Shown: piece by piece, positions 1-64,000 of the stretch | Layout: every line of letters starts with the position of its first letter | Position numbering within the stretch: position 1 is the stretch's first letter | Origin: an uncultured Planctomycetia bacterium | Lineage (GTDB): Bacteria > Omnitrophota > Gorgyraeia > B26-G9 | Length of the DNA stretch: 64,000 nucleotides | Direction: 5' to 3' | NCBI GenBank assembly: GCA_964437495.1 | Contig: CAYTGV010000003.1 | Span: 17,910 to 81,909, forward strand | The notes under the pieces: model-generated | The model's database searches: none | What the model was told of the DNA's origin: nothing | What the model saw: only the letters and a program-made list of their open reading frames with translations | Position numbers and translations under genes: made by a program

Positions 1-305
1 TCATGCACCAGAAGAAAGGCATGTAAAAGCTCTATGGCTAATGCGCTGCGGTAGAGGTTTTTGGGGTTTTTAGCAGAGAATCCCTTGTAGCCGATAACGA
101 AAAGTATCGGGCGGACTCTTTTACCTCTGCGCAGTATGAAATGTTTCATGTTATTAAAAAGAAATGCAGATGTATCAGTTAGGGCATAGCGGATGTTTAT
201 ATAGGAAATAAATTTTACAAGCTCTATTTCTAATGTATTTTTTAGTTTCTTAAACATGAGAGTATGATATCATATATCTTAACATGGGACAATTAAAAGC
301 ATGGG

Positions 306-1220
306 GTGTTTATGGAAATTAAGACAGGCCTTTTAAAATGCTGGATAAGGGCATTTCGGCTTCCTTTTATTACCGCGAGTATTATTCCCTTTATCGCAGG
401 CACATTTTTTTTTAAAGGAAGGACTGACTTTCTTTGTTTTTCCCTAGGTCTTGTGTCTGTAATTGCTACACATTTAGGGGCTAATCTTATAAACGATTAT
501 GCGGATTCCAGGTCCGGAGCAGATTGGCACGATAAAAAATTCTATGGCCTGTTCGGAGGATCAAAGCTTATACAGGAAGGTGTGTTGAGAGAGTCAACTT
601 ATCTTAAGGGGGGTGTGATTTGCTTCAGCCTTGCTTTCACTGCAGTGTTTTTTCTTGTGTATATGCTTAAAACATCAGCCGTCATAGGGTATTATCTGTT
701 GATTCTGATTATGGGGATATGTTATTCACAAGGACCTTTGCGGTTTGTTTACCGGTATTTAGGAGAACCTGTTATTTTTGTGCTTTTCGGCCCGGCATTA
801 GTAATGGGAGGATATTTTATCCAAAGCCATATTTTTCCAAGCACAGATGCTTTTGTTCTGTCTCTGTCGTTTGGACTGCTTACAACCGCAATCCTTTTTG
901 CCAATGAAGTGCCTGATTATAAAGTGGATATTCAGGTGAAAAAATTTACCTGGGTTAAGCTAACAGGAGTTAAGCGGGCCTATATGATGTATTATTTGCT
1001 TGTTTTTGCGGGGATTGCGGCTATCGGAGTAAATATTTATCAGGGGGCACTGTCTTTGCTTAGCCTGGCATCTCTGGCCTTGATTCCTTTGATCGTTAAA
1101 GCTGGGATTATTATCAAAACACACTATAATGATAAGCCTAAGCTGGTTGAGGCCTCTAAATTGACTATTTTTGTTCAAACAGTAATCGGATTACTTATAG
1201 CCTTGGATTTAATATTATGA
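306..1220 (+). CDS. UbiA-family aromatic prenyltransferase (MenA/UbiA-like), polytopic membrane protein
   Basis: NDYADSRSGAD motif (UbiA NDxxDxxxD signature) and about 8 hydrophobic segments. Confidence 0.75.
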   Translation: MFMEIKTGLLKCWIRAFRLPFITASIIPFIAGTFFFKGRTDFLCFSLGLVSVIATHLGANLINDYADSRSGADWHDKKFYGLFGGSKLIQEGVLRESTYLKGGVICFSLAFTAVFFLVYMLKTSAVIGYYLLILIMGICYSQGPLRFVYRYLGEPVIFVLFGPALVMGGYFIQSHIFPSTDAFVLSLSFGLLTTAILFANEVPDYKVDIQVKKFTWVKLTGVKRAYMMYYLLVFAGIAAIGVNIYQGALSLLSLASLALIPLIVKAGIIIKTHYNDKPKLVEASKLTIFVQTVIGLLIALDLIL

Positions 1221-2338
1221 AACGTGTTGTTATCATCGGAGGAGGATTTGCCGGACTTTCTGCTGCTGAGTGTCTTAAAAAGTATAAAAAACAGGTTGAG
1301 GTTGTGCTTATTGACAAAAAGAGCCGAACTGATTTTCTGCCATTATTGCCTGATATTTTAAGTGAGCGCATAGATAATAAATTTTTATCTGCTGATCTTA
1401 ATAAGCTTGGAGAAAAGTTGTTATTTGATTTTATTAACAGCCGTGTTAATGGGATAGATCTTGAAAAAAAGAAAATATCATTAATTGATAAAGATCTCTC
1501 GTATGATTATCTTATAATTTCCTCAGGCTCTCAAACTAATTTCTACAATAATATTTCTCTTAGCAAATCCGCGTTTAAGCTTGATGATATCCACGACGCA
1601 AAATTCCTATTGGATTGCCTTGATTGTCAAAAACATAAAAGTTTTATTGTTAGCGGTGGGGGGTATACAGGAATTGAAATAGCAACTAATATCTGGCGTT
1701 ACTTTTTTAAAAAGGATCAAAAGAAACGGATTGTAATAATAGAAAAAGCTTCGATTTTACTTGCGAAACTTCCAGATTGGATGAGAGAATATGTAATGGA
1801 TAATTTGCTTAGCTTAGGGGTGGAAATACGTCTTGATGCTCAGATTGAATCTTATTCACAAGACAGGGTTATTCTTAAGGGAGGAGAATCTTTTGCAAAT
1901 GCTGCGCTTATTTGGACAGCAGGTGTTAAGGTGCAGGATTTTGTCTGGAATTACGGTTTTGTTTGTGATCATCAGGGCCGGGTGATCGTGGATGAGTATT
2001 TGCGATTAAACAGCAATTGCTTTTGCGTTGGTGATACGGCGCATTTTGATCACAAAGGTGCTGCTCTTAGAATGTCTATTCAGTTTTCTATTATGCAGGG
2101 AGCATTGGCTGCGGCAAATATTATGCGTTGTATTACCAATAAACAATTGAAAGAGTATCGTCCTTTTGATCCGGGATATATAATACCTATGGCTAATAAC
2201 AAGGCCTGTGGTAATGTATTTGGTCTAAAGGTGAAAGGGCCTTTTGCGGTTTTATTGCATTATTCTATGTGTATTTTTCGTTCATATTCTTTGTCGAACA
2301 AATTGGGGATCATTAAAAATCTATTAAAAGGCTTTTAA
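1217..2338 (+). CDS. FAD-dependent pyridine nucleotide-disulfide oxidoreductase, type II NADH:quinone oxidoreductase (NDH-2)-like
   Basis: N-terminal VVIIGGGFAGLSAA Rossmann motif, TDFLPLLP motif typical of NDH-2, second GGGYTGIE dinucleotide motif; start overlaps the upstream prenyltransferase (ATGA). Confidence 0.65.
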   Translation: MKRVVIIGGGFAGLSAAECLKKYKKQVEVVLIDKKSRTDFLPLLPDILSERIDNKFLSADLNKLGEKLLFDFINSRVNGIDLEKKKISLIDKDLSYDYLIISSGSQTNFYNNISLSKSAFKLDDIHDAKFLLDCLDCQKHKSFIVSGGGYTGIEIATNIWRYFFKKDQKKRIVIIEKASILLAKLPDWMREYVMDNLLSLGVEIRLDAQIESYSQDRVILKGGESFANAALIWTAGVKVQDFVWNYGFVCDHQGRVIVDEYLRLNSNCFCVGDTAHFDHKGAALRMSIQFSIMQGALAAANIMRCITNKQLKEYRPFDPGYIIPMANNKACGNVFGLKVKGPFAVLLHYSMCIFRSYSLSNKLGIIKNLLKGF

Positions 2339-2768
2339 AAAAGACAAGGTGGCATAGGGGCTTAAATGTCTTGATAAGTATTGTATTTGCTTAGGATTTT
2401 AACTGAAAAACTGGAAGAATTTTTAAATAAAATAAGTAAAATCTCCGGATTTCTAAGGATATCGTAAGAAAGTCTGTTGCTTTTATAAATGGTAAGCACA
2501 AAACATTGGAAGGGCTTTAAGTGTAAATTGTATTAGAAAAACTATTTTTACTCATTCTCGATAGCCATCCTTGGCTATCTGCTAGGGAGGGATTGCCTTT
2601 GCTCATCCATGGTAAAAGAAATATTTAAATCCGCAAAAACAGTTTTCCTAGCACAATTGCTTAAAAAAGCAATAGAGTTCTTGACACTATGTTTCTAAGC
2701 AACCGCTTGCATAATAGCCGGAATAATTATATATAAATTAATGTAAAGATAAAAAATAAGAGGAAACT

Positions 2769-3242
2769 ATGAATGTATCACTGCAAACACCTAATTATTG
2801 TTTTGAAGCAAGGTTTAATCTCTCGTTGGCGGCAAAAGCAATTGTAGACGCATTACCGTATGATGCTAATATTTGTGTGGAAAAGCATGGTCTGTATTTT
2901 GAGACGGATATAAAATCGCCTAGCGGGCAGGCTACTGACCTGGTTAATGTCGGGGACATTGTTTACTCTGTAAATACTGGGAGAATCTGCATCTATTTCA
3001 GCCCGTTAAAGCTTGATCCGGATAATCCTGTTATCCCAATAGGCAGAACTCAGATCGATGTCGTAGCTATCGGGCGCATGAAAATAGGCGACCCTATACA
3101 TATAATGTCAATAATCCAAGATGAAAATAGCCAGAAACCGCAGTCGCCCAAAACAAACTTCCCCAAAAACCGCAAACTTAACCAGACTGAAATTGATGAT
3201 CTAGTTCAACAGCTTTTGAATAAGAAAAAAGAAAACCAATAA
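2769..3242 (+). CDS. hypothetical protein (157 aa), good RBS aagaggaaactATG
   Basis: ORF with upstream SD-like sequence; no recognisable motif. Confidence 0.4.
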   Translation: MNVSLQTPNYCFEARFNLSLAAKAIVDALPYDANICVEKHGLYFETDIKSPSGQATDLVNVGDIVYSVNTGRICIYFSPLKLDPDNPVIPIGRTQIDVVAIGRMKIGDPIHIMSIIQDENSQKPQSPKTNFPKNRKLNQTEIDDLVQQLLNKKKENQ

Positions 3243-3455
3243 GAATTTTTATCTTTTAACCCTCCTTATAATATAAAATATGCTTTTTCATTTCTTATAA
3301 TTAGCTTGAATTCAGCTAAAGATATAGCATATGCCCGCTGCCTAATCCGGGGAAAAGAATGTCTTGGCAATATTATTTGCAGGGATATAAGCATATCTAT
3401 TGACAAAATCATTGAATAGGGTAAACTATATAGCAGGATGGCTATATGAGGGGTT

Positions 3456-3818
3456 TTGGGAAAAATGGAAAATATATCAATTCTAAAATTGGATAAGATT
3501 GTAAAGGCATCAGCAGATATTAACCGAATGCGCATTCTAAAAATGCTCATGAGTCGGAAGATGTGTGTTTGTGAGATGGCTTTTGTCTTAGGAATCAGCC
3601 AACCTAGTGTTTCGCGGCATCTTAAGAAGTTAAAGATTGCTGGTTTTATAGGGAGTGAGAGCGAGGGCTTGTGGACAAATTATTATCTGCTGCCTAAAAA
3701 TGCTTATGCGAAAAATTTTATCAAAGAATTAAATAAATGGATTGAGCTAGATAAAACTATTGCTTTTGATGCGGAAAAAATCAAGAAGGTGAACAGGGAG
3801 AGTCTTTGCTGTCTCTGA
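3456..3818 (+). CDS. ArsR/SmtB-family transcriptional regulator
   Basis: HTH segment CVCEMAFVLGISQPSVSRHLKKLKIAGFI typical of ArsR family. Confidence 0.75.
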   Translation: MGKMENISILKLDKIVKASADINRMRILKMLMSRKMCVCEMAFVLGISQPSVSRHLKKLKIAGFIGSESEGLWTNYYLLPKNAYAKNFIKELNKWIELDKTIAFDAEKIKKVNRESLCCL

Positions 3819-3866
3819 TTTTCTTTATTAACATATATAGCTAATTTGTTGTGCAGGTGGATTTAC

Positions 3867-5042
3867 ATGAAAGAGTCTAAAAAATTTTTATTTATGGGGG
3901 CGGTATTTTTAACCTGTTTTTATCTACCGGTTGAATTATTGTCGTTTAGAAATCCAATCTTTGAGGCATTGGCATTGGTGCGCTGGTATGCAAGAGCGCA
4001 TGTTTTATTTTGTCTTGTCCCGGCCTTTTTTATTGCCGGGGCAATATCTGTGTTTGTGTCTCAGGCTTCGGTTATAAAGTATTTCGGGTCAAAGGCGAAT
4101 AAGTTTCTTGCTTATAGTATAGCATCTGTATCCGGTATGATCCTGGCGGTTTGTTCCTGCACGGTTTTACCGCTGTTTTCCGGTATTTATAAAAGAGGCG
4201 CAGGCCTCGGGCCGGCAACAGCATTTTTATATTCAGGACCGGCAATTAATGTGTTAGCAATTATTATGACAGCGCGGATACTTGGCTGGCAGCTTGGTCT
4301 TGCCAGAGCTGTGGGAGCTGTGCTTTTCAGTGTGATTATCGGACTATTAATGCATTTAATATTTATTAAGGAAGAGAGGGTAAGGCAGAGTGAAGGGGAT
4401 CTGGTCGCAGGTGAGGTCCAAGAGCCCAGGACATTAATTCAAAATGGCCTTTACTTTGCGTCAATGGTTGGCTTTCTTGTTTTTGCTAACTGGGCAAAAC
4501 CGCAGCATGGAGACAGCGGCCTATGGGCAGCTATTTTTTCGGCAAAATGGTATATTGCTTTGGGATTTCTATTGATGACGGGAATGATGCTTTTAAGGTG
4601 GTTTAAGAAAAATGAAGTCAGGGAATGGACACAAAGCTCATGGACTTTTGCAAAACAAATAATGCCTTTACTGCTTATGGGAGTTTTGATTGCAGGCCTT
4701 TTGCTTGGCCGTCCTGACCATGAAGGCCTGATCCCCTCATGGATAATTGCCAAGGCTGTGGGCGGCAATTCGTTTTTATCAAATTTTTTTGCGGCAATCG
4801 TGGGAGCGTTTATGTATTTTGCTACACTTACTGAGGTACCTATTTTACAGGGGCTTATCGGCGCGGGCATGGGCAAAGGGCCGGCTCTGGCGCTGCTTTT
4901 AGCAGGTCCGGCATTAAGCCTGCCGAATATGCTGGTTATCCGCGGCATTTTAGGAACAAAGAAAACAATCGTGTATGTAAGCCTGGTTGTTGTCATGGCC
5001 ACAATAAGCGGAATTATATTTGGTGCAATTATGGGAGGTTGA
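3867..5042 (+). CDS. predicted permease (DUF318/YraQ-like multi-pass membrane protein)
   Basis: About 8-10 TM segments; conserved ArsR / permease / small thioredoxin-like gene arrangement; start taken at internal MKESKKF (ORF begins 3846). Confidence 0.6.
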   Translation: MKESKKFLFMGAVFLTCFYLPVELLSFRNPIFEALALVRWYARAHVLFCLVPAFFIAGAISVFVSQASVIKYFGSKANKFLAYSIASVSGMILAVCSCTVLPLFSGIYKRGAGLGPATAFLYSGPAINVLAIIMTARILGWQLGLARAVGAVLFSVIIGLLMHLIFIKEERVRQSEGDLVAGEVQEPRTLIQNGLYFASMVGFLVFANWAKPQHGDSGLWAAIFSAKWYIALGFLLMTGMMLLRWFKKNEVREWTQSSWTFAKQIMPLLLMGVLIAGLLLGRPDHEGLIPSWIIAKAVGGNSFLSNFFAAIVGAFMYFATLTEVPILQGLIGAGMGKGPALALLLAGPALSLPNMLVIRGILGTKKTIVYVSLVVVMATISGIIFGAIMGG

Positions 5043-5043
5043 A

Positions 5044-5277
5044 ATGAAAATTGAAATTCTCGGGATAGGATGTCCAAAGTGTAAAATACTCTATGAAAAT
5101 TCTTTGGCGGCTGTTAAAGAATCTGGTATAGATGCAGAGGTTGTTAAAGTTGAAGATATGGATAAGATCACAGGATATGGTGTTATGATCACTCCTGCTT
5201 TGGTTATTGATGGAGAGGTTAAGACCGCAGGGAAAGTATCAGCACCGAGTGAGATAATCCAATGGTTAAAAGTATAA
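5044..5277 (+). CDS. thioredoxin-fold 'redox-active disulfide protein 2'-like small protein
   Basis: MKIEILGIGCPKCK with CxxC motif; RBS gggagg 7 nt upstream of ATG 5044. Confidence 0.7.
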   Translation: MKIEILGIGCPKCKILYENSLAAVKESGIDAEVVKVEDMDKITGYGVMITPALVIDGEVKTAGKVSAPSEIIQWLKV

Positions 5278-5511
5278 TAATTGGACTTTTAAAAAATATC
5301 CAAGAAGAATAACCACTATTATATTTGTAGCAGTAGTGTATTATTTTAGCCGTATGCATATTGCAGAGAGCCTTAAGGCATAAAAAATATTGTTTTTTTT
5401 CGGATTTTTGATTATTTCCTTGTTCAGTAATACTTAAAAATATACAATAAAGTTTAATTATACTTGACAAGACTGATTTTGTGATGTATGCTTGTTTTAG
5501 GAGGTAGAAAC

Positions 5512-6063
5512 ATGAAGATCGTGGGAGTAAATATAAAAAGAAGCAGGGAAAGCAGAGAAATTACTCTAAGAGAGCTGGCTGAGCAGGTAAAGCTTAGCGC
5601 GAGCCTACTGTCTCAAATAGAGACCGGGAAAGTATCTCCTTCTTTGTCGACATTAAAGAAGATATCAGATGCTTTGCAAACAACGGTAGGGGCTTTGGTG
5701 GGAGAGGATAATCAGCCGTCAGATGCGTTGGTTCTTCGTAAAAGCGATAGAAAGGTTCTCAGCCATCTTAGCGAAGGCATAAAAATGTTTATGCTTACTT
5801 ATAAAGATGCTAATAAGCAGATGGAGCCGTTGCTTTTCAGGCTTGATCCAAATGCGTCTTCCGGAAAATCTTTATATAAACATTTTGGCCAGGAATTTAT
5901 CTTAATCATCAAAGGAACCTTGGAGCTTAAGCTTAATGATGTGCGATATGTTTTGAAAAAGGGCGATAGCATGTATTTTAATTCAAATATCCCCCATAAA
6001 TTTAAAAATATTGACAGAGGCATTACCGAAGCCGTGTGGATCGTTACGCCGCCGACTTTTTAA
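5512..6063 (+). CDS. XRE-family HTH transcriptional regulator with C-terminal cupin domain
   Basis: LRELAEQVKLSASLLSQIETGK helix-turn-helix; C-terminal beta-rich cupin-like region; RBS ggaggtag before ATG 5512. Confidence 0.7.
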   Translation: MKIVGVNIKRSRESREITLRELAEQVKLSASLLSQIETGKVSPSLSTLKKISDALQTTVGALVGEDNQPSDALVLRKSDRKVLSHLSEGIKMFMLTYKDANKQMEPLLFRLDPNASSGKSLYKHFGQEFILIIKGTLELKLNDVRYVLKKGDSMYFNSNIPHKFKNIDRGITEAVWIVTPPTF

Positions 6064-6125
6064 TTTTTTTTGTCGAACTTGTTAACAAATAGTTAAATTT
6101 GTTAAGTATAATAAAATAGGAGGGA

Positions 6126-7346
6126 ATGATGAAGACTTTACTTGGTAGTAGATTGAGTGGACTTAGAAAGGGATTTCGTGCTTTTTCCCGCAAGGTAAGC
6201 GATTTTGAATTAATTCCGCAAAATATTGGGAAGTTTTCCCATATGTTTTCTGAGGAAATGAAGGCGCTGCATTATGATCAGGTGAAAATAGATAAGATCG
6301 GCAATGTCATCGGCCGTGTAAAAGGTTATTCCAATAAAACCCCTATTGTTCTTCTGGCTAATATTGATTATGCTTCTGGTTTGAAAGATGGGGACGCAGG
6401 GAATAAGCGCAATGATATGGCGGCTTTTAAAGCTGGGCTTTTAACCGCAGTTTATACAGGGGCTTTATTAAAGACAACCCTTGTGCCCTTGGACGGCGAT
6501 TTGTATGTCTGCTGTGTTCCCAGAATGGATAACTGCGATTACGGAATTAGGCATCTTTTTGACAATTCTTTGCCTGAGAAAACAAGCCGGATCAAAGGTG
6601 TTATTCTTAGTGAACCGACACGCGGTAATATTCATATAGGACATAAAGGCCGATTTGAATATGAGATAGTAGTGAGGGGAAAGGTGGGGGCACCTATGTT
6701 GCGCAACCGGGGAGTGAATATGCTGGGTGCTATGTTTCCGTTAATAAATGAACTGGAAAAGGCCTCCCGGATTTTGCCGCATAATTCGATTTTAGGGGAT
6801 TCTAATTTAAATATCAAAAACGTTAATATTAATCAAAATTCCGGATTGAAAGACTGCAGTGAGTTTAAGATCGTGATCGACCGCGGTTTTGTCCCGGAGG
6901 AAAATACGCAGGGGATATTGGAAAAAGCAAAAAAGATTGCGCAAAATATCTACAAGGATGAAGCGGATTTAAAAATTAATACACTGCTGAGTAAAGAAAA
7001 AATAAAAACTTATACAGGGGTAGCTATTGTCGCTAAAAAAGAGTATAAGCCCTGGAATATGAACTCGCATGACCCTTTTGTTTTGAATTCACTGGAAGCA
7101 TTAAGACAGCACAGATCAAAGGCTACGCTTGATTATTGGAAAAAGATAGTTACTGACGGCTCTTATACTTTTGCCGAACTAGGCATACCCACTATCGGCT
7201 TTGGGGCCGGATCAGAAGATGATATAGAGGATGTGCAGGGATCAGTTGCCGATAATCATTTAGAAAAGGCAGTGCTTGAAACAGGAATAATTATCCAGCG
7301 TAATATCGGTCTGCCTACTTTTGGATGGAGTTCTGATGAAATATAA
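6126..7346 (+). CDS. M20/M25/M40 peptidase-family-like protein (ArgE/DapE-like fold), possibly divergent active site
   Basis: Domain order and conserved glycine-rich segments (SEPTRGNIHIGHKG, GIPTIGFGAGSEDD) resemble M20 family; the canonical HxD metal motif is not obvious. Confidence 0.45.
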   Translation: MMKTLLGSRLSGLRKGFRAFSRKVSDFELIPQNIGKFSHMFSEEMKALHYDQVKIDKIGNVIGRVKGYSNKTPIVLLANIDYASGLKDGDAGNKRNDMAAFKAGLLTAVYTGALLKTTLVPLDGDLYVCCVPRMDNCDYGIRHLFDNSLPEKTSRIKGVILSEPTRGNIHIGHKGRFEYEIVVRGKVGAPMLRNRGVNMLGAMFPLINELEKASRILPHNSILGDSNLNIKNVNINQNSGLKDCSEFKIVIDRGFVPEENTQGILEKAKKIAQNIYKDEADLKINTLLSKEKIKTYTGVAIVAKKEYKPWNMNSHDPFVLNSLEALRQHRSKATLDYWKKIVTDGSYTFAELGIPTIGFGAGSEDDIEDVQGSVADNHLEKAVLETGIIIQRNIGLPTFGWSSDEI

Positions 7347-8577
7347 GCAGACAGCTGTTTTAGCCTTGAATTGCGGAAGTTCCTCTCTGAAATATAGACT
7401 GGTCTTAATGCCTGATAACCAGGAGCTGATCAGCGGAGAGGTTGAGCGGGTGGGGATAAAAACTCAGAAAAAAGCCCTTATCCGGCATAAACTTTTCGGT
7501 AAAACTCGGAGTATAAAACGGGAAATAGCTGATCACGGACAGGCCTTTGATCATGTGGTAAAACTAATTAAGCAGGATGCTCTTATTAATAAGAAGATCA
7601 GGATCGATATGCTGGCACATAGATATGTCCATCCGGGTAATCTGATCTCTGATACCGCTAAAATAACGCCGCGTCTGATAAATAAATTGTCTAAGACTCT
7701 GGAATTCGCGCCTATTCATAATCCCGTTATCTTCAGGATGATTACTCAATGCATTGGTAATTATCCCCGTATACCACAGTATGTGGTTTTTGACACATCT
7801 TTTCATAAAACCATTCCAGCTTCTTTGGCTACTTATGGGCTGCCGCGGGATTTGACGAGAAAATATCATTTGAAAAAAATGGGTTTTCACGGTATATCCC
7901 ATAAGTATGTAATGCACAAGGCCTGTGAATTTCTTAAAGTCAAAGAAAATACCCGGAAAATAATTAGCTGCCATCTGGGTACCGGAGGAGCAAGTGTTTG
8001 TGCGATCGATAAAGGAAAGTCCATTAATAATTCAATGGGCTTTACTCCTTTAGAGGGTCTTATCATGAATACTCGTTGCGGGGATGTAGATCTGGGACTG
8101 GTGTTTTATGTGATGTTTAAGGAAAATTACTCAGCTCAAATAATCGACAAGACTTTGAATAAGAAAAGCGGTCTTTTCGGACTATTCGGATCGTCATCGG
8201 ATTTAAGAGATATTATTGAAAAAGTGGCGAAAGAGCCAAGGGCAAAAGTTGCTTTTAATATGTATATAAAACGCATTAAAAAATATATAGGCTTTTACAG
8301 CCTACTGCTCAAAAAGGCAGATGTGCTTATATTCACCGATTCAATCGGTGTAGACAGCCTCTTGGTGCGTGAGAAGGTAGTTCAAGGTTTTGAATTTTTT
8401 GGTATGAGAATGGATAAAGATAAAAATGATTCATATTCGTGCGGGATAAAGGATATATCCGGAAAAAATTCACAGACAAAGATACTGGTTATTCCGACAA
8501 ATGAAGAATTGATGATTGCTCGTGAAGCCTATAAGGAGTTTTCCCATGATATTGGTAGTAGACGTAAAGGCAAATAA
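7336..8577 (+). CDS. ackA: acetate kinase
   Basis: LNCGSSSLKY N-terminal signature, HLGTGGASVC and GFTPLEG / CGDVD motifs of acetate/propionate kinase family. Confidence 0.8.
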   Translation: MKYKQTAVLALNCGSSSLKYRLVLMPDNQELISGEVERVGIKTQKKALIRHKLFGKTRSIKREIADHGQAFDHVVKLIKQDALINKKIRIDMLAHRYVHPGNLISDTAKITPRLINKLSKTLEFAPIHNPVIFRMITQCIGNYPRIPQYVVFDTSFHKTIPASLATYGLPRDLTRKYHLKKMGFHGISHKYVMHKACEFLKVKENTRKIISCHLGTGGASVCAIDKGKSINNSMGFTPLEGLIMNTRCGDVDLGLVFYVMFKENYSAQIIDKTLNKKSGLFGLFGSSSDLRDIIEKVAKEPRAKVAFNMYIKRIKKYIGFYSLLLKKADVLIFTDSIGVDSLLVREKVVQGFEFFGMRMDKDKNDSYSCGIKDISGKNSQTKILVIPTNEELMIAREAYKEFSHDIGSRRKGK

Positions 8578-9616
8578 AATAAAACTGAGTCTTATTTCCC
8601 CAGGCAATGAAAAGTCTGAGATAGCCCTGGACCTGGACGAATGTATGGGCCGGGGTGTTTTAAAAAAAACTGTGTATGGCTTGGCAAAAAGAAAAAAAAT
8701 TCGTGCCATTGCTTTTAGAACTGTTTTTGGCGGTAAGACCTTTAGCGGACCGGTTAAAGTCAATGCGCGTTTTTTTGATAAATTTATGAATTTAACCCGT
8801 GCCTTTCCTTTTTATGTTCCTAGAATGAAGATGCTAATAGAAGAGTTTTATAACTCATTTACGAAAATACCGCTATTTGTATTTTTTGAAACAGCATTTT
8901 TTTCTAAATTGCCTGTTGAGGAAAAATATTATGCGATTTCTTTTGAATTATCGAAATATTATAATCTTAGCCGTCATGGGTTTCACGGCCTTTACCATGG
9001 TTTTAATGCCGAATTAGCTGGACGCAATGATAAAGTTGTCTCAATTGTTTTTGACAAACAGACTACTGTAGCTGCTTTGAATAAGGGCAGGCCGTATTCA
9101 ATAAGCCTGGGGTATACGCCACTAGAGGGAATCATGAGTAATACGAGCTGCGGGGATTTGGATCCGGGTATAGTTTTTTATCTGATGAAAAGCCATGGCA
9201 TGAGTATTTACAGTATTGATGATACATTAAAGAATGAAAGCGGATTTAAAGGAGTGACCGGGTATGACCTTGATAAGACAAAGCTGATGAGTCTATATGG
9301 CCTGGACAAAAAAGTGGATCTTGCCTTTGAGATATATAAAAATCAAATAATAAAATATATGGGAGAAGCCGTGGCGGTTTTAAAAGGATTAGACAAGATT
9401 ATCATTTCAGGAGAAGAAACTAAAGCGCTTATGCCTTTTATTTTAAAATTATTAAAAGATATATCTTTTTTAGGCGTGAATTTGAAATGCCTGCCTTTTG
9501 CAGATTTCGATCAAAGTATGGAGTTGACTTCAGATAATTCGGATATAGCTGTAAAAATAAATAATAAACCATTGTCTGAAATCATTGTCTTGCACACAAG
9601 AAAACTTCTCAAGTGA
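8546..9616 (+). CDS. acetate/butyrate kinase-family paralogue (divergent, N-terminal signature degenerate)
   Basis: FHGLYHGF, GYTPLEG, CGDLDPG motifs conserved; N-terminal ILVVDVKANKIK replaces LNCGSSSLKY; RBS aaggag before ATG 8546. Confidence 0.55.
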   Translation: MILVVDVKANKIKLSLISPGNEKSEIALDLDECMGRGVLKKTVYGLAKRKKIRAIAFRTVFGGKTFSGPVKVNARFFDKFMNLTRAFPFYVPRMKMLIEEFYNSFTKIPLFVFFETAFFSKLPVEEKYYAISFELSKYYNLSRHGFHGLYHGFNAELAGRNDKVVSIVFDKQTTVAALNKGRPYSISLGYTPLEGIMSNTSCGDLDPGIVFYLMKSHGMSIYSIDDTLKNESGFKGVTGYDLDKTKLMSLYGLDKKVDLAFEIYKNQIIKYMGEAVAVLKGLDKIIISGEETKALMPFILKLLKDISFLGVNLKCLPFADFDQSMELTSDNSDIAVKINNKPLSEIIVLHTRKLLK

Positions 9617-9741
9617 ATTGCTGAGTTTTTTCGATGCATTCTCTATCTATTCCTGCGTTTATTCCTAAAATTAAGTAGACAGACTCTTAGGAAAACCTGT
9701 ATTATAAATAGGTTGGTAAAAATAGCGGGAGCCGGGAAAAT

Positions 9742-10191
9742 ATGGGAAAAAAAGTCTTATTTAGTCAAATACAAACTCTTCTTCATCAGCAGCATTTTGG
9801 CGTCTTGGCAACGCAGGGGAGTGTTTATCCTTATTGTTCTCTTGTAGGATTTATTGCTACTGAGGACGGCCAAGAGATTTTTTTTGCTACCATGCGAGAT
9901 ACGCACAAATATGCCAACCTTAAAAAAAATCCTCAAGTATCTCTGCTTATTGACAGCCAGACCAACAAAGAAAATGATTTTAAAAATGCAAAGGCTTTAA
10001 CCGTTCTGGGTAGTGTGCAGGAAATCAACAATACATCAGAAGCGGCTGTTTATTTCCCGCTCTATATAAAAAGACATCCGCATTTAGAAAGATTCATTAC
10101 TGATCCCGATTGTGCCTGGATTAAAATAATTGTTTTTAAATATATACTTGTAAATAATTTCCAAGATGTTTTAGAATATTCAGTGAAGTGA
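9742..10191 (+). CDS. pyridoxamine 5'-phosphate oxidase-like FMN-binding split-barrel protein
   Basis: GVLATQGSVYPYCSLVGF ... IFFATMRDTHKYANLKKNPQVSLLID pattern typical of PNPOx-like family. Confidence 0.55.
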   Translation: MGKKVLFSQIQTLLHQQHFGVLATQGSVYPYCSLVGFIATEDGQEIFFATMRDTHKYANLKKNPQVSLLIDSQTNKENDFKNAKALTVLGSVQEINNTSEAAVYFPLYIKRHPHLERFITDPDCAWIKIIVFKYILVNNFQDVLEYSVK

Positions 10192-10217
10192 TAAACTAAT
10201 CTAAAAAGGAGGGGGAG

Positions 10218-10601
10218 ATGAGCTTAATTGATTATTTTGAAAATAAAGAAGGTATCGGGATATTGGCTACTTCAAGCAGTAATGGAGCGGTTGATACTGC
10301 GATATATGCAAAACCGCATTTTATTGAAGAAGAAAAGTGCTTATTTTTAATGGCAGATAAATGTTCCCATGTAAATCTAAAAGAAAACCCGCATGCAACA
10401 TATATATTCATAGAAAAGACAGAGAATTATAAGGGCAAAAGAATCTATCTGAGGATGATAAAAGAAACAGTTGATGATGATTTAGCCGAGACTATTAGAA
10501 GAAAAAAACATGGATGTCCGGACTATGATAAAGATAAAACGACCTTTATTGTTTATTTTAAGGTAGATCATGTCAGGCCTTTGGTTGGAGATTCTGAGTA
10601 A
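10218..10601 (+). CDS. pyridoxamine 5'-phosphate oxidase-like FMN-binding protein (second paralogue)
   Basis: GIGILATSSSNGAVDTAIYA ... NLKENPHATYIF; RBS aaggaggggg. Confidence 0.55.
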   Translation: MSLIDYFENKEGIGILATSSSNGAVDTAIYAKPHFIEEEKCLFLMADKCSHVNLKENPHATYIFIEKTENYKGKRIYLRMIKETVDDDLAETIRRKKHGCPDYDKDKTTFIVYFKVDHVRPLVGDSE

Positions 10602-10612
10602 TCAAGATCCAG

Positions 10613-11611
10613 ATGAGTAAATTTCTTGGAAAAAGTATAGTTATTATTATATGTCTAACACTTCTGGTCGGTAAAGTGTTTGCAGAGCCAATTATGAATA
10701 ATGCCCGGTTTATTCCACCTGATGGAGGGATTTTACTGATTGTCGGTCAGTATAAAGAGGCAATAGATACATATGTGAGGGAATTGGGGCATATTCCTGC
10801 TGGGATAATGGTCTATACTTCAGTACAGCATGCAGAAGGGATTTATGATGCATTTGACCATGGAGGCGGCGCGCAGCATTTACAATATGAGATAGAGCAA
10901 TACCCAAATACAGTAATGCAGGTTGGACTTTACATGGTTGATGTGCTGCAGGAGATATTGAATGGAGTATATGATGAGAATCTGCAAAAGATCGGCAATT
11001 GGATAAAAAATTCTAAGAGGCCTGTATATCTAAGGATTGGCTATGAATTTTACGGTCCGCATAATCATTATGATCCGCAGTTATATATAAAAGCGTACCG
11101 CTATATTGCGGATAAGTTTCAAGCTATGGGAATAGATAATATATCCTATGTATGGCATTCCTATGCGAATTATACAAAAAGATCTGTAATGGATTGGTAC
11201 CCCGGTGATGAGTATGTAGATTGGGTGGCTCTGTCTTATTTTAACAATATGAAGGAAAGCCTTGAAAGTATAGCAGGGATTGCTAAAGCAAAGAATAAAC
11301 CGTTGATGATTGCAGAGGCAACCCCATGCGGCATTGGCGTAACGCATGAAAATAATGCCTTAAAGCGCTGGTATGAGCCATTTTTTAAGTTCATTGAAGA
11401 AAACAATGTAAAAGCTATAAGCTATATAAATTGCGATTGGGAAGCGCTTCCTATGTGGAAGGGCCAAGGCTGGAAGGATAGCCGTGTTCAGGCTAATCCA
11501 GTGATAAGAAAACGCTGGCTTGAAGAAGTGCAAAAAGATAAATACCTTAAGTCTTCATCGAGATTATTCAATATCCTAGGATTTTCTTTACAAAAAATAC
11601 CCTCTAAATAG
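10613..11611 (+). CDS. secreted glycoside hydrolase, GH26 (mannanase)-like TIM-barrel
   Basis: Signal peptide; YLRIGYEFYGP (acid/base Glu region) and MIAEATP (nucleophile Glu region) resemble GH26/clan GH-A. Confidence 0.45.
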   Translation: MSKFLGKSIVIIICLTLLVGKVFAEPIMNNARFIPPDGGILLIVGQYKEAIDTYVRELGHIPAGIMVYTSVQHAEGIYDAFDHGGGAQHLQYEIEQYPNTVMQVGLYMVDVLQEILNGVYDENLQKIGNWIKNSKRPVYLRIGYEFYGPHNHYDPQLYIKAYRYIADKFQAMGIDNISYVWHSYANYTKRSVMDWYPGDEYVDWVALSYFNNMKESLESIAGIAKAKNKPLMIAEATPCGIGVTHENNALKRWYEPFFKFIEENNVKAISYINCDWEALPMWKGQGWKDSRVQANPVIRKRWLEEVQKDKYLKSSSRLFNILGFSLQKIPSK

Positions 11612-11686
11612 AGTTTTATTTCATTTTCTTCCTCTAAAAGCCTCTTTTTCTGTAGTATATTTGTGTTTGCAACAAAAATATACTTG

Positions 11687-11702
11687 ACTATAATATTATA
11701 GT
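11687..11702. promoter_or_regulatory. 16-bp perfect palindrome ACTATAATATTATAGT overlapping the putative promoter of the TetR-efflux operon (candidate TetR operator)
   Basis: Directly read; located 40 bp upstream of the TetR start, embedded in cttgACTATAAT. Confidence 0.5.
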
Positions 11703-11741
11703 GTGCTATACTTTTAATATAAACTACAATAAGGAGGCAAA

Positions 11742-12413
11742 ATGACAAAAAAACGTTTTTCACTTAGAGAGCGCAAGAGCGCGAAAACAAAGATTGCATT
11801 AATGAATGAATTTGTTAAAAGGCTTGAGCATACTAACCTGGATAATATCTCTATTCGGGAGGTATGTGAGGCTGTGGATGTGTCTGAGGGCACATTTTAT
11901 AATTATTTTCCTGCAAAGCCGGATGTGATTTATTTTCATATTGCTGCTTTTAGTGCGGTATCTTTTTGGCGATTATTTCACGAAATCAAACCGAAAAGTG
12001 AATTAGAAAAAATAGATGGCCTTTTAACGGCAATGGCAATTGAGAAATTAAATCCTAATCAGCTCTATGGTCTGATGTCAGCGATAATTGGTCAAAGGCA
12101 ATGCGCCCTTGAAAATGAAAACCTCAAAATCACTGCTGCTGAAAAATATTATGCTTTTCCCGAGTGTGAGGGCATAGCAGATGTAGAGCCTTCCACGCTT
12201 TTATTTAAAAAGTTTTTTAAAGAATGCCTAAAGAAAGCTATAGAAAACAAAGAATTGCCCGTAGATACCAATGTAGAAGAGACAGTTGTCCATCTTAAAA
12301 CTATTCTCTCCGGTGTAGCTCTTGCTGTAGAGACTAAAGATTTTTCAAAAATCAGTGAATATAGAAATAAACATCTAGGGCTTCTTTGGAAGGCTTTAGA
12401 TAGAAAGTATTAA
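11742..12413 (+). CDS. TetR/AcrR-family transcriptional regulator
   Basis: N-terminal ISIREVCEAVDVSEGTFYNYFPAK HTH signature of the TetR family. Confidence 0.75.
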   Translation: MTKKRFSLRERKSAKTKIALMNEFVKRLEHTNLDNISIREVCEAVDVSEGTFYNYFPAKPDVIYFHIAAFSAVSFWRLFHEIKPKSELEKIDGLLTAMAIEKLNPNQLYGLMSAIIGQRQCALENENLKITAAEKYYAFPECEGIADVEPSTLLFKKFFKECLKKAIENKELPVDTNVEETVVHLKTILSGVALAVETKDFSKISEYRNKHLGLLWKALDRKY

Positions 12414-12426
12414 AAAAGGGGAGATA

Positions 12427-13725
12427 ATGAAGAAAAAGTTTATTGTAAAATTAATATTGCTGATTGTTCTGTGTTGTTTTTTTCAGGCAAAGGCAATTGC
12501 ACAGGAAAAAATAAGTATTGATTTAGATCAGGCCGTGGAAATGGCTGTACAAGAGAGTGAAGATTACAAGTTATCTGTTAATGAGGTTATTAAACGCAAT
12601 CAGCAGTATCGGCAGTCTAAGTCGGCTATTTATCCGCGGTTAAATGCTGATATAAGCTGGTTGAATAATTTTGAATATCCCAATAGCGTACGCAAAACTA
12701 CAAGGGACTATAGCTTTGATGCCGGGGTGTCGGTTTCACAGCTTGTATGGTCATTTGGAAAAGTGTCTTCTGCTATTCGTTTTGCCAGACAGTATGAAAA
12801 TATTGGACGTCTTGAGCAGGAAGCCGCAAAAGAGGATATTGTTTATGCCACTAAAATAAATTATTTTTCCGCTCTTTTGGCTCAGGATACACATGGAATA
12901 CTTGCGCAGTCTTTAGAAAACGCGCGTGAGAATAAGATTCTCTTAGAAAAGCGCTCGTCTTCAGGACGCAGCCCAAGAAGAGACCTGATAAAGATGGAAG
13001 CAGATATAGCGTCCCGTATCCCATCGGTAAATGAAGCGCGGGCAGGGCTTAATTCTGCGATACGCAGCCTAAAAGTTATTACCGGTATTAGTGCAACTGA
13101 TAAAGTTGAACTTGCTGATATTAATATGCTGGAGAAGACTCTTATTAAAAAAGAAAAATATATAGCTTCTCTTAATGCTAATGAGCCGACAATAAAGGCG
13201 CTTGAATCCAGCCTTAAGGCGCAGGATGAGGTAATTAAGATAAGACGCGCCGGTTATTATCCGACAATATCTGCTTTTGCCAGCTGGGATGAAATGGGAA
13301 TTAGTGATGATGCTGATCTTTATAACGGCAATGCTGACGGTTACGGGGTAGCTGGGGTTAAGGTCAGTGTGCCTCTTTGGACAGGAGGACAGACTGCGTC
13401 TGAGCTTGAACAGGCAAGAATTGATAAGCGCAGTGCAAAACTTGTGCTTCAAAAAACTAAAAAGCAGTTTTCGCTTAACCTTGAAAACGCATTATCTGAA
13501 TATCAGGAGTACATAAAAACTCTTGAAGCGAATATTCATGCGGTTGAACTGGCAAAAGAATCATTTGAACTTACCAGAGATATGTTTACAACCGGAAAAG
13601 TAACGCTTGCAGATCTTAATGATGCGGAGCTGATGCTTACCGGAGAACTTTTAAACAAACAGGTTACCTTGTATAACCTAAATCTAACAAAGGCAAAAAT
13701 TGAAAGATTGGCAGGGATGAAATGA
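12427..13725 (+). CDS. TolC-like outer-membrane efflux protein
   Basis: Signal peptide, about 430 aa, two repeated coiled-coil / beta-barrel halves typical of OEP family. Confidence 0.7.
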   Translation: MKKKFIVKLILLIVLCCFFQAKAIAQEKISIDLDQAVEMAVQESEDYKLSVNEVIKRNQQYRQSKSAIYPRLNADISWLNNFEYPNSVRKTTRDYSFDAGVSVSQLVWSFGKVSSAIRFARQYENIGRLEQEAAKEDIVYATKINYFSALLAQDTHGILAQSLENARENKILLEKRSSSGRSPRRDLIKMEADIASRIPSVNEARAGLNSAIRSLKVITGISATDKVELADINMLEKTLIKKEKYIASLNANEPTIKALESSLKAQDEVIKIRRAGYYPTISAFASWDEMGISDDADLYNGNADGYGVAGVKVSVPLWTGGQTASELEQARIDKRSAKLVLQKTKKQFSLNLENALSEYQEYIKTLEANIHAVELAKESFELTRDMFTTGKVTLADLNDAELMLTGELLNKQVTLYNLNLTKAKIERLAGMK

Positions 13726-14396
13726 GAAAATTATTAAAACTACGGATTGTCTGTTACCTGGTGATTCTGGCGGTATTCAGCCTTCTGGTTTTTATCCAGC
13801 AGCAAATAGTAATAAAAGAAAGGTCAAAGGAAATCGTAAGTGCTTTCAGTCAATGGCAGAATGAAGGCCGGCCGGTTACTGTTAAACAAATGCAGCGGCA
13901 GGATGTAAAAGAATTTCGCAGGCTGACCTTGTCGAATATAAACGGATTGAATGCTGTATCATTTGTATCTGCTGAAAAACGCGATAAATTAGCCGTAGGA
14001 CAGGAATTATTTTTTTCAGATAAGACAGAACGCAAAGCCGGAATTATTACCGCTGTATTTGATAAATTAGACCGGGATACCGGGTTGTTCCCCCTAAAAA
14101 TAAAGCTTGAAATGCCGCTTGAAGGTAAGGATAACCTGGTTTATGTTCATATTAATACTTTTAAGGATGTTTTTTCCCTGCCGCTGGAAATACTTGATAT
14201 ACACGGCGGATCTTTTTATATTTGGAAAGTTGACCAGGGCCGGGCTGTTGAACATAAAATTGAATTAGTTTGCCGTAACGGATATGGGGCAATAATCAAA
14301 AGTGGGATTGCAAAGGGCGATATGGTTATATTTTCCGGCCAGTCGCAACTGCGCTTAAAGGATAAAGTAAAAATAATAAAGGAGATATTACAATGA
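13722..14396 (+). CDS. RND efflux periplasmic adaptor (membrane fusion protein), short form
   Basis: N-terminal TM anchor, position between OMP and RND pump with overlapping start/stop codons. Confidence 0.6.
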   Translation: MRKLLKLRIVCYLVILAVFSLLVFIQQQIVIKERSKEIVSAFSQWQNEGRPVTVKQMQRQDVKEFRRLTLSNINGLNAVSFVSAEKRDKLAVGQELFFSDKTERKAGIITAVFDKLDRDTGLFPLKIKLEMPLEGKDNLVYVHINTFKDVFSLPLEILDIHGGSFYIWKVDQGRAVEHKIELVCRNGYGAIIKSGIAKGDMVIFSGQSQLRLKDKVKIIKEILQ

Positions 14397-17300
14397 TAGC
14401 TTTTTTCGTAAAACGGCCGGTTACGACTATAATGATGGTGTCTTTGTTTGTAATTATGGGCATTGTTTCCTTATCAGGGATGCTTGTGGAACAAACGCCT
14501 AAAGTTGATTTTCCAATTATAACCATAACTACTGAATATCCCGGAGCAACGCCGGTTGAGGTGGAAACTCTGGTTATTAATAAGATAGAGGATGCGGTTG
14601 CTGAAATCTCAGAGATTGAAAAAGTTCGCAGTATTTCCTATGATAATGTGGGGTTTGTATTTGTCCAGTTTCTGCTCAGTGCGGATGTTAATGTTAAATC
14701 AATTGAAGTTAAAGACAAGGTTGAGGCAATACTTAATGACCTGCCTGATGATATAGAACAGCCGATTATTGAAAAATATGATCCATTGATGCAGCCGGTA
14801 ATAGAGTTGGTGCTGTCAAGTGAGAGTATGAATATAAGAGATATCTACGAATACGCGGATAAGACTCTTAAAAATAAATTTTCTTCTATTGAGGGCGTGG
14901 CTAAGGTTGATGTTTATGGCGGTAAACAGCGGCAGATAAATGTCCGTCTTAATCCGGTACTGCTAAAGCAGAAATATATTACTGTTGAAGAGGTGGTTTC
15001 ACAGCTGAGCAATAAAAACAAAAATATACCAGGCGGTGAGATTGAAAAAGGATTTTCTAGCCTAAGCGTGCGTTTTGTCGGTGAATTCCAGAATGTAGAT
15101 GAAATAAAAAATCTGGAATTACAGTCTATAGACGGTAATAAATTTCTTTTATCTGATGTAGCTGATATTCAGGATAGCTTCAAGAAGGTTAATACTATTG
15201 CCCGCTATAACGGCAAAGAGGTTGTCGGTCTCTCTTTAAATAAAGTGTCTGATGGAAATGCTGTTAATATAGCACGTGAGGTAATGCAGCGTATAGATGA
15301 GTTCCGGGCTATGCTCCCTAAAGGTGTAGACATGGAAATCGCCTCTAATACGACCAATTTTATAGTTAATGAGACAACCGACGCGCAGTTTAATATTGCA
15401 ATAGGTATTTTTCTGACAATTATAATTTTGTATCTTTTTACCGGACAGGCAAAGCTTACTTTTATTGCCGCGCTGGTAATCCCGACATCGATTGTGTCTA
15501 CATTCTGGCCGATGAGCGGTTCAGATTTTACTATCAATTTTATGACTTTGCTGGCGATTGCCATGGCTTTAGGAACATTGATCGCTAATGCTATTGTTAT
15601 TATCGAAAACGTGCTTGAGCATATGGAGCATAATGAGAGCGCGCAGAACGCGGCAATAACTGGGACAAAAGAAGTGGCCGGCGCGATTATCGCATCAACC
15701 GGAACAAACCTTGTAGTGTTTACGCCGATTGCCATGATGGGCGGTATCGTCGGCAAGTTCTTTGTTTCTTTTGGTGTTACGGTTATTTACGCGACTTTGT
15801 TTTCTTTGCTCGCGTCATTTACATTGACTCCAATGCTTTGCGGATTGTTGTTAAAAAAAAGAAAAGCTGCACCTGCTAAAACCAAAAGCGCGCTGCTTAA
15901 TGCCTTTACCGCTCCGGTAAGGTTAACAGAAAGAATGATGAATTTCATGAAAATAGAGTATAAGCGTATATTTAATGCTGTATTCCGTCATCCTGTGTTG
16001 ACTTGTTTGGTGGTATTTCTTTCGCTTTGGTCTTTGCGCTTTGTCATGCCTTATCTGGGCAGTGAATTTATTCCTGCTGATGATGAAGATAAGGTTCAAG
16101 TTAATCTTGTTATGCCCAAAGGTGTTACTATAGATCGTACCCTTTCAGTGATTGAGAAAATTGAAGTAAAGGTCGCTGAACTCCCAGAGGTAGAATCTTA
16201 CTTAAGCAATATTGGTGAAAATGGAGTTGAAAATGCCTCGATTATAGTAAGCTTGATACCTTCAAAGGATCGTCAACGTTCTGACAGCGATATTATTGAT
16301 GTCTTGACTCCGTTTATGTCTGATATCCCGGACGCGGAAATTAATATGCTGCGTGCGGGCATGGAGTCACAGGGCAATGGGGATATATCGATAAATATAT
16401 CAGGTGATGATTATAATCAGGTAATAAATTACGCGTGGAAGATGAAACAGATTATGCAGCAAAGCGGTTATTTTCGTTCTGTAGATTCTTCTTATAAAAT
16501 GCCGAAAAAAGAAATTCGTTTTATTCCTGATCAGCAAAAACTGAATGAGTATGGCTTGAGCAGCGCACAGATAGCAGGTATGATGCGGGACAGTATTTAT
16601 GGAAATACAGATAATGTTTATAAGGAAAAAGGCGAGGAATATGATATAAATATCGAGCTTGACGATAAATATATGACTAACTTTGATGATGTTAAACAGA
16701 TTCTGGTAAGTTCTGCTCAGGGTATGATTCCGGTAACAGAGTTGGGGACTCTTGTGGATGATAAGTCCTTGCCGACCATAAGGCATCGTGATCGCAATCG
16801 GGTTATTCGACTGGAGGGTTTTTTGTCGAAAAGTAATGCCGGTTTTGTGCGTGGCTTGCTGGATAAAAAATTTAGTGAGTTGGGTATGTCTGCAGAATAC
16901 GGATATGCTTATGTTGAAGATGCTGAACATGAAGCTGAAGCGAGTGAGGAGATGGCAAAAGCCTTTATTCTTGCAGTTATTTTAACTTATATGCTTTTGG
17001 CTGCTATATTGAATTCCGGGTCTTATCCGATATCGATCATGATGACTGTATTGACATCTTTTGTCGGAGTATTTTATACAATGTTTTTCCTGGGATATTC
17101 TATGGGTGTAACTTCGATGATGGGTATGGTCATGCTTGTCGGCCTGGTGGTCAACAATGCTATTCTTTTACTTGATTACACTATCTTAAAGATGAAAGAA
17201 GGGCTGCCGGTGAAAGAGGCTCTGTGGCAGGGAGCATCAGTTAAATTTCGCGCGATTATTATGACCTCATTAGCAATTGTTTTAGGTGTTATGCCGCAGC

Positions 17301-17455
17301 TGTGGGCAATGATGGGCGCGAAAAGAGCTATGGGGGCTGTAATGGTCGGCGGAATGCTGGCTTCTATTGTATACACATTGATTTTTATTCCGATTGTATT
17401 CTGGTTTACCTGTAATATAGAAGAGTTTATTAAATCAAAAATAGGAAAACGATAA
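14393..17455 (+). CDS. RND-family multidrug efflux permease (AcrB/AcrD/AcrF family)
   Basis: 1020 aa, 12-TM plus two large periplasmic loops architecture, conserved N-terminal MIAFFVKRPV..TTIMMV. Confidence 0.85.
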   Translation: MIAFFVKRPVTTIMMVSLFVIMGIVSLSGMLVEQTPKVDFPIITITTEYPGATPVEVETLVINKIEDAVAEISEIEKVRSISYDNVGFVFVQFLLSADVNVKSIEVKDKVEAILNDLPDDIEQPIIEKYDPLMQPVIELVLSSESMNIRDIYEYADKTLKNKFSSIEGVAKVDVYGGKQRQINVRLNPVLLKQKYITVEEVVSQLSNKNKNIPGGEIEKGFSSLSVRFVGEFQNVDEIKNLELQSIDGNKFLLSDVADIQDSFKKVNTIARYNGKEVVGLSLNKVSDGNAVNIAREVMQRIDEFRAMLPKGVDMEIASNTTNFIVNETTDAQFNIAIGIFLTIIILYLFTGQAKLTFIAALVIPTSIVSTFWPMSGSDFTINFMTLLAIAMALGTLIANAIVIIENVLEHMEHNESAQNAAITGTKEVAGAIIASTGTNLVVFTPIAMMGGIVGKFFVSFGVTVIYATLFSLLASFTLTPMLCGLLLKKRKAAPAKTKSALLNAFTAPVRLTERMMNFMKIEYKRIFNAVFRHPVLTCLVVFLSLWSLRFVMPYLGSEFIPADDEDKVQVNLVMPKGVTIDRTLSVIEKIEVKVAELPEVESYLSNIGENGVENASIIVSLIPSKDRQRSDSDIIDVLTPFMSDIPDAEINMLRAGMESQGNGDISINISGDDYNQVINYAWKMKQIMQQSGYFRSVDSSYKMPKKEIRFIPDQQKLNEYGLSSAQIAGMMRDSIYGNTDNVYKEKGEEYDINIELDDKYMTNFDDVKQILVSSAQGMIPVTELGTLVDDKSLPTIRHRDRNRVIRLEGFLSKSNAGFVRGLLDKKFSELGMSAEYGYAYVEDAEHEAEASEEMAKAFILAVILTYMLLAAILNSGSYPISIMMTVLTSFVGVFYTMFFLGYSMGVTSMMGMVMLVGLVVNNAILLLDYTILKMKEGLPVKEALWQGASVKFRAIIMTSLAIVLGVMPQLWAMMGAKRAMGAVMVGGMLASIVYTLIFIPIVFWFTCNIEEFIKSKIGKR

Positions 17456-17682
17456 TGAACACAGTATATTATAAAAAAGTTAATAATACTTTCGTTTAAG
17501 ATGTTAATAAAATAATTCAGGAAGAACAGAATTTTAATATTGAGGTTATGGTATAACTTGCCTAAATCTCTAACCCGTTATACAATGAATAAATCATAGA
17601 AAATAGATTCAAGTAAATGTCTAAGTATTTGGAAATAGGCAGATTTAGGATTAGATGCGATAAATGGAGACATAAGGAATAT

Positions 17683-19086
17683 ATGAATATAATTATCGTC
17701 GGTGCTGGAGTAGTAGGCTTTGGACTTACTAAATATCTTTCGCAGCTTAATCATCACATTGCTGTAATCGATTATAACTCAAGACATTGTGATTATATAA
17801 GTAGTAAGCTTGATGTGCTTGTGATTAATGCTTTGGGCAGCTCTCCGGCAGCTCTGGAAAGTGCGGGAATAGAATCAGCAGACATGGTCATTGCGGTTAC
17901 TCCCAGCGATGAAGCGAATCTTTTAGTATGCAATTTTGCCGCTCAATATGGAGTATCCAAACGCATAGCTCGGGTTAAAACCGATATTTATACTGCTGGC
18001 TCTAAGCTTGATCTGGACAGGGTGGGAATAACGCATCTAATTGAGCCTGAAAAAGAAGTAATGCAGAAAATCATCCAATATATAGATTTGCCGGGGGTTT
18101 TGGAAACGGCTAATTTCCAGTCAAATAATATATATTTGCGGGGCTATCAGGTTACCGAAGAGATGCCTATTCACGGTAAACAACTCTTAGAGATAAAGGA
18201 TATTACCAAGGATTTTCCAGTACTTTTTGTCGTAATTAATCGCAACGGGAAAAGTCTGCCTCCGATCGGTACACAGACTATAATGGCCGGAGATAAAATT
18301 GTTGCGATTATGCCGAAAGATTCATTTAAAACATTTTGCTATCTGGTAAGTCATAAAATAGTAAAAATGAAAAAGGCGGTTGTCTTTGGGGACTCGCTTA
18401 CAGCTATTCATCTGGCGCAGGCTTTAGTCGGTCATTGTGAGGAAATATTTCTTGTGGATCCTGATTTAGAGCATGGGCATATAGCTGCCACGCAGCTTAA
18501 ATCAGTGCAAGTGCTTCATGGGGATTGTACAGACAGTGATTTTCTTCAGGAAATTGGGATTCAGTATGCGGATTGCTTTATCGCTGTTGCTGAGGATATG
18601 GAAGATAATATGATGTCCTGTATATTAGCAAAAAACGAGGGAGCAAAAAGAGTTATTGCTGTACGTAATAATCAGCGTCATAGTGAACTTTTTTATTCAC
18701 TGGGCATAGATCAAATTATTAATCCGCAGCAGATTACGCTTGATGCTATTATTGAAAAGATACAGATAATAGCACTTGGAACTCATTTAAAACTTCAAAG
18801 TGCAGATATTGAGGTGGTTCATTTCAAGGCTTCCGGTCAGAGTAATGTTATCGGAAAATCACTGCGTGATCTTAACAGACAATTTAAAAATGTAGTTGTG
18901 ATCGGCAGTATTATCAGAAAAAACTCAATAATTATACCCGAAGGCAATACTGTAATCGAAACAGAAGATGAAATTATTGCGCTTTCTCCAAAAAAATATA
19001 TCAAAAGACTAAACAGATTATTTAATCCAAGTTGGGCTAAAAAAATTTCCTCAACATTATCAAATAACCACGTAGAAAAAAAGTGA
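17683..19086 (+). CDS. trkA: Trk potassium uptake system NAD-binding subunit
   Basis: Two RCK/KTN domains (MNIIIVGAGVVG and VVFGDSLTAIHLAQAL Rossmann motifs); start chosen at MNIIIVGAG (ORF begins 17617). Confidence 0.8.
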   Translation: MNIIIVGAGVVGFGLTKYLSQLNHHIAVIDYNSRHCDYISSKLDVLVINALGSSPAALESAGIESADMVIAVTPSDEANLLVCNFAAQYGVSKRIARVKTDIYTAGSKLDLDRVGITHLIEPEKEVMQKIIQYIDLPGVLETANFQSNNIYLRGYQVTEEMPIHGKQLLEIKDITKDFPVLFVVINRNGKSLPPIGTQTIMAGDKIVAIMPKDSFKTFCYLVSHKIVKMKKAVVFGDSLTAIHLAQALVGHCEEIFLVDPDLEHGHIAATQLKSVQVLHGDCTDSDFLQEIGIQYADCFIAVAEDMEDNMMSCILAKNEGAKRVIAVRNNQRHSELFYSLGIDQIINPQQITLDAIIEKIQIIALGTHLKLQSADIEVVHFKASGQSNVIGKSLRDLNRQFKNVVVIGSIIRKNSIIIPEGNTVIETEDEIIALSPKKYIKRLNRLFNPSWAKKISSTLSNNHVEKK

Positions 19087-20687
19087 AAAAAAGATTTATA
19101 ATTTTTTCTGTTGGAACTTTGCTGGAAATCATTGCGTTTATTTTTCTTATCCCAGCGGCAATAGCTTTTTTCGAAATCCGCGATTCAGGGCCTATTCAAT
19201 TATTTTCTGATCCCCAGTTGCGTGGTTTTTTGATCGCGAGCATATCTTCATTAATCTGCGGAATAATTTTAAGGTGTGTGGGAAATAAAGAAATCACAGG
19301 CACCGGAGTAAAAGAAGGATTTGCAATAGTCACTTTTGGTTGGGTAATATTATCATTTTTTGGCGCAATCCCTCTTTTTAATTATTTTCTTGCTCAAAGT
19401 GATCACGTAACAATATCAACACTGATATCTGCTTTTACTGATGCTTATTTTGAGACAATGAGTGGATTTACTACAACAGGTGCGACAATCATAAGCAATG
19501 TAGAGGCATTACCGCACGGTATTCTTTTCTGGAGAAGTTTAACTCACTGGCTTGGTGGAATGGGCATTATTACACTGGCACTTGCTATATTGCCGGTATT
19601 TGGAGTAGCTAGTTATCAGATGTTTCGCGGAGAAGTTCCTGGGCCTTCCGCAGAACGGCTAAGTCCCAGGCTTACTCATACAGCAAAAATCCTCTGGGGT
19701 GCCTATGCATTACTAACACTTATCCAAACAATATTACTTAAGCTTGGAGGGATGTCTGTTTTTGATGCACTGTGTCATTCTTTTGGAACAATGGCTACCG
19801 GAGGGTTTTCAACAAAGAATGCTTCTTTGGCTGCCTACAACAGCCCTTATATACAGTGGGTTGTAATTATTTTTATGTTTTTTGCGGGCATGAATTTCAT
19901 TATTCACTATCAGATATTATTCACTGGCAAATTCAGCTCACTTAGAAAAAACCGGGAATTCAAATTTTATACATTGGTTATTGTTACGGTTATTTTAATG
20001 AGTACTATTTTTCTTCAAATACGCGGCCTTGCTCCTAAACAAGAAATCAGCAGGCGTTTTCGCAATCAAGCTCTGAGTGAATCTCAAATAGATGATAAAA
20101 TCGACTTGGAAAATAGGAGAATAAGTTCTTTCGGTCAAACCCTGCGTCATGCTGCATTTCAGACGGTATCGATCACTACGACAACAGGATATAGCACAGC
20201 TGATTTTGATACTTGGCCTAATGCAATCAGGTTCACACTGGTAATCCTTATGTTCTTTGGCGGATGTGCTGGTTCAACTGGCGGAGGGATAAAAATGTAC
20301 AGGGTATTGATTTTCATCAAATGTGCCTTGAGAGAAATAAAGACGATTATTCATCCGCGGATTATTTTACCGCTTAAAGTTGACGATAAAGCGATAGAAG
20401 AAAAACAGGTGGCTAATATTATTGGATTTATAGCGCTATTTATGGGTAGTTTTTTATTTTTTACAATTATTATGAGTTTTATGATTGAGGATTTTAGCAC
20501 GGCAGTTACAGCTGTTGCGGCAACAATGTGTAATATCGGTCCAGGGCTTGCCGGAGTGGGAGCAACAGAGAACTATGCCTGGATACCAATGCAGGGGAAA
20601 TGGGTCCTTAGCCTTTGTATGCTGCTCGGCCGTTTGGAAATTTATACTGTGTTTATCCTTTTTATGCCAAGCTCCTGGAGGAAATAG
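19083..20687 (+). CDS. trkH: Trk potassium uptake system membrane subunit
   Basis: About 10-12 TM, repeated GGM/TTTG selectivity-filter-like motifs (TTTGATI, TGGFST, TTTGYS, GSTGGGIK); GTG start overlapping trkA stop. Confidence 0.8.
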   Translation: MKKRFIIFSVGTLLEIIAFIFLIPAAIAFFEIRDSGPIQLFSDPQLRGFLIASISSLICGIILRCVGNKEITGTGVKEGFAIVTFGWVILSFFGAIPLFNYFLAQSDHVTISTLISAFTDAYFETMSGFTTTGATIISNVEALPHGILFWRSLTHWLGGMGIITLALAILPVFGVASYQMFRGEVPGPSAERLSPRLTHTAKILWGAYALLTLIQTILLKLGGMSVFDALCHSFGTMATGGFSTKNASLAAYNSPYIQWVVIIFMFFAGMNFIIHYQILFTGKFSSLRKNREFKFYTLVIVTVILMSTIFLQIRGLAPKQEISRRFRNQALSESQIDDKIDLENRRISSFGQTLRHAAFQTVSITTTTGYSTADFDTWPNAIRFTLVILMFFGGCAGSTGGGIKMYRVLIFIKCALREIKTIIHPRIILPLKVDDKAIEEKQVANIIGFIALFMGSFLFFTIIMSFMIEDFSTAVTAVAATMCNIGPGLAGVGATENYAWIPMQGKWVLSLCMLLGRLEIYTVFILFMPSSWRK

Positions 20688-20796
20688 TTCCTGGATTAGA
20701 CAGGAAATACTTCGATGTTTAAAGATCATCTATAATTTTATCCGTAATTTTGATAGAACTTGCCTAAATTCCTGCTTCGAGATACAATAGAAAAAC

Positions 20797-21312
20797 ATGA
20801 AAGATGCTAAGACCAACAAATACTATAAATGCTCGAGATGTTTTAAAGAGCTCAAGAAGCATGAGATCTGTATTATTGATGATGCTCCTGTATGCCTGCG
20901 CTGTATATACGGCAAGTTAAGGCCATTTGAGATCTATCCGATAGGTGAAGTTAAGAATGATCTCAAGGTTGCTGATACAGGGTTTGGTACTACTGGTGAA
21001 AAGGGGATATCGCGAATAGAATTGATCGAATCTCAAAGACCTTTTCTGTATAGATTAGAAGAGGAAAAAAATATCACTGTGGTATATTATCTACATGAGA
21101 CCGACTCAGTAAAATCTGTTTTCAATCGCGGCCTAGACGGGAAAAAAGTAGGAGTTTTTGCTTCTCGTACACCTTATAGGCTTTCTAAAATAGCTATTCA
21201 GGATGTGAAACTTGTAAACATAGAAAATACGACACTTTATGTGCGTGGATTGGACGCGGTTAACGGAACTCCGATTCTTGATATAAAGATGAAGAAGAAT
21301 AATTTTTTTTAA
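20797..21312 (+). CDS. tsaA: tRNA (adenine37-N6)-methyltransferase TsaA-like (YaeB family)
   Basis: IYPIGEVKND ... GVFASRTPYRLSKIAI ... GLDAVNGTPILDIK pattern of TsaA/YaeB family; N-terminal Cys4 zinc-ribbon extension. Confidence 0.65.
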   Translation: MKDAKTNKYYKCSRCFKELKKHEICIIDDAPVCLRCIYGKLRPFEIYPIGEVKNDLKVADTGFGTTGEKGISRIELIESQRPFLYRLEEEKNITVVYYLHETDSVKSVFNRGLDGKKVGVFASRTPYRLSKIAIQDVKLVNIENTTLYVRGLDAVNGTPILDIKMKKNNFF

Positions 21313-21353
21313 AATTTATAATTAGTGTTAAGAATATTAAAAAGGAGGATAAT

Positions 21354-22082
21354 ATGATGCGTTCTGGAAACCCGGCTTTACAGGCCAATGCCTTTAAGTC
21401 AATACCTCGTTCCGACGATAAGGCAAATGCCATGAGTGTACAGGGTACGGTAAATAAGACACTGATCTTACTGGCATTATCATTTTTAAGTGCAAGCTGG
21501 GTATGGGAACATATACAACAGGCAATGCCTTTTATAATGCCGGCTTGTATCGCGGGCCTGATCCTGGGTTTTGTGACTATTTTTAAAAAAGAGTGGGCTG
21601 GGATGACCTCTCCTGTATATGCGATTATTGAGGGAGTTGTTTTGGGCGGGGTTTCGGTTATGTTTGAACGCAAATTTCCAGGGATCGTTATTCAGGCAGT
21701 AGCGCTTACCTTTGGCGTGCTTTTTTGTATGCTTATGGCCTATAAAATGAAAATCATACAGGTTACAGCTAAATTCAGAATGGGTATTTTTGCCGCGACC
21801 GGAGCAATTGCTTTGGTATATCTTATTAGCATGGTCATGGGGTTTTTCGGCGCAAGGATTCCTTTTATACATGAATCAGGGCCTACCGGTATTATTTTCA
21901 GTATATTTGTTGTAAGTATCGCTGCTTTAAATCTGGTGCTTGATTTTGATTTTATTGAAAAGGGAGCTGAACATGGATTGCCAAAATATATGGAATGGTA
22001 CGGAGCATTCGGGATAATGGTAACCCTTATTTGGCTTTATTTGGAAATATTGAGATTGTTGTCTAAAACAAGAAGAAGATAA
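21354..22082 (+). CDS. 7-TM membrane protein, Bax-inhibitor-1/YccA-like
   Basis: About 240 aa, 7 hydrophobic helices, hydrophilic N-terminus; family assignment by architecture only. Confidence 0.4.
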   Translation: MMRSGNPALQANAFKSIPRSDDKANAMSVQGTVNKTLILLALSFLSASWVWEHIQQAMPFIMPACIAGLILGFVTIFKKEWAGMTSPVYAIIEGVVLGGVSVMFERKFPGIVIQAVALTFGVLFCMLMAYKMKIIQVTAKFRMGIFAATGAIALVYLISMVMGFFGARIPFIHESGPTGIIFSIFVVSIAALNLVLDFDFIEKGAEHGLPKYMEWYGAFGIMVTLIWLYLEILRLLSKTRRR

Positions 22083-22085
22083 TCA

Positions 22086-22985
22086 ATGTCAGGGAGGCTG
22101 GGCATGGATAAGTTTGTGGATATTATTGCCGGATTTATAAAAATGCCGTTGTTTAGAATAGGTGCAACGGAAGTAACAATCAGTAATCTCTTGCTTGCTT
22201 TATTGACTTTCATCTTAACTATTTTTCTGTCTTCATTTGCACGTAGATTAATCAAAAAACGCTTGAGTAAAGATCTTAAATTCTCTAAGGGCATGACTTA
22301 TGCTGTACAGCGTATAGTGCACTATATAATTATTTCACTTGGAGTTATTATTGCTGCGCAGTTTTTAGGGATAAATTTAAGCAGTTTTGCAATCGCTTTT
22401 GGCTTTATCGGGGTTGGTATCGGCTTTGGTCTGCAGAACCTGACTTCCAATTTTATTTCCGGTCTTATTATGCTGATTGAACAGCCGGTTACGGTAGGCG
22501 ATCTGGTAACTATTGAAAGTCAGATCGGAAAGGTAAGTAAAGTGCAGCTCAGAGCTACGATTATAAATACCATAGATAATATCTCAATAATTGTTCCCAA
22601 TGCCAAATTTGTGGAAAATCAGCTTATAAACTGGTCTCATGGAGACCCCCGAGTAAGGTTGCATTGCCCCGTGGGTGTTGCATACGGCTCTGATGTCCCA
22701 TTAGTACGAAACACATTATTACAAGTTGCAAAAGGCCATTCTCAAGTGCTTAAAAATCCTGCTCCGCAAGTGCTTTTTGAGCGGTTTAATAATTCCTCAT
22801 TAGATTTTGATCTATTGGTTTGGATAAATAACCCGGAGAAGCAATTTGTCGTAAAAAGCGAAATCAATTATGCGATTGATGAGGCTTTTAGGAAGAACTC
22901 GATAAGGATACCCTTTCCTCAAAGTGATGTGCATTTTTATACCGAAGCCGGCAAGGTTATTCCGGTCGAAGTGAAAAATACGTAG
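22086..22985 (+). CDS. small-conductance mechanosensitive channel (MscS family)
   Basis: 3 TM helices followed by GFIGVGIGFGLQNLTSNFISGLIMLIEQPVTVGD pore-lining / beta domain signature. Confidence 0.8.
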   Translation: MSGRLGMDKFVDIIAGFIKMPLFRIGATEVTISNLLLALLTFILTIFLSSFARRLIKKRLSKDLKFSKGMTYAVQRIVHYIIISLGVIIAAQFLGINLSSFAIAFGFIGVGIGFGLQNLTSNFISGLIMLIEQPVTVGDLVTIESQIGKVSKVQLRATIINTIDNISIIVPNAKFVENQLINWSHGDPRVRLHCPVGVAYGSDVPLVRNTLLQVAKGHSQVLKNPAPQVLFERFNNSSLDFDLLVWINNPEKQFVVKSEINYAIDEAFRKNSIRIPFPQSDVHFYTEAGKVIPVEVKNT

Positions 22986-23023
22986 TGTATAATATTTGAT
23001 ATCGGTTTTATTCGGAGAAAAAT

Positions 23024-23635
23024 ATGATTATATTATTGAACTGTACGCTTGCATTATTGGCATTGATCAACCCGGTAAGTAAAATTTTTGTGCTTTCTAC
23101 TCTGGCAGAAGAAGCTGACTCCAGGGAATTAAGAAGGATATCTCTGAAAGCCTCTATGATTGCCGGAGCAATATTATTAATTTTTGCGCTTAGCGGCAAA
23201 TTTATTTTACAGACAATCTTTCACGTACAGCTGTATTCATTTCAGATAGTCGGGGGAATAGTTCTTTTTGCCAGGGGTTTCATGGCGCTGAACAAGGGGC
23301 TTTTTTTTGAAACAGAAGCTAATCAAAAGCTTGAGGATGCCTCTATCGTTCCTTTGGCATCTCCGATGATCGCCGGGCCGGCGACACTATCAGCCGCAAT
23401 ATCTTTCCCTGTACAGTACGGCCTGGGCAGGACATTGACTGCAATAATAATAGCAGTAACAGTTAATCTTTTAGTGATGATCTACTCTCAAAAGATCGGC
23501 TCTGTTTTAAAGCGGCAGAATCTAATGGGAGCGCTTATAAGGATAACCGGCTTGATAGTTGCTACTATCGGCGTACAGATGATGCTTGAGGGGATACTTG
23601 CTTATCTTAGTGTCTCAGGGATTATTGTTAATTGA
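23024..23635 (+). CDS. MarC-family (UPF0056) integral membrane protein
   Basis: About 200 aa, 6 TM, N-terminal LALLALINPV motif typical of MarC family. Confidence 0.55.
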   Translation: MIILLNCTLALLALINPVSKIFVLSTLAEEADSRELRRISLKASMIAGAILLIFALSGKFILQTIFHVQLYSFQIVGGIVLFARGFMALNKGLFFETEANQKLEDASIVPLASPMIAGPATLSAAISFPVQYGLGRTLTAIIIAVTVNLLVMIYSQKIGSVLKRQNLMGALIRITGLIVATIGVQMMLEGILAYLSVSGIIVN

Positions 23636-23691
23636 GTGCAGTATTATCGTTTGGTTTTTAATTATATTTTGTAAATTGTAGGAGATAAAGC

Positions 23692-24756
23692 ATGATAAGG
23701 CGCAATAAAAAGATATCAAAGACTGCCGGACATATTCCGGGAGAGCTTGTTCATGTGGGAGAAAAAAAGATAGATAAAGTTCAAATATCAGTATTAGCTT
23801 ATGATGAGAAGAATCTGCAAGAGAAGGAAATAAATAATATAAAAGAGACCTTTACCTTTAAAGATACTCCGACAGTTACATGGATTAATATTAATGGTTT
23901 ACATGAATTAGGTTTAATCGAAGAAATCGGTAATAATTTTGAGATGCACCCTTTGACTCTTGAAGATATAGTTAATACCGCACAGCGCCCAAAATATGAA
24001 GATTTTGATAAATATATTTTTGTGGTATTGAAGATGATTATGTTTGATGAGGAAAAAAAAGAGATTATTTCAGAACAAGTAAGCCTGATCTTAGGTTCAA
24101 ATTTTGTGATATCTTTCCAGGAGCGAACAGGAGACGTGTTTGATTCCGTGCGCGAGCGTATTCGCAGCGCTAAGGGCAGGATTAGAAAACTTGGAGCGGA
24201 TTACCTTGCTTACAGCCTTTTAGATGCTGTTGTGGATAATTATTTTTCTGTTTTAGAAAAATTGGGAGATAAGATCGAGGATCTGGAAGAAGAGCTGATA
24301 ACTAACCCCCTGCCGAAAACTCTGCAGGCAATACATAATCTAAAAAGAGATACAATATTTTTGCGAAAAGCAGTATGGCCTTTGAGGGAAGTTGTTAGCA
24401 GTCTTGAGCGGGGAGAGTCGAAATTCATAAAAAAAGGCACGCGAATATTTTTGCGTGATTTGTATGATCATACTATACAGACGATAGATACCATTGAGAC
24501 ATTCCGTGATATGGTTTCGGGAATACTTGATATCTATATGTCCAGCGTTAGCAACAGGATGAATGAAATAATGAAAGTGTTGACTATATTTGCCGCTATA
24601 TTCATTCCCTTGACATTCATGGCTGGTATTTACGGTATGAACTTTGAATTCATGCCGGAATTGAAATGGAAATATGGATATTTTGTAGTATTGGGCTTGA
24701 TGGCCTTAGTCGGTTTTGGGATGCTTTATCAATTTAGAAAGAAAAAATGGATATGA
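23692..24756 (+). CDS. corA: CorA magnesium/cobalt transporter
   Basis: C-terminal two TM helices with YGMNFEFMPE (GMN signature). Confidence 0.85.
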   Translation: MIRRNKKISKTAGHIPGELVHVGEKKIDKVQISVLAYDEKNLQEKEINNIKETFTFKDTPTVTWININGLHELGLIEEIGNNFEMHPLTLEDIVNTAQRPKYEDFDKYIFVVLKMIMFDEEKKEIISEQVSLILGSNFVISFQERTGDVFDSVRERIRSAKGRIRKLGADYLAYSLLDAVVDNYFSVLEKLGDKIEDLEEELITNPLPKTLQAIHNLKRDTIFLRKAVWPLREVVSSLERGESKFIKKGTRIFLRDLYDHTIQTIDTIETFRDMVSGILDIYMSSVSNRMNEIMKVLTIFAAIFIPLTFMAGIYGMNFEFMPELKWKYGYFVVLGLMALVGFGMLYQFRKKKWI

Positions 24757-24762
24757 TGTCAC

Positions 24763-24975
24763 TTGAAAGGGGGCATGAATTCTATGAAACCTAAGGCTAT
24801 AGCTATGCTGATTTTAAGCGGGTTATTTCTCATTATTTTTCTGCAAAACACTCAGGTTGTCTCTGTGCAGTTTTTATTCTGGAAAATAAGTATGTCCCGG
24901 ATAATTCTACTGCCCTTAATGATTATAATTGGTTTCATCGCCGGATTTTTAACAAGCAGAAAATCCTTTAAGTGA
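24763..24975 (+). CDS. small membrane protein, LapA-like (DUF1049)
   Basis: Two TM helices flanking FLQNTQVVSVQFLFWKISMSRIILL typical of LapA family. Confidence 0.45.
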   Translation: MKGGMNSMKPKAIAMLILSGLFLIIFLQNTQVVSVQFLFWKISMSRIILLPLMIIIGFIAGFLTSRKSFK

Positions 24976-25055
24976 CTTACCTTTGATCGCATGATAGAAA
25001 AAGCTTAAAAATCTGACTTAATAAGTCTATTTATAAAAAACGGGGAACTAAAAAT

Positions 25056-25736
25056 ATGAATGATTACTATGCAATAATGGGTCTTTCCAAGAATGCCTCA
25101 GCGGAAGAAATAAAAAAGGCATACAAAAAACTTGCCTTTAAATATCATCCGGACAGATGTCCGGATAAAAATAAAAAAGAGGGTGAAGAGAAGTTTAAGG
25201 AAATGGCTGCTGCTTATTATGTATTGGGTGATGCCAAGCGTAAGAAAGAATATGATGACTATAAAAAAGGAGCTTATTCTTTTAGAAGCGGCCCGGGTGC
25301 CGGAGATTTTGCCTCACAATCCGGATTTGATTTTGAAGATCTGATCAAACATTTTCATAATACGGGCGCTGGTGGAGGGACCCGTCAAAAAAGAACATCT
25401 AATAGGTATGTATTTTTTGACGATTTGTCCGATATCTTTCAAGGAATGGACTCAATGCCAGGTAATCAGGCCGGAGGTAATTATAGGGCATATCAATCCC
25501 CTAATGTCGGCGGCCAGAAAAAATATGATACAGATATAAATGCTGAAATAAAAATACCTGCTCATATTGCTCAAGTCGGAGGGGAGGTTAAGGTAAAATT
25601 AAGTGATGGCAGAATGATAACATTAAAAATAAATAAAGGGACCAAGAAAGGCCAGAAATTAAGGCTAAAAGGTATTGGAAAAATGTGTCATACTTGTGAG
25701 CATAAGGGTGATTTGATCGTTTCTGTGCGGTATTAA
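25056..25736 (+). CDS. DnaJ (J-domain) protein
   Basis: [32 protein letters not shown] with HPD tripeptide. Confidence 0.75.
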
Positions 25737-25755
25737 TGTTAAAAAGGAGGTTTTT

Positions 25756-26031
25756 ATGAGCAGTAGAAAAAAGTTTAGTTTAGATGATGCAAAGGAAATA
25801 GGCAAACAGCTGGGGATAAAATGGGACAAATTTGATGAAGAGCAATTTCGCATGGGTATGGATGTGGAACTAGAGCATGGATTAATTGATGAGGTTACTA
25901 ATGTTACTGATGACAATCCAATGACAACGGGCAAAATAGCTTTAGCGCATCTTAATGAGTTTCCCGATTATTATACAAGGCTTCAAATAATGGAAGAAGA
26001 AGCGGATGTCTTTTGGGGAAAAGAGGACTAA
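25756..26031 (+). CDS. conserved hypothetical small acidic protein
   Basis: ORF with RBS aaaaggagg; no known motif recognised. Confidence 0.4.
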   Translation: MSSRKKFSLDDAKEIGKQLGIKWDKFDEEQFRMGMDVELEHGLIDEVTNVTDDNPMTTGKIALAHLNEFPDYYTRLQIMEEEADVFWGKED

Positions 26032-26066
26032 TATTTTTTTGTGCCATCAGATGAAGGAGGCCAATT

Positions 26067-26186
26067 ATGCAGGTCAAAGAAACTGGTGAGAAATATCGTT
26101 GTAATGTCTGCGGCAATGAAGTGACAGTGACTAAAGCCGGCGGAGGAGAATTAGTCTGCTGCGATCAGCCCATGGAGAAGATCTAA
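26067..26186 (+). CDS. desulforedoxin (Dx-type rubredoxin-like Fe(Cys)4 protein), 39 aa
   Basis: [39 protein letters not shown]: CxxCG ... CC spacing identical to desulforedoxin; RBS gaaggagg 8 nt upstream; not in ORF track because <60 aa. Confidence 0.65.
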
Positions 26187-26325
26187 AAGCATTTGCGTAT
26201 TGTTTAGGGATTAATTGAAAATAATAAAATCAGCAGCTTTTATTTGAAGCATTAAAATGATATTTTGCAGTAATTTTTTATGAAGCTTTGTCTAAAACTT
26301 TTACTCGATATAAAATATAGCTACT

Positions 26326-26361
26326 ATGAATAGAAAATTCTACATTAAAACCTTCGGCTGA
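26326..26361 (+). pseudogene. miaB: host-derived 5' remnant of miaB (MNRKFYIKTFG then TGA) left at the left junction of the integrated element
   Basis: atgaatagaaaattctacattaaaaccttcggcTGA; FYIKTFG identical to residues 16-22 of the intact MiaB at 45508; TTCGG core 26353-26357. Confidence 0.65.
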
Positions 26362-26692
26362 CCCTTGGATTGCGCTCTACAAAGTTCTCAAACCATTCCT
26401 TTTAACTATTTTCCATCCTGAATTGACTTAATAATGCACCGCCCCGCCTTCGGCGGGGCTACTTGGGCATTGTTTAACCGTTCGCCTCAGCTAGGGCTTC
26501 GGCTCTCTGCGCACTCGCTAGGCCGCTCGCTTCGTGCTCATGCGTTACTACGATCCGGCTTTGGTCTGCCTCACTTCGCCAGAAATGGCTTCGTTTGGCA
26601 TCCCAGCGTCCTCTCCCGAGCAAAACCTCATAATTTAATGCTTATTTCTTTTTTTGGCGGCGGCGAAATATTTATTTAAAAAGGTGTGTTTT
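26362..26692 (+). repeat. GC-rich structured repeat 'a' (copy 1, element left end), about 330 bp, multiple UUCG-type hairpins
   Basis: About 90% identical to reverse complement of 36627-36966; GC content far above flanking DNA; e.g. ccgccccgccTTCGgcggggc hairpin. Confidence 0.7.
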
Positions 26693-26737
26693 GCTCGGTC
26701 GAGTCCGCGCGTCGCTTCGCGCCGCCAAGCCGAATCT

Positions 26738-26852
26738 GTCTTGCTGTCGTAGTGCTGTAATACCCCACCCACCCGGCAGTCTTTGTGCTCGGGCTCAACC
26801 ACTTCGTGTTTTCGCTTACCTGCGCTCAAAGCCAGCTTCCCCTTAAAAGGAA
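26738..26852 (+). repeat. repeat 'b' (copy 1) containing ccccacccacccg ... cctgcgctcaaagcc, followed by promoter of first island operon
   Basis: Direct-orientation similarity to 37143-37318. Confidence 0.5.
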
Positions 26853-27060
26853 GAGGAGACCTGTATCAAATATTCATCAACACTTCTGTCTTTTTTGCAA
26901 AAAGCCAGAACAGTCCGCAACGCCAAAAGACATCCGCCTTAGGCGGAAGACATTTGCCCTTCGGGTTCGCGTTGCTTTGATGAATATTTGAAAAGTTTTC
27001 AATACAAAGCTTTTGCTAATATATATTGCACACACGGTGCAATATGTGTATAATATTAAC

Positions 27061-28068
27061 ATGACTAATGTTTCTATTCCAGAAGCTTCATATTCCAATC
27101 TATTAAAAAAATTAAAAAAAGAAATTGCTGAAGGCCTAGTCCGTGCCCAGAGAGCTTATGACAGGGAAAAAGTCATAGCTTACTGGAAAATAGGTCAATC
27201 AATCTCCAAACATCTTTCAAAAAATAAGGATAGAGCAGATTATGGCAAGAAACTATATAAAAGACTTTCTGATGATCTTTCTATCGGGGAACGCCTACTT
27301 TATCAAATATCTCAATTTTACAATACATATCCTCATTTTAAACCTTCCCAAAACTTAAAATGGTCCCATTATCGTTTATTGACCTCAGTTAAAGACGAAG
27401 GGAAGAGAACTCTTCTTGAAACTAAAGTCTCAAATGATAACTGGTCAAAGAGAGCATTAGAAGATTTTATTAGAGAAGACAAAGAGCAAGATGTTGAACC
27501 TACAAAGCCTTCCATAAAAAGAACGAAAAAGCTATCTTGTTCTAAAGGCAGGTTGTATACATACAAGATATTCAAAGATGACTATGCGGATAATATGCTT
27601 ATAGATTGCGGGTTTAATACTTATAGAGAATCCGAAATGGCAAGTTTTAAGGGGGACTTTGTAGAAACCGTTAAAGCAGAAGATAGCTACAAACTGCTTA
27701 AGTCAACCGCTACTCGTAAACATCTATATACTTACAAGGCATATATTAAAAAGATAATTGACGGTGATACTATCTGGGTAAATATAGATTGTGGTTTTAA
27801 GACATGGGTTAAGCAAAAAATCCGGTTGCGTGGCATAGATACTCCCGAGATTGAGACGAAAAAGGGGATAGAATCGTTTAAGTTTGTTTGCAAGGTACTT
27901 AAAAACCTACCATTCATTATAATCAAAAGTCATGGCAGAGATAAATACGACCGTTATCTTATGGATCTTTATTACACAAAAGGAGAAGAAAACCCTTTAG
28001 TTGTCCTAGAGAAGGGGGCATTTCTTAATCAAGTGCTTTTGGATAAGAATTTAGCAATACGGGTATAA
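27061..28068 (+). CDS. nuclease: DUF1016 (YhcG) N-terminal domain fused to staphylococcal-nuclease (SNase/thermonuclease) domain
   Basis: N-terminal LKWSHYRLLTSV motif of DUF1016_N. C-terminal IIDGDTIWVN...IRLRGIDTPEIETKKG matches the SNase motif (DGDT ... R.GID.PE). A degenerate first SNase-like repeat precedes it. TATAAT 27046-27051 only 9 nt before ATG 27061 suggests a leaderless transcript. Confidence 0.6.
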   Translation: MTNVSIPEASYSNLLKKLKKEIAEGLVRAQRAYDREKVIAYWKIGQSISKHLSKNKDRADYGKKLYKRLSDDLSIGERLLYQISQFYNTYPHFKPSQNLKWSHYRLLTSVKDEGKRTLLETKVSNDNWSKRALEDFIREDKEQDVEPTKPSIKRTKKLSCSKGRLYTYKIFKDDYADNMLIDCGFNTYRESEMASFKGDFVETVKAEDSYKLLKSTATRKHLYTYKAYIKKIIDGDTIWVNIDCGFKTWVKQKIRLRGIDTPEIETKKGIESFKFVCKVLKNLPFIIIKSHGRDKYDRYLMDLYYTKGEENPLVVLEKGAFLNQVLLDKNLAIRV

Positions 28069-28134
28069 ATAATACAGATGTAGGGGGAGGGGCTTGTCTC
28101 CGCCCGCTAATCATAGACAGTTGTGTTAATAAAT

Positions 28135-28156
28135 AGTACGTAGTATACTACGTACT
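28135..28156. promoter_or_regulatory. 22-bp perfect palindrome AGTACGTAGTATACTACGTACT immediately upstream of the AbrB-like gene (candidate operator)
   Basis: Read directly; 12 bp upstream of RBS taggagg for ATG 28169. Confidence 0.5.
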
Positions 28157-28168
28157 ATAGGAGGCTTA

Positions 28169-28351
28169 ATGATGGCTAGATATAAGAAGGAAGATGGAGT
28201 GGTTAGGAAATTAACCAAAACAGGAAAATACACTTATTACGTAACAATTCCAAGAGAATATATTGCAACACTTGGATGGAGAAAAAAGCAAAAAGTATCA
28301 GTTCGGCTTTCAGGAAAGAAGATTATTATTGAGGATTGGAAGACACAATAA
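28169..28351 (+). CDS. AbrB/MazE/SpoVT-like swapped-hairpin DNA-binding protein (antitoxin-like), 60 aa
   Basis: YYVTIPREYIATLGWRKKQKVSV matches SpoVT/AbrB domain consensus (tv.IPkeir..lgi..gd.v). Confidence 0.5.
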   Translation: MMARYKKEDGVVRKLTKTGKYTYYVTIPREYIATLGWRKKQKVSVRLSGKKIIIEDWKTQ

Positions 28352-28464
28352 GCATTATTGTTGTATTTTTTGTACTTTGATTGCTCTAACTATATGAATG
28401 TTGTATAATAGATACTAACATTGTATATTTCAATAATAAAGACAATAATATTATTGAGGGAGAT

Positions 28465-28911
28465 ATGAGTATAATTGACTTAACACAACAAGAAGCAGAT
28501 GCATTAATTGCTATGGATAAAGTACGTATTAGCGATGAGCGGTATCTATTTCCTCAGCTTGGTGGTTCCTTAAGAATTCCTTTAAAATCGAAGGATGCAC
28601 GAGAGGAATTTATGCTTGATATTACCAGAGGTCAGATTAACCTTAAGAAAAATACTTTTCAAAATAGAGCACGTAAAGCAATAGTGCTAGTTAGGGTTGA
28701 TATTGATGGCCCCCCTCATTGTAATCCAGATGATAAAATAGTAGATTGCCCACATATTCATACTTATCGTGAAGGTTTTGGTGATAAATGGGCAGTCTCT
28801 TTGCCGGATTTTTTCTCGAAACCCGATGATAGTTGGACGACACTCGAAGAATTCATGAAGTATTGTAATATTTCTGATAAGCCGAATATTACTAGGGAAT
28901 TATTTATATGA
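28465..28911 (+). CDS. hypothetical protein (148 aa) with [10 protein letters not shown] motif, translationally coupled to next gene
   Basis: ORF; stop overlaps next start (ATGA). Confidence 0.4.
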
Positions 28912-29675
28912 AGGATGAAATTCAAAAATTATTAGATAATTATAATTTGTGGTTAAAAGATAGAACCGTTCTGAAACAAATTACTGATAAATGGGTTGAA
29001 ATTACTACGCCTCATCTTGATCGGCATAATGATTGTTTGCAGATTTATGTATTCAAACAAAATAATGGCTATTTAATAACAGATGATTCATATATAATTA
29101 CTGACTTAGCAAATTCAGGGTGTACTATAGATACTCCTAAGCGTCAAGAGCTTCTTAGGATGACTTTAGCTGGTTTTGGAGTGCAATTAGATGGTGATCG
29201 TTTAGTTGTTCATGCTACTTTTGAAAATTTTTCGCAAAAAAAACATAATATTATTCAGGCAATGGTGGCAGTTAATGATCTTTTTTATTTGGCGTCTCCT
29301 TATGTGTCTAGTATTTTTTATGAAGATGTTGCCAAATGGCTTGATCTTTCCGACATACGTTATACCCCTAAAGTTAAATTTACTGGTAAAACAGGGTATG
29401 ATTATATGTTTGATTTTGTAGTGCCTAAATCTAGGCAAGCACCTGAACGGATTTTACAGACAGTTAATAATCCTAAAAAAGATTCTGCTGAAGCCCTGCT
29501 TTATAGATGGATGGATACAAAGGAAACAAGACCACCAGATTCTAGATTGTATGCCTTTTTAAATGATTCCAATTTTCGTGTTTCGCAATCTGTTGTTGAT
29601 GCATTGGCAAGTTATGATGCGGTTCCTATTTTGTGGTCAAACCGTGAAGGGACACGCAAAGCATTATGTTCTTAG
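28908..29675 (+). CDS. DUF1828/DUF1829-type protein (255 aa)
   Basis: N-terminal LWLKD ... [20 protein letters not shown] resembles DUF1828 N-terminal region, C-terminal half DUF1829-like; assignment from memory of family consensus. Confidence 0.45.
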
Positions 29676-29809
29676 ATTTGTTATGATTAAAGGTCACATA
29701 TAATATCTAAAAAGAGGTCTCTTACTGCAATAAGTTGTTTTTTGAGTAGAATACGTTTACTTAATAGGTGAAAATCTAAAACTTAAATATTTTCGAAAAA
29801 GGGTATCAA

Positions 29810-32800
29810 ATGAGCTCTGATTTAACCTTTATAACCAATGAAAAGAATAAGCACTTACTTGACCGCTTTAAAGTTCTTATTAAAGACACACGTTTCTTTG
29901 ATGTTCTTGTCGGGTATTTTTATACAAGTGGTTTTCATGCCTTATATAAATCATTAGAATCTACTGAGAAGATCAGAATTCTTATTGGTATCAGCACTAA
30001 TAAAGAGACTGTTACTCTTTTTAATAAAGCAAATTATAATCTCCAGCCAACCTTTCAGTTTTCTCATGCAGAAGTTAAAAAGGAATTTGAAAATCATGTA
30101 AGTGAAGAGATGGAGAATTCGGAAGATAATCCCCATGTCGAAGAAGGGGTTTTAAAGTTCATTGAATGGCTAAAAATTGGAAAGCTTGAGATCAAAGCTT
30201 ATCCAACTCAAAATATACATGCAAAACTCTACATTATGACCTTTACTGAAGATGATCGCGATAAAGGGAGGGTGATAACAGGTTCAAGTAATTTTACTGA
30301 AGCTGGATTAAGGGATAACTTAGAATTTAATGTTGAGTTAAAAAATAGATCGGACTACGATTTTTCCTTGCAGAAATTCAATGAGCTTTGGGAAGATGCA
30401 GTAGATGTTAAAGATAAGTATATTGAGTCTATTCAGACAAAAACGTGGTTGAATGATACTATTACGCCTTATGAGTTGTATTTAAAGTTTTTATATGAAT
30501 ATTTTAAAGAAGATTTGAGTCAACCTGAAGAGGTTTTTTACCGTTATGTCCCTTCAGAATTCATGAAGCTTGAATATCAAGAACAAGCAGTATTGAATGC
30601 AAAGCGAATTCTTGATGAGTATGGCGGGGTTTTTATTTCTGATGTTGTTGGTTTAGGAAAAACTTATGTTTCTGCCTTACTTGCGCAACAATTAGATGGG
30701 CGGACATTAGTTATTGCTCCCCCGGTTCTTTTAGATAAGTGTAATCCGGGGTCGTGGCCAAATGTATTTTCTGATTTTAAAGTGGCTGCTGATTTCGAAT
30801 CATTAGGCAAGTTAGATAGCTTAATTAAAAGAGGAGCAGATAAATATAAAAATATCTTTATTGATGAAGCTCATCGTTTTAGAACAGAAACTAATATGAC
30901 CTATGAAAAGCTTGCTCAAATTTGCAGGGGCAAACGAATAATTTTAGTTACAGCAACTCCTTACAATAACTCTCCTAAAGATATTTTAAGTCAGATTAAG
31001 CTCTTTCAAAAAGGCAGGAATAGCACTATTCCTAATCTACCTGATTTGGAAAGGTTTTTTGGGGCTTTAGGGAAAAGAATAAAGAAGCTTGATAGACAGA
31101 AAGATTATAAAGAATATATAAGTATTGTTAGAAATAATGCGAAAGAAATCAGAGAAAAAGTTTTAAAATATTTAATGGTTCGGCGCACTCGCAATGAAAT
31201 CGTCAACCATTTTTCAAGGGATTTAAAAGAGCAAAATTTGAAGTTTCCAGATGTAGCTGATCCTGAAGCTATATTCTACGAATTAAATGATGAGGAAGAT
31301 AAGGTTTTTACTCAGACTATAGAGCTTATTGCTAAGAAGTTTAAATATTCTCGTTACACCCCATTATTATATTATCAAGGGAAAATTACCCAACCAGAAG
31401 AGTTAGCTCAAAGAAATATGGGCAAGTTCATGAAAATTCTTTTGATTAAAAGACTAGAGAGTAGCTTTTTTGCTTTTAGAAATTCTATAAGTAGATTTAT
31501 TGTTTCGTATACCCACTTTTTGAATGAACTAGATAAAGGCAATGTTTATGTCAGTAAAAAGCATATGAGTAAATTATTTGACTTGCTAGAAAATGACGAT
31601 GAAGAAGCAATTCAACGACTAATAGAAGAAGATAAAGCTAAAAAATATGATGCAAAAGATTTCAAAAAAGATTTTAAAAATGACTTAAAACATGATTTAG
31701 GAATATTATTAACCATTAAGAGGTTATGGGAAACCGTAAAAAGAGACCCTAAGCTTTTAGCGGCAAAACAGAAGTTGTCATCGAGGAAAATACTTAAAGA
31801 GCAAAAACTGATTATTTTTACTGAATCAAAAGAAACTGCTGATTATTTGTCAGGACATCTCAACGAATTATATAAAGATAAAGTTTTATGTTTTTCAGGC
31901 AGTTCTAGCGCTAGGATAAGAGAAAGGGTAATTGAAAATTTTGATGCAAAGGCTAGATATCCGAAGGATGATTATAGAATTCTTGTAAGTACAGAGGTTC
32001 TTTCAGAAGGTGTTAATTTGCATAGGTCCAATGTAGTTATTAATTACGACATTCCTTGGAATCCAACCCGTTTAATGCAAAGGGTAGGGCGAATTAATCG
32101 TGTCGATACAAAATTTAATAAGATTCATAGTTTTAATTTTTTTCCGACTAAGCAGTCAAATGATCAGATTAAACTGAAAGAGGCTGCTGAAGGTAAAATC
32201 CATGCTTTTATTTCAATGCTTGGAGCAGATGCTCGGTTGCTCACTGAAGGTGAGCCTATTGAGTCATTCGAATTGTTTAATAAATTACTTTCTAAAAAGA
32301 CGATTACTGGGGAAGATGAGCATGAGGAAAGCGAGTTGAAATATTTACAAGTTATAAAGGAGATTCGAGATAAAAACATAGACTTATTTGAAAAAGTAAA
32401 ACGATTGCCAAAAAAATCTAGGACAGCAAGGATTTTAAAAGATGCAAAAAATGCCCTTCTTACTTATTTTCGAAAGGGCAAATTACATAAGTTTTATATG
32501 GTAAGAATGAAGACTGAACCCGAGGAATTAGATTTTATTTCTGCAGCAAAGCGGTTGGAGGCTAGCCAGAGTGAGAAACGAGAAAAAATAAGTAAAGATT
32601 TATATGAGTTGTTAGAGAAAAATAAGCAAGCTTTTCATCATGCCACATTTGAAGAAGTGCCTGAGATTAAAGGGAAAGGTGGTCGTGATACTGTAACTTT
32701 AGTGTTAAGGATTCTTAAAACGAATGATATCAGGCGTTATAAGGGGTATACAGAGGATGATGAGCTCTATATTAAAAAAGTAATCAAAGAGGTAGAAGAA

Positions 32801-33001
32801 GGCGGTCTACCCAGACAAACTTCAAAGACTTTATTGAAAGAACTTCAAAAAGAATTGAAAAAAGGAGTTAATCCATTAAAGATATTAGCAATTTTAAAGA
32901 TGAATATTCCTGCTGAATTTTTACAAGAAGCTGCTTTTCAAACTGCTGCTCAAATTTTCGGCCCCAGAGAAGTGATTTTATCAGAATATTTTAAAGGTTG
33001 A
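29810..33001 (+). CDS. PLD-family (HKD) nuclease domain fused to SNF2/DEAD-like helicase (1063 aa)
   Basis: N-terminal NIHAKLYIMTF ... ITGSSNFTEAG is the HxK(x)4D(x)6GSxN PLD motif. Helicase domain shows Walker A GLGKTYVSALLA, DEAH-like FIDEAHRF, motif VI MQRVGRINR, and C-terminal STEVLSEGVNLHRSNVVINYDIPWNP. Confidence 0.8.
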   Translation: MSSDLTFITNEKNKHLLDRFKVLIKDTRFFDVLVGYFYTSGFHALYKSLESTEKIRILIGISTNKETVTLFNKANYNLQPTFQFSHAEVKKEFENHVSEEMENSEDNPHVEEGVLKFIEWLKIGKLEIKAYPTQNIHAKLYIMTFTEDDRDKGRVITGSSNFTEAGLRDNLEFNVELKNRSDYDFSLQKFNELWEDAVDVKDKYIESIQTKTWLNDTITPYELYLKFLYEYFKEDLSQPEEVFYRYVPSEFMKLEYQEQAVLNAKRILDEYGGVFISDVVGLGKTYVSALLAQQLDGRTLVIAPPVLLDKCNPGSWPNVFSDFKVAADFESLGKLDSLIKRGADKYKNIFIDEAHRFRTETNMTYEKLAQICRGKRIILVTATPYNNSPKDILSQIKLFQKGRNSTIPNLPDLERFFGALGKRIKKLDRQKDYKEYISIVRNNAKEIREKVLKYLMVRRTRNEIVNHFSRDLKEQNLKFPDVADPEAIFYELNDEEDKVFTQTIELIAKKFKYSRYTPLLYYQGKITQPEELAQRNMGKFMKILLIKRLESSFFAFRNSISRFIVSYTHFLNELDKGNVYVSKKHMSKLFDLLENDDEEAIQRLIEEDKAKKYDAKDFKKDFKNDLKHDLGILLTIKRLWETVKRDPKLLAAKQKLSSRKILKEQKLIIFTESKETADYLSGHLNELYKDKVLCFSGSSSARIRERVIENFDAKARYPKDDYRILVSTEVLSEGVNLHRSNVVINYDIPWNPTRLMQRVGRINRVDTKFNKIHSFNFFPTKQSNDQIKLKEAAEGKIHAFISMLGADARLLTEGEPIESFELFNKLLSKKTITGEDEHEESELKYLQVIKEIRDKNIDLFEKVKRLPKKSRTARILKDAKNALLTYFRKGKLHKFYMVRMKTEPEELDFISAAKRLEASQSEKREKISKDLYELLEKNKQAFHHATFEEVPEIKGKGGRDTVTLVLRILKTNDIRRYKGYTEDDELYIKKVIKEVEEGGLPRQTSKTLLKELQKELKKGVNPLKILAILKMNIPAEFLQEAAFQTAAQIFGPREVILSEYFKG

Positions 33002-33005
33002 CCTA

Positions 33006-36000
33006 ATGGAAAGAAAGCAAGCAAATAAGATAGTCAAAGATACTTTTGAAAATCCCTTCAATAAAGAACAATTCGTCTATTTTATCAAAAACCTTCTTAA
33101 TCATATTGAAGAAACTCCTGGTACGCTTTATCGTGGTAATTATATTCCTGATGCTTATGCTCCTTATGTAAATACATTAGAGCGTTTAGGTAAATATTTA
33201 GATGCTGATGAACGGTCAATAGATGTATTGATAGTTAATCTTAAAAAAAATACTTCTCTAGAGCGTGCACGTACTATGCAGCGTAATTTTATTGCTTGGT
33301 ATTTGAATGGTAGTCGAGGAGGGGTATTAAAAGATGCTGCATTGGTTGCTTTTGTTTCTCCAGCACAAGAAGATTGGAGATTTTCTCTAGTAAAAATGGA
33401 GTATAGTTTAGATACCAGCGGAGAAAAGGTTAAAACAAAAAAAGAGTTAACCCCTGCCAGAAGATTTTCTTTCTTAGTTGGAAAAAATGAAAATACGCAT
33501 ACTGCCCAAAGTTACTTATCCCCTATAATAGCTGATGAGAGTAAAGATTTAAATTTAAGTAATATAGAGAATGCCTTCAGTATTGAAAAAGTAACAAAAG
33601 AATTCTTTGAAAAATATAGAGATTTATTTCTTAAATTGACAGACTCTCTAAATGAGATAGTTAAAAAAGATCAAAAAGTTAGGGCTGATTTTAAAAACAG
33701 AGGAGTAGAAACTGTAAATTTTACCAAAAAGCTTTTAGGGCAGGTAGTATTTCTTTATTTTTTGCAAAAGAAAGGTTGGTTTGGAGTAGGAAGAGATGAA
33801 GAGTGGGGAACAGGACCTAAGAATTTTTTAAGGCTTCTTTTTGAGAAAAAGATTGTTGATTATAATAATTTTTTCAATGATATTTTGGAACCATTGTTCT
33901 ATGAGGCATTAGCTACTGAAAGAGAAGATAGTTTTTATAGCAGATTTAACTGTAAAATTCCATTTTTAAATGGCGGATTATTTGATCCTATTAATAATTA
34001 CGATTGGGTTCATACCGATATTGTTTTATTAAATGATATTTTCTCAAATAAGCATAAGACAAAAGAAGGTGATGAAGGGTCAGGAATTTTAGATGTTTTT
34101 GATAGATATAATTTTACTGTTAAGGAAGATGAGCCGCTTGAAAAAGAAGTAGCCGTAGACCCTGAAATGCTTGGTAAGGTTTTTGAGAATTTATTGGAAG
34201 TAAAAGATAGAAAGTCCAAAGGTACTTATTATACTCCCAGAGAGATTGTGCACTATATGTGCCAACAAAGTTTATGCAATTATTTGGCAGAAGAGCTTAA
34301 GGAAAAAATCACAAAAGAAGAGATTGATACGCTTATAAAATACGGAGAAAGTGCTATAGAACATGATAGTAGAGTTGAAACCTATGGAAAAGAAACAAAA
34401 ACTTATTCTTTTAAACTTTCTGAGAATATTAGAAAGAATGCATCTTTAATTGATGAAAAACTTTCGGATATTCGTGTATGTGATCCTGCTGTTGGTTCTG
34501 GAGCTTTTCTCGTTGGAATGATGAACGAAATTGTTCGTGTCCGCAATGCTTTAACTACCTATTTAAGAGATAAAAAGCAAAGAACCTTTTATGATTTTAA
34601 ACGGAATGCTATCCATTATTCTCTTTATGGGGTAGATATGGATCCAGGTGCTACTGAGATAGCTAAACTTAGACTTTGGTTGTCACTTGTTGTAGATGAA
34701 GAAGATATTAAACAAATTAAACCATTGCCTAATTTGGACTATAAGATTATGCAGGGCAATAGTCTAATTGAGGATTTAGTTATTAACAATATTGTTATTA
34801 AGTTTAATCTAGATGATGTAGTTAAAGTTGATCGTCGTACCAAGAAAACAAAAGAGTTATTTAAAAAAGAAGTGCAGCATACACTTTTTAAAGATAAAAG
34901 TGAGGATATTTTTGAAGAATTAAAGAAGTTGCATTCTGTTTATTTTGAAGAGAATAATAAAAACAAGAGGTTAATTTTAAAAGAAAAGATTGTTAGTACA
35001 GAGCAGTTATTTATAACAGCAAAATGCGAAGAAGAAATAGAGCGGTTAAATGTATTTAAGAATAATTGTCGAGATAGAAAAAGAATAAGCAATGTCGAAA
35101 GTCAAATAAAAACCATTCATTCTACGCTTCGTAAATTAAAAAAAGAAGGAACAAAACCTTTTTTCTTATGGAAGCTTAATTTTTCTGAAGTTTTTATTGA
35201 TAAAGGTGGGTTTGATGTGATTGTGGGGAATCCTCCTTATGTTCAGCTTCAAAAAACTGGTGGAGAATTAGCTAATGTTTATGAGCAGTGCGATTATGTT
35301 ACTTTTTCACGGACTGGTGACATTTATACATTATTTTATGAAAAAGCTCATCGCTTGTTGCGGACTCATGGGATAGCTTGTTTGATAACTTCTAATAAAT
35401 GGATGCGGGCTGGATATGGCAAATTGATTCGTAGGTACTTTATAGATGTTGTTTCTCTTCTTATTCTTATTGATTTTGGTGATGCACCATTATTCAAGAA
35501 TGCAACAACTTATACCAATATACTTCTTTTTAAGAATATTCCACCTAGTGATTGCAGATGTTCTGTTTATGACTTAAGTAAAGAGAAAGGCGTAGAGGGT
35601 AGATTATTATATTACCTCAGGAACTTGCAAGGAAAATATATTTCCAATTTTACAGAGGTAAGTTATTTGATTGTTAATAAATATGAATTCCAAATAAAGC
35701 AGAAGGTTGAAGCTAAAGGCATACCATTAAAAAATTGGGATATTGATATTTATCGGGGTATTTTGACTGGATTCAATGAAGCTTTTATTATTAACACCGA
35801 GATAAAAGAACGTTTATGCCGGGAAGATCCTAATTGTTTAAAAATTATTAAACCTATATTGAGAGGGCGGGATGTTAAAAGGTATAAAGCGGAATTTGCT
35901 GGATTGTGGTTGATTAATACCCACAATGGTTATGATAATGAGCCTCCAGTTGATATTAATGATTATCCAGTAATTAAAGATTATTTGAAGGAGATTGAAA

Positions 36001-36530
36001 GGAAACGTGTGGCTGGCGAGTATGGAGAAAAGGCCAAAAAAGCTAAAGGATTATTTAAGCGTGATGATCAGGGCATAACACCTTATAACTTAAGAAATTG
36101 TGCATATATCCCTAGTTTAGAGTTGGGTAAGATTATTTGGGCAGAAATAGTATTTGATTCTGCATTTTATTATGATGAGGATAACTATTATCCTGAGGCA
36201 ACATGTTTTGTCATGATAGGTAATAGGTTAAAGTACTTACAGGCTCTACTAAATTCTAAATTACTAACGTTTGCATTTAGAAAGTATTATGCTGGAGGAG
36301 ATTTAAGAGGTAATACTTTTAGATACAAGAAAGTTTTTGTTGAAAAACTGCCTGTGCTACGAATTTCTGAGCGCGAACAGCAATCTTTTGGAAAAATAGT
36401 AGATAAGATAGTTGGTGATAAAAAGAAAGGTAAAGATACTCTTATTTTGGAAGAAGAAATTGATGAACTTGTGTTTGATCTCTATGCTTTGACTGCAGAA
36501 GAACGAGAACAGGTAAGGAATTCATACTAA
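33006..36530 (+). CDS. large gamma-class N6-adenine DNA methyltransferase with C-terminal target-recognition region (PglX/MmeI-like, 1174 aa)
   Basis: Motif I VCDPAVGSGAFLVG (FxGxG), motif IV VGNPPYVQ (NPPY), about 430 aa C-terminal extension; separated by 4 nt from helicase gene (operon). Confidence 0.75.
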   Translation: MERKQANKIVKDTFENPFNKEQFVYFIKNLLNHIEETPGTLYRGNYIPDAYAPYVNTLERLGKYLDADERSIDVLIVNLKKNTSLERARTMQRNFIAWYLNGSRGGVLKDAALVAFVSPAQEDWRFSLVKMEYSLDTSGEKVKTKKELTPARRFSFLVGKNENTHTAQSYLSPIIADESKDLNLSNIENAFSIEKVTKEFFEKYRDLFLKLTDSLNEIVKKDQKVRADFKNRGVETVNFTKKLLGQVVFLYFLQKKGWFGVGRDEEWGTGPKNFLRLLFEKKIVDYNNFFNDILEPLFYEALATEREDSFYSRFNCKIPFLNGGLFDPINNYDWVHTDIVLLNDIFSNKHKTKEGDEGSGILDVFDRYNFTVKEDEPLEKEVAVDPEMLGKVFENLLEVKDRKSKGTYYTPREIVHYMCQQSLCNYLAEELKEKITKEEIDTLIKYGESAIEHDSRVETYGKETKTYSFKLSENIRKNASLIDEKLSDIRVCDPAVGSGAFLVGMMNEIVRVRNALTTYLRDKKQRTFYDFKRNAIHYSLYGVDMDPGATEIAKLRLWLSLVVDEEDIKQIKPLPNLDYKIMQGNSLIEDLVINNIVIKFNLDDVVKVDRRTKKTKELFKKEVQHTLFKDKSEDIFEELKKLHSVYFEENNKNKRLILKEKIVSTEQLFITAKCEEEIERLNVFKNNCRDRKRISNVESQIKTIHSTLRKLKKEGTKPFFLWKLNFSEVFIDKGGFDVIVGNPPYVQLQKTGGELANVYEQCDYVTFSRTGDIYTLFYEKAHRLLRTHGIACLITSNKWMRAGYGKLIRRYFIDVVSLLILIDFGDAPLFKNATTYTNILLFKNIPPSDCRCSVYDLSKEKGVEGRLLYYLRNLQGKYISNFTEVSYLIVNKYEFQIKQKVEAKGIPLKNWDIDIYRGILTGFNEAFIINTEIKERLCREDPNCLKIIKPILRGRDVKRYKAEFAGLWLINTHNGYDNEPPVDINDYPVIKDYLKEIERKRVAGEYGEKAKKAKGLFKRDDQGITPYNLRNCAYIPSLELGKIIWAEIVFDSAFYYDEDNYYPEATCFVMIGNRLKYLQALLNSKLLTFAFRKYYAGGDLRGNTFRYKKVFVEKLPVLRISEREQQSFGKIVDKIVGDKKKGKDTLILEEEIDELVFDLYALTAEEREQVRNSY

Positions 36531-36626
36531 TATTCCCGCCCTTTGCAATCGCAGTCGTCCGGCTTCATCCCGATAATTCGGTATTCCGCAACGTACTTTG
36601 TGCGCTTGCCCCCCCCCTAAAGGAAA

Positions 36627-36966
36627 CAAAAACACACCTTTTTAAAAAAATATTTCGCCGCCGCCAAAAAAAGAAATAAACGTTCAATTATGAGGGTTTT
36701 GCTCGGGAGAGGACGCAGGGATGCTAAACGAAGCCATTTCTGGCGAAGTGAGGCAGACCAAAGCCGGATCGTAGTAACGCATGAGCACGAAGCGAGCGGC
36801 CCAGCGAGCGAGGCAGTGAGCCGAAGCCCCAGCTGAGGCGAACGGTGCAAACACTGCCCAAGTAGCCCCGCCGAAGGCGGGGCGGTGCATCATAAAGTCA
36901 ATTCAGGTAGGAAAACAGTAAAAAGGAATGGTTTGAGAACTTTGTAGAGTGCAATCCAAGGGTCAA
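36627..36966 (-). repeat. GC-rich repeat 'a' (copy 2, inverted)
   Basis: Reverse complement aligns base-for-base with 26362-26692, with scattered substitutions. Confidence 0.7.
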
Positions 36967-37141
36967 CCGAATGTCTTAATGTAGAAACTTTTCGGCGAAT
37001 TTTTGTAAGCCGTTGATTTTGTTGACATTGTGATTTTCTTTCTGTTTCTGAAAACAAAAAATTAAAAGGGGGGAAAAGAGAAAAAGAAATTCTTTTATGG
37101 GGTCGAGCGCCGCCGATGGCGGGGGCGATTTTGATGTTTTT
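36967..37141 (-). repeat. inverted copy of miaB promoter/5'-start segment 'r' (near-identical to 45395-45569); with repeat 'a' forms an attP-like junction
   Basis: Reverse complement of 36967-37141 is almost identical to 45395-45569, including ttctacattaagacaTTCGGttg; continues into repeat 'a' instead of miaB. Confidence 0.7.
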
Positions 37142-37142
37142 C

Positions 37143-37318
37143 GTCTTGCTCTCGCTAATGTCTCGCAATCCGTCACACATCTCCCTAGATGTGCGTTAAA
37201 AAGCAGAAAAAAAGAAAAACCCCCACCCACCCGAAAATTGTCTCTGTGCTCGGACTTCTACGCCTCTGGCGTATTCGTTCCCTGCGCTCAGAGCCAATTT
37301 GTTCCCCCTAAAAATGGA
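37143..37318 (+). repeat. repeat 'b' (copy 2), followed by TTGACA...TAAAGT promoter of second island operon
   Basis: Similarity to 26738-26852 (gtcttgctNtcg ... ccccacccacccg ... cctgcgctcagagcc). Confidence 0.5.
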
Positions 37319-37319
37319 G

Positions 37320-37348
37320 CTTGACAAAATATGACAAAATGTGTAAAG
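37320..37348 (+). promoter_or_regulatory. sigma70-like promoter TTGACA-N17-TAAAGT, about 10 nt before ATG 37359 (near-leaderless)
   Basis: ttgacaaaatatgacaaaatgtgtaaagt read directly. Confidence 0.45.
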
Positions 37349-37358
37349 TGGGTTCACT

Positions 37359-37541
37359 ATGGAAAAACGATATAATTTAAGCAAAGCGGCAAAAGAATTA
37401 GGCATCACTCGCCAAGGTCTTTATTACTGGATAAAGAAAGGGTGGGTTACGCCTAAACGTGATTTTAAGAATCATCCTGTTTTTACGGATGCTGATTTGA
37501 AAAAGATTAAAGGGTGGATGAATAAATTAAAGGATTCCTGA
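37359..37541 (+). CDS. excisionase/AlpA-like HTH DNA-binding protein (candidate recombination directionality factor or regulator), 60 aa
   Basis: LSKAAKELGITRQGLYYWIKKGWV helix-turn-helix of excisionase-type; first gene of second island operon. Confidence 0.5.
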   Translation: MEKRYNLSKAAKELGITRQGLYYWIKKGWVTPKRDFKNHPVFTDADLKKIKGWMNKLKDS

Positions 37542-37543
37542 TT

Positions 37544-39148
37544 ATGAATATTGAAATCTTTATTGGGTTCTTAGGGCTTTTGATTACGATGTATGCTATT
37601 GCCCCAGAGGTGGTCAAGGCTAGGGTTCATGCTTTTATTAATCCATTGCTGTTTAAAATCGCGATACCTTTATATATAGTTGTATCTTTGTGCGTTCTTT
37701 ATTTTGAGCATTATTACTTAGATGATGTTTTAATGTGTGAAGTTTTATTTTGGGCAAAATATCTTTCTTATTGTGGGATATTCTTGTTAATATGGTTTAT
37801 CTATACATCTTTGAGAGATAGAAAGCTGGGGAAATCAAATATTGAAAGGTTTTATAAATTCCTAAAAGTTCTTTTGTCAAAGCAGCAGTTTTCAATATTA
37901 ATTGATATATTACATGGTAGTCTTAAATACATACTTCCATTATATAATGTTCAAGCAAAACCTGAAAAGTGTAAGAAATTAAAAAATACCATTATGGTTG
38001 GCGGCAAGGTTATTCCTTTTCCAGTTTTTCCATCTGATTCTTTTGAGACAGAGATTTCAAAAAAGATATTTAGAGACGTAATTTTTAACGAATCGTTCAT
38101 AAGGGCAAATATTCATTATGGGAAAAATTTTTCTATTGATTTTATAAGTGGTTGTAGAAAAAATAAAATACACATAAGTGATTATTCGGACTTGTTTCTT
38201 TATGAGCTTTTAAAAAACAAAGACTCTTTCCTCTATCAAGAATTAAAAGAAACGCTTACAGTCTATTCTCCAAGTAACGATGAATTTGATAGGTTTCCAT
38301 TTTTACATGTATTATTTGAGGATATTAAATACTTTAATGAACAGGGATTTTATAGAGGAATAGGGGAGTATGTCATTGAATTTGTTGATAGAAATATTGA
38401 CAGTAATAATGAGCGATATAGCCGTAGTACTAAATATTATTGGGATCAACGTGAGCGAGATGGTAAATACAAATGTCCTGTTTATATGGGACTTAGTTAT
38501 TTTACATATATGGTGAACAAGGCTATACGTGAGAATATTCAAAGCCATATGTGGCTTTTGTATGTTCATTATTGGGTTAAAGCGATATGTAAGAAAATGG
38601 TTTACTATGAAGATGAATGGCAGGGGGGCGGTGAGTTTCCTACAATTTACTGTTATTTGCTTTATGAGCTGCTTGGTATCCATGGCAATTGGGTTAAGCA
38701 TATATATGAAGTTTCAAGCGAGGAACAACATGGTAGTTCTTTTCAGCAGGACGATAAATCAATTGATATAAGTGAGGAAAGGGAGTTAATTTTAGAATGG
38801 ATACTTAAGGATATGCTTTATTGTGCTGATAGTATCGCGCAATGTGAAGCCATCCCCTATGATAAGCGTGTGTACTTACTTAAAACGTTTATGGGTGTAA
38901 ATATTGGGATAAAAAGCAACTTTTCTCAATACGGGAAAGCTTGTATTGCAAAAGCCACCAATTTAAATAAAGTTATTAGTATATATATAGATGAGTTTGA
39001 AAAAAGAATACGTAACAAGAATTACTCAAAAGCTTTTAACGAAGATTTAAAAAATGCGTGTCAAGATGCATTAGAATCAATGGATACAATTCCTTTAGAC
39101 AGTAATATTGTTAGATTTTGGAAGGGCTGGCTCAGTGGATTACAGTAA
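37544..39148 (+). CDS. membrane-anchored protein of unknown function (534 aa; 3 N-terminal TM helices + large cytoplasmic domain)
   Basis: Hydrophobic segments at residues about 5-20, 40-55, 75-90; no recognisable catalytic motif; start 3 nt after HTH gene stop. Confidence 0.4.
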   Translation: MNIEIFIGFLGLLITMYAIAPEVVKARVHAFINPLLFKIAIPLYIVVSLCVLYFEHYYLDDVLMCEVLFWAKYLSYCGIFLLIWFIYTSLRDRKLGKSNIERFYKFLKVLLSKQQFSILIDILHGSLKYILPLYNVQAKPEKCKKLKNTIMVGGKVIPFPVFPSDSFETEISKKIFRDVIFNESFIRANIHYGKNFSIDFISGCRKNKIHISDYSDLFLYELLKNKDSFLYQELKETLTVYSPSNDEFDRFPFLHVLFEDIKYFNEQGFYRGIGEYVIEFVDRNIDSNNERYSRSTKYYWDQRERDGKYKCPVYMGLSYFTYMVNKAIRENIQSHMWLLYVHYWVKAICKKMVYYEDEWQGGGEFPTIYCYLLYELLGIHGNWVKHIYEVSSEEQHGSSFQQDDKSIDISEERELILEWILKDMLYCADSIAQCEAIPYDKRVYLLKTFMGVNIGIKSNFSQYGKACIAKATNLNKVISIYIDEFEKRIRNKNYSKAFNEDLKNACQDALESMDTIPLDSNIVRFWKGWLSGLQ

Positions 39149-39267
39149 ATTATGAAAGTATCAATTTGTATAAGAGTTTCAACTGGAGACCAAGTTAAAG
39201 AGAGGTTACTCTAAGAAATCTAAATAGGTTGTTTTGAGGGCGTTGTTATTATTAAGATTTAAAATTT

Positions 39268-40149
39268 ATGAGAAATATAAATAGATATTTTTGTCGAGCA
39301 TTAGATTCCAATAACACATTTTCGCCAAGTGTTCATTGGGAGCATTGTCTTTTGTTAGAAAAGGCAATGTTGGATATATTACAATATATTCCCATACATG
39401 ATGGGATGCCGGATGAGAATTGGAAAGTTAGCAGTCCAAAATTAATAGATATATTTGTCAAGTCATGCTTCCTTTTTGAAGCGGCATTTAAAGGTATTTC
39501 AAATGAACCAACGGATCGTATTGTCAACTATCTTAAACAAAATGCATATGTATGGAGTGAATATTTTCTTGATGGAAAAAATCGCAACGGCAAATGTAAA
39601 GAATTAGATATTTGCGATTTTTTAACCTTTTATGACGCGTATTGTTCCTTGAACTTCTTAGAAGCAAGAATCAGATGTTCTCAAAATATTAGTGACGTTT
39701 GGGTAAATAAAATGACTGTAATTCGTCCATTTTTTAATATGAAACTCGAAAATAATGTAGTAATTAAATCCCCTGATTGGTGGAAAAAATACACACAAAT
39801 TAAACATAATTTTTATTCCTATCCACAAGAAATTAATTTGGAAGCTACAATTGAAGCTTTAGCTGCATTGATATCTTTCACCGCAGTTGTTCCTCAGATG
39901 CGTCGATTACTCTGCGATCATGGGTACATACAGGATAATTTTAAAAAACCTTTTGATATTGAAAAAATCGGACGAAAAATTAATGATAAATTTGTTAAGG
40001 ACCCTTGGGTTAACCATAAAAAAATGTTCTTCGAGGAATATGATGATATTGATACGATGCCCGCTATTGCATGTGTATCAGATTTATTTATAGTACCTTT
40101 TGTAGGCGATTATAGAAAAGCTAGATTATGGTCGGGGATAGGAAAATAA
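39268..40149 (+). CDS. hypothetical protein (293 aa), no recognised domain
   Basis: ORF in operon context; Cys/His-rich, W-rich C-terminal region. Confidence 0.35.
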   Translation: MRNINRYFCRALDSNNTFSPSVHWEHCLLLEKAMLDILQYIPIHDGMPDENWKVSSPKLIDIFVKSCFLFEAAFKGISNEPTDRIVNYLKQNAYVWSEYFLDGKNRNGKCKELDICDFLTFYDAYCSLNFLEARIRCSQNISDVWVNKMTVIRPFFNMKLENNVVIKSPDWWKKYTQIKHNFYSYPQEINLEATIEALAALISFTAVVPQMRRLLCDHGYIQDNFKKPFDIEKIGRKINDKFVKDPWVNHKKMFFEEYDDIDTMPAIACVSDLFIVPFVGDYRKARLWSGIGK

Positions 40150-40154
40150 GAGTT

Positions 40155-40246
40155 GATAAAACCAGAAAGAGATTATAGTACTTTTCCGGTGTTTACAAAT
40201 GCTGATTTAAAGAAAATTAAAAGGTGGAAAGATAAAATTAAATAAA
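40155..40246 (+). pseudogene. 3'-end remnant of a second copy of the excisionase-like HTH gene (ELIKPERDYSTFPVFTNADLKKIKRWKDKIK then stop)
   Basis: Translation aligns with C-terminus of 37359 gene (GWVTPKRDFKNHPVFTDADLKKIKGWMNKLK); no start codon or HTH portion. Confidence 0.5.
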
Positions 40247-40268
40247 GAGGTGTTAAGGACTTAATAAT

Positions 40269-41060
40269 ATGGCACATTTAACTACTAATGAAAAACAAAT
40301 TCTTGAGAAGCTCTTTCAACTGGGAGGGGGCTATGTTTTGAATTTTTCTGATAGAACCATGGGGGAGTTTTTTAAAGACGATGTTGGTATTGATATATAC
40401 GATGAAAAGTATAATTATGCCAGTGGTTCAAAGGCTAATCGTATGCGTGGATTTTGGCGTGAGGCAAATAATGCAATAGTTAGCGCCTCGATTATTAAAT
40501 TAGTTGAGTATCTTAAAAACCAGATGCTTTTAGGCGAATTGAAAGAGAAAGAATTTCCTGAAAAATTATTACAGCGTGCTTTACAAATAGCGAGTAAATT
40601 AGCCGCAAATGATAACAAGAATGTGGTTTTTACAGTAAAGCCAATCAAAACACTTGTAGCCCAACTTCAAGAAGCTAAATTAAAAGATGGTAAAATTACT
40701 ATAACTTTACACAAGAAAGTTTTTGACCACGTTCAAAGCCTTCTGTCTGATGGACACTACTTTAATGCAGTTGAAGAAGCATATAAAATCGTTAGAAATA
40801 AATTGCGCGATGTTAGCGGTAGCGAGAGGGCAACGGATGCTTTTAAAGAGGCTAACTATGAGCGTATTTTTGGTCATAATCCGGCAAATCAAGCGGAAAA
40901 AGATTTTTATGAAGGAGTAAAATTTTTACATATGGCTATACAGTTTTTAAGGAATGAAAAAGCTCATACACCAGCATATGATTTAGATAAAAATTTGGCA
41001 ATTCATTATATAGCACTAGCTAGCTTGGCGTATGATTTGGTTGATAGGCAAAAGAAGTAA
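40269..41060 (+). CDS. HEPN-domain protein of the TIGR02391-like family (263 aa)
   Basis: C-terminal FLRNEKAHTP (R-x4-H HEPN motif) within GHYFNAVEEAYKIVRNKLRD ... context typical of TIGR02391/Abi-associated HEPN. Confidence 0.5.
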   Translation: MAHLTTNEKQILEKLFQLGGGYVLNFSDRTMGEFFKDDVGIDIYDEKYNYASGSKANRMRGFWREANNAIVSASIIKLVEYLKNQMLLGELKEKEFPEKLLQRALQIASKLAANDNKNVVFTVKPIKTLVAQLQEAKLKDGKITITLHKKVFDHVQSLLSDGHYFNAVEEAYKIVRNKLRDVSGSERATDAFKEANYERIFGHNPANQAEKDFYEGVKFLHMAIQFLRNEKAHTPAYDLDKNLAIHYIALASLAYDLVDRQKK

Positions 41061-41144
41061 ATATCTATTGCAATTATCCTGTATTTACAGAACTAGATTT
41101 TTTAAAAATTAAAATTTGGGAAAAGAAACTAAAAGAGGTGTGAT

Positions 41145-43916
41145 ATGAATTGTTTGACAGGTTCATTGTGGCGTAAATGGGATTTGCATGTGCATGCTCC
41201 GGGAACAAAACTTAATGATGGATATAAGGTTGAAGATGGAAAAAATGTCTGGGATGATTTCTGCAAAATTGTAGAAGAATCTGATGTTGAGGTTTTTGCT
41301 ATTACGGATTATTTTTCAACTGATGTATATAAAACTTTTAAAATTGAGTATCAAAAAAGATATCCAGAATCAAGAAAAAAGTTCTTTTTGAACATTGAAC
41401 TTAAACTTAATGAGTCAGTAAATAGTAAATCAGAAGAAATTAATTTACATTTAATCTTTAATCCATTATCCGCTGATAAGGCTGACGATTTCTTGAGTAA
41501 TTTGAAGCTTGTAAAAACAGGGAAAGATGGAATCTCAATAAAGTGTTCAGACTTAAATTCAGTTGATGACTATAAATCGGCAACTGTTACAAGAGATTTT
41601 ATCGAATTTGCATTTCAGGAGACCTTTGGAAAGAAAGCTATTCGGCAAGATCATTTTCTTATTTTTACAGCTGCTAATAATGAGGGGATTCGTCCTGAAA
41701 AAGGTAAAAAGAGAAAAGAAATTATAAGTGATGAAGTTGATAAATTTAGCGATGTTTTTTTGGGAGGGGCGCAAAATGTAGTGTATTTTTTGGGAGAGGA
41801 TAGGCTTGAAGATAATGAACAGAAAATAATCAAAAAACCTGTTGTCTCAGGTAGTGATTGTCATTCCTTTCAAGATTTAAATGCATTTCTTGGGAAGAGG
41901 GTTATTAAAAATATTGATGGGAAAGAAATAATTATAAAAGATATCACTTGGATAAAGGCAAATCCAACCTTTGAAGGTTTAAAACAGATAATTTATGAGC
42001 CAGAGCCTGGAGAACGGGTTTATATCGGCACACTCGAACCTGATAGGAAAAATGATTTTCAAATAATACGAAAAATAAGGTTTGAAAATTCAACTGATTT
42101 TCCTACTGAAATTTATTTCAACAATAACCTTTGCTCTATTATTGGCAGTAGATCTACTGGTAAATCGGCGTTACTTGCATATATAGCGCATTCTATAGAT
42201 AAAGATTTAGCTGAAATGCTGAGGCCTGGCCCAGGAGATGGGGATGATTACCATTGGGATAAAATTGATATTGATTGTTTTGTGGAGTGGGGGAATGGAA
42301 TTTCTTCTAATGATGCTAAGTGAAAGGTAGTTTATATACCGCAAAATTATCTACTTGATAAAAGTAAAGATTCAGAAGAGATAAAGAATAAGATTGAACC
42401 GGTATTGTTTAAAAAATTTACTGAGTTCAAACTGCGATATGAGCAGGCGAAAAAACAGATAGCTGATTGTAATGCTAATATTTCTGATTATGTGAATACT
42501 TGGATTAAATTAGCAGATGCAATTTGTTCGTTTGCAAAAAGTCTAAAAGACTTAGGGGATAAAGAAGGAATTAAGAAAGAAAATAAAAATACTGAAATAA
42601 AAATAGAAGAGCTTAAAAAAAAGTATCAGTTAAGTGAAAGTGATGTTAAAAAATATAAAGAGATAAGTTCTGACTTATCTATGTATGAAGTAAATATCAA
42701 AGAAAGGGAAAAAGAGCTTGCTCAAATTGGTAGTGAAGGGGAAATAGATCAATTTTTTTCATCATTAAACTGGACTTTTGTTCCAAATATCGAAAGTTTG
42801 CCACAGAAGTTGCAAGATGTAATTAAAAAAGAAATGGAAGATGTTGACAACGGAATTCTAAAAAAAGCAAATGAACTAGTTGTTAAATATAAAATTAAGC
42901 TAGATAAAGATATAGATGATTCTGAAAAAGCAATCATCGGAATTAAAAGTGTTAATAATATCTTAATTGAAAAATATCAGAAAAATATTGAGCTCAATGC
43001 GCTTATCAAGAAAATAGAGGGGCTTAATAAGAACTTGCAAACTATAGAATCATTAGAGAAAGAGATAAATATAAAAAGAGTGTTATTGGGTGAATGTCAA
43101 AAAAACATTGATATAGAAATAAGCAAAAGAGAGGATCAATTTAAACAGCTTAAGGAAGATCTTGAAGCTAAAGATCAAAAAGGAGCCGATATAGAATTTA
43201 ATATTGAATATGGATTAAATCCTGGAGATGTGGAAAGGGTTGCAAAAAAAATAAATTTAAAGGAAAGATCCGATTTCGTTGAAAAAAACGAATTAAAAGT
43301 AGATGACATAAGAAAAAAATCAAACGAATTTTTAAAAGCAATTTATTTTGGAAAGCAAAAAATAAATTCAGGTAATATAAAGAAAGATGTTATAGAAGAT
43401 ACGCTAACGTTGACCGAGAATATTTTATTTGCTGCTAAAATGGAAGGGGATCGGATAGGAGGCTTTCTTGAAACTACCATGACTCCTGGCAGGCGAGCTC
43501 TTTTTCTTTTAAGATTGATTCTGGACGAATCAGATGATGCTTGGCCTATTCTCATTGATCAGCCAGAAGATAATTTAGATAGTAGATCTATTGCTAAGGA
43601 AATAGTTCCATTTTTTAAAGGCAGGAAAAAAGAAAGACAAATAATTATGGCTAGTCATAATGCAAATCTCGCAATTGGAGCAGATTCAGAACAAATCATT
43701 GTAGCAAATAGACATGGACAAGATAAGCCAAATTTAGATGGAAAGCAGTTTAATTATTTAACAGGTGGTATCGAAAACACAAAAGAGAAGTCTGAAAAAA
43801 TCAAGGACACGCTAGGATCTCAAGGTATTCGAGAACATGCATGTGAAATATTAGATGGTGGAAAAGAGGCTTTTGAATACAGAAGAAACAAGTATAATTT
43901 TAAAAAGAGATATTGA
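41145..43916 (+). pseudogene. PHP-domain + SMC/ABC-type ATPase (Ppl/PplA-like single-gene defence protein) interrupted by one in-frame TGA (42321-42323)
   Basis: N-terminal WDLHVHAPGT...DG PHP motif. Walker A GSRSTGKSALLAYI. After the stop comes a long coiled-coil, then Walker B/D-loop ILIDQPEDNLD and H-loop MASHNANL. ORFs 41145-42323 and 42405-43916 are in the same frame with no other stop between them. Confidence 0.6.
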
Positions 43917-43918
43917 AA

Positions 43919-45580
43919 ATGCAAGTTGCTTTATATATTAGAGTTTCTACCGAAGATCAAGCAAAAGAGGGATATTCTCTTGAAGTCCAAAGAGAATATC
44001 TTGAATCTTTTGCTAAGCGCGAATGCTTTGAAGTTTTTAAAATCTATTGTGATGAGGGGATAAGTGCCTACTCTACTAGACGAGAAGCGTTACAGCAATT
44101 AATAAAGGATTCTAAGGATAAAAAGTTTGATCTTGTGCTTGTTTATAAAATAGACCGCTTTAGTCGTAAGCTAAAAGACCTTTTAAATTTGGTTGATGAG
44201 TTGTCTTCTTATGGTGTTGGCTTTAAGTCTGCAACTGAGCCTTTCGATAGCACAACATCAGCAGGAAAGTTGATGTTTCAGCAATTAGGTTCCTTTGCAG
44301 AGTTTGAGCGAAATCGTATTTCTGAGAGAGTATTCCCTGGAATGGTTAAAGGTGTTCAACAAGGCAATTGGCAGGGAGCGAGGTTTTCACCGTTTGGCTA
44401 TACTTACAATAAAGAAAAAAAGCTATTAGAAGTTGAGCCTCGGGAAGCGGATATTGTTAAGTTGATTTATACAATGTATCTAACTGGCAAAAGCACGCAT
44501 GAGATTGCTGAGTATTTGAATAAGAAAAAATATCAAACTAGGACAGGAAAACAATTTTATACTAAATTTATAGGTGATATTTTAAAGAATAGAATTTATA
44601 CAGGGAAGATCGTTTGGAATAAAAAGCATTATGATAAAAATCAAAAAACAAAGAAGCATTATAAATATATTAAAAATGATGCTTCAAAAATTATAATTGC
44701 TCAAGGCAAGCATGCTCCAATAATTGATGAGCAGGATTTTGAAGCAGTACAGAAGTTATTAGCTGAAAAGAAAAGAACATGGCGGCCAAGAGTAAAAAAT
44801 AAAGAGTATCTTTTAACTGGTTTGCTTACTTGTACGAAATGTAATCATAAATACAATGGAGTATCATCAATATCAAATCATAGAACTAATAAAAAGAAAC
44901 GATGGTATCGTTGCTCAGGGCCTTATGCTAATCATATTAGATGTACAAATGGATCAGTCAAGGCAGAGGATATTGAACCGGAAGTTACAAAGATTGTGGC
45001 TCAGTTGATTCAAAATGATAGGTTAAAACAGAGCCGATGGATGAGCGGGACTTTGCCAAAAAGCGCAAATTTTCCCAATTTTGGCAAAAATACCAAAATT
45101 GACGCATCTAAACTTAAAAATAAGCTTGAAGATAACCAAAGAAAGCAGTCAAAACTAACAGACGCTTATTTGGAAAATTTGCTTGGAGAAGATGTGTTTC
45201 GTGGTAAGATAGAACAACTTCGCAAGGAAGAGGATGAACTAAAGATAATCCTTGCAGGATATGAACTTAGGGAGATTGAAAGCGAAAGATCAGAAGGGTA
45301 TATTAACAGAGTAAAAGACTTTTTGGATGGGCATGACGAGGCTAAGTCAGCAATAGATTTTGCTACCAAGAAAGCGATGTGCGGACTGCTTTTTAAAAAC
45401 ATCAAAATCGCCCCCGCCATCGGCGGCGCTCGACCCCATAAAAGAATTTCTTTTTCTCTTTTCCCCCCTTTTAATTTTTTGTTTTCAGAAACAGAAAGAA
45501 AATCACAATGTCAACAAAATCAACGGCTTACAAAAATTCGCCGAAAAGTTTCTACATTAAGACATTCGGTTGCCAGATGA
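43919..45580 (+). CDS. large serine recombinase (integrase) of the integrated element
   Basis: N-terminal resolvase catalytic domain with catalytic-Ser context YIRVSTEDQ...DRFSR. Followed by recombinase domain and Cys-rich zinc-ribbon LTCTKCNHKYNG...RCSGP and coiled-coil. The ORF 3' end runs into the att/miaB-promoter repeat and overlaps miaB start. Confidence 0.85.
   Translation: MQVALYIRVSTEDQAKEGYSLEVQREYLESFAKRECFEVFKIYCDEGISAYSTRREALQQLIKDSKDKKFDLVLVYKIDRFSRKLKDLLNLVDELSSYGVGFKSATEPFDSTTSAGKLMFQQLGSFAEFERNRISERVFPGMVKGVQQGNWQGARFSPFGYTYNKEKKLLEVEPREADIVKLIYTMYLTGKSTHEIAEYLNKKKYQTRTGKQFYTKFIGDILKNRIYTGKIVWNKKHYDKNQKTKKHYKYIKNDASKIIIAQGKHAPIIDEQDFEAVQKLLAEKKRTWRPRVKNKEYLLTGLLTCTKCNHKYNGVSSISNHRTNKKKRWYRCSGPYANHIRCTNGSVKAEDIEPEVTKIVAQLIQNDRLKQSRWMSGTLPKSANFPNFGKNTKIDASKLKNKLEDNQRKQSKLTDAYLENLLGEDVFRGKIEQLRKEEDELKIILAGYELREIESERSEGYINRVKDFLDGHDEAKSAIDFATKKAMCGLLFKNIKIAPAIGGARPHKRISFSLFPPFNFLFSETERKSQCQQNQRLTKIRRKVSTLRHSVAR
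45395..45569 (+). repeat. element right end 'r': replacement promoter + first 20 codons for miaB, ending at attR core TTCGG
   Basis: Near-identical inverted copy at 36967-37141. Confidence 0.7.
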
Positions 45581-46809
45581 ATGACCGCGATTCTGAGCTT
45601 GTTGCCGGGCTTTTGATCAAAAAAGGCTATAAACTTGCGGACTCTATTGAAGGCGCGGATATTATTCTGTTTAATACCTGCAGCGTCAGACAAAGGGCTG
45701 AGGATAAGGTCTGGTCTGCGATTGGGAAGCTGAAAAAGCTTAGGACTACAGACCACAGACCACAGACCACAGTTAAAAGCAAAAAAAAAGAATCTATTAA
45801 CTATAGACCATTGACCATTGACCATCGACCAATTATTGGCCTCATTGGCTGTATGGCCCAGGAATGGCAGCAGGCAGTGTTTAATAAGACTCCCTTGGTA
45901 GACCTGGTGGTCGGTCCGAACAATATTTCAGCTATCCCTGGGCTATTAGATGACATGCAAACATCTAATGCAAAAGGCCTGGCTGTCGGAGCTGATCAAA
46001 GAGATGCAAAAGTGTATAATACAGAATATATTGGAGAGATTTCCCATTGTAATGTTAATATAATGGAGGGATGTAATAATTTCTGCTCATACTGTATCGT
46101 GCCGTATGTCAGGGGCAGGGAAAGCAGTCGTCCGGCTGAGGATATTATAAAAGAAATAAAGGCCTTGGTAAAAAAGGGAGTAAAGGAAATAACGCTTTTG
46201 GGGCAGAATGTCAATAGCTACAACAGCGCATCTGTAATTACAAATGACAAATTACAAATGACAAATAAAAAACAAAAGGATGTAGGGGGGGGGCTTGCCT
46301 CCTCCCGTAATAAAAAAACATTCACTGATTTATTGAAAATGGTTAATGATATTAAGGGGATAGAAAGATTTGACTTTGTGACCTCTAATCCTAAAGATGC
46401 CAATACGAAACTGTTCAAGACCATGGCTGAACTGACAAAATGTAAAAGGTTTTTACATTTGCCAGCACAGTCCGGCTCTGATAGAATATTAAAGAAGATG
46501 GGCCGCGGTTATACGCGCAGTAAATATCTGGGGCTTATTAAAAAAGCAAGGCAGATAATGCCTGATCTGAGGATGACTACAGATATTATGGTCGGCTTTC
46601 CGGGTGAGACAAAAAAGGATTTTGAAGATACATTTGATCTAATGAAACAGGTGCAGTTCAGTGCGGCATATATTTTTAAATATTCGCCGCGGCCGTTTAC
46701 CAAGGCTGCTAAAATGGAAGATGATGTTTCTCAAAATGAAAAAAAGCGCAGAAACCAAATATTGCTTGAATACCAGAGAAGTCTACATAAAAAAAGAAAG
46801 CAATTATGA
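45508..46809 (+). CDS. miaB: tRNA-i6A37 methylthiotransferase MiaB (radical SAM MTTase) with two in-frame low-complexity insertions
   Basis: FYIKTFGCQMND MTTase N-terminal, CxxxCxxC radical-SAM (CNNFCSYCIVP), C-terminal TRAM; insertions at about 45745-45840 and about 46228-46318. Confidence 0.9.
   Translation: MSTKSTAYKNSPKSFYIKTFGCQMNDRDSELVAGLLIKKGYKLADSIEGADIILFNTCSVRQRAEDKVWSAIGKLKKLRTTDHRPQTTVKSKKKESINYRPLTIDHRPIIGLIGCMAQEWQQAVFNKTPLVDLVVGPNNISAIPGLLDDMQTSNAKGLAVGADQRDAKVYNTEYIGEISHCNVNIMEGCNNFCSYCIVPYVRGRESSRPAEDIIKEIKALVKKGVKEITLLGQNVNSYNSASVITNDKLQMTNKKQKDVGGGLASSRNKKTFTDLLKMVNDIKGIERFDFVTSNPKDANTKLFKTMAELTKCKRFLHLPAQSGSDRILKKMGRGYTRSKYLGLIKKARQIMPDLRMTTDIMVGFPGETKKDFEDTFDLMKQVQFSAAYIFKYSPRPFTKAAKMEDDVSQNEKKRRNQILLEYQRSLHKKRKQL
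45750..45833 (+). repeat. in-frame heptanucleotide microsatellites inside miaB ((gaccaca)x3 and (gaccatt)x3-4)
   Basis: actacagaccacagaccacagaccacag ... ctatagaccattgaccattgaccatcgacca read directly. Confidence 0.7.
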
Positions 46810-47591
46810 ATAAGAAATTTAAAATCTTGTGTCTTGTGACTTGTGTCTTGTGTCTTGTGGGCAGTTCTGTGTCCAATGTTTATGCTTATAAATACAATAG
46901 GTCTCTTGATGCAGCATTGACGCTTATGCTGCATGGCGAATATCAAAGTGCCTTAGATGAGTGCTGGAATCTGGAACACATTGAAAAAAAGGAGCTTAAA
47001 GGTGAAATCTGGTATTTAAGGGGAATCTGCTTTATGGAGCTTAATATGTATGTCCAGGCACGCAAGGTCTTTAAAGAAGCGATTCCTTTTGCCAAAGGAG
47101 ATCTTTCTACAGAGATTTATATTGGCATTGCGGATTCTTATTTTATAGAGAGAAAATACAGCAAAGCGATTACAATCTATGAACAGCTTCTAAATAAGAT
47201 AAAAAATGAGGATGCGTATTTGTGTGCTTTTTATTATAAGCTTGGTAAATCATTTCAGAAAGAAAGCCAGTGGTCGAAAACAAAGTATTATTTCAATCTG
47301 CTTGAGAGAAAATTCCCCGATAGCCTTGAATCCAAACTTGTTAAAAAATCATCTGTCGGAGGAAATTTCTTTACTATCCAGGTCGGTTGTTTTTCTAATA
47401 TCAGGAATGCGGAAAAACTCCAGCGTGATTTAGAGGTAAAGGGCTATGAGGTTTATCTCACTCCTTTTAAAAGTAACGGTAGACAGTTCTACCGTGTAAG
47501 GGTCGGAGAATTTATGAGCCGGATAGCGGCTCAAAATACTGAAGCAATGCTTAAATCAAAAGAGCATCTGCCTACTCACATTTTCCCCTAA
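46806..47591 (+). CDS. TPR-repeat lipoprotein/secreted protein with C-terminal SPOR peptidoglycan-binding domain
   Basis: Signal peptide; TPR-like helices; C-terminal FTIQVGCFSNIRNAEKLQRDLEVKGYEVYL ... YRVRVGEF SPOR consensus. Confidence 0.6.
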   Translation: MNKKFKILCLVTCVLCLVGSSVSNVYAYKYNRSLDAALTLMLHGEYQSALDECWNLEHIEKKELKGEIWYLRGICFMELNMYVQARKVFKEAIPFAKGDLSTEIYIGIADSYFIERKYSKAITIYEQLLNKIKNEDAYLCAFYYKLGKSFQKESQWSKTKYYFNLLERKFPDSLESKLVKKSSVGGNFFTIQVGCFSNIRNAEKLQRDLEVKGYEVYLTPFKSNGRQFYRVRVGEFMSRIAAQNTEAMLKSKEHLPTHIFP

Positions 47592-47601
47592 AATAGTATA
47601 A

Positions 47602-48615
47602 ATGCTATTATTTGCCTTGTGCAAAGAGGTGAAGAATAACAGAAAATCAAGCAATAGTGAAAATATTGCAGAAAGCAATTATATCGTGAATATGAAAAAA
47701 CCAATGATAATATTTCTAGTCGGACCTACGGCAAGCGGTAAATCAGGTGCGGCAAATGAGCTTGCCAGAGAGATCAATGCGGAGATTGTTTCTGCTGATT
47801 CTATGCAGGTCTATAGAGGTATGGATATTCTAAGCGCAAAGCCGGATATTAAAGAGCAAAAACAAATATCGCATTATCTGATAGATATTTTAGAGCCGTC
47901 TGAAGAATATAGCGCGGCGATCTTTCGCAATAAGGCCTTAAAGTGCATTGAAGATATAATAGCTCGCAAGAAAATACCTCTATTTGTCGGCGGCACAGGC
48001 CTATATGTAAAAGCGCTCACAAAAGGGCTTTTTTCTGATAACGGCAAGGATGAGAAACTGCGCAAGGAGTTAGCACAAGAAGCCAAGCATAAGGGCAATG
48101 CATGTCTTTATGAGAGATTGCAGGCTGTTGATCCAAGGGCCGCAGAAAAAATCCATCCCAATGATATGCGTCGTATTATTCGTGCACTTGAGGTATATGA
48201 GTTAAGTAGTCGGACGATAACAGAGCTTAAAACAGAAATTGAAGGTCTGGATGAAAAATATGAGTTTAAAATATTTGCTATTGAAAGGGAGCGCAGAGAA
48301 CTCTATGGCCGGATTGAATTAAGAGTAGAAAAAATGTTTGAGGCTGGACTGGTCGATGAAGTAAAAAGATTGATAGCTCTGCCCTTAAGCCATACTGCAA
48401 AACAGGCCTTGGGTATAAAACAGATCAGCGCTTATCTGAACAAAGAATGCTCTCTTGATTTTGCCAAAGATCTGCTTAAGCGCGATACCCGGCGTTTTGC
48501 TAAGCGCCAGCTTACATGGTTCAGGGCGGAAAAGGATATTGTCTGGACTCCAGCAGAACCGGAAACTACCCCCCAGGAATTATCTGCAAAAATCCTTTCT
48601 TTCTTGAATCTTTGA
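47602..48615 (+). CDS. miaA: tRNA dimethylallyltransferase MiaA (probable true start at ATG 47692)
   Basis: IFLVGPTASGKSGAANELAREINAEIVSADSMQVYRGMDI P-loop / MiaA signature. Confidence 0.85.
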   Translation: MLLFALCKEVKNNRKSSNSENIAESNYIVNMKKPMIIFLVGPTASGKSGAANELAREINAEIVSADSMQVYRGMDILSAKPDIKEQKQISHYLIDILEPSEEYSAAIFRNKALKCIEDIIARKKIPLFVGGTGLYVKALTKGLFSDNGKDEKLRKELAQEAKHKGNACLYERLQAVDPRAAEKIHPNDMRRIIRALEVYELSSRTITELKTEIEGLDEKYEFKIFAIERERRELYGRIELRVEKMFEAGLVDEVKRLIALPLSHTAKQALGIKQISAYLNKECSLDFAKDLLKRDTRRFAKRQLTWFRAEKDIVWTPAEPETTPQELSAKILSFLNL

Positions 48616-48844
48616 GTGATACTTAATAAAATAACCTAAAAACTTCAACTAAAATACATATCTTTATATTTTTCAGTATGTTATGATCTTTAAAAATTGC
48701 CTGTTTGTTTTGCAAAAACTCCACTCTTATGGTATACTTTAAGTACTTTTATTAACTCTTTAGAAACTGGCAGGAAAATAGTAGCTACACTAGATTGAAT
48801 CTTAAGATTAGATAGAGTTAAAATATTCAGAAAGGGGGCATTGG

Positions 48845-50446
48845 ATGCAAATATTGCATAGGTTTAAGGTGAATACTTGTAGATTGATCGCCATAGTGCT
48901 AGTGTATGCATTTTTATGTCCACAATGGGTTTATGCATTAGATGATGTTAATAGATCAGTAAAAATACAAGTTAGTAGAAATACTTTATCTCCAGAATTA
49001 AGTATTTATGATGCACAAGTACAAGAATTTTTTTCTGTGGGAGATCAAAATAGGCCGTTAGAAGGTAAAAATATTTTATTTACATCTTTTCGTTTTGATT
49101 TCACGCATAATTTAGGCGGAAAATCATCTTTAGATGGAGTTTCTTTGGAAACAATAAAATGGATAAAAATTTTTCGTAAAATGGGGGCACGCATATTTTG
49201 TTATGCAGGTGAAATTATCCCGACAGATTTTGATTTAATTGATGGATTTAAAGTTAATGAAAATGTGCATTTTCGCTCTGATACAATTAACGGATCAGAA
49301 AGAATAGAACAGGTGTTTAAGTTAAACAGAGATATGGATAATGCTTTTAAACGCGGATATCTTAATGATCAGGAGATGAAAAATATAAAAAAGATGCAGC
49401 AGGAAATTGCTGATGATTTACTTAAATATATGAATGAAAATAATATTGATCTGGTTGTCTCTGAAAATTCTAATGCATATCCAGGGAATCTCCCTTTTGC
49501 CTTAGCTCTAAAAGACGCGACAAAAGGAATTAAATTTATCAGTCACGGACATGATTACCCTTGGGAAAGGAAAAAATTTATTATTGCACCAGGAAGTAAC
49601 TTAGATGATCTGCTGAAGAAAATGCTTAACGGAAAAAAGGTAAATACTGCAGTTATTAATACATCACAGAAAAAAGAGTTAGAAAAATTTAATATGGATT
49701 CGATTATTGTACCGAATGTTATGGATTTTGATAATCCACCGGTTATTGATAAAGAAAAATTGACTGCATTCAGAAAGCATTTTTCGCTTGATCCGGAAAA
49801 AGATGTTTTAGTTTTATTACCGGTAAGGCCGATTCAAAGAAAAAATATCGATACATCTCTAGAATTGGTAAAACTGATTATGAAACAGGCAAAACAAAGA
49901 ATGCCGGGCAAAAATATTAAAGTCATGGTTACGCATCCCTCTGGTGATGAAGATCCGGAATATTGGCAGAATTTAAAACAAAAAGCGCGGGAGGAGGGGA
50001 TTGAACTCTTAGACGTTGGAGATCCAAAAGATCAAGGCCAGGGAGCAGAAATTTTTGAATTAAGCATAGCTTATGCAGCTTGTGATATTACTTTTTTCTT
50101 AAGTACATTGGAAGGATGGGGGAACGGTTTAATTGAATCTTTTTATTATAAAAAGCCAATAGTTGTGTACCCGTATTATGTATATATGACCGATATAAAA
50201 AAAGTTGGACCTGATTGCATTGAAGTCGAAAAAGCTACAGAGGCCAAAGCTGCGCAGATTATTGATTTGTTGCTAGATAAGGAAAAAATTAAAAAAGTAG
50301 TTGATTACAATTATGAAGTTGGACAGAAGTTTTTTTCCTTTAGAATTTTAAGGGAAAAATTGCTACCTTTTATAAAAGAGGTGATTTCTGTAAAAAATAA
50401 TAATAGTTTAGAGGAGAGGTCTTTTATCATTGATAGAGCTATTTAA
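48845..50446 (+). CDS. glycosyltransferase-like protein (GT-B fold, GT4-like C-terminal domain)
   Basis: C-terminal EGWGNGLIESFYYKKPIVVYP resembles GT-B E(x7)E donor-binding motif; N-terminal half unassigned. Confidence 0.4.
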   Translation: MQILHRFKVNTCRLIAIVLVYAFLCPQWVYALDDVNRSVKIQVSRNTLSPELSIYDAQVQEFFSVGDQNRPLEGKNILFTSFRFDFTHNLGGKSSLDGVSLETIKWIKIFRKMGARIFCYAGEIIPTDFDLIDGFKVNENVHFRSDTINGSERIEQVFKLNRDMDNAFKRGYLNDQEMKNIKKMQQEIADDLLKYMNENNIDLVVSENSNAYPGNLPFALALKDATKGIKFISHGHDYPWERKKFIIAPGSNLDDLLKKMLNGKKVNTAVINTSQKKELEKFNMDSIIVPNVMDFDNPPVIDKEKLTAFRKHFSLDPEKDVLVLLPVRPIQRKNIDTSLELVKLIMKQAKQRMPGKNIKVMVTHPSGDEDPEYWQNLKQKAREEGIELLDVGDPKDQGQGAEIFELSIAYAACDITFFLSTLEGWGNGLIESFYYKKPIVVYPYYVYMTDIKKVGPDCIEVEKATEAKAAQIIDLLLDKEKIKKVVDYNYEVGQKFFSFRILREKLLPFIKEVISVKNNNSLEERSFIIDRAI

Positions 50447-50560
50447 ATGATTGAAATAGTTTGTTAAGGCCAGTTTTAGAAAATATAATGAAATATTTAT
50501 AAATAATTTCTGAAATTGGTTTTTTTATATAATTAGATAATTAAGAGTGATGGAAAAGTT

Positions 50561-52660
50561 ATGAAAAAGTTAAAAATTAAAACATTAAAAATTAGATTAA
50601 TTGCGTTGGTAATTGCTCAAATTCTATTTGTCAGTAATGTGAGTTTTGCGGATATTAGTAGGCAAGAAGCAGATGCCGCAATTTTTACTCTTTCTCCTAA
50701 AATTGTAGTTGGAAATATTGTCGATAGAATTATGTTGAGGGCTCGAGTGCTTGAAGCAAATATAGATACGGATTCAATTAAAAACATTAAATTCCAATTA
50801 GAGCAAGTTAAAAATAAAAAAGGAGTTTTGAAAGAAGAAGAATTGCAGGCAATATTTAGTAATCGAAAGAATGTTGTCGGGCGCTTGGCTGCGGCAATAG
50901 AAAAAGGGAAAAAATCTCATGAGGATATTACGCTTATTTTATACGTGATTGTCGATAACATGAAAACACTTGATAATTTACCATTATTTATTGCGACGGA
51001 ACTCAGACGTAATGAGCCGATAAAACAGAGGCGTAAGCAGGGAAAACTGGCTGGGCCGGATTTTGAATCGCTAAAAATAATTTACGATTTTTTTAAATTT
51101 GCAGTAATGTTTGAAGAGTGTCATGAATTATTGGAGATTAGGACAGAAATCATCAATAAATTACATGCTTATATTGATTTACATTTAACGGCGAATATTA
51201 AAAATTTAGATGAATTAGTAAATAAGTTTGATGAGCTTTATTTTTCTTGGCAGGATGAAGTAAAAGTTATAGAAGTTTTTAATAATAAACTATTAGATTT
51301 AATATTACAATGGGGGAAATTTACTTCGCATGCTGAGAAAATGTTTTATCAAGAAGAATCGCGTTTAAGTATTAATAAAGCACGCAGTAGGCGTTATTAT
51401 GTTAAATCGCGTGATAATAATTTACGAGAGGCTTTAAAAGCTATATATTGTGTTTTTCCAAGTACAAATTTATTAAAAATGTTTTTATATAGATTGCAAA
51501 ATAAAAACATAGAAGGGGAAAGTTTAGAAGAATGGCTAAAAGAATTTGATTGGAAAATGTTAGAAGTTTTAATGGATATATTTTATTGGAGAGAGTTAGA
51601 AAATGGACAAAAATATCAATGGCAGAGTGATTTCAAGGATGAGTTATTTTCATTGTTTGAGCAGGAAAAATTAAGGACGACAATTGTATTGTTAAAAATT
51701 GCTACTACGAGTGAGAATAAAGATATAGAAAATAGATTAATGCATCTTTGGGATGATTACAAAATTATTGAAAGAATTCTTGAAGTTTTTAGAAAACGGA
51801 TAACTAATGAGAACGCAGTAAATAGCTTTAGCCGTAGGCGTGAACGTATATTAAACAAAATTGTCTTACGAGAAGATTGGGCTAGGCAAGAAGCTGAGAA
51901 AAAAGAAAATGTAGTTTTGGAAAATATATCTCCTGTATCTTCAGTTTCTAAAGATTCTAACGTGATCGGACAAAAAGAGCAAACAGGAGAAAATATTAGA
52001 CCGGTGCTAAGGGCAACAGTGTCTAAATTAACGTATTCTGAGAAGCTTAAGCAAGCAGTGGATATCTTTGTGAAAGATTGTGTGCAAAATGAACGTCTAG
52101 ATGTTATTGATTTGTTTTCTTTTGATTTTGATAAATTTATTTGGGGTAAGAATAAATGTGATGCAGCAATTATTCCCGCCAAACTTACAGATGATCAAAT
52201 CATTCAGGTTCTACAACATACTAAAGTTAACGGGATAATTTGGATTTTAAACGGAAGAACTACGAATAATCAAAAGCATAAAGATAGAGTTGTAACGTTG
52301 GGTGCAGATTTAGGGATGAGGATTAATAAAACGAGAAATCATGGGTTTAGCGGTATTATTTGTACGGTTAGGAAGCAAAGAGTATTAGAGGACGATAAAG
52401 ATGAAATTATTGAGATGACAGAGATCACCTTAGACGTACAAAGTCTAGATACTCAAAATGCTCAAGATAATCCGGGTAATGCTACTATAATTAGGAAAAA
52501 AAGTAAAGATGAAGTGGGAATGAAATTTGCTTTACGCCGATGGGTAAGTGATGTAGTGAGAAAAAATCCGATTGTCAGTAAAATCTTAAACACGATTAAT
52601 GCAGTTAGTATTGGTAAACAAAAATTAGGTTTAGAAAACAGAATAGAGCAAGCGATATAA
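50561..52660 (+). CDS. large secreted hypothetical protein (699 aa) with signal peptide
   Basis: N-terminal KKLKIKTLKIRLIALVIAQILFVSNVSFA signal; helical, no known motif. Confidence 0.35.
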   Translation: MKKLKIKTLKIRLIALVIAQILFVSNVSFADISRQEADAAIFTLSPKIVVGNIVDRIMLRARVLEANIDTDSIKNIKFQLEQVKNKKGVLKEEELQAIFSNRKNVVGRLAAAIEKGKKSHEDITLILYVIVDNMKTLDNLPLFIATELRRNEPIKQRRKQGKLAGPDFESLKIIYDFFKFAVMFEECHELLEIRTEIINKLHAYIDLHLTANIKNLDELVNKFDELYFSWQDEVKVIEVFNNKLLDLILQWGKFTSHAEKMFYQEESRLSINKARSRRYYVKSRDNNLREALKAIYCVFPSTNLLKMFLYRLQNKNIEGESLEEWLKEFDWKMLEVLMDIFYWRELENGQKYQWQSDFKDELFSLFEQEKLRTTIVLLKIATTSENKDIENRLMHLWDDYKIIERILEVFRKRITNENAVNSFSRRRERILNKIVLREDWARQEAEKKENVVLENISPVSSVSKDSNVIGQKEQTGENIRPVLRATVSKLTYSEKLKQAVDIFVKDCVQNERLDVIDLFSFDFDKFIWGKNKCDAAIIPAKLTDDQIIQVLQHTKVNGIIWILNGRTTNNQKHKDRVVTLGADLGMRINKTRNHGFSGIICTVRKQRVLEDDKDEIIEMTEITLDVQSLDTQNAQDNPGNATIIRKKSKDEVGMKFALRRWVSDVVRKNPIVSKILNTINAVSIGKQKLGLENRIEQAI

Positions 52661-53394
52661 AATGCAGGGTCATGGTTGATGTGGCAGCTTGCTTTTAGGA
52701 AAAGAAAGTTTATTAAAATGAAAAAATTATTAAGACCACATAGAAATATTCCTAAGCAAATGGTTGTGTTGAGCAGATTAGAAAAAGCGCAGCAGCAATT
52801 AATTTGCAGAATAAGAGCATGAGAGCCTGGGGGCTTGGTTTATTATATGATTTGCATTTTTTTATCTGGGAATATGAAAAACCAGGTAGAATAATAAGCA
52901 TTGATAAATTATTTGATAAAATTCACGTAGGGATTGAAGAATTAGCCGGTTGAAAAATAAAAAAACTTAATACAAAGCAAAAACTGAAAGATGAATTTAG
53001 CCTGGTTGCACAGGAAATTTTGGCAGGAGTTCCGTTTTTTATAAGCGGCAGATGCAATTGCCTTGGAATTTAGAAGGTTAAACGGAAGAGATATGCATAT
53101 TTACTATTAAAACGTGAGGCTCCAGTATATAAATAAAATAGGGAGTTCGATTTAAGGGAAGGAGTGTAAATAATGAAATATAAGATGTTATGTAAAATAA
53201 CATTTTTTTAATGCAGACACTACTTTTGGTCAATGTAGCCATGGCCGCCACGGTTTTGCCTATGCGTATAAAAATATGCTCCAGTTGACTAAGTAAAGTC
53301 ATTTGTCTGCCTAAATTGGGATAGGGTTGAAATCATTGAGTATTCCATATGATAATCATTAGACTAATAGTATTAGCTATTTTACAGAAGAGCG

Positions 53395-54294
53395 TTAACA
53401 CGGATTATTTTTTTGTAAAAATTTAAAGATTATATCAGAGATACTGCCGATCTTAGAAATTGTTAGTTGTTCTCCCCGAATAGAAGGATCAATATCAAGA
53501 TCAAGTAGCATGGCAAGTATCTCTTTTTTATCTAATTGCCATCCTGCATTTGATAATCCGTTTAGCAGTGTTTTTCTTCTCTGCAAGAAAATAGCCTTAA
53601 CAACCTGAAAAAACATTTTTTCATCTACAACAAAAATAGATGGTTTTTCAAGAATCTCTAATTTGACAAGCGCTGAATCGACTTCCGGACTTGGCATGAA
53701 AAAATTTCTGGGGAATATCTCTATCAATTCCGTTTTTGTATAGTATTGCAAAAGACAGGAAAGCCTTCCGTAATCTTTGTTTCCCGGGCTGGCCACAATA
53801 CGTCGGGCTACTTCTTTTTGTACGGTTATGCAAATGCTGTCAATATACTTTTTTTGGTCTATAAGGTGCAGAAGTATGGGGGAAGTAATATAGTAGGGCA
53901 AATTGCCGATAACTTTTATTTTCTTGCCATTAAATATGTTTTTCAGGTCAAATTTAAGAATGTCAGATATGATGATTGTGGTGTTACTGAATCCGGACAG
54001 CTCTTTATTCAATGTCTTTTTCAAAAATCTGTCTTTTTCCAGCGCATAAAATTCACCGGCAAGAGGGGCGATAAGGCAACTCAAATTTCCAATGCCTGAG
54101 CCTATCTCAAGCACGCAATCTGATGTGTTTAGATTTGCCGTACTGGTAATTAATTCAAGCGCTTGAATATTAATTAAGAAATTCTGCCCAAACCTTTTTT
54201 TTGCGCGGATATGATTTTCACTAAGAATGTTCTTTATGCGGGACATAAACTCTTTTTTTTCTGCGCTTTCGAGGCTTATTGGAGGCCATTTCAA
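53395..54294 (-). CDS. rsmA: 16S rRNA (adenine1518/1519-N6)-dimethyltransferase RsmA/KsgA (likely start at 54246)
   Basis: KKRFGQNFLIN and LEIGSGIGNLS SAM-binding motifs. Confidence 0.8.
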   Translation of the reverse strand: MKWPPISLESAEKKEFMSRIKNILSENHIRAKKRFGQNFLINIQALELITSTANLNTSDCVLEIGSGIGNLSCLIAPLAGEFYALEKDRFLKKTLNKELSGFSNTTIIISDILKFDLKNIFNGKKIKVIGNLPYYITSPILLHLIDQKKYIDSICITVQKEVARRIVASPGNKDYGRLSCLLQYYTKTELIEIFPRNFFMPSPEVDSALVKLEILEKPSIFVVDEKMFFQVVKAIFLQRRKTLLNGLSNAGWQLDKKEILAMLLDLDIDPSIRGEQLTISKIGSISDIIFKFLQKNNPC

Positions 54295-55279
54295 CTGCTA
54301 GTTTTATAGCTTCTTTCATCGCGGTTGGATTGGCTTTATTTTTACCGGCAATATCAAAAGCAGTGCCATGGTCAGGGGATGTGCGGATAAAAGGCAATCC
54401 TAAAGTAGTGTTTACGCCCTTGTCAAAGTATAATGTTTTAAATGGGATGCAGGCTTGATCATGGTACATGGCAATAATTGCGTCATATTCGCCCTGCCTG
54501 GCTTTCCAGAAAAGACTGTCCGCAGGAAAAGGTCCTTCCACTTTTATTTTTTGAGCACGGGCTTTTTTAATAGCCGGGATAATATGATCTTTTTCTTCCG
54601 AGCCGAATAATCCGTCTTCACTTGCGTGCGGGTTTAAACCGCAGACTGCAATACGTGGCTTTTTCATGTTGAAATATACGTTCATTGTTCTTTGAACCGC
54701 AAAAATTGTATCCTGAACCTCTTTTTTTGTGATCTGGTCAGGAACGTTTCTCAGGGGTATATGTATAGTTACAAGGATAACCTTCATCTTATCAGCGGAA
54801 AACATCATGCGTACATAACGGGATTTAAAACGTTGCGCCAGTATTTGTGTATGTCCTTGAAATTTGAAGCCGGCCAGGTTAAGAGATTCTTTGTTTATCG
54901 GAGCCGTTACTAGTGCGTCAAGTGAGTTGCGGGATCGAAGCAACAGACATGCCATATTGATATATTCATAGGCTGCCTTACCGCAGCGTGCGTCTATTTT
55001 TCCATATGGAATCGTATATGTAACATTACCCAAATTTATGAAGTTTATTAGTTCTTCGCTTAGTCTCAGCCTTCCGATATCTCCGAGTATATGATAATTA
55101 ATTGCCTTTTTCCCCAGCATTCTTTGTGTCTGCATAGCTACGCCATAATCACCGATAAGCAGAAAAGAAGCAGACTCTCTGATCTTTTTATCGTTAAGTG
55201 CTTTTAATGTTATTTCTGTTCCGATCCCTGCCGGATCACCTAAAGTAATTCCGATTTTAACCTTATTTTTTATTTTCAT
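54221..55279 (-). CDS. pdxA: 4-hydroxythreonine-4-phosphate dehydrogenase PdxA
   Basis: IGITLGDPAGIGTEI N-terminal and HGTAFDIAGK C-terminal PdxA signatures; Lys/Arg-rich C-terminal tail overlapping rsmA start. Confidence 0.85.
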   Translation of the reverse strand: MKIKNKVKIGITLGDPAGIGTEITLKALNDKKIRESASFLLIGDYGVAMQTQRMLGKKAINYHILGDIGRLRLSEELINFINLGNVTYTIPYGKIDARCGKAAYEYINMACLLLRSRNSLDALVTAPINKESLNLAGFKFQGHTQILAQRFKSRYVRMMFSADKMKVILVTIHIPLRNVPDQITKKEVQDTIFAVQRTMNVYFNMKKPRIAVCGLNPHASEDGLFGSEEKDHIIPAIKKARAQKIKVEGPFPADSLFWKARQGEYDAIIAMYHDQACIPFKTLYFDKGVNTTLGLPFIRTSPDHGTAFDIAGKNKANPTAMKEAIKLAVEMASNKPRKRRKKRVYVPHKEHS

Positions 55280-56243
55280 TTTTCTTTACCTCAATAAGAG
55301 CAGATTCTTTTAGTTTATTTATCCATTCATCAAGTTTTTTCTCTACTTCTTGGCCGAAAAGCTTATTGCGTATTTGCTCCTGAACGGTTTCCAGCGTCGG
55401 GATTACAGCTTCTTTTTTGCCGATAACTTTAAATAAATAATAACCATTTGATGTTTTTAATGGCCTTGTAATCGCTCCGACTTCAAGCTCAAAAACTATA
55501 TCTTCGATTTCTTTCCGAAAAGATCCCCGCTTAATATAACCCATGTCTCCGGAATCAACAACATTAGGAGCTTCGCTGTATTTTTCTACAAGTTCGATAA
55601 ATTTTGTTCCTTTTTGCAGCTCCTCATATATGCTGTTTGCTTTTTGCTCTATTTCTTCTGTATTGCCATTTATGCTAAGGAATATACTTCTCAATCGTAT
55701 CTGTTTTGGTGTTGTGAAATCTTTTTTGTGTTTTTCGTAAAACTCTGCTATCTCAACAGGGGAGACGACCATTTTGGAGATAACTTCGCGGCCTACGGCC
55801 AATTTAATTAAAAGCTGTTCTTCGTAGCGTTTTCTAAGATCAGGCAAAGTTACGTTTTGTGTATTTAGTATCTTGTCGAATTCTTCTAATGTTTTGAATT
55901 TTGCTTTTAGTTCGTTGATAAGCTTGTCAACTTCTTTGGGATCTACGCTTAGCTCTTTTCTTTTTGCTTCCTGCAGGATGAGCTTGTCTCCGATTAACTG
56001 ATCAAGAGTATCCGCCCGGGCAATGTCCAGTTTTTTTTCAAGTTCTTTGCCTGAGTATGTGTTTTTATACTGCTGATATATGGGGGCAAGGATTTCATCA
56101 ATGTCTATTTCAGTGATTGGTTCTCCATTAACTACGGCAAGAATTTTTTGTGTATAGCTGACTTGCTCTTCTTTGGCAATAGCAGCAGAGCATATCGATA
56201 AACATATAATAATGGCGATTAGGAAAGTAGAGGTATAGTTCAT
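55263..56243 (-). CDS. surA: SurA-like periplasmic chaperone / parvulin-type peptidyl-prolyl isomerase
   Basis: Signal peptide; ILAVVNGEPITEIDIDE SurA N-domain; parvulin core (GDMGYIKRGSF ... ); conserved surA-pdxA-rsmA order. Confidence 0.7.
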   Translation of the reverse strand: MNYTSTFLIAIIICLSICSAAIAKEEQVSYTQKILAVVNGEPITEIDIDEILAPIYQQYKNTYSGKELEKKLDIARADTLDQLIGDKLILQEAKRKELSVDPKEVDKLINELKAKFKTLEEFDKILNTQNVTLPDLRKRYEEQLLIKLAVGREVISKMVVSPVEIAEFYEKHKKDFTTPKQIRLRSIFLSINGNTEEIEQKANSIYEELQKGTKFIELVEKYSEAPNVVDSGDMGYIKRGSFRKEIEDIVFELEVGAITRPLKTSNGYYLFKVIGKKEAVIPTLETVQEQIRNKLFGQEVEKKLDEWINKLKESALIEVKKNENKK

Positions 56244-56329
56244 TTATATTATTCCTTTAAGAAAATTAACTTGTATAAAATATAAGTATAACATACAAAT
56301 GAGCAGAATTCAATAGAGAAATGCGTGGA

Positions 56330-58192
56330 TTAGATGGTTTTTTTTAGGCTTTCAATCGCCTGATTAAGCAGCTGGCAGTATAGGTCAAAGCCTACGGCCA
56401 TGATAAAACCGTGCTGCTGTTCGCCCAGTAGATTTCCGGCACCGCGTATTTCCAGATCTTCCATGGCGATCTTGAAGCCTGAGCCCAAGGCAGTAAACCT
56501 GCGGATTGATTTCAGACGGCGCTTTGCGTCAGGGTTAAAGGTGGCATGCTTGGGAGTAAGAAAATAGGAATAGGCCTGTTTGTCCAGCCTGCCGACCCGT
56601 CCGCGCAGCTGATACAGGTCAGCCAGTCCGAAATTCTGTGCATTATTGACGATTAGGGTATTAGCATTGGGTATGTCCAGACCTGACTCGACAATGGTTG
56701 TAGATAGGAGGATATCTATTCTATGCTCGATGAAATCGATCATTACCTTTTCCAGGTCTTTTTCATGCATGCGTCCGTGCCCGATGGCAATATTGGCTTC
56801 AGGAACAAGAGCGCTGATACGCTCATATATGGTTTCAATGTCTTTGATCCTGTTATGTATGAAAAATACCTGTCCATTGCGTTCGAGCTCGGTATTGATC
56901 GCGTTTTTCAGCAGTTCATCGTCAAAAACGCAGACAAAAGTCTCAATAGGCATGCGCATTTGAGGCGGAGTATTGATGGTTGACATATCCTTGACTCCCA
57001 ATAAAGCCATGTACAGTGTGCGAGGTATGGGCGTTGCAGTTAAGGTCAATACATCCACAAGCTCTCTGATATGTTTGAGTTTTTCTTTGGCCTTAACGCC
57101 AAAGCGCTGTTCTTCATCTATGACAACAAGCCCAAGATTATTAAAGAGTACATCTTCAGAAAGAAGCCTGTGCGTGCCAATTACAATATCTACTTTTCCA
57201 TTCTTAAGTTTCTCAATTATCTTGTCTTGTTCAGAGGCGGTTTTAAAGCGGCTGAGCATTTCAACAACAACCGGGAAATCTTTAACGCGTTCTTTTAAAT
57301 TATGATAATGTTGTTCAGCCAGGATGGTTGTAGGCACAAGCATTGCTACCTGCTTATTATCCATTACCGCTTTAAATGCAACCCTGAATGCAACCTCTGT
57401 TTTGCCATAACCCACATCACCACAGAGCAGTCTGTCCATAGGCCGGGCAGTTTCCATATCCTTTTTTGCATCAAGTGAGGCTGTTTTCTGGTCCGGAGTT
57501 TCTTTATACTGAAAGCTTTTTTCAAAATTCCTTTGCCATTGCGTATCAGAAGAAAAGGCAAAGCCGGAGAGTGAATTTCTTTTCGCCTGAATTCCTAGAA
57601 GATCCAAAGCAAAACTGGTAATGCCTTGTTTTGTCTTTGTCTTTGTGTTTTGCCATGTTTTTCCGCCGAGCTTATGCAGTCGCGGTGTATGGCCGGAAAA
57701 GCCGATATATTTTTGCAAAAGATTTTTCTGCTCGATCGGTACATAAAGCAGATCTCTGTCTGCATATTCGATTTTGATATGCTTTTTTTTCTTGATGCTG
57801 GTTATGCCAAGATATTTTCCAATGCCGTGGTCCAAATGCACGATAAAGTCATTTTTTTCAAGCTCTTCAAACTTATTAATAGAAAGGCGTTCTATTTTTA
57901 AATTTGACGGCGCCAGGCCCAAAGGCAGGATTATCAACGGGTTTTGATTTGATATCTTTTTCCCGGTTTCTCGTGAGAAAGTAAACAGTTTTTCGATTTT
58001 ATCAAAATCTATTTCAATGCGTACAGGGCTTTCATAATTTATCGCATAGATATCAATGACATCGCCGCGTTGTGCAAATTCGCCTTTTTCGCCGATTGCC
58101 TCCACTGCTTGATATCCAAAATCAACAAGCTGCTTTAATGTCTTATCAATGTTTATATATTGACTGGGGTAGAATTTTAAGGTTCTAAACAT
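56330..58192 (-). CDS. mfd: Mfd/TRCF-like SF2 helicase, short form (620 aa) lacking UvrB-homology N-terminal domains
   Basis: LLCGDVGYGKTEVA Walker A, DEEQRFGV, QLRGRVGR motif VI, partial C-terminal TRCF region (DLEIRGAGNLLGEQQHG). Confidence 0.7.
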   Translation of the reverse strand: MFRTLKFYPSQYINIDKTLKQLVDFGYQAVEAIGEKGEFAQRGDVIDIYAINYESPVRIEIDFDKIEKLFTFSRETGKKISNQNPLIILPLGLAPSNLKIERLSINKFEELEKNDFIVHLDHGIGKYLGITSIKKKKHIKIEYADRDLLYVPIEQKNLLQKYIGFSGHTPRLHKLGGKTWQNTKTKTKQGITSFALDLLGIQAKRNSLSGFAFSSDTQWQRNFEKSFQYKETPDQKTASLDAKKDMETARPMDRLLCGDVGYGKTEVAFRVAFKAVMDNKQVAMLVPTTILAEQHYHNLKERVKDFPVVVEMLSRFKTASEQDKIIEKLKNGKVDIVIGTHRLLSEDVLFNNLGLVVIDEEQRFGVKAKEKLKHIRELVDVLTLTATPIPRTLYMALLGVKDMSTINTPPQMRMPIETFVCVFDDELLKNAINTELERNGQVFFIHNRIKDIETIYERISALVPEANIAIGHGRMHEKDLEKVMIDFIEHRIDILLSTTIVESGLDIPNANTLIVNNAQNFGLADLYQLRGRVGRLDKQAYSYFLTPKHATFNPDAKRRLKSIRRFTALGSGFKIAMEDLEIRGAGNLLGEQQHGFIMAVGFDLYCQLLNQAIESLKKTI

Positions 58193-58200
58193 AAAAGTAA

Positions 58201-58615
58201 AAAGTTATGAGTTGTGAATTATGAATTATGAATAACAGGATATATTCTATAACTTATAGGGGAAAGACACAAGAATAAGGTGAATTTGTGCTATCTGAAA
58301 AAGGTTGCGTGTAGGTGAGAACAGAGGTGGGGAATTAAGGCAAATAGATAATTTTACACTCAGCATGATTTTTCCACCGCCAAAGAACGGCGAGACTAGG
58401 ACGAGGGACGTTAATTCAAGTAAAAAGGTAAGCGGTTGAGATGCCCGTATCGTTGGGAAAAGGCAACGGTGAGGGCTAAAAGCAAAAGATGGATGGCTGA
58501 TAGTAAAAGTGTTTGTTAGGATTTTTAAACGCAATACTCAATACGCGATACACAATACTATTTTTTAATAACTCATAATTCGTAATTAGTAATTCATAAC
58601 TAGTAACTGAGCATA
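58201..58615. other. GC-enriched intergenic segment flanked by imperfect AT-rich inverted repeats (ttatgaattatgaat motifs)
   Basis: 58206-58240 ttatgagttgtgaattatgaattatgaataa vs reverse complement of 58569-58610; interior about 310 bp richer in G/C than surroundings. Confidence 0.3.
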
Positions 58616-58675
58616 TTTGGCAAAATTGACTGAAATATGGTATAATTCACAATGTAAAGTTCTTAAGTTGTTATA

Positions 58676-59569
58676 ATGAGAGAAGATATGAAAAAAATAT
58701 TCAAAAAAATCATAATCAGAATGCTGATACTTATTCTTTGCCTGAGTTTACGGGTAAACTCTGTTTTGGCGCAATATCCGGTTGACAGGGTAACGCTTTC
58801 CCCAAAGATCAATATTAGCTTGGAATCTCTGCAAAATGCAATCCAGCAGGTTGGCATTGATAAGTCTCAACTTACTGTCGAAGCCTTGCCTGAATGGCTG
58901 AATCTGGAGGAACTGGAAAATCTAAAGGGACTAAAGATCACCCGTTCTATAATAACTGATCAGATTTCAACTATTGACAGTGATGAAGGTAACGAGCGCT
59001 TTGATAGGATTAAATTTAAATTTTCATATTTGGATGATGCGGGCAATGATTTTCAAGCAGGGGAGATAACTCTTTGGAAATATCATCGTCCAGAGGGAGT
59101 TCGTTTATTTTTGCACAAATCAAATCGTTTTAATGTTCGTGTGGTTAGATTTAAGCCCAATTTACCCAGAGGTAAGGCAGTTAAGGAGCCGGGAGGAAGA
59201 GTGCAAAAGGCCGGCATAGGCATCAGCATGCTTTGGTTCTTGCTTGCTCAAGAGCAAGGATGGCAGGATCAAAAAGCATTGATTTTTAATGCAGAACCGC
59301 CATCTCAAAGAGCATTCCAAAACATTAATGGTAGATGGAATAGCTTATTGTTCGTAGGAACGCCGTTTTATGCCAAAGAGCTCAGGCTGGCGCCTTTAGT
59401 GCATGTAGGTTTTAATATTCCAAAATTAACTAAAGCGCAGATGAGAATAGTTAAGGATTTCTTTGAAAATAAGGTTGATTTTATAGATGAAACTGAACAA
59501 AAAATAATTATTCCCTTTATCAACTTCCTATCTTTAAATACGCCTACTTCCATTGAAACCTCAATTTAA
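58676..59569 (+). CDS. secreted hypothetical protein (297 aa)
   Basis: Signal peptide MLILILCLSLRVNSVLA; no motif. Confidence 0.35.
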   Translation: MREDMKKIFKKIIIRMLILILCLSLRVNSVLAQYPVDRVTLSPKINISLESLQNAIQQVGIDKSQLTVEALPEWLNLEELENLKGLKITRSIITDQISTIDSDEGNERFDRIKFKFSYLDDAGNDFQAGEITLWKYHRPEGVRLFLHKSNRFNVRVVRFKPNLPRGKAVKEPGGRVQKAGIGISMLWFLLAQEQGWQDQKALIFNAEPPSQRAFQNINGRWNSLLFVGTPFYAKELRLAPLVHVGFNIPKLTKAQMRIVKDFFENKVDFIDETEQKIIIPFINFLSLNTPTSIETSI

Positions 59570-59665
59570 TTTACAAACTAATAGGTTTTTATTGTGCTAA
59601 TTATATTCAAAGAGTATAATATTTTTAATTACTAATCAGTTGTTGAAAATTAAAGGAAATAGGGA

Positions 59666-60217
59666 ATGGATAAGATCAGAGAATTAAGAGAAATTGCGAT
59701 TGCTATTGATAACTGGGATGATGTTTTTTCTGATTTTGACCCCAGGCCTCTAAGCGAACGGGTTCTTTCGGAAGATTTCATTATTGAATTGAAGCAGCGT
59801 TATCGGGAGACCAGCAAGGGGGATTTTATTGTGACCATCTGCGCGCCTCAATTCCTTGAAAACAAGAAATCCGAGCGCACAGTTGCCAAAAGGCTTAAGC
59901 GCCATTTTCTGCACAGGGCTTTAGTGCGAAAAAAAGAAAACATTCGTTTGCGTATTCGAGGTTTGGTGTTTGTATTATGCGGTATTTGTTTTCTTACTTT
60001 TCTGACTTTGGCTGCCTATTATAAATGGTTTGATGATCTAGTGATAAATATCATCAGCATTGTAGTAATGCCTTTGGGCTGGTTTGGCATCTGGGAGGGG
60101 TTTTCCAAGATAGTAGATCCATCTTCGGCATCTATACAGGATGAAAAATTTTATAATAAACTTAGCAAGGCTCAGTACCGCTTCACATATATCCCTACTA
60201 AGTCCGAACTAACTTAA
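59666..60217 (+). CDS. hypothetical membrane protein (183 aa, 2 TM)
   Basis: ORF with RBS; hydrophobic segments 105-150. Confidence 0.35.
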   Translation: MDKIRELREIAIAIDNWDDVFSDFDPRPLSERVLSEDFIIELKQRYRETSKGDFIVTICAPQFLENKKSERTVAKRLKRHFLHRALVRKKENIRLRIRGLVFVLCGICFLTFLTLAAYYKWFDDLVINIISIVVMPLGWFGIWEGFSKIVDPSSASIQDEKFYNKLSKAQYRFTYIPTKSELT

Positions 60218-60304
60218 AAACTAAAATAAAAAATTATATTGTTGGAAGTGTGGTAGGGGGGTTAGGTTTGAACTATTGACAAAGCGATTATAAATTGATT
60301 AAAT

Positions 60305-60553
60305 TTGTTTATGGCAAGACCATTAAGGATAGAATATCCAGGAGCGATATATCATGTAACAAGCCGGGGGATAGACCGGCGGAAGATATTTAATGCAGAT
60401 AAAGATTTCCGGCATCTAGTAGAGTTGTTAAAAGAAGGTGCGGATTTTTTTAGAGTGGAAGTAATCGTTTATTGTTTAATGAGCAATTACTTTTATTTTT
60501 TAATGCAGCCACTTCAAAAAAAACGATTGACATTTTTTTTATCTATGATATAA
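60305..60553 (+). pseudogene. truncated/degenerate IS200-family (Y1) / REP-associated tyrosine transposase (RAYT) remnant
   Basis: RIEYPGAIYHVTSRGIDRRKIF ... VEVIVYCLMSNYFYFLMQP matches Y1 transposase N-terminus but HxH motif degraded (NYFYF) and C-terminal catalytic Tyr region missing. Confidence 0.6.
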
Positions 60554-60588
60554 AGATATTCGAATATCTGAATAAGAAGGAGGTGAAA

Positions 60589-60873
60589 ATGATGGGTATC
60601 GATTACAGAAAAGTTTCTGATTTTTTTAATGTCTTTTCTCATCCTACTCGCGTTGAAATGGCCGCGGAATTATTGAAAGGTAAAAAATGTGTTAGTGACA
60701 TAAGAGAGCTGTTGGAGGTAAATCAACCGAATGTTTCACAGCATCTATCTTTATTAAAGTTAAATGATATTGTTGACTGGGGTCAGGAAGGAAAGAGAAA
60801 ATGTTATTTCTTAAAAAATCCTCACTTGATAAAGGACATTTTTGATGTATTGAAGAAAAATAATTTATTATAA
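60589..60873 (+). CDS. ArsR-family transcriptional regulator
   Basis: HPTRVEMAAELLKGKKCVSDIRELLEVNQPNVSQHLSLLK HTH; RBS aaggaggtg. Confidence 0.7.
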   Translation: MMGIDYRKVSDFFNVFSHPTRVEMAAELLKGKKCVSDIRELLEVNQPNVSQHLSLLKLNDIVDWGQEGKRKCYFLKNPHLIKDIFDVLKKNNLL

Positions 60874-60922
60874 TCTTGAATAAAGCCTTATCTTGTGAAG
60901 GTTTTTGATTTGGGGAGAAAAA

Positions 60923-61840
60923 ATGAAGCGAAAAGATTTAATAGTAATAGGCGCGGGGCCAGCAGGTCTTAGCGCGGGTATACATGCTGGTTATTTTGGC
61001 GTCAAGGCATTAATTTTTGAAGGAAATATCCCAGGGGGATTGGCGGCAGAAATTCCTTTATTGGAGAACTACCCAGGTCTTAAAGATGGAATTAACGGCA
61101 GCGGTTTTATTGAGATGATGATTGAGCAATGTAATAAATATAAAGCAGAGATGCATCAGTTTGAAAAAGTGGTTAAATTAGATCTTAAGGGTAAAGAAAA
61201 AATAATTAAAACAGACAAATCTGAATATATAACTGACGCAGTTATTATTGCCTCGGGCAGGATGCCAAAGACGCTTGGGGTTTCCGGTGAAGATGAATTT
61301 CGCGGTAAGGGAGTTAGCTACTGTGCTGTTTGCGACGGAGCTTTTTTTAAGGGCAAGAAGGTAATTGTAATAGGAGAAAAGAGTCCCGCTGCAGAGATTG
61401 CTGTATACTTTTCCAGTATAGCATCAAAAGTAACTTTGATATGTTTAAGGCCTCAAATAGAAGCAGAGAAGCTTCTTATAGAAAGATTGGTAGGAAAGAA
61501 AGCGGAAATTTTTAACAATGTGGAAGTAAGAGAGCTTAAAGGAGATGTTAAGATAAAAAGTATCGTTTTATCCGACAAGAATACAGGTGATATTAAAGAA
61601 ATAGAAGCTGATGGAGTATTTTTTCAGTTGGAAGAAATTCCTAATAGCCAGTTAGCAAAAAAGGCGGGGATAGAGATAAATGAAAAGGGCTATATAATTG
61701 TTGATGAAAAAGGAAGAACGAATATTAATGGAGTATACGCGGTTGGTGATGTAACTAATCATTCGGTAAAACAGGTAATTACTGCTGTTGCCCAAGCGGC
61801 TGTTGCGGTTAATGATATATTTGAGAAAAGAGATATATAA
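60923..61840 (+). CDS. trxB: thioredoxin-disulfide reductase
   Basis: DLIVIGAGPAGLSAG FAD motif, redox-active YCAVCDGAFF, second GEKSPAAEIAVY NADPH motif. Confidence 0.8.
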   Translation: MKRKDLIVIGAGPAGLSAGIHAGYFGVKALIFEGNIPGGLAAEIPLLENYPGLKDGINGSGFIEMMIEQCNKYKAEMHQFEKVVKLDLKGKEKIIKTDKSEYITDAVIIASGRMPKTLGVSGEDEFRGKGVSYCAVCDGAFFKGKKVIVIGEKSPAAEIAVYFSSIASKVTLICLRPQIEAEKLLIERLVGKKAEIFNNVEVRELKGDVKIKSIVLSDKNTGDIKEIEADGVFFQLEEIPNSQLAKKAGIEINEKGYIIVDEKGRTNINGVYAVGDVTNHSVKQVITAVAQAAVAVNDIFEKRDI

Positions 61841-61842
61841 GA

Positions 61843-63630
61843 ATGGCACAGGATAAAAAGGAAAAACGAATAGGTGTTTTTATCTGTCATTGCGGTAAAA
61901 ATATTGCCGGCGGTGTAGATATAGATTCTTTACTTGAATATTCAAAAGGGCTCCAGGACGTTGTTTTTGTCATAGATAACAAATTCTCCTGTTCTGAGGA
62001 AGGACAGGTTGCTATTCAAAACGCCATAAAAGAAAATAAATTAAATCGATTTATTGTTGTCGCTTGCAGCCCCAGCCTTCATTTAGCGACTTTTCAGCGA
62101 TGTGGAAAGAAAATGGGCGTAGAAGAGGCATTTGTAGACTTAATTGATGTCAGGAAGTGGACTATGCATAGCAGTCCCCATAAGGTTAATCATGAGAAAG
62201 CACTAGAGAATTCTACGAAACTTATTGAACAAGCTGCGAGAAGAATGCGTTTAAAACGGAGGATTCCCAAGGTTACCATAGAGGTTAATTCTTCAATTTT
62301 GGTTATTGGCGGAGGAGTCGCTGGTTTAGAGGCCTCCTTGGATTTAGCGGATAAGGGGTATAAGGTAGATCTTGTAGAAAGATTGCCGACTATTGGCGGA
62401 AAGATGGCCTTGCTTTATAAAGTGTTTCCCACAAACGATTGTGCTCCTTGCATATTAGCTCCTAAAACCGCATATGCTAATATCCATTCAAACATAAATT
62501 TGTTGATCAATTCAGAGATAATAAATGTAGAAGGCTATATAGGTAATTTTAGCGTTATGGTTAATCAAAATCCTAGATATGTTGACGAGAAAAAATGTAC
62601 CGGCTGCGGATTATGTGTTGAAAAATGTCCGATAAAGGTGATTGATAATGAATATTCAAGAGGTTTAGGTAAGCGTAAGGCAATATATATACCCTATGAC
62701 CAGGCAATACCGAAGAAAGCGATCATAGATAAACAAAATTGTCTTTATTTTCAAAAAGGTTCTTGTAAGCTATGTGAAAAAGTTTGTCCTGCTCAAGCAA
62801 TAGATTTTGAGCAGCAGCCGAAAGAGATAGCGTTAAAAGTGGGTGCGATCATTGTGGCTACGGGTTTTGATGAGTATAATCCTACTCCAAAGACTGAATA
62901 TGGGTATGGGCGTTACGGAAATGTTGTTACCCAGTTTCAATTAGCGAGGCTGTTAGACATAGATGGGCCTACAAAAGGCAGGCTTTTGAGGCCGACTGAC
63001 GGGAAGGAACCAAAGAATATTGTTATGATTCAATGCGTGGGCTCACGAGATGAAAATACGAATGGTTATTGTTCTTCAGTTTGCTGTATGTACGCCTTAA
63101 AGCACGCACAAATAATAAAGGAAATGGTTTTACCTGATAGCGAAATCTATATTTGTTATATAGATATACGTACTACAGGGAAAGGTTTTGAAGAGTATTA
63201 TAGACACACCAGGGAATTGGGTGTTAATTTTATTCGCGCCAGGCCTTCTGAGATTGTGGAAAACAGAGAGACAAAAAATCTTATTTTAAAAGTAGAAGAT
63301 CCTGATATTGGCGCGCTTATTGAGCTGGAAGCGGATTTAGTAGTATTATCTTCTGCCACAGTTCCATCCCGGGGGACAAGAGAACTTTCAGAGATTTTAC
63401 GTTTAAATTTAGATGAGAATGGATTTTTTAAGGAAGTTCATCCCAAGCTTCGTCCGGTAGAAACGAATGTCCGGGGAATTTATATCTGCGGTTCTGCGCA
63501 GGGACCAAAAGATATTCCTGATTCAATCGTGCAGGCAAAAGCCGCGGCTTCTTGCGTGGATACTGAGTTAAGAAAAGGTAAGATAGAACTTCCTGAGGTT
63601 GTAGTAAATTCCGTTAAAATTTTGCATTAA
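61843..63630 (+). CDS. HdrA-like FAD-dependent heterodisulfide-reductase-family flavoprotein with [4Fe-4S] ferredoxin domains
   Basis: RIGVFICHCGKNIAG N-terminal HdrA motif, VLVIGGGVAGLEAS FAD motif, two CxxCxxCxxxCP clusters (CTGCGLCVEKCP, CKLCEKVCP). Confidence 0.75.
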   Translation: MAQDKKEKRIGVFICHCGKNIAGGVDIDSLLEYSKGLQDVVFVIDNKFSCSEEGQVAIQNAIKENKLNRFIVVACSPSLHLATFQRCGKKMGVEEAFVDLIDVRKWTMHSSPHKVNHEKALENSTKLIEQAARRMRLKRRIPKVTIEVNSSILVIGGGVAGLEASLDLADKGYKVDLVERLPTIGGKMALLYKVFPTNDCAPCILAPKTAYANIHSNINLLINSEIINVEGYIGNFSVMVNQNPRYVDEKKCTGCGLCVEKCPIKVIDNEYSRGLGKRKAIYIPYDQAIPKKAIIDKQNCLYFQKGSCKLCEKVCPAQAIDFEQQPKEIALKVGAIIVATGFDEYNPTPKTEYGYGRYGNVVTQFQLARLLDIDGPTKGRLLRPTDGKEPKNIVMIQCVGSRDENTNGYCSSVCCMYALKHAQIIKEMVLPDSEIYICYIDIRTTGKGFEEYYRHTRELGVNFIRARPSEIVENRETKNLILKVEDPDIGALIELEADLVVLSSATVPSRGTRELSEILRLNLDENGFFKEVHPKLRPVETNVRGIYICGSAQGPKDIPDSIVQAKAAASCVDTELRKGKIELPEVVVNSVKILH

Positions 63631-63694
63631 AGGCGCGACAGTTATATTGGATGAGGGGGTAAAACAAAAAAGGAAAATTAAGGAGGTATTAATT

Positions 63695-63970
63695 GTGGCA
63701 GAGGTTTATGTAGAGGAATTTATGTCCCCGGGATGCACAGGGTGCCCGGCAGCAAGGCAGATGCTTAAAGAATTATCTGAAGAGTTAGAGGGTGAGATGA
63801 CAGTGGAGGAAGTGGATATAACTGTTGATACTACTAGAGCGGCAGAGTACGGTATTATGTCAGTTCCCTCCATAGTTATTAATGGCGTGCTTAAATTTAC
63901 GGGGGTGCCGAAGAAAGAAGAATTGAAAAAAGCACTTGAGGAAGAATTTGAGACGGATGAACCCAGTTAG
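63695..63970 (+). CDS. thioredoxin/glutaredoxin-fold small redox protein (CxxC: CTGCP)
   Basis: FMSPGCTGCPAARQMLKEL active-site context; GTG start with RBS aaggagg 8 nt upstream. Confidence 0.55.
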   Translation: MAEVYVEEFMSPGCTGCPAARQMLKELSEELEGEMTVEEVDITVDTTRAAEYGIMSVPSIVINGVLKFTGVPKKEELKKALEEEFETDEPS

Positions 63971-64000
63971 ATCTGAACAAAAAAAGTCTAATGGGGTAAT

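Follow-up and report, generated by a model that had tools for sequence, protein, structure and literature searches.

The window, the 64,000-nucleotide stretch of DNA that we analyzed, contains a miaB gene that is broken near its start and made whole again farther downstream. The broken native 5′ end (26327-26362, plus strand) can be read directly from the sequence as ATG AAT AGA AAA TTC TAC ATT AAA ACC TTC GGC TGA (MNRKFYIKTFG*), with the TGA supplied by the inserted DNA. A candidate native promoter (TTGTCT-17-TAAAAT, 26288-26316, plus strand), found by consensus scan only, lies 11 nucleotides upstream of the broken start codon and is now parted from miaB, pointing into the insertion. The broken start and the intact miaB (45508-46809, plus strand) are separated by 19.2 kb of defence genes low in GC, and the right end carries a large serine recombinase (LSR). 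An earlier note on this DNA had described a serine-recombinase element in the 5′ end of miaB that carries a replacement N-terminus, and both junctions are as it described them. The locus is likely a defence island of the integrative kind, about 19.2 kb long (26361-45572), which the LSR placed into the first dozen codons of miaB in what is probably an Omnitrophota host. That the island integrated into miaB and repaired it is well supported.

The substitute start begins at 45508 (ATG..MSTKSTAYKNSPKSFYIKTFGCQMN) and runs into a 433-residue MiaB with UPF0004 and Radical_SAM domains, as judged from the sequence and Pfam. It spans 21 codons, overlaps the LSR tail in another frame and ends in FYIKTFG, the same peptide at which the host gene is cut, so miaB stays whole. 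These are residues 15-21 of the new MiaB, not 16-22 as first given. Among MiaB homologs are both short N-termini of the native type and N-termini encoded by the island's P arm; the short type of the broken start (MKKFYIKTYGCQMN, METFYIKTFGCQMN, MKNTFYIKTFGCQMN) is present in uninterrupted Omnitrophota MiaB. A replacement promoter had also been proposed for the right arm, where a consensus scan of 45395-45564 found no sigma-70-like promoter. miaB itself carries three heptamer repeat tracts.

The repaired gene is followed by a SPOR/TPR gene and then miaA, the same order as in relatives without the island. In two such relatives, L114 and L115, miaB is uninterrupted and followed by the same genes, and the target site is unoccupied. 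The site in L115, TTCTATATTAAAACTTTCGGCTGTCAGATGAAC, has about 30 of 33 positions in common with the reconstructed attB, and the synteny of miaB, SPOR/TPR and miaA is kept. Empty sites close to the predicted attB were therefore found in related genomes but not in a conspecific, the nearest other MiaB being only 70% identical. No unambiguous circle junction was found for the source organism's own element.

Attachment sites, cargo and recombinase

The pattern TTCTACATTAARACMTTCGGYTG matches the window three times against 0.00 expected from shuffled sequences: at 26338-26360 (plus), 45550-45572 (plus) and 36964-36986 (minus). Alignment of the three sites gives a common core, TTCGGYTG, which contains the TTCGG first reported but is longer. 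Crossover probably occurs not within TTCGG but at the TG just 3′ of TTCGGY, because the base after TTCGG is the same in sites 2 and 3 (12 genomes) and differs between genomes. The core shows a GGN-TG-ACC dyad, and there is no target duplication.

Site 1 (attL, 26338-26360, putative TG at 26359-26360), recognized by pattern match and the three-site alignment, joins the host left arm to the island P′ arm. The first copy of this P′ arm (beta1, 26361-26692, plus strand), defined by repeat comparison, is a GC-rich and hairpin-rich terminal arm; over 365 nucleotides it is 92.3% identical to its inverted counterpart at 36629-36986. Twenty arms at other loci conserve it, and 9 of the 17 pairs in a 17-bp hairpin show compensatory changes; Rfam gave no family match. 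The tails encoded by the P′ arms are conserved as peptides. The stretch from beta1 to the first cargo gene is a GC-rich leader (26693-27012, plus strand) that was compared by blastn with the window and the related loci; its motif of about 90 nucleotides (26763-26848) is found again at 37221-37313.

On the minus strand in the middle of the island, repeat comparison and the three-site alignment place a second P′ arm (beta2, 36629-36963) next to a second P arm (alpha2, 36964-37141), which includes the site 2 core with its TG at 36964-36965. alpha2 is 178 nucleotides long and 100% complementary to 45395-45572, and together the two arms form a complete, inverted attP (36629-37141). This site divides the island, which had been taken for one simple unit, into a cargo segment (X) between inverted P′ arms of about 360 nucleotides and a recombinase module (Y) between perfect inverted P arms of 178 nucleotides. 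The other P arm (alpha3, 45395-45572, plus strand) encodes LSR codons 495-553 and, out of frame from 45508, codons 1-21 of the substitute miaB; it ends in the site 3 (attR) core at 45550-45572, with the putative TG at 45571-45572. Its codon-position pattern points to selection in the LSR frame over the first 114 nucleotides and in the miaB frame over the last 61.

In the left half-site attB and attP barely differ (TTCTACATTAAAACCTTCGG and TTCTACATTAAGACATTCGG), so the difference in both half-sites that marks serine-integrase attP and attB, and makes integration one-way unless a directionality factor is present, is not seen here. This suggests that the island P arm is equivalent to the host left arm as a half-site, a likeness confounded by coding constraint.

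Segment X carries its cargo at 27013-36530, all on the plus strand, as annotated with Pfam and PADLOC: a DUF1016/SNase nuclease (27013-28068), a MazE-like gene (28169-28351), DUF6978 (28465-28911), DUF1828/1829 (28908-29675), a PLD-Snf2 helicase (29810-33001) and a type IIG restriction-methylase (33006-36530). PADLOC matches in this segment are PDC-S02, PDC-M24A/B, HKD+Snf2 (C3a139/DrmD-like) and REase_MTase_IIG (E=0). Module Y, also on the plus strand, has a promoter-like site by consensus scan (TTGACA-17-TAAAGT, 37321-37349), and its first gene encodes a 60-residue MerR/Fis-type HTH protein (37359-37541). Almost every related locus has an HTH gene ahead of the LSR, and in minimal modules the two overlap at the LSR start. 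The Y cargo (37544-43916; Pfam, PADLOC) opens with a 534-residue membrane protein and a 293-residue protein, followed by a truncated second HTH (about 40150-40245), a HEPN/Ymh protein (40269-41060), a 392-codon ORF with no significant family match (41145-42323) and a 503-residue ATPase with a Ppl-like C-terminus (42405-43916; PADLOC Ppl). These matches support a role of the cargo in anti-phage defence, in line with the defence island first described.

A recombinase at one end, defined junctions, atypical composition and cargo that varies among relatives all mark the locus as an island. The earlier note had the DNA turn GC-rich from 26362, but this holds for the arms only and not for the island as a whole: the cargo has 29-35% GC against 36-41% in the flanks, and values near 50% occur only at 26362-27000 and 36500-37400. 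No ORF of at least 140 residues had a Pfam match to prophage genes (capsid, tail, terminase, lysis), and IMG/VR gave a single weak match. Relaxase, coupling protein and type IV secretion genes are absent among the Pfam matches of the island ORFs, and no transfer genes were identified in the island.

The LSR gene (43913-45580, plus strand, 555 codons) reads on past the attachment site to a TGA within miaB. The right arm had been placed after the recombinase gene; it is instead the 3′ end of the ORF. The protein has the serine-integrase domains, a catalytic domain (Resolvase PF00239, E=1.6e-39) and a recombinase domain (PF07508, E=8e-25) with a zinc β-ribbon (Zn_ribbon_recom PF13408, E=4e-11) and an inserted coiled coil. 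Its R10-V11-S12-T13, which contains the R-x-S nucleophile motif, is invariant in 44 homologs. Alignment to characterized integrases, the check first suggested, gave SPbeta integrase over residues 42-498 (E=9e-21) and the TP901-1 catalytic domain (E=7e-24). In the predicted model, long helices occupy residues 398-457 and the terminal strands fall at 494-499 and 512-516, and the first 114 nucleotides of the arm at 45395-45564 are predicted to encode a β-hairpin of the LSR. More than 900 homologs were found, with a conserved tail. Beyond the site, this tail would run on for about 25 conserved residues when attP is intact and for 3 residues once the element is integrated.

Related loci and alternative readings

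To place the island in its family, we took a census of architecture in 112 loci. The inverted-attP layout is found again in about 100 public loci, mostly from Omnitrophota, a phylum known almost wholly from metagenome assemblies. Relative to the window, MiaB in these loci is 37-70% identical, the LSR 52-88% and the P arm 75-94%. LSR relatives occupy the same position in numerous hosts, and the cargo beside them differs greatly. The slot of segment Y holds GajA/AriA/PtuA-type ATPases, RhuM, YhcG, GmrSD, UvrD, DUF4238 and others in 40 other loci, and the defence cargo of the family also includes AbiL and RhuM/PDC-S05. An inverted-attP design with ever-changing defence cargo recurs beside miaB in many distantly related hosts. 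The island belongs to a widespread and apparently undescribed family, and about one in four of the nearest miaB homologs seem to harbour one of its members.

On the LSR side, 39 loci show a join to miaB and 25 a join to P′-type arms. On the HTH side, the partner is P′ in 27 loci and miaB in two (L081 and L088), making the flipped orientation rare (2 of 29 HTH-side junctions). Modules of 100% identity are joined alternatively in L020 and L095, and in L008/L112 and L033. In L033, the LSR end of the element found integrated in L008 is joined to P′ and the left end of X; here the repeated arms are identical, making a short-read mis-join possible. Both orientations of Y are thus seen in contigs (L081, L088; L020 and L095), with assembly ambiguity remaining. 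Isomer and circle contigs are no proof of inversion or excision, because short-read assemblies can mis-walk identical arms (178 to about 550 nucleotides); in other samples the Y of the window assembles as a separate contig ending in both arms. Arrays are found in L061 and L024, which read: a decayed older HTH-LSR remnant, direct attP, X, inverted attP, Y and miaB.

The inverted repeats could serve chiefly as a phase-variation switch, in which flipping of Y alters expression of miaB or the recombinase, or the C-terminal isoform of the LSR, with mobility secondary or lost. In support, inverted sites enclose the recombinase gene much as in Hin-type segments, the arm that follows the core decides the tail of the LSR, and the flipped arrangements in L081 and L088 and the heptamer tracts of miaB would also fit. 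We consider such a switch unlikely. Both ends of Y bear the same outward-facing miaB start, so flipping is by build neutral for the MiaB protein; the orientation census is unbalanced (39:2); and the family, which varies in cargo and has empty sites, clearly moves between hosts.

Could the island instead be a simple one-piece insertion, with the middle site a functionless relic such as the stump of an older, opposite recombinase gene plus attP? alpha2 does copy the 3′ end of the LSR without the gene body, and islands of the family do gather decayed modules, as in L061 and L024. The close relative L075 also does without the inverted site, which is therefore not indispensable. Still, the arrangement is kept in most related loci. 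The sharp inner boundary of the inverted attP (LSR codon 494, AAAAACATCAAAATCGC) is the same in loci whose LSRs are 52-88% identical to that of the window. A relic would decay independently, yet the arms are mostly 94-100% identical within a genome, with a few P-arm pairs at 85-91%, while P arms differ by 6-25% between genomes. With a non-palindromic TG crossover, moreover, ordinary accretion cannot yield an inverted site. A relic in the middle of the island is accordingly improbable.

An assembly artefact, a chimeric contig joined through the repeated arms, is hardly credible: repeats of 178-365 nucleotides do break short-read assemblies of this locus in other samples, but the P′ arms are distinguishable since 8% of their positions differ, independent assemblies contain the left junction with X (L004, L005), Y (L116) and the LSR-miaB junction (L113, L121) at 100% identity, and long contigs of other species (e.g. 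L001, L016, L020, L078) repeat the layout.

A possible self-contained platform

Because the P arm of the island is almost the same half-site as the left arm of the host, attL resembles attP and attR resembles attB. We infer that the island can invert, be excised and accrete further elements at its miaB-proximal site. Given the likeness of the sites, the same LSR could excise X and Y together as a circle carrying two inverted attP sites or could invert Y against attR. Either orientation of Y leaves a P arm beside miaB, which would keep a working gene start. Further elements taken up at the miaB-proximal site would give rise to arrays. Crossing of the site would also swap the tail of the LSR, and this swap may tune recombinase activity.

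We tentatively propose a natural, self-contained LSR platform, possible though not probable as a whole, whose attP-type and attB-type sites are told apart by a single half-site. One enzyme with no directionality factor would carry out integration, excision and inversion; Y would, through the inverted attP, flip itself with miaB repaired either way; the state of the site would determine the C-terminus of the LSR; and the miaB-proximal site would act as an integron-like dock where defence cassettes gather and are trapped.

If these inferences hold, the family is a major site-specific hotspot of anti-phage genes in Omnitrophota. Three features would be new for an LSR: a recombinase ORF spanning its own attachment site, a target-gene start coded out of frame in the recombinase tail, and a conserved inverted attP pair otherwise seen only in engineered landing pads. 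Should the LSR truly act on attL-like and attR-like sites with no directionality factor, it would offer a useful contrast to the strictly one-way integrases of genome engineering, and the many natural att variants collected would make this independence directly testable. There is also a practical warning, as the arms break short-read assemblies and lead to miaB being called wrongly from an internal Met.

Comparison with known systems

The dusA-associated integrase islands of Proteobacteria are islands and prophages in the 5′ end of a tRNA-modification gene that use tyrosine integrases (Farrugia et al. 2015, PMC4482086). Like the miaB island, their end replaces the displaced 5′ coding sequence and the gene stays intact; unlike it, they are described without an internal inverted attachment site, and their integrase ORF does not extend across the site (PMC4482086). 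The recombinase of the miaB island is of the serine type and thus not a member of the DAI-family tyrosine integrases.

SCCmec elements with Ccr recombinases are LSR cassettes of Firmicutes that carry resistance cargo and are inserted in the 3′ end of rlmH (orfX), with sites in direct orientation. They share with the miaB island site-specific LSR insertion into a conserved housekeeping gene without inactivation, and form composite tandem arrays because their junctions stay recombination-competent, but are not known to have a substitute N-terminus or an inverted attP. Hin, Gin and Cin are small serine invertases that act on 26-bp sites with a Fis enhancer and are not integrative. As in Hin, the recombinase gene of the miaB island lies within an inverted-site segment and an outward-reading 5′ region faces the neighbouring gene. 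The miaB island differs in its 178-nucleotide arms, the same outward gene start at both ends and its LSR, a 555-residue protein with recombinase and zinc-ribbon domains rather than an enhancer-dependent small invertase with a C-terminal HTH.

Mx8 IntP/IntX and the SSV1-type integrases are tyrosine recombinases with attP inside the int gene. Similar to the LSR of the miaB island, the site lies within the recombinase ORF and integration changes the C-terminus of the enzyme. We know of no LSR described with an attachment site inside its own ORF, and searches of the literature gave none, nor did we find a natural precedent for the inverted-attP design. The closest geometry is that of phiC31 cassette-exchange landing pads, in which an artificial segment lies between two inverted attP sites (e.g. 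PMC4382291; 10.1101/2020.08.13.249656). The miaB island has a pair of the same geometry, but one of natural origin that is carried within a mobile island and facing just one attB-like site.

The miaB junctions and a third, inverted site

The large serine recombinase (LSR) island in the 5′ end of miaB (26361-45572) is real, the gene being repaired at its far end, and the main interpretation of the earlier note stands, with corrections. The broken miaB start described at the left junction is read in the sequence as a 12-codon ORF (MNRKFYIKTFG-stop, 26327-26362). At the right junction, an ORF from 45508 opens MSTKSTAYKNSPKSFYIKTFGCQMN and runs on as an intact, 433-aa MiaB with UPF0004 and Radical_SAM domains. 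The 23-nt pattern TTCTACATTAARACMTTCGGYTG occurs three times in the 64 kb, against 0.00 expected from shuffles. Two occurrences are the junctions already noticed to share a core, attL (site 1, 26338-26360, plus strand) and the miaB-proximal attR (site 3, 45550-45572, plus strand); the third, on the minus strand at 36964-36986 (site 2), had been missed. The proposal that the DNA between the junctions is GC-rich was not borne out. The cargo is 29-35% GC and the flanks are 36-41%, with about 50% GC reached in two patches only, 26362-27000 and 36500-37400.

The anatomy of the island was determined by repeat search, three-way alignment of the sites, and blastn, which showed a whole attP, read on the minus strand, in the middle GC-rich patch. 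The P arm of this site, the island half-site with the substitute miaB start, runs from 37141 down to 36964 and matches the island's right end (45395-45572) at 100% identity over 178 nt. The GC-rich partner, or P′ arm, of the middle site (36986 down to 36629) matches the left end (26333-26692) at 92% identity over 365 nt. From left to right, then, the parts are the host arm joined to P′1, segment X, the inverted P′2 and P2, segment Y, and P3 joined to miaB.

All three sites have TTCGG-Y-TG in common. The variable base after TTCGG is C at the host-derived left site of the window and T in both island P arms; in 12 genomes it is the same at the middle and miaB-proximal sites, yet it differs among genomes. 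That base therefore moves with the left arm. Strand exchange most likely takes place at the TG (26359-60, 36964-65 and 45571-72), which is non-palindromic and centred on a GGN-TG-ACC dyad. A non-palindromic crossover dinucleotide is expected for serine integrases. We rejected a palindromic CG crossover with integration in either orientation, as the base after TTCGG goes with the left arm and TG lies at the dyad.

Segment X (27013-36530) encodes a DUF1016/SNase nuclease, a MazE-like gene, a DUF6978 and DUF1828/1829 pair, a PLD-Snf2 helicase, and a 1174-aa type IIG restriction-methylase. Segment Y opens with a 60-aa MerR/Fis-type HTH gene, a good promoter match lying upstream (37321-37349), followed by two unknown proteins, a truncated second HTH, a HEPN protein, a 392-aa ORF, a 503-aa ATPase, and the recombinase. 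PADLOC assigned most of the island cargo genes to known or candidate defence systems, confirming the defence cargo read earlier from the sequence. The 392-aa ORF (41145-42323) gave no significant family match in family searches, and the C-terminus of the adjacent 503-aa ORF (42405-43916) matches the C-terminal ATPase region of PADLOC Ppl. The pair may represent a Ppl-like gene split in two, or a variant made of two genes. Immediately before the HEPN gene lies the truncated HTH copy (..ELIKPERDYSTFPVFTNADLKKIKRWKDKIK*, 40150-40245), which suggests that Y either arose by fusion of two modules or took up cargo via recombination within HTH genes.

Upstream of the first gene in both X and Y is a GC-rich motif of about 90 nt (CCCACCCACCCG..GTCT.TGTGCTCGG..CCTGCGCTCA.AGCC; 26763-26848 and 37221-37313, both on the plus strand), also found in the related loci L024, L039, L060, L020, L029, and others. 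It may serve as a leader or have a regulatory role. At the middle site, a 96-aa ORF standing alone on the minus strand (36890-37180) was considered as a regulator and rejected. It would encode 13 new residues, the C-terminal 59 residues of the LSR and an attP-state tail, a product that would be one beta-hairpin; its N-terminus is unconserved, and ORFs like it with short basic N-termini (in-frame start) are present at only about 75% of middle sites. The ORF is unlikely to be a real gene.

A recombinase gene across its own site

The LSR ORF (43913-45580) codes for Resolvase, Recombinase, and Zn_ribbon_recom domains (Pfam), and residues 42-498 align with the SPbeta integrase. Its first stop is the TGA within the CAGATGA of miaB; with no stop before it, the ORF spans the P arm and the crossover. 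More than 900 LSR homologs were found and, among the best 120, most are about 553 aa with the same tail. The reading of the LSR through its site is no one-sequence accident. In 37 distinct arms, variability by codon position in the first 114 nt (0.086/0.070/0.154) follows an LSR-coding pattern, and the pattern of the last 61 nt fits the miaB frame. An AlphaFold model of moderate confidence predicts that strands 494-499 and 512-516 of the LSR, both arm-encoded, form a terminal beta-hairpin. The right arm belongs to the 3′ coding part of the recombinase gene, which the substitute miaB start overlaps out of frame. A new promoter had been placed here, after the recombinase gene. Within the right arm a consensus scan found no sigma-70-type promoter, the nearest candidate (45276-45304) being inside the LSR gene. 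With no such promoter found in the arm, which is LSR-coding, and the ORF continuous across the crossover, the replacement promoter is unsupported. Transcription of miaB could begin in the arm or at 45276-45304, or come by read-through from 37321.

About 33 nt at 45385-45417 (CTGCTTTTTAAAAACATCAAAATCGCCCC) are invariant in the 37 distinct sequences, third codon positions included. This run marks the inner edge of the inverted repeat and is found in the same place in all related LSR genes; a signal at the level of DNA or RNA is likely there. A -1 frameshift signal at TTTAAAAAC with a GC hairpin was dropped given its unconserved -1 product. The GC hairpin of the arm was also dropped as the cause of the repeat boundary, as subfamilies with no hairpin keep the same boundary.

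The overlap of the LSR ORF with the miaB start (45508-45580) leads gene callers to begin MiaB at an internal Met (MNDRDSE..), which cuts the conserved FYIKTFGCQ motif off in public annotations. Such calls include the database MiaB entry P0121 and about 18 of the 120 nearest MiaB homologs; the exact MiaB of the window is not on record, the database call (P0121) starting at the internal Met. About a quarter of the 120 have either a P-arm N-terminus or an internal-Met-truncated call, which is the signature of an upstream LSR. Of the period-7 tandem repeat tracts in the 64-kb window, six in all, four fall within 1.1 kb, three in miaB (GACCACA x4, 45744-45772; GACCATT x3.7, 45806-45831; AATGACA x4.4, 46236-46266) and one in the next gene, encoding a SPOR/TPR protein (TCTTGTG x5, 46825-46859). 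They code for low-complexity inserts. A one-unit change would move the reading frame, as in contingency loci.

The P′ arms are GC-rich, conserved, and 330-360 nt long; they may act as an insulator, a protein-binding array, or an RNA. They contain a 17-bp hairpin with compensatory changes in nine of the 17 pairs, and by explicit pair counting 87% of cells are paired compared with about 42% in slid controls. The perfect 17-bp hairpin has its 8-nt loop either way round (GGGTGGGG or CCCCCACC) in different elements, for example in the related loci L003 at 7537(-), L037 at 8401(-) and L042 at 2711(+). The two orientations point to a DNA palindrome, and are what recombination across one would give. 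Rfam gave no match for the whole window at the gathering threshold or for the left arm at permissive E-values.

There is a second, short family of partner arms (about 65 nt, TGGCCGATGG..TTATAGTA..), encoding the conserved LSR tail GRWPxYSKxMxxLAEALVE, in L037 (11640-13330) and in loci L010, L034, L040, L073, L023, and L075 (6034). In L037, two genes, a GIY-YIG gene and a miaB that looks native and uninterrupted, come after it; this array does not seem to be inside miaB.

Empty sites and related loci

The uninterrupted miaB with the predicted attB was found in part. In related Omnitrophota, miaB is uninterrupted and followed by the same SPOR/TPR gene and miaA; these island-free genes have short native N-termini of the MNRKFYIKTFG type, and the site in locus L115 (ATGAAAAACACCTTCTATATTAAAACTTTCGGCTGTCAGATGAAC) is very close to the reconstructed attB. 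No conspecific empty site was found in the collections searched, the next MiaB being only 70% identical, and the exact attB had 0 matches in metagenome contigs. Left-flank and Y proteins sought in other samples gave only island-bearing or repeat-broken contigs, and IMG/VR gave one weak fragment only. The population from which the window comes is present in JGI samples 3300031657 and 3300031645, in ENA ERZ27316679, ERZ27316756 and ERZ27317826, and in SRR8862237.

Related loci were fetched from GTDB species genomes (25, mostly Candidatus Omnitrophota MAGs) and JGI metagenomes (80), with others by look-up. The same order of parts recurs throughout them, with identities to the window of only 37-70% for the host MiaB, 52-88% for the LSR and 75-94% for the P arm. 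On its LSR side, Y adjoins miaB in 39 loci and P′-type arms in 25; on its HTH side there is a P′ arm in 27 and miaB in two (L081 and L088). The inverted P arms of one genome are mostly 94-100% identical (85-91% in a few pairs), compared with 6-25% divergence between genomes, and always start at the invariant AAAAACATCAAAATCGC, LSR codon 494. Judged from these alignments, the likeness within genomes and the fixed boundary reflect concerted evolution, which marks the inverted arms as functional and not as a relic.

Minimal modules of about 2.1 kb, free of cargo, are present in L026, L077, L079, and L083. More distant LSRs (40-47% identical) still adjoin miaB, with no inverted site; the close relative L075 is also of this simple type, and its LSR is broken. 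The cargo of the HTH-LSR slot in 40 loci (GajA/AriA/PtuA-type ATPases, RhuM, YhcG/DUF1016, GmrSD, UvrD, DUF4238) is diverse and typical of defence. In another related island, L003 (1-7300), a diversity-generating retroelement (RVT_1, bAvd, Lcl_C target), an IS110 transposase, and HepT/MNT and RES toxin-antitoxin pairs are also aboard. L015 (64-579) has two divergent HTH genes forming a 490-nt imperfect palindrome (83%) upstream of the LSR, in the place of the usual inverted attP.

Proposed rearrangements and known systems

The arrays in loci L061 and L024 have an older, decayed module, in which an HTH fragment has been fused with the tail of an LSR, with a direct attP, then X, an inverted attP, Y, and miaB. 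This is the product expected of a new X+Y unit entering the miaB-proximal site, and supports accretion there as a putative route of growth. Y leads to miaB in L020 and the same Y, at 100% identity, to P′2 and a reversed X in L095; a circular path through Y, attP, X, and the inverted attP can be traced across L008, L112, and L033. The repeats in these elements, with arms identical for 178 to about 550 nt, could lead short-read assemblers into both walks with no rearrangement. In other samples, the Y of the window assembles on its own, as an 8.5-kb contig that stops about 140 nt into each arm. Because identical arms can be mis-walked, we only infer inversion and excision.

The host left arm differs little in sequence from the island P arm, FYIKTFG being encoded by each, and the sites therefore differ essentially in their right halves, P′ or miaB arm. 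In the proposed mechanism, attL would resemble attP and attR would resemble attB. The LSR would recombine sites 1 and 3 for excision and sites 2 and 3 for inversion of Y, each reaction again yielding one attP-type and one attB-type site. Y has the same outward-facing miaB start at each end, so miaB would stay whole in either orientation. Crossing the site would also rewrite the LSR tail. The LSR-frame peptides of P′-type arms (DPWxxLYKxxKPFxF, GRWPxYSKxMxxLAEALVE or DLIYRFYN) are all conserved, and the integrated form, 555 aa long against about 577 aa in the attP state, ends ..SAVR. Cassette exchange between a resident and an incoming element was dropped, as it needs attP x attP recombination.

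A literature search for miaB-targeting LSR islands and natural inverted attP pairs found no description of either. The island is an LSR genomic island whose conserved division into two segments is unusual and whose recombinase ORF extends across its own site. The closest analogue in logic is the islands in the 5′ end of dusA, which differ in using tyrosine integrases (PMC4482086). In enzyme and array building SCCmec with Ccr is closest, the geometry recalls Hin segments and engineered inverted-attP landing pads, and the site-dependent LSR tail recalls IntP/IntX of Mx8.

Follow-up and report, generated by a model that had tools for sequence, protein, structure and literature searches.

Large serine recombinase att sites of a miaB-targeting defence-island family have a conserved, structured non-coding module on their P' side

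What is the GC-rich, hairpin-dense segment that occurs twice, in inverted orientation, in this DNA, and does it act as RNA, as DNA or as a recognition sequence of a recombinase? The stretch analysed here (the window, 64,000 nt) has an overall GC content of about 36%, and its 500-nt bins 26501-27000 and 36501-37000 reach a GC fraction of 0.50 against about 0.30-0.42 elsewhere in the window. By BLAST, 26333-26692 and 36629-36993 are inverted copies with 92.3% identity over 365 nt and three 1-nt indels; the GC-rich inverted repeat of the original prediction is therefore real, and slightly longer than was given there. The GC-rich zone comprises only the central 190 nt or so (about 26436-26625, with 0.54-0.66 in 50-nt bins), and the edges of the repeat, about 75 nt at its start and about 70 nt at its end, are AT-rich. 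The UUCG hairpins were located as well, ccgccccgccTTCGgcggggc at 26438-26458 and gggcTTCGgctc at 26493-26504. Compared with shuffled sequences, the fold of the whole segment gave z = -2.0 for the plus strand and -1.8 for the minus strand. Since this gain of about two standard deviations is modest, the hairpin density of the window copy alone is weak evidence, and the case for structure comes from homologues.

The repeat belongs to an island (26361-45572) that is inserted in the 5' end of miaB and was integrated by the large serine recombinase (LSR) listed in Table 1. Comparison of three junctions placed the crossover at the TG that ends TTCGG(C/T)TG. The attL site (B joined to P') lies at 26360 and attR (P joined to B') at 45572, and the minus strand of 36627-37141 holds an intact P-P' (attP-like) junction. 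Behind the crossover TG the sequence ACCCTTGG... follows at 26361 and, inverted, at 36963; attR reads ..GGTTG up to the crossover and CCAGATG beyond it. The sequence adjoining the crossover is common to attL and attP and absent from attR and attB, as is expected of a P' half-site. This junction comparison bears out the placement of the repeat directly inside attL and beside the internal attP-like junction. The wording "at element ends" fits the copy that abuts attL but not the other one, which lies at the internal, inverted P-P' junction. The P arm (178 bp) likewise occurs twice in inverted orientation, at the internal junction and at attR, and the two copies are 100% identical. The original start of miaB is left as an 11-codon remnant (MNRKFYIKTFG, from ATG 26326 to TGA 26359-26361), and a new N-terminus, MSTKSTAYKNSPKSFYIKTFGCQMN, is supplied by the island at its right end, where miaB follows the LSR gene. 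The cargo consists of defence genes: segment 1 encodes a DUF1016 nuclease (PDC-S02), PDC-M24A/B, an HKD-Snf2 helicase and a type IIG restriction-methylase, and the island also encodes a Ppl-like ATPase. Homologues of the LSR carry the domains Resolvase, Recombinase and Zn_ribbon_recom.

Table 1. Features of the miaB island and of its two module copies in the window
Feature	Position	Strand	Remarks
Promoter-like site TTGTCT-17-TAAAAT	26288..26316	+	Upstream of displaced miaB start, would read into left module; from a consensus scan
Displaced miaB N-terminus MNRKFYIKTFG, B arm of attL	26326..26361	+	TGA made at crossover, TG 26359-26360
P' arm ACCCTTGGATTGCGCTCTACAA... and AT-rich linker	26361..26435	+	Joined LSR frame would stop at TAATAA 26430-26435
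GC-rich conserved module, left copy	26436..26692	+	Inverted repeat ends at 26692
Hairpin H1	26438-26458	+	Left module copy
Hairpin H2	26479-26506	+	Left module copy
Block CTCGCTAGGCCGCTCGCT	26513-26530	+	Left module copy
Block CGATCCGGCTT	26550-26560	+	Left module copy
Local hairpin	26566-26599	+	Left module copy
Block GCGTCCTC	26605-26612	+	Left module copy
GGCGGCGGCG	26655-26664	+	Left module copy
AAAAAGGTG	26677-26685	+	Left module copy
A continuation of module, outside inverted repeat	26693..26850	+	Ends in long helix and short U-run
GTTTTGCTCGG in A continuation	26693..26850	+	Pairs with 26616-26626; a hairpin follows
AAGCCGAATC	26727-26736	+	Complementary to 26551-26560 with one C.A mismatch
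CCCACCCACCC in A continuation	26764-26774	+	
Further GC-rich hairpin unit CATCAA...TTGATG	26851..27000	+	Also in related loci L131, L101 and L142
Promoter-like site of first cargo gene	27027-27054	+	After CATCAA...TTGATG unit
Cargo segment 1	27013..36530	+	Between the two inverted module copies
B continuation of inner module, GGCAAGCGCACAAAG...CCGAATTATCGG...GAAGCCGGACGACTGCGATTGC	36531..36626	-	Starts right after stop codon of convergent methylase gene
GC-rich conserved module, inner inverted copy	36627..36887	-	
P' arm and linker, inner junction	36888..36963	-	
96-aa ORF across inverted P arm	36890-37180	-	
Inverted P-arm copy	36964..37141	-	Carries element-supplied miaB N-terminus ..TKSTAYKNSPKSFYIKTFG (then stop) and LSR tail frame
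A2 leader, homologous to A continuation	37142..37358	+	CCCACCCACCC at 37222-37232
Promoter-like site in A2 leader	37321-37349	+	
60-aa HTH/excisionase-like gene	37359-37541	+	
Large serine recombinase (LSR)	43913..45580	+	ORF runs through P arm and crossover, stops 8 nt into miaB
P arm at attR	45395..45572	+	New miaB ATG at 45508; crossover TG 45571-45572

The repeat is non-coding, as had been proposed. Three 1-nt indels separate the two window copies, and further ones lie between the conserved blocks of 34 homologues, so that the frame is not preserved (for example, CACTGCTTCGC against CACTCCACGC); a coding sequence or gene fragment is ruled out by these indels. Nor is it a member or a fragment of an Rfam family. 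We scanned the window and 18 related loci against Rfam 15 at gathering and permissive thresholds: the window gave no match at the gathering threshold and nothing over the module at E<=10, and 8 homologous loci gave none at E<=1. The sole sub-threshold result was the second hairpin of Chlorobi-1 (RF01696), which scored 24.6-32 bits, against a gathering score of 50, in the related loci L152, L209 and L130. In these relatives the module region has at its 3' end a hairpin whose 8-nt loop, AGUGGGGG, is G-rich, and similar loops, GGGUGGGG and GGGCGGCG, are found in the variable hairpin of the module itself. The first hairpin of Chlorobi-1, however, is absent from the relatives, and the window has no match; the link is a resemblance of one hairpin, not family membership. 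ARAGORN found no tRNA or tmRNA in the window or the module loci, its sole gene being an unrelated tRNA-Leu far from the module in L141, and an apparent tRNA-like 3' end of the L152 family proved to be a small promoter-terminator unit on the minus strand. A simple scan called no intrinsic terminator inside the module on either strand. A sigma-70 promoter near CGGCGGCGGCGAAAAATTTATAAAAGGTG inside the module, considered as a candidate, got no support from the promoter scan, and no conserved promoter for the module was found on either strand.

Relatives of the LSR number in the hundreds, share 58-88% identity and are mostly labelled Omnitrophota or Omnitrophica. To find the module itself, metagenome contigs were scanned with a sequence pattern and then with an nhmmer profile. 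A scan of genome contigs with the 16-nt core pattern was too unspecific (about 13 genuine loci among 120 rows, most of the rows being chance matches); the nhmmer profile returned 83 module matches, from which 36 non-redundant full copies on Omnitrophota-like contigs were obtained. Every copy whose neighbourhood on its contig was inspected adjoins an att junction or an LSR gene, and in the window the profile finds two copies, both at att junctions, a distribution unlike that of a dispersed (REP- or MITE-like) repeat. At 36 of 36 junctions the module is preceded by a miaB-derived mini-ORF that ends in a TGA made by the crossover. The junctions are of two kinds, with the N-terminus coming either from the host (attL-type) or from the island (P-type). 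Past the common part of about 330 nt, the module runs on into one of two conserved continuations: in type A a long helix and a cUUCGg hairpin precede the xis/cargo promoter, and in type B the sequence directly adjoins cargo genes at their 3' end, these genes being convergent. As a rule, attL-type junctions go with A (13 cases) and P-type junctions with B (7 cases). No match was obtained when the module was compared by BLASTN with phage and plasmid collections, or when viral contigs were scanned for an exact 30-mer; a two-block pattern picked up two chance matches in viral contigs of 63-67% GC, which nhmmer rejected.

The 5' boundary of the module always lies at (TAA/TGA)TGCACCGCC. Only the first 30 nt or so of the P' arm vary with the type of LSR (TGACCCTTGGTTTG.., TGGCCTTTTGTTTC.. 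or TGACCTTCTATACA..), and it is only this short part of the repeat that behaves as a half-site covarying with its recombinase. The GC-rich part of about 260 nt is the same beside all these arm types, and also beside other LSR families with unrelated flanks (L140, L141 and L152); its conserved blocks are more conserved than the LSR arms. Since the same module stands beside different arms and LSR families, it is not a specific recognition sequence of this LSR, and the proposed recombinase-recognition module narrows to the first 30-75 nt, the GC-rich part being conserved beside LSRs with quite different att arms. The module is a backbone component common to a group of LSR islands.

Where it could be read, the order of the loci is constant: inverted P arm with inverted P' start, HTH gene, variable defence cargo, LSR, P arm and miaB. 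The two P arms are 94-100% identical within one island and 77-92% identical between islands. The constant order and the layout of the P arms across loci indicate that the inverted P-P' layout is no accident, and we concluded that the inverted internal P-P' junction is a conserved part of this miaB-island family. The order of LSR, P-P' junction and module was seen directly in L186, L137 and L152. Across different metagenomes both repeat-flanked segments of the island occur in either orientation.

Compensatory base changes among the homologues, a check that the original prediction had called for, were found in at least two hairpins. RNAalifold on a gappy MAFFT alignment of 34 sequences returned a single invariant long-range stem and was uninformative; the structure of the module, more than 250 nt in full, was examined by block-wise pair counts instead. 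In the variable hairpin, which lies between CGATTCGGCTT and GCGTCCTC, 8 of 17 pairs have compensatory changes, and pairing holds in 95% of cells but drops to 35-49% once the partner is slid; none of 500 shuffles reached the observed values. The same position holds unrelated stems in other subfamilies, including the GCCA-GAAA-TGGC hairpin of the window. For H2, 6 of 12 pairs are compensatory, with a covariation score of 0.313; shuffles gave 0.134, and none of 500 reached the observed score. H1 is built of alternative complementary stems in distant subfamilies (CCCGC/GCGGG, CGCCC/GGGCG, CCGCC/GGCGG and CGCGC/GCGCG). The main helix of the A continuation alternates between CUUUG/CAAAG in some copies and CACAG/UUGUG in others, and its cUUCGg hairpin has stems that vary among relatives. 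This helix is followed by 4-5 U in 10 of 17 copies, with the xis promoter and the HTH gene next; the closing helix with 2-5 U is not called a terminator by the scan. The compensatory changes in at least two hairpins mean that selection acts on a single-stranded structure, whichever nucleic acid forms it, and several hairpins are conserved. Two long-range pairings are plausibly real as judged from complementarity: GATTCGGCTT with AAGCCGAATC, a perfect 10-mer in 11 type-A copies, and AGGCCG with CGGCUU, proposed by RNAalifold; both are invariant, which places them beyond a test by covariation.

The strand of this structure is marked less clearly. By minimum free energy (MFE) of the whole module, the top (P to P') strand is the more stable in 12 of 24 copies. 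The wobble pairs of H2 number 8 on the top strand and 2 on the bottom, whereas those of the variable hairpin are symmetric (10 against 8). Transcription as top-strand RNA would be favoured by the upstream ORFs that end at the module, by the UUCG and GAAA loops, which lie on this strand, by the H2 wobbles and by the helix with its U-run. On the other hand, two tandem T.C/C.T internal loops are conserved in H2 when it is read as the top strand (68 of 76 cells), and the same positions on the bottom strand read CGAG/CGAG, that is, tandem G.A mismatches, which stabilise folds; the bottom strand of H2 is predicted to fold better by 2-3.5 kcal/mol, and these two features would speak for the bottom strand. 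The variable hairpin looks more like a DNA palindrome, with near-perfect 17-bp stems and a loop that is either GGGTGGGG or its complement CCCCCACC, and optional hairpins such as CCYT-GAGCGAAGTCGA-AGGG are inserted in either orientation. Of the structured ncRNA first suggested, the selected single-stranded structure stands; it may be RNA, on either strand, or DNA. For a guide-like RNA we found nothing in favour; the att core and its arms resemble those of ordinary LSR sites.

A clue to the role of the module comes from the reading frame of the LSR. This frame is open for 20-30 codons through the AT-rich P' linker. In 26 of the 36 copies it first meets a stop 0-10 nt ahead of the module anchor, and the other copies have theirs within 35 nt; in the L152 family, the LSR of which is unrelated, the stop TAA directly abuts TGCACCGCC. 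The LSR tail reads ..HSVAR (then stop) in the integrated state and ..HSVDPWIALYKVLKPFLFTVFLPELTL (then stop) with P and P' joined. Conservation of this tail could reflect a DNA-level constraint on the att arms. Because the frame is open across P' and stops before the module, joining P to P' puts the module as the immediate 3' flank of the LSR gene, and in the integrated state the LSR ORF ends 8 nt into miaB and the module lies 19 kb away, behind the orphaned miaB promoter-like site. This geometry is that of lambda sib and of the attP-spanning integrases considered below, and it favours a cis-acting RNA role. Our preferred reading, held tentatively and at somewhat less than an even chance, is that the module is a cis-acting structured RNA which serves as a boundary insulator and as a state-dependent 3' UTR of the LSR, with a logic like that of lambda sib.

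Under this proposal a promoter outside the att site would drive the module, namely the orphaned miaB promoter at attL and the transcription of the LSR or of the P arm at P-P', and the module RNA would begin straight after a stop codon. The stable hairpins, together with the helix and U-run of the A continuation, would halt or buffer outside transcription ahead of the xis/cargo promoter of the island. With the LSR gene on the other side of the crossover, the LSR mRNA would have the module as 3' UTR only while P and P' are joined, in the excised or flipped state, and expression of the LSR would thus depend on the state. The sequences themselves establish where the module lies, that it is conserved and non-coding, that its hairpins covary and where the stop codons fall; we infer its transcription, RNA as its active form and the sign of any effect on the LSR. 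A plain insulator would need no such strictly conserved unpaired blocks, which counts against the insulator part. The RNA reading itself has against it that the scan finds no terminator, that MFE shows no strand preference, that the window fold exceeds shuffles by about 2 sd only, and that H2 has its G.A pairs on the bottom strand and the variable hairpin resembles a palindrome.

A rival explanation is an independent, possibly trans-acting structured ncRNA of about 0.3-0.55 kb in the backbone of these LSR islands, a regulator or scaffold perhaps encoded on the strand opposite to P-P', with the adjacency to att being a matter of gene order. The sharp conserved 5' boundary at TGCACCGCC and the conserved unpaired blocks CGCTCGCTNGGCCGCTCGCT, CGATTCGGCTT and GCGTCCTC are typical of functional RNAs, hairpins of variable length are inserted at fixed points, the tandem G.A motifs (CGAG/CGAG) would form on the bottom strand, and the bottom strand of the inner copy is co-directional with all island genes in the window. 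The 10-nt complementarity of GATTCGGCTT and AAGCCGAATC also fits, but the long-range pairings, being invariant, escape the covariation test; moreover, for such an RNA we found neither a conserved promoter on either strand, nor an Rfam relative, nor a constant partner gene except the LSR and xis, the cargo varying from island to island. We regard it as unlikely, and equally so a cis element that acts at the level of DNA, its hairpins arising in single strands or under supercoiling. Candidates are an oriT for mobilisation by a helper element, an origin or priming site of the excised circle, and an accessory or architectural site used in recombination or inversion. Such an element would account for the long near-perfect palindromes, for loops and optional hairpins in either orientation, for the lack of strand bias in the wobbles of the variable hairpin, for the fixed place just inside att in islands that have only int, xis and cargo, for the recurrence of the motif GGCGGCGG in the P-arm hairpin, in hairpin loops and at the module 3' end, and for the occurrence of both repeat-flanked segments in both orientations across metagenomes. 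It meets the difficulty that no relaxase, Rep or primase gene is present among the scanned proteins of the window island, although a helper may encode a relaxase; that LSRs are not known to need accessory sites; that at least 5 hairpins with conserved linkers far exceed known oriTs; and that UUCG loops on covarying stems and the placement at stop codons point to RNA.

Two simpler explanations are harder to reconcile with the homologues. That the segment is an extended recognition arm, bound by the LSR or its HTH partner along 330 bp, agrees with its contiguity with the crossover and with the first 30 nt or so (TGACCCTTGGNTNNNNNTNTACAA), which are conserved in the family and change with the type of LSR. 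Known LSR att sites, however, measure only about 40-50 bp, with about 25 bp per half-site, the same GC-rich module lies beside at least three arm types of miaB-targeting LSRs and beside other LSR families, and covarying stems are not required of double-stranded protein sites; we consider this explanation very improbable. Scarcely better is the possibility that GC-rich palindromes without dedicated function have settled at a tolerated intergenic spot and are kept alike by gene conversion between the inverted copies. It would suit the optional hairpins, which come, go and flip, and the homogenised P arms, 94-100% identical within an island; against it, the blocks are conserved across islands whose LSRs are 58-88% identical and across LSR families, the stems are kept by compensatory changes, and the 64 kb contain only two copies, both beside att sites. 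A bolder and distinctly unlikely extension is that module and inverted P-P' junction make up a three-site LSR system (attL, inverted internal attP and attR) which flips or exchanges defence segments, through the LSR or through recombination guided by the repeats, with miaB kept intact and the module acting as RNA or DNA cis licence or regulator; if this is true, a serine integrase would be running a modular and invertible defence island by a new route.

The cis-acting RNA that we prefer has a known counterpart. Lambda sib is a structured RNA just across attP from the integrase gene, present on the transcript only with P and P' joined and removed by integration. The module is like it in starting at the LSR stop codon in the P-P' state, on the far side of attP, and in being separated from the gene by integration. 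Lambda sib, however, consists of a single RNase III hairpin, about 100 nt long, and belongs to a phage with a tyrosine integrase, whereas the present module has several hairpins over 0.3-0.55 kb, belongs to LSR defence islands and is kept in a second, inverted copy inside the island. The intP gene of Myxococcus phage Mx8 and the int gene of the fusellovirus SSV1 span attP; as in these, the LSR ORF crosses the crossover, so that integration changes its 3' end, but those enzymes are tyrosine recombinases and this one is of the serine type. The yeast 2-micron plasmid and plastid genomes, which are "flip-flop" replicons with inverted repeats, also have two unique segments and a recombination site in the repeats, and both orientations occur in nature; here, in contrast, each repeat is half of an LSR att site, the island is integrated, no replication function is present, and inversion may be mediated by the LSR or by homologous recombination.

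As islands, the present elements resemble, as far as the abstracts of the respective papers describe them, the dusA islands, which are site-specific and restore their target gene (PMC4482086), the SCCmec-type arrays with defence cargo at one site (PMC11470126) and the Dehalococcoides ssrA islands with serine recombinases (PMC3146451): they insert in a conserved gene, restore its end, carry cargo or defence genes and can stack at the site. They differ in their target, miaB, and in their Omnitrophota-like host, and the GC-rich module at the att side and the internal inverted attP-like junction have no counterpart in those abstracts. A literature search on miaB, serine recombinases, Omnitrophota and defence islands found nothing relevant.

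We concluded that, in a widespread family of defence islands that target miaB, the P' side of the LSR att sites is marked by a non-coding module which is both conserved and structured. The module flags the boundaries of these islands, which are thereby easy to delimit in metagenomes, and its sharply bounded conserved blocks are direct experimental handles. LSRs are common tools of genome engineering and are usually thought to be regulated by directionality factors only. If the reading as a state-dependent RNA element is true, large serine recombinases would gain their first described control element of this kind, and the module would add a new family of structured non-coding elements, sizeable and from a phylum that has been little studied.

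The large serine recombinase (LSR) element has inserted in miaB where the gene encodes its conserved ..YI(K/R)TFGCQMN motif, and the N-terminus and start of miaB have been swapped for the island's own copy, while the old start of 11 codons remains as a remnant closed by a TGA made at the crossover (see table). The LSR ORF passes through the P arm, one of the two halves of attP, overlaps the new miaB start in a different frame and then continues over the crossover. Because the ORF spans the crossover, the C-terminal tail of the recombinase differs between the integrated state and the joined state, in which P and P' are adjacent. A free-standing ORF of 96 aa bearing the joined-state tail was found at the inner junction, and it is annotated as a gene of 89-94 aa in the homologous loci L001 and L005-L007.

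Features of the island and of related loci
Feature	Location (strand)	Remark
LSR island	26361-45572	inserted in miaB
Old miaB start	26326-26361	
New miaB N-terminus and start	45508-45580	
LSR ORF in P arm and over crossover	45395-45580	
P arm, inner copy	36964-37141	
P arm, LSR copy	45395-45572	
Inner-junction ORF	36890-37180 (-)	
Second leader, copy 1	26693-26850	directly after left module copy
Second leader, copy 2	37142-37358	after inverted P arm, upstream of HTH gene
HTH-side cargo	37544-40149	
LSR-side cargo ORFs	41145-43916	
Antisense unit	L152 1632-1747 (-)	
Chlorobi-1-like match	L152 2112-2165	Rfam, sub-threshold
Chlorobi-1-like match	L209 524-576	Rfam, sub-threshold
Chlorobi-1-like match	L130 1755-1809	Rfam, sub-threshold

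A second structured leader is present as two direct repeats with the pattern CCCACCCACCC, then GTCT(T/C)TGTGCTCGG..CCTGCGCTCA(A/G)AGCC. The family search of the HTH-side cargo proteins gave zero matches, and the two adjacent LSR-side ORFs (392 and 503 aa) showed weak matches to Ppl/AAA_21 and none stronger; the ORFs of both regions could be uncharacterised defence genes.

In relatives, the module, a GC-rich hairpin-forming non-coding repeat beside the att site, may contain an optional small hairpin, CCYU-GAG(C/A)GAA(G/A)UCGA-AGGG. The loop of this hairpin, 12 nt long, is conserved and its stem of 3-5 bp covaries; it was observed at several insertion positions and in both orientations (L160, L154, L143, L240, L152, L233, L091, L101 and L057). 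Another LSR family, that of L152, has a unit of roughly 75 nt on the minus strand just outside the module. Its limits are marked by a promoter-like site (TTGCAA-17-TATAAT) and by a terminator-like hairpin that has a T-run, and it runs antisense to the 3' end of the LSR; the same sequence is carried by L191, L130, L239, L147 and L209. In L152, L209 and L130, the module region has at its far end a hairpin with the loop AGUGGGGG and A- and U-runs on its flanks, which matched Rfam Chlorobi-1 below threshold (24.6-32 bits, against a gathering score of 50) and looks like a bidirectional terminator.

Many metagenome contigs terminate within the module or have inverted copies of it at their boundaries (L001, L003-L005, L007, L016, L107; L196, L131, L200, L226, L163, L241, L184). 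The repeat evidently disrupts short-read assemblies, so that MAGs probably understate both the sizes of the islands and their copy numbers.

The P arm forms a perfect inverted repeat of 178 bp on both sides of the segment containing the HTH gene, cargo 2 and the LSR gene. In relatives, the two P arms of one island are 94-100% identical, whereas P arms from different islands share 77-92% identity; the difference is suggestive of gene conversion or of frequent recombination. The segment containing cargo 1 is flipped in L196, L149, L017, L226 and L233, and in L186 and L137 joined P and P', the module and its alternative continuation B lie directly downstream of the LSR gene. Relative to the junction types, both segments flanked by inverted repeats were found in either orientation across metagenomes, on separate contigs rather than in one population. 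The two orientations fit inversion between the repeats, or integration via either of two attP sites.

What the first reader, a model, noticed from the sequence alone, without database searches (positions are those of the whole stretch)
29810..36530. Two-gene RM-like module: PLD-nuclease-SNF2 helicase fusion plus about 1170 aa PglX/MmeI-like N6-adenine methyltransferase
Gene 1 fuses an HKD phospholipase-D-family nuclease domain to a complete SNF2/DEAH helicase. Gene 2, 4 nt downstream, is a large gamma-class adenine MTase (FxGxG + NPPY) with a long C-terminal specificity region. The parts resemble pieces of DISARM (DrmC PLD, DrmD SNF2, DrmMI) and BREX (PglX). But the DISARM core DrmA/DrmB and the BREX BrxC/PglZ genes are absent, and PLD is fused to the helicase. 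This looks like a compact helicase-dependent, methylation-guarded restriction system. It is not a canonical Type I/II/III or Type ISP organisation.
Basis: partly seen in the sequence, partly recalled or inferred. Interest (0 to 1): 0.65.

Follow-up and report, generated by a model that had tools for sequence, protein, structure and literature searches.

The report
Two-gene helicase-nuclease plus methylase restriction module
Two adjacent genes, a DNA-motor protein with a built-in nuclease and a large adenine methylase carrying its own variable DNA-reading domain, form a self-contained, widespread but uncharacterised restriction-modification-type defence module that is the stripped-down relative of the DISARM, BREX and MANTIS systems.

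Summary
ORF 29810-33001 encodes a 1063-aa protein with one HKD (phospholipase-D) nuclease motif fused to a complete Snf2-like SF2 ATPase. Four bases downstream, ORF 33006-36530 encodes a 1174-aa gamma-class N6-adenine methyltransferase. It has MmeI/PglX-like architecture and a TaqI_C-type specificity domain.

The pair is real, conserved and self-sufficient. In 69 of 69 informative species-representative loci, from many bacterial phyla and two archaeal lineages, the methylase gene follows the helicase gene on the same strand. No third gene is conserved: no DrmA/B, BrxC/PglZ, DUF499 or DUF3780. The helicase-nuclease is 56-79% identical across those loci. The methylase specificity domain is hypervariable (about 22% identity), as in restriction systems. 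Guest genes typical of Type I R-M operons sit between or just after the two genes.

The methylase N-terminal domain lacks a PD-ExK catalytic motif. The "Type IIG" label that databases give it is therefore doubtful; the nuclease is supplied by gene 1.

Closest characterised relatives are MANTIS/Gao_RL (needs two extra proteins), Type ISP enzymes and SauUSI.

Verdict: a new, minimal variant of a known kind. It has been noted in passing in the literature, and I found no functional study. Mechanism is inferred, not shown.

The parts
29810..33001 (+). Gene 1 (R/motor subunit): 1063-aa fusion of a single-HKD PLD nuclease and a Snf2-like SF2 ATPase, with an unassigned C-terminal region
   Evidence: ORF. 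Pfam PLDc_2, ResIII, SNF2-rel_dom and Helicase_C. Best PADLOC hit is C3a139 'HKD+Snf2' at 1.7e-42. At least 7891 homologues; the best 120 are 68-100% identical and full length.
29897..30391 (+). PLD/HKD nuclease domain (aa 30-194). The catalytic H137-x-K139 lies at 30218-30226 and G158-S-S-N161 at 30281-30292. There is only one HKD motif per chain, so a dimer is needed to build one active site.
   Evidence: Pfam PLDc_2 and RE_NgoFVII. H137, K139, G158, S159, S160 and N161 are invariant in 40 homologues. The dimer requirement is established knowledge for Nuc, BfiI and SauUSI, and was shown for MtsD (bioRxiv 10.64898/2026.09.23.753747).
30575..32209 (+). Snf2-like SF2 ATPase core (about aa 256-800). 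Walker A GLGKT is at 30650-30664, DEAH at 30863-30874, Helicase_C at 31790-32104 and motif VI QRVGRINR at 32078-32101.
   Evidence: Pfam. Motif residues are invariant. Foldseek on a low-confidence model puts Chd1, RapA, Hef and CSB on top, with SauUSI 7clg at rank 12.
32180..32998 (+). C-terminal region of gene 1 (aa 791-1063). It is conserved but matches no Pfam family. I propose it as the interface with the methylase, by inference only.
   Evidence: No Pfam hit even at E <= 10. Many invariant positions. The AF2 model is poor in this region.
33006..36530 (+). Gene 2 (M+S subunit): 1174-aa gamma-class N6-adenine DNA methyltransferase with MmeI/PglX-like architecture
   Evidence: ORF. Pfam Eco57I, N6_Mtase, MmeI_Mtase and TaqI_C. 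PADLOC REase_MTase_IIG PDLC03596 at 1082.8 bits. AF2 model has pLDDT 80.2. Foldseek matches CamA (E 2e-23), near-full-length PglX/BrxX (8q56, 9ewz) and MmeI 5hr4.
33006..33485 (+). Family-specific N-terminal domain (aa 1-160). It has an alpha-beta-beta-beta-alpha-beta order like a PD-(D/E)xK fold but no conserved ExK. It is probably not a nuclease.
   Evidence: Secondary-structure order in the model. Position 78, the would-be acidic residue, is mostly H, Y, N, K or Q and never D or E among the six commonest residues. Position 80 is K, Q or N. This holds in 54 and 48 homologues. No Pfam hit. The domain sits at the N-terminus of proteins that, where complete, are about 1000-1340 aa, in 1005 clusters at 50% identity.
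33498..34445 (+). Conserved helical spacer (aa 165-480) bearing the MmeI/PglX-type motifs FLQKKGW, IPFLNGGLF, NFTVxEDEPLEKEVAxDPExLG and YYTPRxIV
   Evidence: Conservation. Mean identity is 64% over aa 201-480.
34446..35495 (+). Methyltransferase catalytic domain (aa 481-830). Motif I DPAVGSGAF is at 34482-34508 and motif IV NPPY at 35229-35240. The domain is split by a variable helical insert (aa 599-719, nt 34800-35162).
   Evidence: Pfam Eco57I at aa 539-830. Invariant residues. The insert has 13% mean identity and is predicted as long helices.
35496..36527 (+). Hypervariable target-recognition domain (aa 831-1174; TaqI_C at 35850-36356)
   Evidence: Pfam TaqI_C. Mean identity is 22%, against 54-64% for aa 1-598. 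In the near relative L088, gene 1 is 89% identical but gene 2 only 53%.

Best explanation
The two genes form a self-contained, ATP-dependent restriction-modification system. It is a 'split Type ISP-like' or minimal MANTIS-like module.

Gene 2 is both the sensor and the modifier. Its single C-terminal specificity domain reads a short, probably asymmetric sequence. Its gamma-class catalytic domain puts N6-methyl on one adenine, so host sites are marked on one strand.

Gene 1 is the effector. It is recruited or licensed by the methylase sitting on an unmethylated site, presumably through the conserved C-terminal region of gene 1 and the conserved N-terminal 600 aa of gene 2. Its Snf2-like motor then burns ATP to move along double-stranded DNA. 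Its PLD nuclease has only one HKD motif per chain and needs two chains for one active site. It cuts when two motors or complexes meet or when a dimer is activated.

Because modification is expected on one strand only, efficient cleavage should need two unmodified sites in inverted orientation. That requirement protects freshly replicated host DNA.

What is shown here: intact catalytic motifs in all three enzymatic modules, strict conserved linkage, absence of any other conserved partner, a hypervariable specificity domain, and absence of a PD-ExK motif in the methylase.

What is inferred: physical R-M interaction, hemimethylation, translocation, site-orientation dependence and anti-phage effect.
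For: 1. Catalytic residues of the HKD nuclease, the SF2 ATPase and the methyltransferase are intact. Nearly all are invariant across 40-54 homologues.
2. Linkage is strict. A gene-2 homologue lies downstream on the same strand in all 69 GTDB species-representative loci that have enough downstream sequence. These loci span many bacterial phyla plus Woesearchaeota and Nanoarchaeota. One locus, L028, keeps only a remnant.
3. Linkage is reciprocal. Starting from the methylase in three genomes of 2.7-6.2 Mb, the PLD-Snf2 gene is upstream each time.
4. There is no third conserved gene. Clustering 964 neighbouring ORFs gave gene 1 in 77 loci, gene 2 in 57 and the next family in only 10.
5. The evolutionary signature is RM-like. 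Gene 1 is 56-79% identical across those loci and gene 2 aa 1-598 is 54-64% identical, but the specificity domain is 22% identical. The domain is swapped between near-identical cassettes.
6. Guest genes behave as in Type I R-M operons. Between the two genes sit AlbA_2+HATPase_c_4, Fic, ORF6N, Bro-N, RhuM and small TA-like pairs. Just downstream sit AAA_13 proteins (which I take, from my own knowledge, to be PrrC/RloC-like) and OLD-family ATPases. R-M operons are known to carry such extra genes, for example prrC in the Type Ic prr locus (PMC3632139).
7. The methylase's own N-terminal domain lacks the ExK residues, so the only recognisable nuclease is the PLD of gene 1.
8. The structure model of gene 2 aligns over nearly full length with PglX/BrxX and MmeI. 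MmeI modifies one strand of its site (title of PMC2731913), and hemimethylation is described as a BREX-like feature.
9. The architecture of gene 1 matches MtsD of MANTIS and SauUSI. Both are dimeric PLD-SF2 enzymes, and SauUSI is a proven dsDNA translocase.
10. More distant relatives (25-36% identity) on plasmids of Parabacteroides, Lactococcus, Synechocystis and Natrinema also sit next to a large N6 methylase. In Thermococcus, Thermus and Allomeiothermus a DNA methyltransferase lies one to a few genes away. Both gene orders occur.
11. The pair sits in a low-GC island among other defence candidates.
Against: - There is no experiment and no methylome for any member.
- In MANTIS the homologous-type methylase cannot bind DNA without an AAA+ loader (MtsA) and a co-factor (MtsB). 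MtsD cleavage has not been reconstituted in vitro. Independence of such helpers here is therefore an assumption.
- The AF2 model of gene 1 is poor (pLDDT 62.8), so its structural assignment is only indicative.
- The proposed R-M interface is a guess from co-conservation.
- A non-canonical nuclease site in the methylase N-terminal domain (nearly invariant D73, mostly conserved E59 and K63) cannot be excluded.
- Hemimethylation and the site-orientation rule are by analogy only.
Confidence: 0.65

Rival explanations
1. Gene 2 is an autonomous Type IIG/IIL enzyme of the Eco57I/MmeI kind that both cuts and methylates. Gene 1 is then either a separate SauUSI-like, modification-dependent (Type IV) enzyme or a mere accessory that happens to travel with it.
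For: PADLOC assigns gene 2 to a REBASE-derived 'REase_MTase_IIG' model at 1082.8 bits over the whole length. The N-terminal domain has a PD-(D/E)xK-like strand and helix order. Gene 1 has the PLD-SF2 layout of SauUSI. [quoted passage not shown]
Against: The would-be catalytic E-x-K is absent from the whole family: position 78 is never acidic. Linkage with gene 1 is universal and reciprocal, which independent systems would not show. Gene 1 has no recognisable reader domain for modified bases. A Type IV enzyme next to an adenine methylase would have to tolerate that methylase's own marks on host DNA.
Confidence: 0.12
2. The pair is an incomplete piece of a larger system (MANTIS/BR type 2, DISARM class 1, BREX type 3 or ARMADA). 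It needs partners encoded elsewhere in the genome, or it is a decaying remnant.
For: An Snf2-like helicase plus a PglX-like methylase is the shared module of DISARM class 1, BREX-3, ARMADA and Hma/BR systems. Sub-threshold hits to DrmD, BrxHII, DrmMI and PglX were found. In MANTIS the methylase depends on MtsA/MtsB.
Against: No DUF499, DUF3780, YprA/DUF1998, BrxC or PglZ gene was found within +/-10 kb in about 80 genomes or among the ORFs scanned in the 64-kb window. Both genes are intact and strongly conserved across phyla. The pair moves between phyla as a unit and also occurs in an 802-kb genome (contig CP055308). The helicase carries its own nuclease, so the effector is complete.
Confidence: 0.08
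3. The pair works without classical sequence-specific cleavage of invader DNA. One possibility is BREX-like replication blocking. Another is abortive infection, where the methylase senses unmodified DNA and unleashes the PLD-helicase on all DNA, the host's included.
For: BREX-type methylases give defence without demonstrated cleavage, and MtsD cleavage could not be reconstituted. Abi-type neighbours (AAA_13 proteins, which I take to be PrrC/RloC-like, OLD-family ATPases and TA pairs) often accompany the pair.
Against: An intact, invariant HKD site fused to a motor is the layout of proven DNA-cutting enzymes such as SauUSI. The RM-like specificity turnover fits a direct self/non-self cleavage logic.
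Confidence: 0.1

Closest known systems
MANTIS (formerly Gao_RL / Gao_29; BREX-related type 2). Sources: bioRxiv 10.64898/2026.09.23.753747 and NAR 2026 PMC12839542.
   Same: The effector MtsD has an N-terminal single-HKD PLD nuclease fused to an SF2 helicase-like ATPase. Self DNA is marked by an N6-adenine methylase that also provides sequence specificity. The logic is RM-like.
   Different: MANTIS has four genes. The DUF499 AAA+ ATPase MtsA must load the methylase on DNA, and the small protein MtsB (called DUF3780 in PMC12839542 and DUF3870 in the MANTIS preprint) activates it. Neither exists here or in about 80 related loci. Gene 1 scores 136 bits against NCBIfam NF042964 'phospholipase D-like domain-containing anti-phage protein' (cut-off 1100), which I presume, without checking, to be the MtsD-type model. 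It is at best a distant relative, not a member.
Type ISP restriction-modification enzymes (LlaGI, LlaBIII)
   Same: They carry the same set of activities in the same order: nuclease, SF2 dsDNA translocase, gamma-class adenine methylase and a single C-terminal specificity domain. They recognise asymmetric 'half-sites' and cleave only after ATP-driven convergence from head-to-head sites (PMC3874165). This is the best functional analogy.
   Different: Type ISP enzymes are one polypeptide with an Mrr-like PD-QxK nuclease. Here the activities are split over two genes, the nuclease is PLD/HKD, the motor is Snf2-like, and the methylase half has an extra conserved 480-aa N-terminal part of MmeI/PglX type.
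SauUSI (Type IV, PDB 7CLG)
   Same: It has an N-terminal single-HKD PLD nuclease plus an SF2 motor. It is a homodimer forming one PLD site, a proven ATP-dependent translocase, and is stimulated by inverted sites. It is a Foldseek hit of the gene-1 model (low-confidence model).
   Different: SauUSI reads 5mC through its own C-terminal SRA domain and has no methylase partner. Gene 1 has no recognisable reader domain and is always paired with an adenine methylase.
DISARM class 1 (DrmD + DrmMI module), BREX type 3 (BrxHII + PglXI) and ARMADA (ArmA + ArmB)
   Same: All share an adjacent pair of an Snf2/RapA-like helicase and a PglX-like N6-adenine methylase.
   Different: Those systems add YprA/DUF1998 helicases and a separate PLD (DISARM), BrxC/PglZ (BREX), or YprA- and GajB-like helicases (ARMADA). 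Here nothing is added and the PLD is fused to the helicase. All equivalog scores are far below threshold.
MmeI / Type IIL and Eco57I-type Type IIG enzymes
   Same: The domain order of gene 2 is N-terminal domain, helical spacer, gamma-methylase, then a single specificity domain. The model aligns with MmeI 5hr4. It matches the Pfam families MmeI_Mtase, Eco57I and TaqI_C.
   Different: Type IIG enzymes cut with their own N-terminal PD-ExK domain and need no ATP. In this family that motif is absent, and a motor-nuclease gene is always attached.
CglI / NgoAVII (ATP-dependent Type II systems with a PLD nuclease)
   Same: A PLD-family nuclease is coupled to a helicase-like ATPase in a restriction system (PMC5737866). 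Gene 1 gives a weak Pfam RE_NgoFVII hit.
   Different: In those systems nuclease and ATPase are separate proteins and the nuclease itself reads the sequence (B3-like domain). From my own knowledge, the methylase is an unrelated C5 enzyme.

Membership tests
DISARM | Core genes drmA (helicase) and drmB (DUF1998) next to the methylase and PLD | tested here: not met
   No DUF1998 or YprA-type protein among the window ORFs scanned, in the contig's precomputed Pfam list, or as a recurrent neighbour in 77 loci. No such gene in Mb-scale genomes.
DISARM | DrmD equivalog (NCBIfam NF038317 / NF038318) | tested here: not met
   Scores were 124.8 bits against a cut-off of 610, and 79.9 against 950.
BREX (types 1-6) | BrxC/PglY ATPase and PglZ phosphatase in the locus | tested here: not met
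   Absent from the window ORFs scanned and from all surveyed loci.
BREX (types 1-6) | PglX equivalog score | tested here: not met
   NCBIfam BREX-1 PglX scored 93.1 bits against a cut-off of 500. BREX-2 scored 64.5 against 400, and BREX-6 scored 60.2 against 900. The fold is nevertheless PglX-like.
MANTIS / Gao_RL / BREX-related type 2 | DUF499 AAA+ ATPase (MtsA) in the operon | tested here: not met
   No DUF499 hit in the window or in the neighbourhoods.
MANTIS / Gao_RL / BREX-related type 2 | MtsB, a small DUF3780-type protein (98% of type-2 systems) | tested here: not met
   Not found in the window or the loci.
MANTIS / Gao_RL / BREX-related type 2 | HKD nuclease at the N-terminus of an SF2/Snf2 helicase, plus an N6-adenine methylase | tested here: met
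   At the sequence level, however, NF042964 scores only 136 bits against a cut-off of 1100.
Type ISP R-M | All activities in a single polypeptide with an Mrr-like PD-QxK nuclease | tested here: not met
   There are two ORFs separated by a stop codon and 4 nt. The nuclease is PLD/HKD.
Type ISP R-M | Cleavage only with two head-to-head sites after ATP-driven translocation | not testable with these tools
   This needs biochemistry. It is predicted by analogy only.
Type IIG / IIL (Eco57I, MmeI) | N-terminal PD-(D/E)xK cleavage domain in the same chain as the gamma-methylase | tested here: not met
   The fold order is compatible. But no acidic residue occurs at position 78, position 80 is K, Q or N, and there is no conserved ExK in 54 and 48 homologues. 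There is no Pfam hit for aa 1-200.
Type IIG / IIL (Eco57I, MmeI) | Gamma-class N6-adenine methylase fused to a single C-terminal specificity domain | tested here: met
   PADLOC REase_MTase_IIG scores 1082.8 bits; as I understand it, that model's name rests on REBASE prediction, not on a tested nuclease.
Type I R-M | Separate HsdM and HsdS subunits, and an HsdR with a PD-ExK nuclease | tested here: not met
   M and S are fused in gene 2, and R carries a PLD nuclease and an Snf2-like motor. Operon behaviour (guest genes, specificity turnover) is Type I-like.
SauUSI-like Type IV | A reader domain for modified bases (SRA) and no cognate methylase | tested here: inconclusive
   The C-terminal 273 aa have no Pfam match and a poor model. 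The obligatory methylase partner argues against membership.

The most novel reading that the evidence does not exclude
The pair may be a stand-alone two-protein R-M system of a type not yet in the classification. In this reading a PglX/MmeI-like hemimethylating methylase directly loads and licenses a dimeric PLD-Snf2 motor nuclease with no AAA+ loader. The Snf2 motor may itself take over the loader role, making both methylation and restriction depend on one ATPase. The pair would then be the core module, possibly the ancestral one, to which DISARM class 1, BREX-3, ARMADA and Hma/MANTIS added further parts. It would also be a tractable minimal model for how these methylases talk to their effectors, which is still unresolved for BREX and MANTIS.
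Probability: 0.3. Interest if true: 0.7.

Novelty: new variant of a known kind. Interest (0 to 1): 0.55.

Why it matters
Methylation-guided defence systems built around PglX-like methylases (BREX, DISARM, MANTIS, ARMADA) are common, but their mechanisms are poorly understood. How the methylase signals 'unmodified DNA' to the effector is open. The effector step of MANTIS has not been reconstituted in vitro.

This family reduces the problem to two proteins. It is at least as widespread as many named systems. The methylase side forms about 1000 clusters at 50% identity.

Current annotation pipelines split the pair into a 'Type IIG' enzyme and an anonymous 'helicase-related protein'. Census figures for Type IIG systems are therefore probably inflated, and a distinct ATP-dependent R-M class is being overlooked.

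The very high cross-phylum conservation of the motor-nuclease, set against the freely swapped specificity domain, also makes the pair an attractive scaffold for studying or engineering specificity.

Tried and rejected
1. Ordinary DISARM or BREX. Rejected: no core genes among the window ORFs scanned or in any surveyed locus, and equivalog scores are far below threshold.
2. MANTIS/Gao_RL membership. Rejected: no DUF499 or DUF3780, and 136 bits against a cut-off of 1100.
3. True Type IIG. Rejected as stated: no ExK in the N-terminal domain.
4. Structure of gene 1. The AF2 model from 40 sequences that are too similar came out poor (pLDDT 62.8, pTM 0.40). The Foldseek ranking (Chd1, RapA, Hef, SauUSI) is only indicative.
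5. PDB sequence search. There is no close solved relative of either protein: only CamA and M.BseCI for the methylase core, and generic helicase C-domains for gene 1.
6. Pfam at E <= 10 on the gene-2 N-terminal domain and the gene-1 C-terminal region. Nothing found.
7. Promoter and terminator scan around the operon. Not above shuffled expectation, so uninformative.
8. Phage collection. Only remote partial hits; the pair is not a phage gene set.
9. tRNA and Rfam scans of the window. Empty, so the GC-rich structured stretches flanking the island are not known RNAs.
10. Literature. I found no functional study of the two-gene form. There is only a table entry noting a PLD+SNF helicase CDS next to Cj0031-like Type II R-M CDSs with programmed inversions (PMC9881135), and the PADLOC candidate label 'HKD+Snf2'.
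11. The odd internal attP-like junction. I could not derive it from a single simple rearrangement and left it as unexplained.

Full report
OBSERVATION

Gene 1 (29810-33001, +, 1063 aa) stops with TGA at 32999-33001. After the four bases CCTA, gene 2 (33006-36530, +, 1174 aa) starts.

Pfam assigns gene 1 a PLD-like domain (aa 30-194), ResIII and SNF2-related N-lobe matches, and Helicase_C (aa 661-765). There is only one HKD motif. H137, K139 and G158-S-S-N161 are invariant in 40 homologues. So are Walker A GLGKT (281-285), DEAH (352-355), A382-T-P384 of the TATP motif, and Q757/R758/G760/R761/N763/R764.

Gene 2 matches Eco57I, N6_Mtase, MmeI_Mtase and, at aa 949-1117, TaqI_C. Motif I (DPAxGSGAF, 493-501) precedes NPPY (742-745), and the specificity domain is C-terminal, which is the gamma-class order. 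The key residues are invariant in 54 homologues.

The rest of the 64-kb window, as far as scanned, is housekeeping: AcrB-type efflux, TrkA/TrkH, acetate kinase, MiaA, MiaB and an Mfd-like helicase. Alongside it are a few other defence candidates. No DISARM, BREX or MANTIS partner gene appeared.

IS THE PAIR A UNIT?

590 of 600 candidate stretches encode a relative, and I kept the best 80 loci. They come from Omnitrophota, Nitrospirota, Chloroflexota, Desulfobacterota, Patescibacteria, Planctomycetota, Bacteroidota, Acidobacteriota, Verrucomicrobiota, Thermotogota and other phyla. Two are archaeal (Woesearchaeota, Nanoarchaeota). All 80 gene-1 proteins are still 56-79% identical to the window protein.

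In every one of the 69 loci with more than about 1.9 kb of sequence after gene 1, a gene-2 homologue lies downstream on the same strand. One locus, L028, keeps only a C-terminal remnant. The 11 loci without a match simply end too early, or the remaining room is filled by a guest gene.

Starting instead from the methylase in three genomes of 2.7-6.2 Mb, the PLD-Snf2 gene is immediately upstream each time.

I clustered 964 neighbouring ORFs. Gene 1 was found in 77 loci, gene 2 in 57 and the next family in only 10. Nothing else is conserved.

RM-LIKE SIGNATURES

The methylase is conserved over aa 1-598 (54-64% mean identity to 47 full-length homologues). A helical insert (aa 599-719) and the specificity domain (aa 831-1174) are almost unalignable, at 13% and 22%.

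Two metagenome contigs carry the same five-gene cassette at 71-83% nucleotide identity. Their gene 1 is 89% identical to the window's. Gene 2 could be compared on one of them (L088) and is only 53% identical, so the specificity part has been exchanged.

In about 25 loci, one or two genes are wedged between the pair. They are AlbA_2+HATPase_c_4 proteins (10 loci), Fic/DOC, ORF6N, Bro-N, RhuM and small TA-like pairs. Directly downstream one often finds AAA_13 proteins (which I take, from my own knowledge, to be PrrC/RloC-like), an OLD-family ATPase or a UvrD-like helicase.

These are the kind of passengers known from Type I R-M operons. PMC3632139 describes variable extra genes in R-M operons, with prrC in the Type Ic prr locus as its example. 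PMC9881135 lists RhuM among families enriched around invertible R-M loci.

THE METHYLASE IS PROBABLY NOT A TYPE IIG NUCLEASE

PADLOC places gene 2 in a model called 'REase_MTase_IIG' at 1082.8 bits. [quoted passage not shown]

The AF2 model (pLDDT 80.2) aligns with CamA over the methylase and specificity part. It aligns over nearly the whole chain with PglX/BrxX (8q56, 9ewz) and with MmeI (5hr4).

Its first 160 residues have the alpha-beta-beta-beta-alpha-beta order of a PD-(D/E)xK fold. But the position that would carry the acidic residue of ExK (78) is mostly H, Y, N, K or Q and never D or E. The lysine position (80) is K, Q or N. No Pfam family matches this domain.

The domain is specific to this methylase family. 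It was found in 1005 cluster representatives at 50% identity. Among the 150 listed it is almost always at the N-terminus, and the complete proteins are about 1000-1340 aa. The only recognisable nuclease of the system is therefore the PLD of gene 1.

COMPARISON WITH KNOWN SYSTEMS

The best PADLOC hit for gene 1 is an uncharacterised candidate model, C3a139 'HKD+Snf2' (143.9 bits). DrmD, BrxHI/HII, HmaA, a model called PLD_Helicase and DpdE follow at lower scores. All NCBIfam equivalogs are far below threshold. DrmD scored 124.8 against 610. 'Phospholipase D-like domain-containing anti-phage protein' scored 136 against 1100. PglX scored 93 against 500.

The literature defines the relevant relatives:

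- BREX-related (BR) systems. A 2026 comparative study defines them as DUF499 ATPase + N6 methylase + Snf2 helicase. In type 2 the helicase carries an N-terminal HKD nuclease, and a DUF3780 protein is present in 98% of cases (PMC12839542).
- MANTIS. A September 2026 preprint characterises one such system (Gao_RL, renamed MANTIS). The methylase MtsC hemimethylates a 6-bp asymmetric site but must be loaded by the AAA+ protein MtsA and activated by MtsB. The PLD-SF2 protein MtsD is a dimer with one PLD site and is structurally like SauUSI. Restriction is favoured by inverted site pairs, and cleavage has not been reconstituted.
- ARMADA, DISARM class 1 and BREX-3 share an Snf2-helicase plus PglX-like methylase pair.

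The window's system is that shared pair with the nuclease fused on and nothing else. Functionally it has the same four activities, in the same order, as a Type ISP enzyme: nuclease, motor, gamma-methylase and single specificity domain. The differences are the split into two genes and a PLD nuclease instead of an Mrr-like one.

The only mention of the two-gene arrangement I found is a table in a survey of programmed inversions. It notes a CDS with PLD and SNF helicase domains next to 'Type II R-M' CDSs homologous to Cj0031 (PMC9881135).

More distant relatives of gene 1 (25-36% identity) sit beside large methylases on plasmids of Parabacteroides, Lactococcus, Synechocystis and Natrinema. In Thermococcus, Thermus and Allomeiothermus a DNA methyltransferase lies one to a few genes away. 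Both gene orders occur. The Lactococcus case has an inverted spare specificity cassette and an invertase.

MECHANISM

Shown:
- All three catalytic modules are intact.
- The two genes are obligatorily linked.
- No further partner is conserved.
- The specificity domain turns over rapidly.
- The methylase lacks a canonical nuclease site.

Inferred from the named relatives:
- The methylase recognises a short asymmetric site and methylates one strand.
- On an unmodified site it recruits or activates gene 1. Because the whole of gene 1 and the N-terminal 600 aa of gene 2 are co-conserved, I place the interface there.
- The Snf2-like motor translocates on dsDNA.
- The single-HKD nuclease needs two chains for one active site. 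It cuts either when converging complexes meet, as in Type ISP, or as a constitutive dimer that is licensed by a second site, as in SauUSI and MANTIS.
- One-strand modification predicts a requirement or preference for inverted site pairs.

The main uncertainty is whether a PglX-like methylase can engage DNA without an AAA+ loader. Either its own extra domains suffice, or the Snf2 motor does the loading. The second option would be mechanistically new.

CONTEXT

The pair lies in a 19.2-kb low-GC island (26361-45572; GC 0.31-0.34 against 0.37-0.40 outside). The island is inserted in the 5' end of miaB. It has a large serine recombinase at its right end and other defence candidates (see the items noticed in passing).

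VERDICT

The system is a new, minimal variant of a known kind: ATP-dependent, methylation-guarded restriction related to MANTIS, Type ISP and SauUSI. It is abundant in databases, mis-annotated there, and apparently uncharacterised. Interest is moderate to good. It is not conceptually surprising to a specialist, but it is a potentially valuable two-protein model for an open mechanistic question.

Noticed in passing
window 26326-26360, 36629-37141 and 45395-45572 (island 26361-45572): The defence island is an integrated element in the 5' end of miaB. The native miaB start (ATGAATAGAAAATTCTACATTAAAACCTTCGGCTG) is left at 26326-26360. The gene resumes at 45573 behind an element-borne replacement start at 45508. 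The crossover point is TTCGG(C/T)TG|. A third, attP-like junction lies inverted at 37141->36629: a 178-nt arm 100% identical to 45395-45572, joined to an arm 82-94% identical to 26361-26692. I could not derive this layout from one simple event.
   Followed up: partly
window 36964-37141 vs 45395-45572: A perfect 178-nt inverted repeat brackets an 8.25-kb segment. The segment holds an xis-like HTH gene, two unknown genes, Hypoth_Ymh, a split TrlF-like ATPase and the recombinase. The last ~60 codons of the recombinase ORF (43913-45580) lie inside the repeat. The segment could invert by homologous recombination, or its orientation may be ambiguous in a short-read assembly.
   Followed up: no
window 43913-45580: A large serine recombinase (555 aa; NCBIfam CcrB-like at 253 bits, below cut-off; also XisF-like) sits at the right end of the island. 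It is presumably the integrase.
   Followed up: no
window 41145-42323 and 42405-43916: A TrlF-family AAA-like ATPase, with weak similarity to the anti-phage protein Ppl, is split into two ORFs. They match model positions 2-337 and 461-944. This is either a frameshifted pseudogene or a genuinely split gene.
   Followed up: no
window 27013-29675: Three candidate defence genes lie upstream of the pair. They are DUF1016_N plus an SNase-like domain (PADLOC PDC-S02), DUF6978 (PDC-M24A, 203 bits) and DUF1828/DUF1829 (PDC-M24B, 352 bits). The whole five-gene block, including the pair, is conserved at 71-83% nucleotide identity on two other metagenome contigs, L088 and L089.
   Followed up: partly
window 26760-26850 and 37225-37315: A GC-rich element of about 90 nt (CCCCACCCACCCG...TGTGCTCGG...CCTGCGCTCA.AGCCA...) is repeated in direct orientation just inside each half of the island. 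Neighbouring GC-rich hairpins such as CACCGCCCCGCCTTCGGCGGGGC occur too. There is no Rfam or tRNA match and the function is unknown.
   Followed up: partly
window 37544-40149: Two ORFs have no match in Pfam, NCBIfam or PADLOC: 534 aa (37544-39148, with hydrophobic N-terminal stretches) and 293 aa (39268-40149). A Hypoth_Ymh/TIGR02391 protein follows at 40269-41060. This is possibly another uncharacterised defence module.
   Followed up: no
L087 (Lactococcus cremoris plasmid pJM1F, NZ_CP016750.2): A distant relative of the pair (helicase 1233 aa plus N-6 methylase 1106 aa) is followed by an inverted stand-alone TaqI_C specificity cassette and an Mpi-family invertase. This looks like a phase-variable specificity switch for this kind of system. 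It fits the inversions reported in PMC9881135.
   Followed up: no
L003:16614-20240, L017:16152-18590 and L058:17646-19994: In some genomes a large protein (782-1208 aa) with no Pfam match directly follows the methylase on the same strand. It may be a lineage-specific accessory.
   Followed up: no
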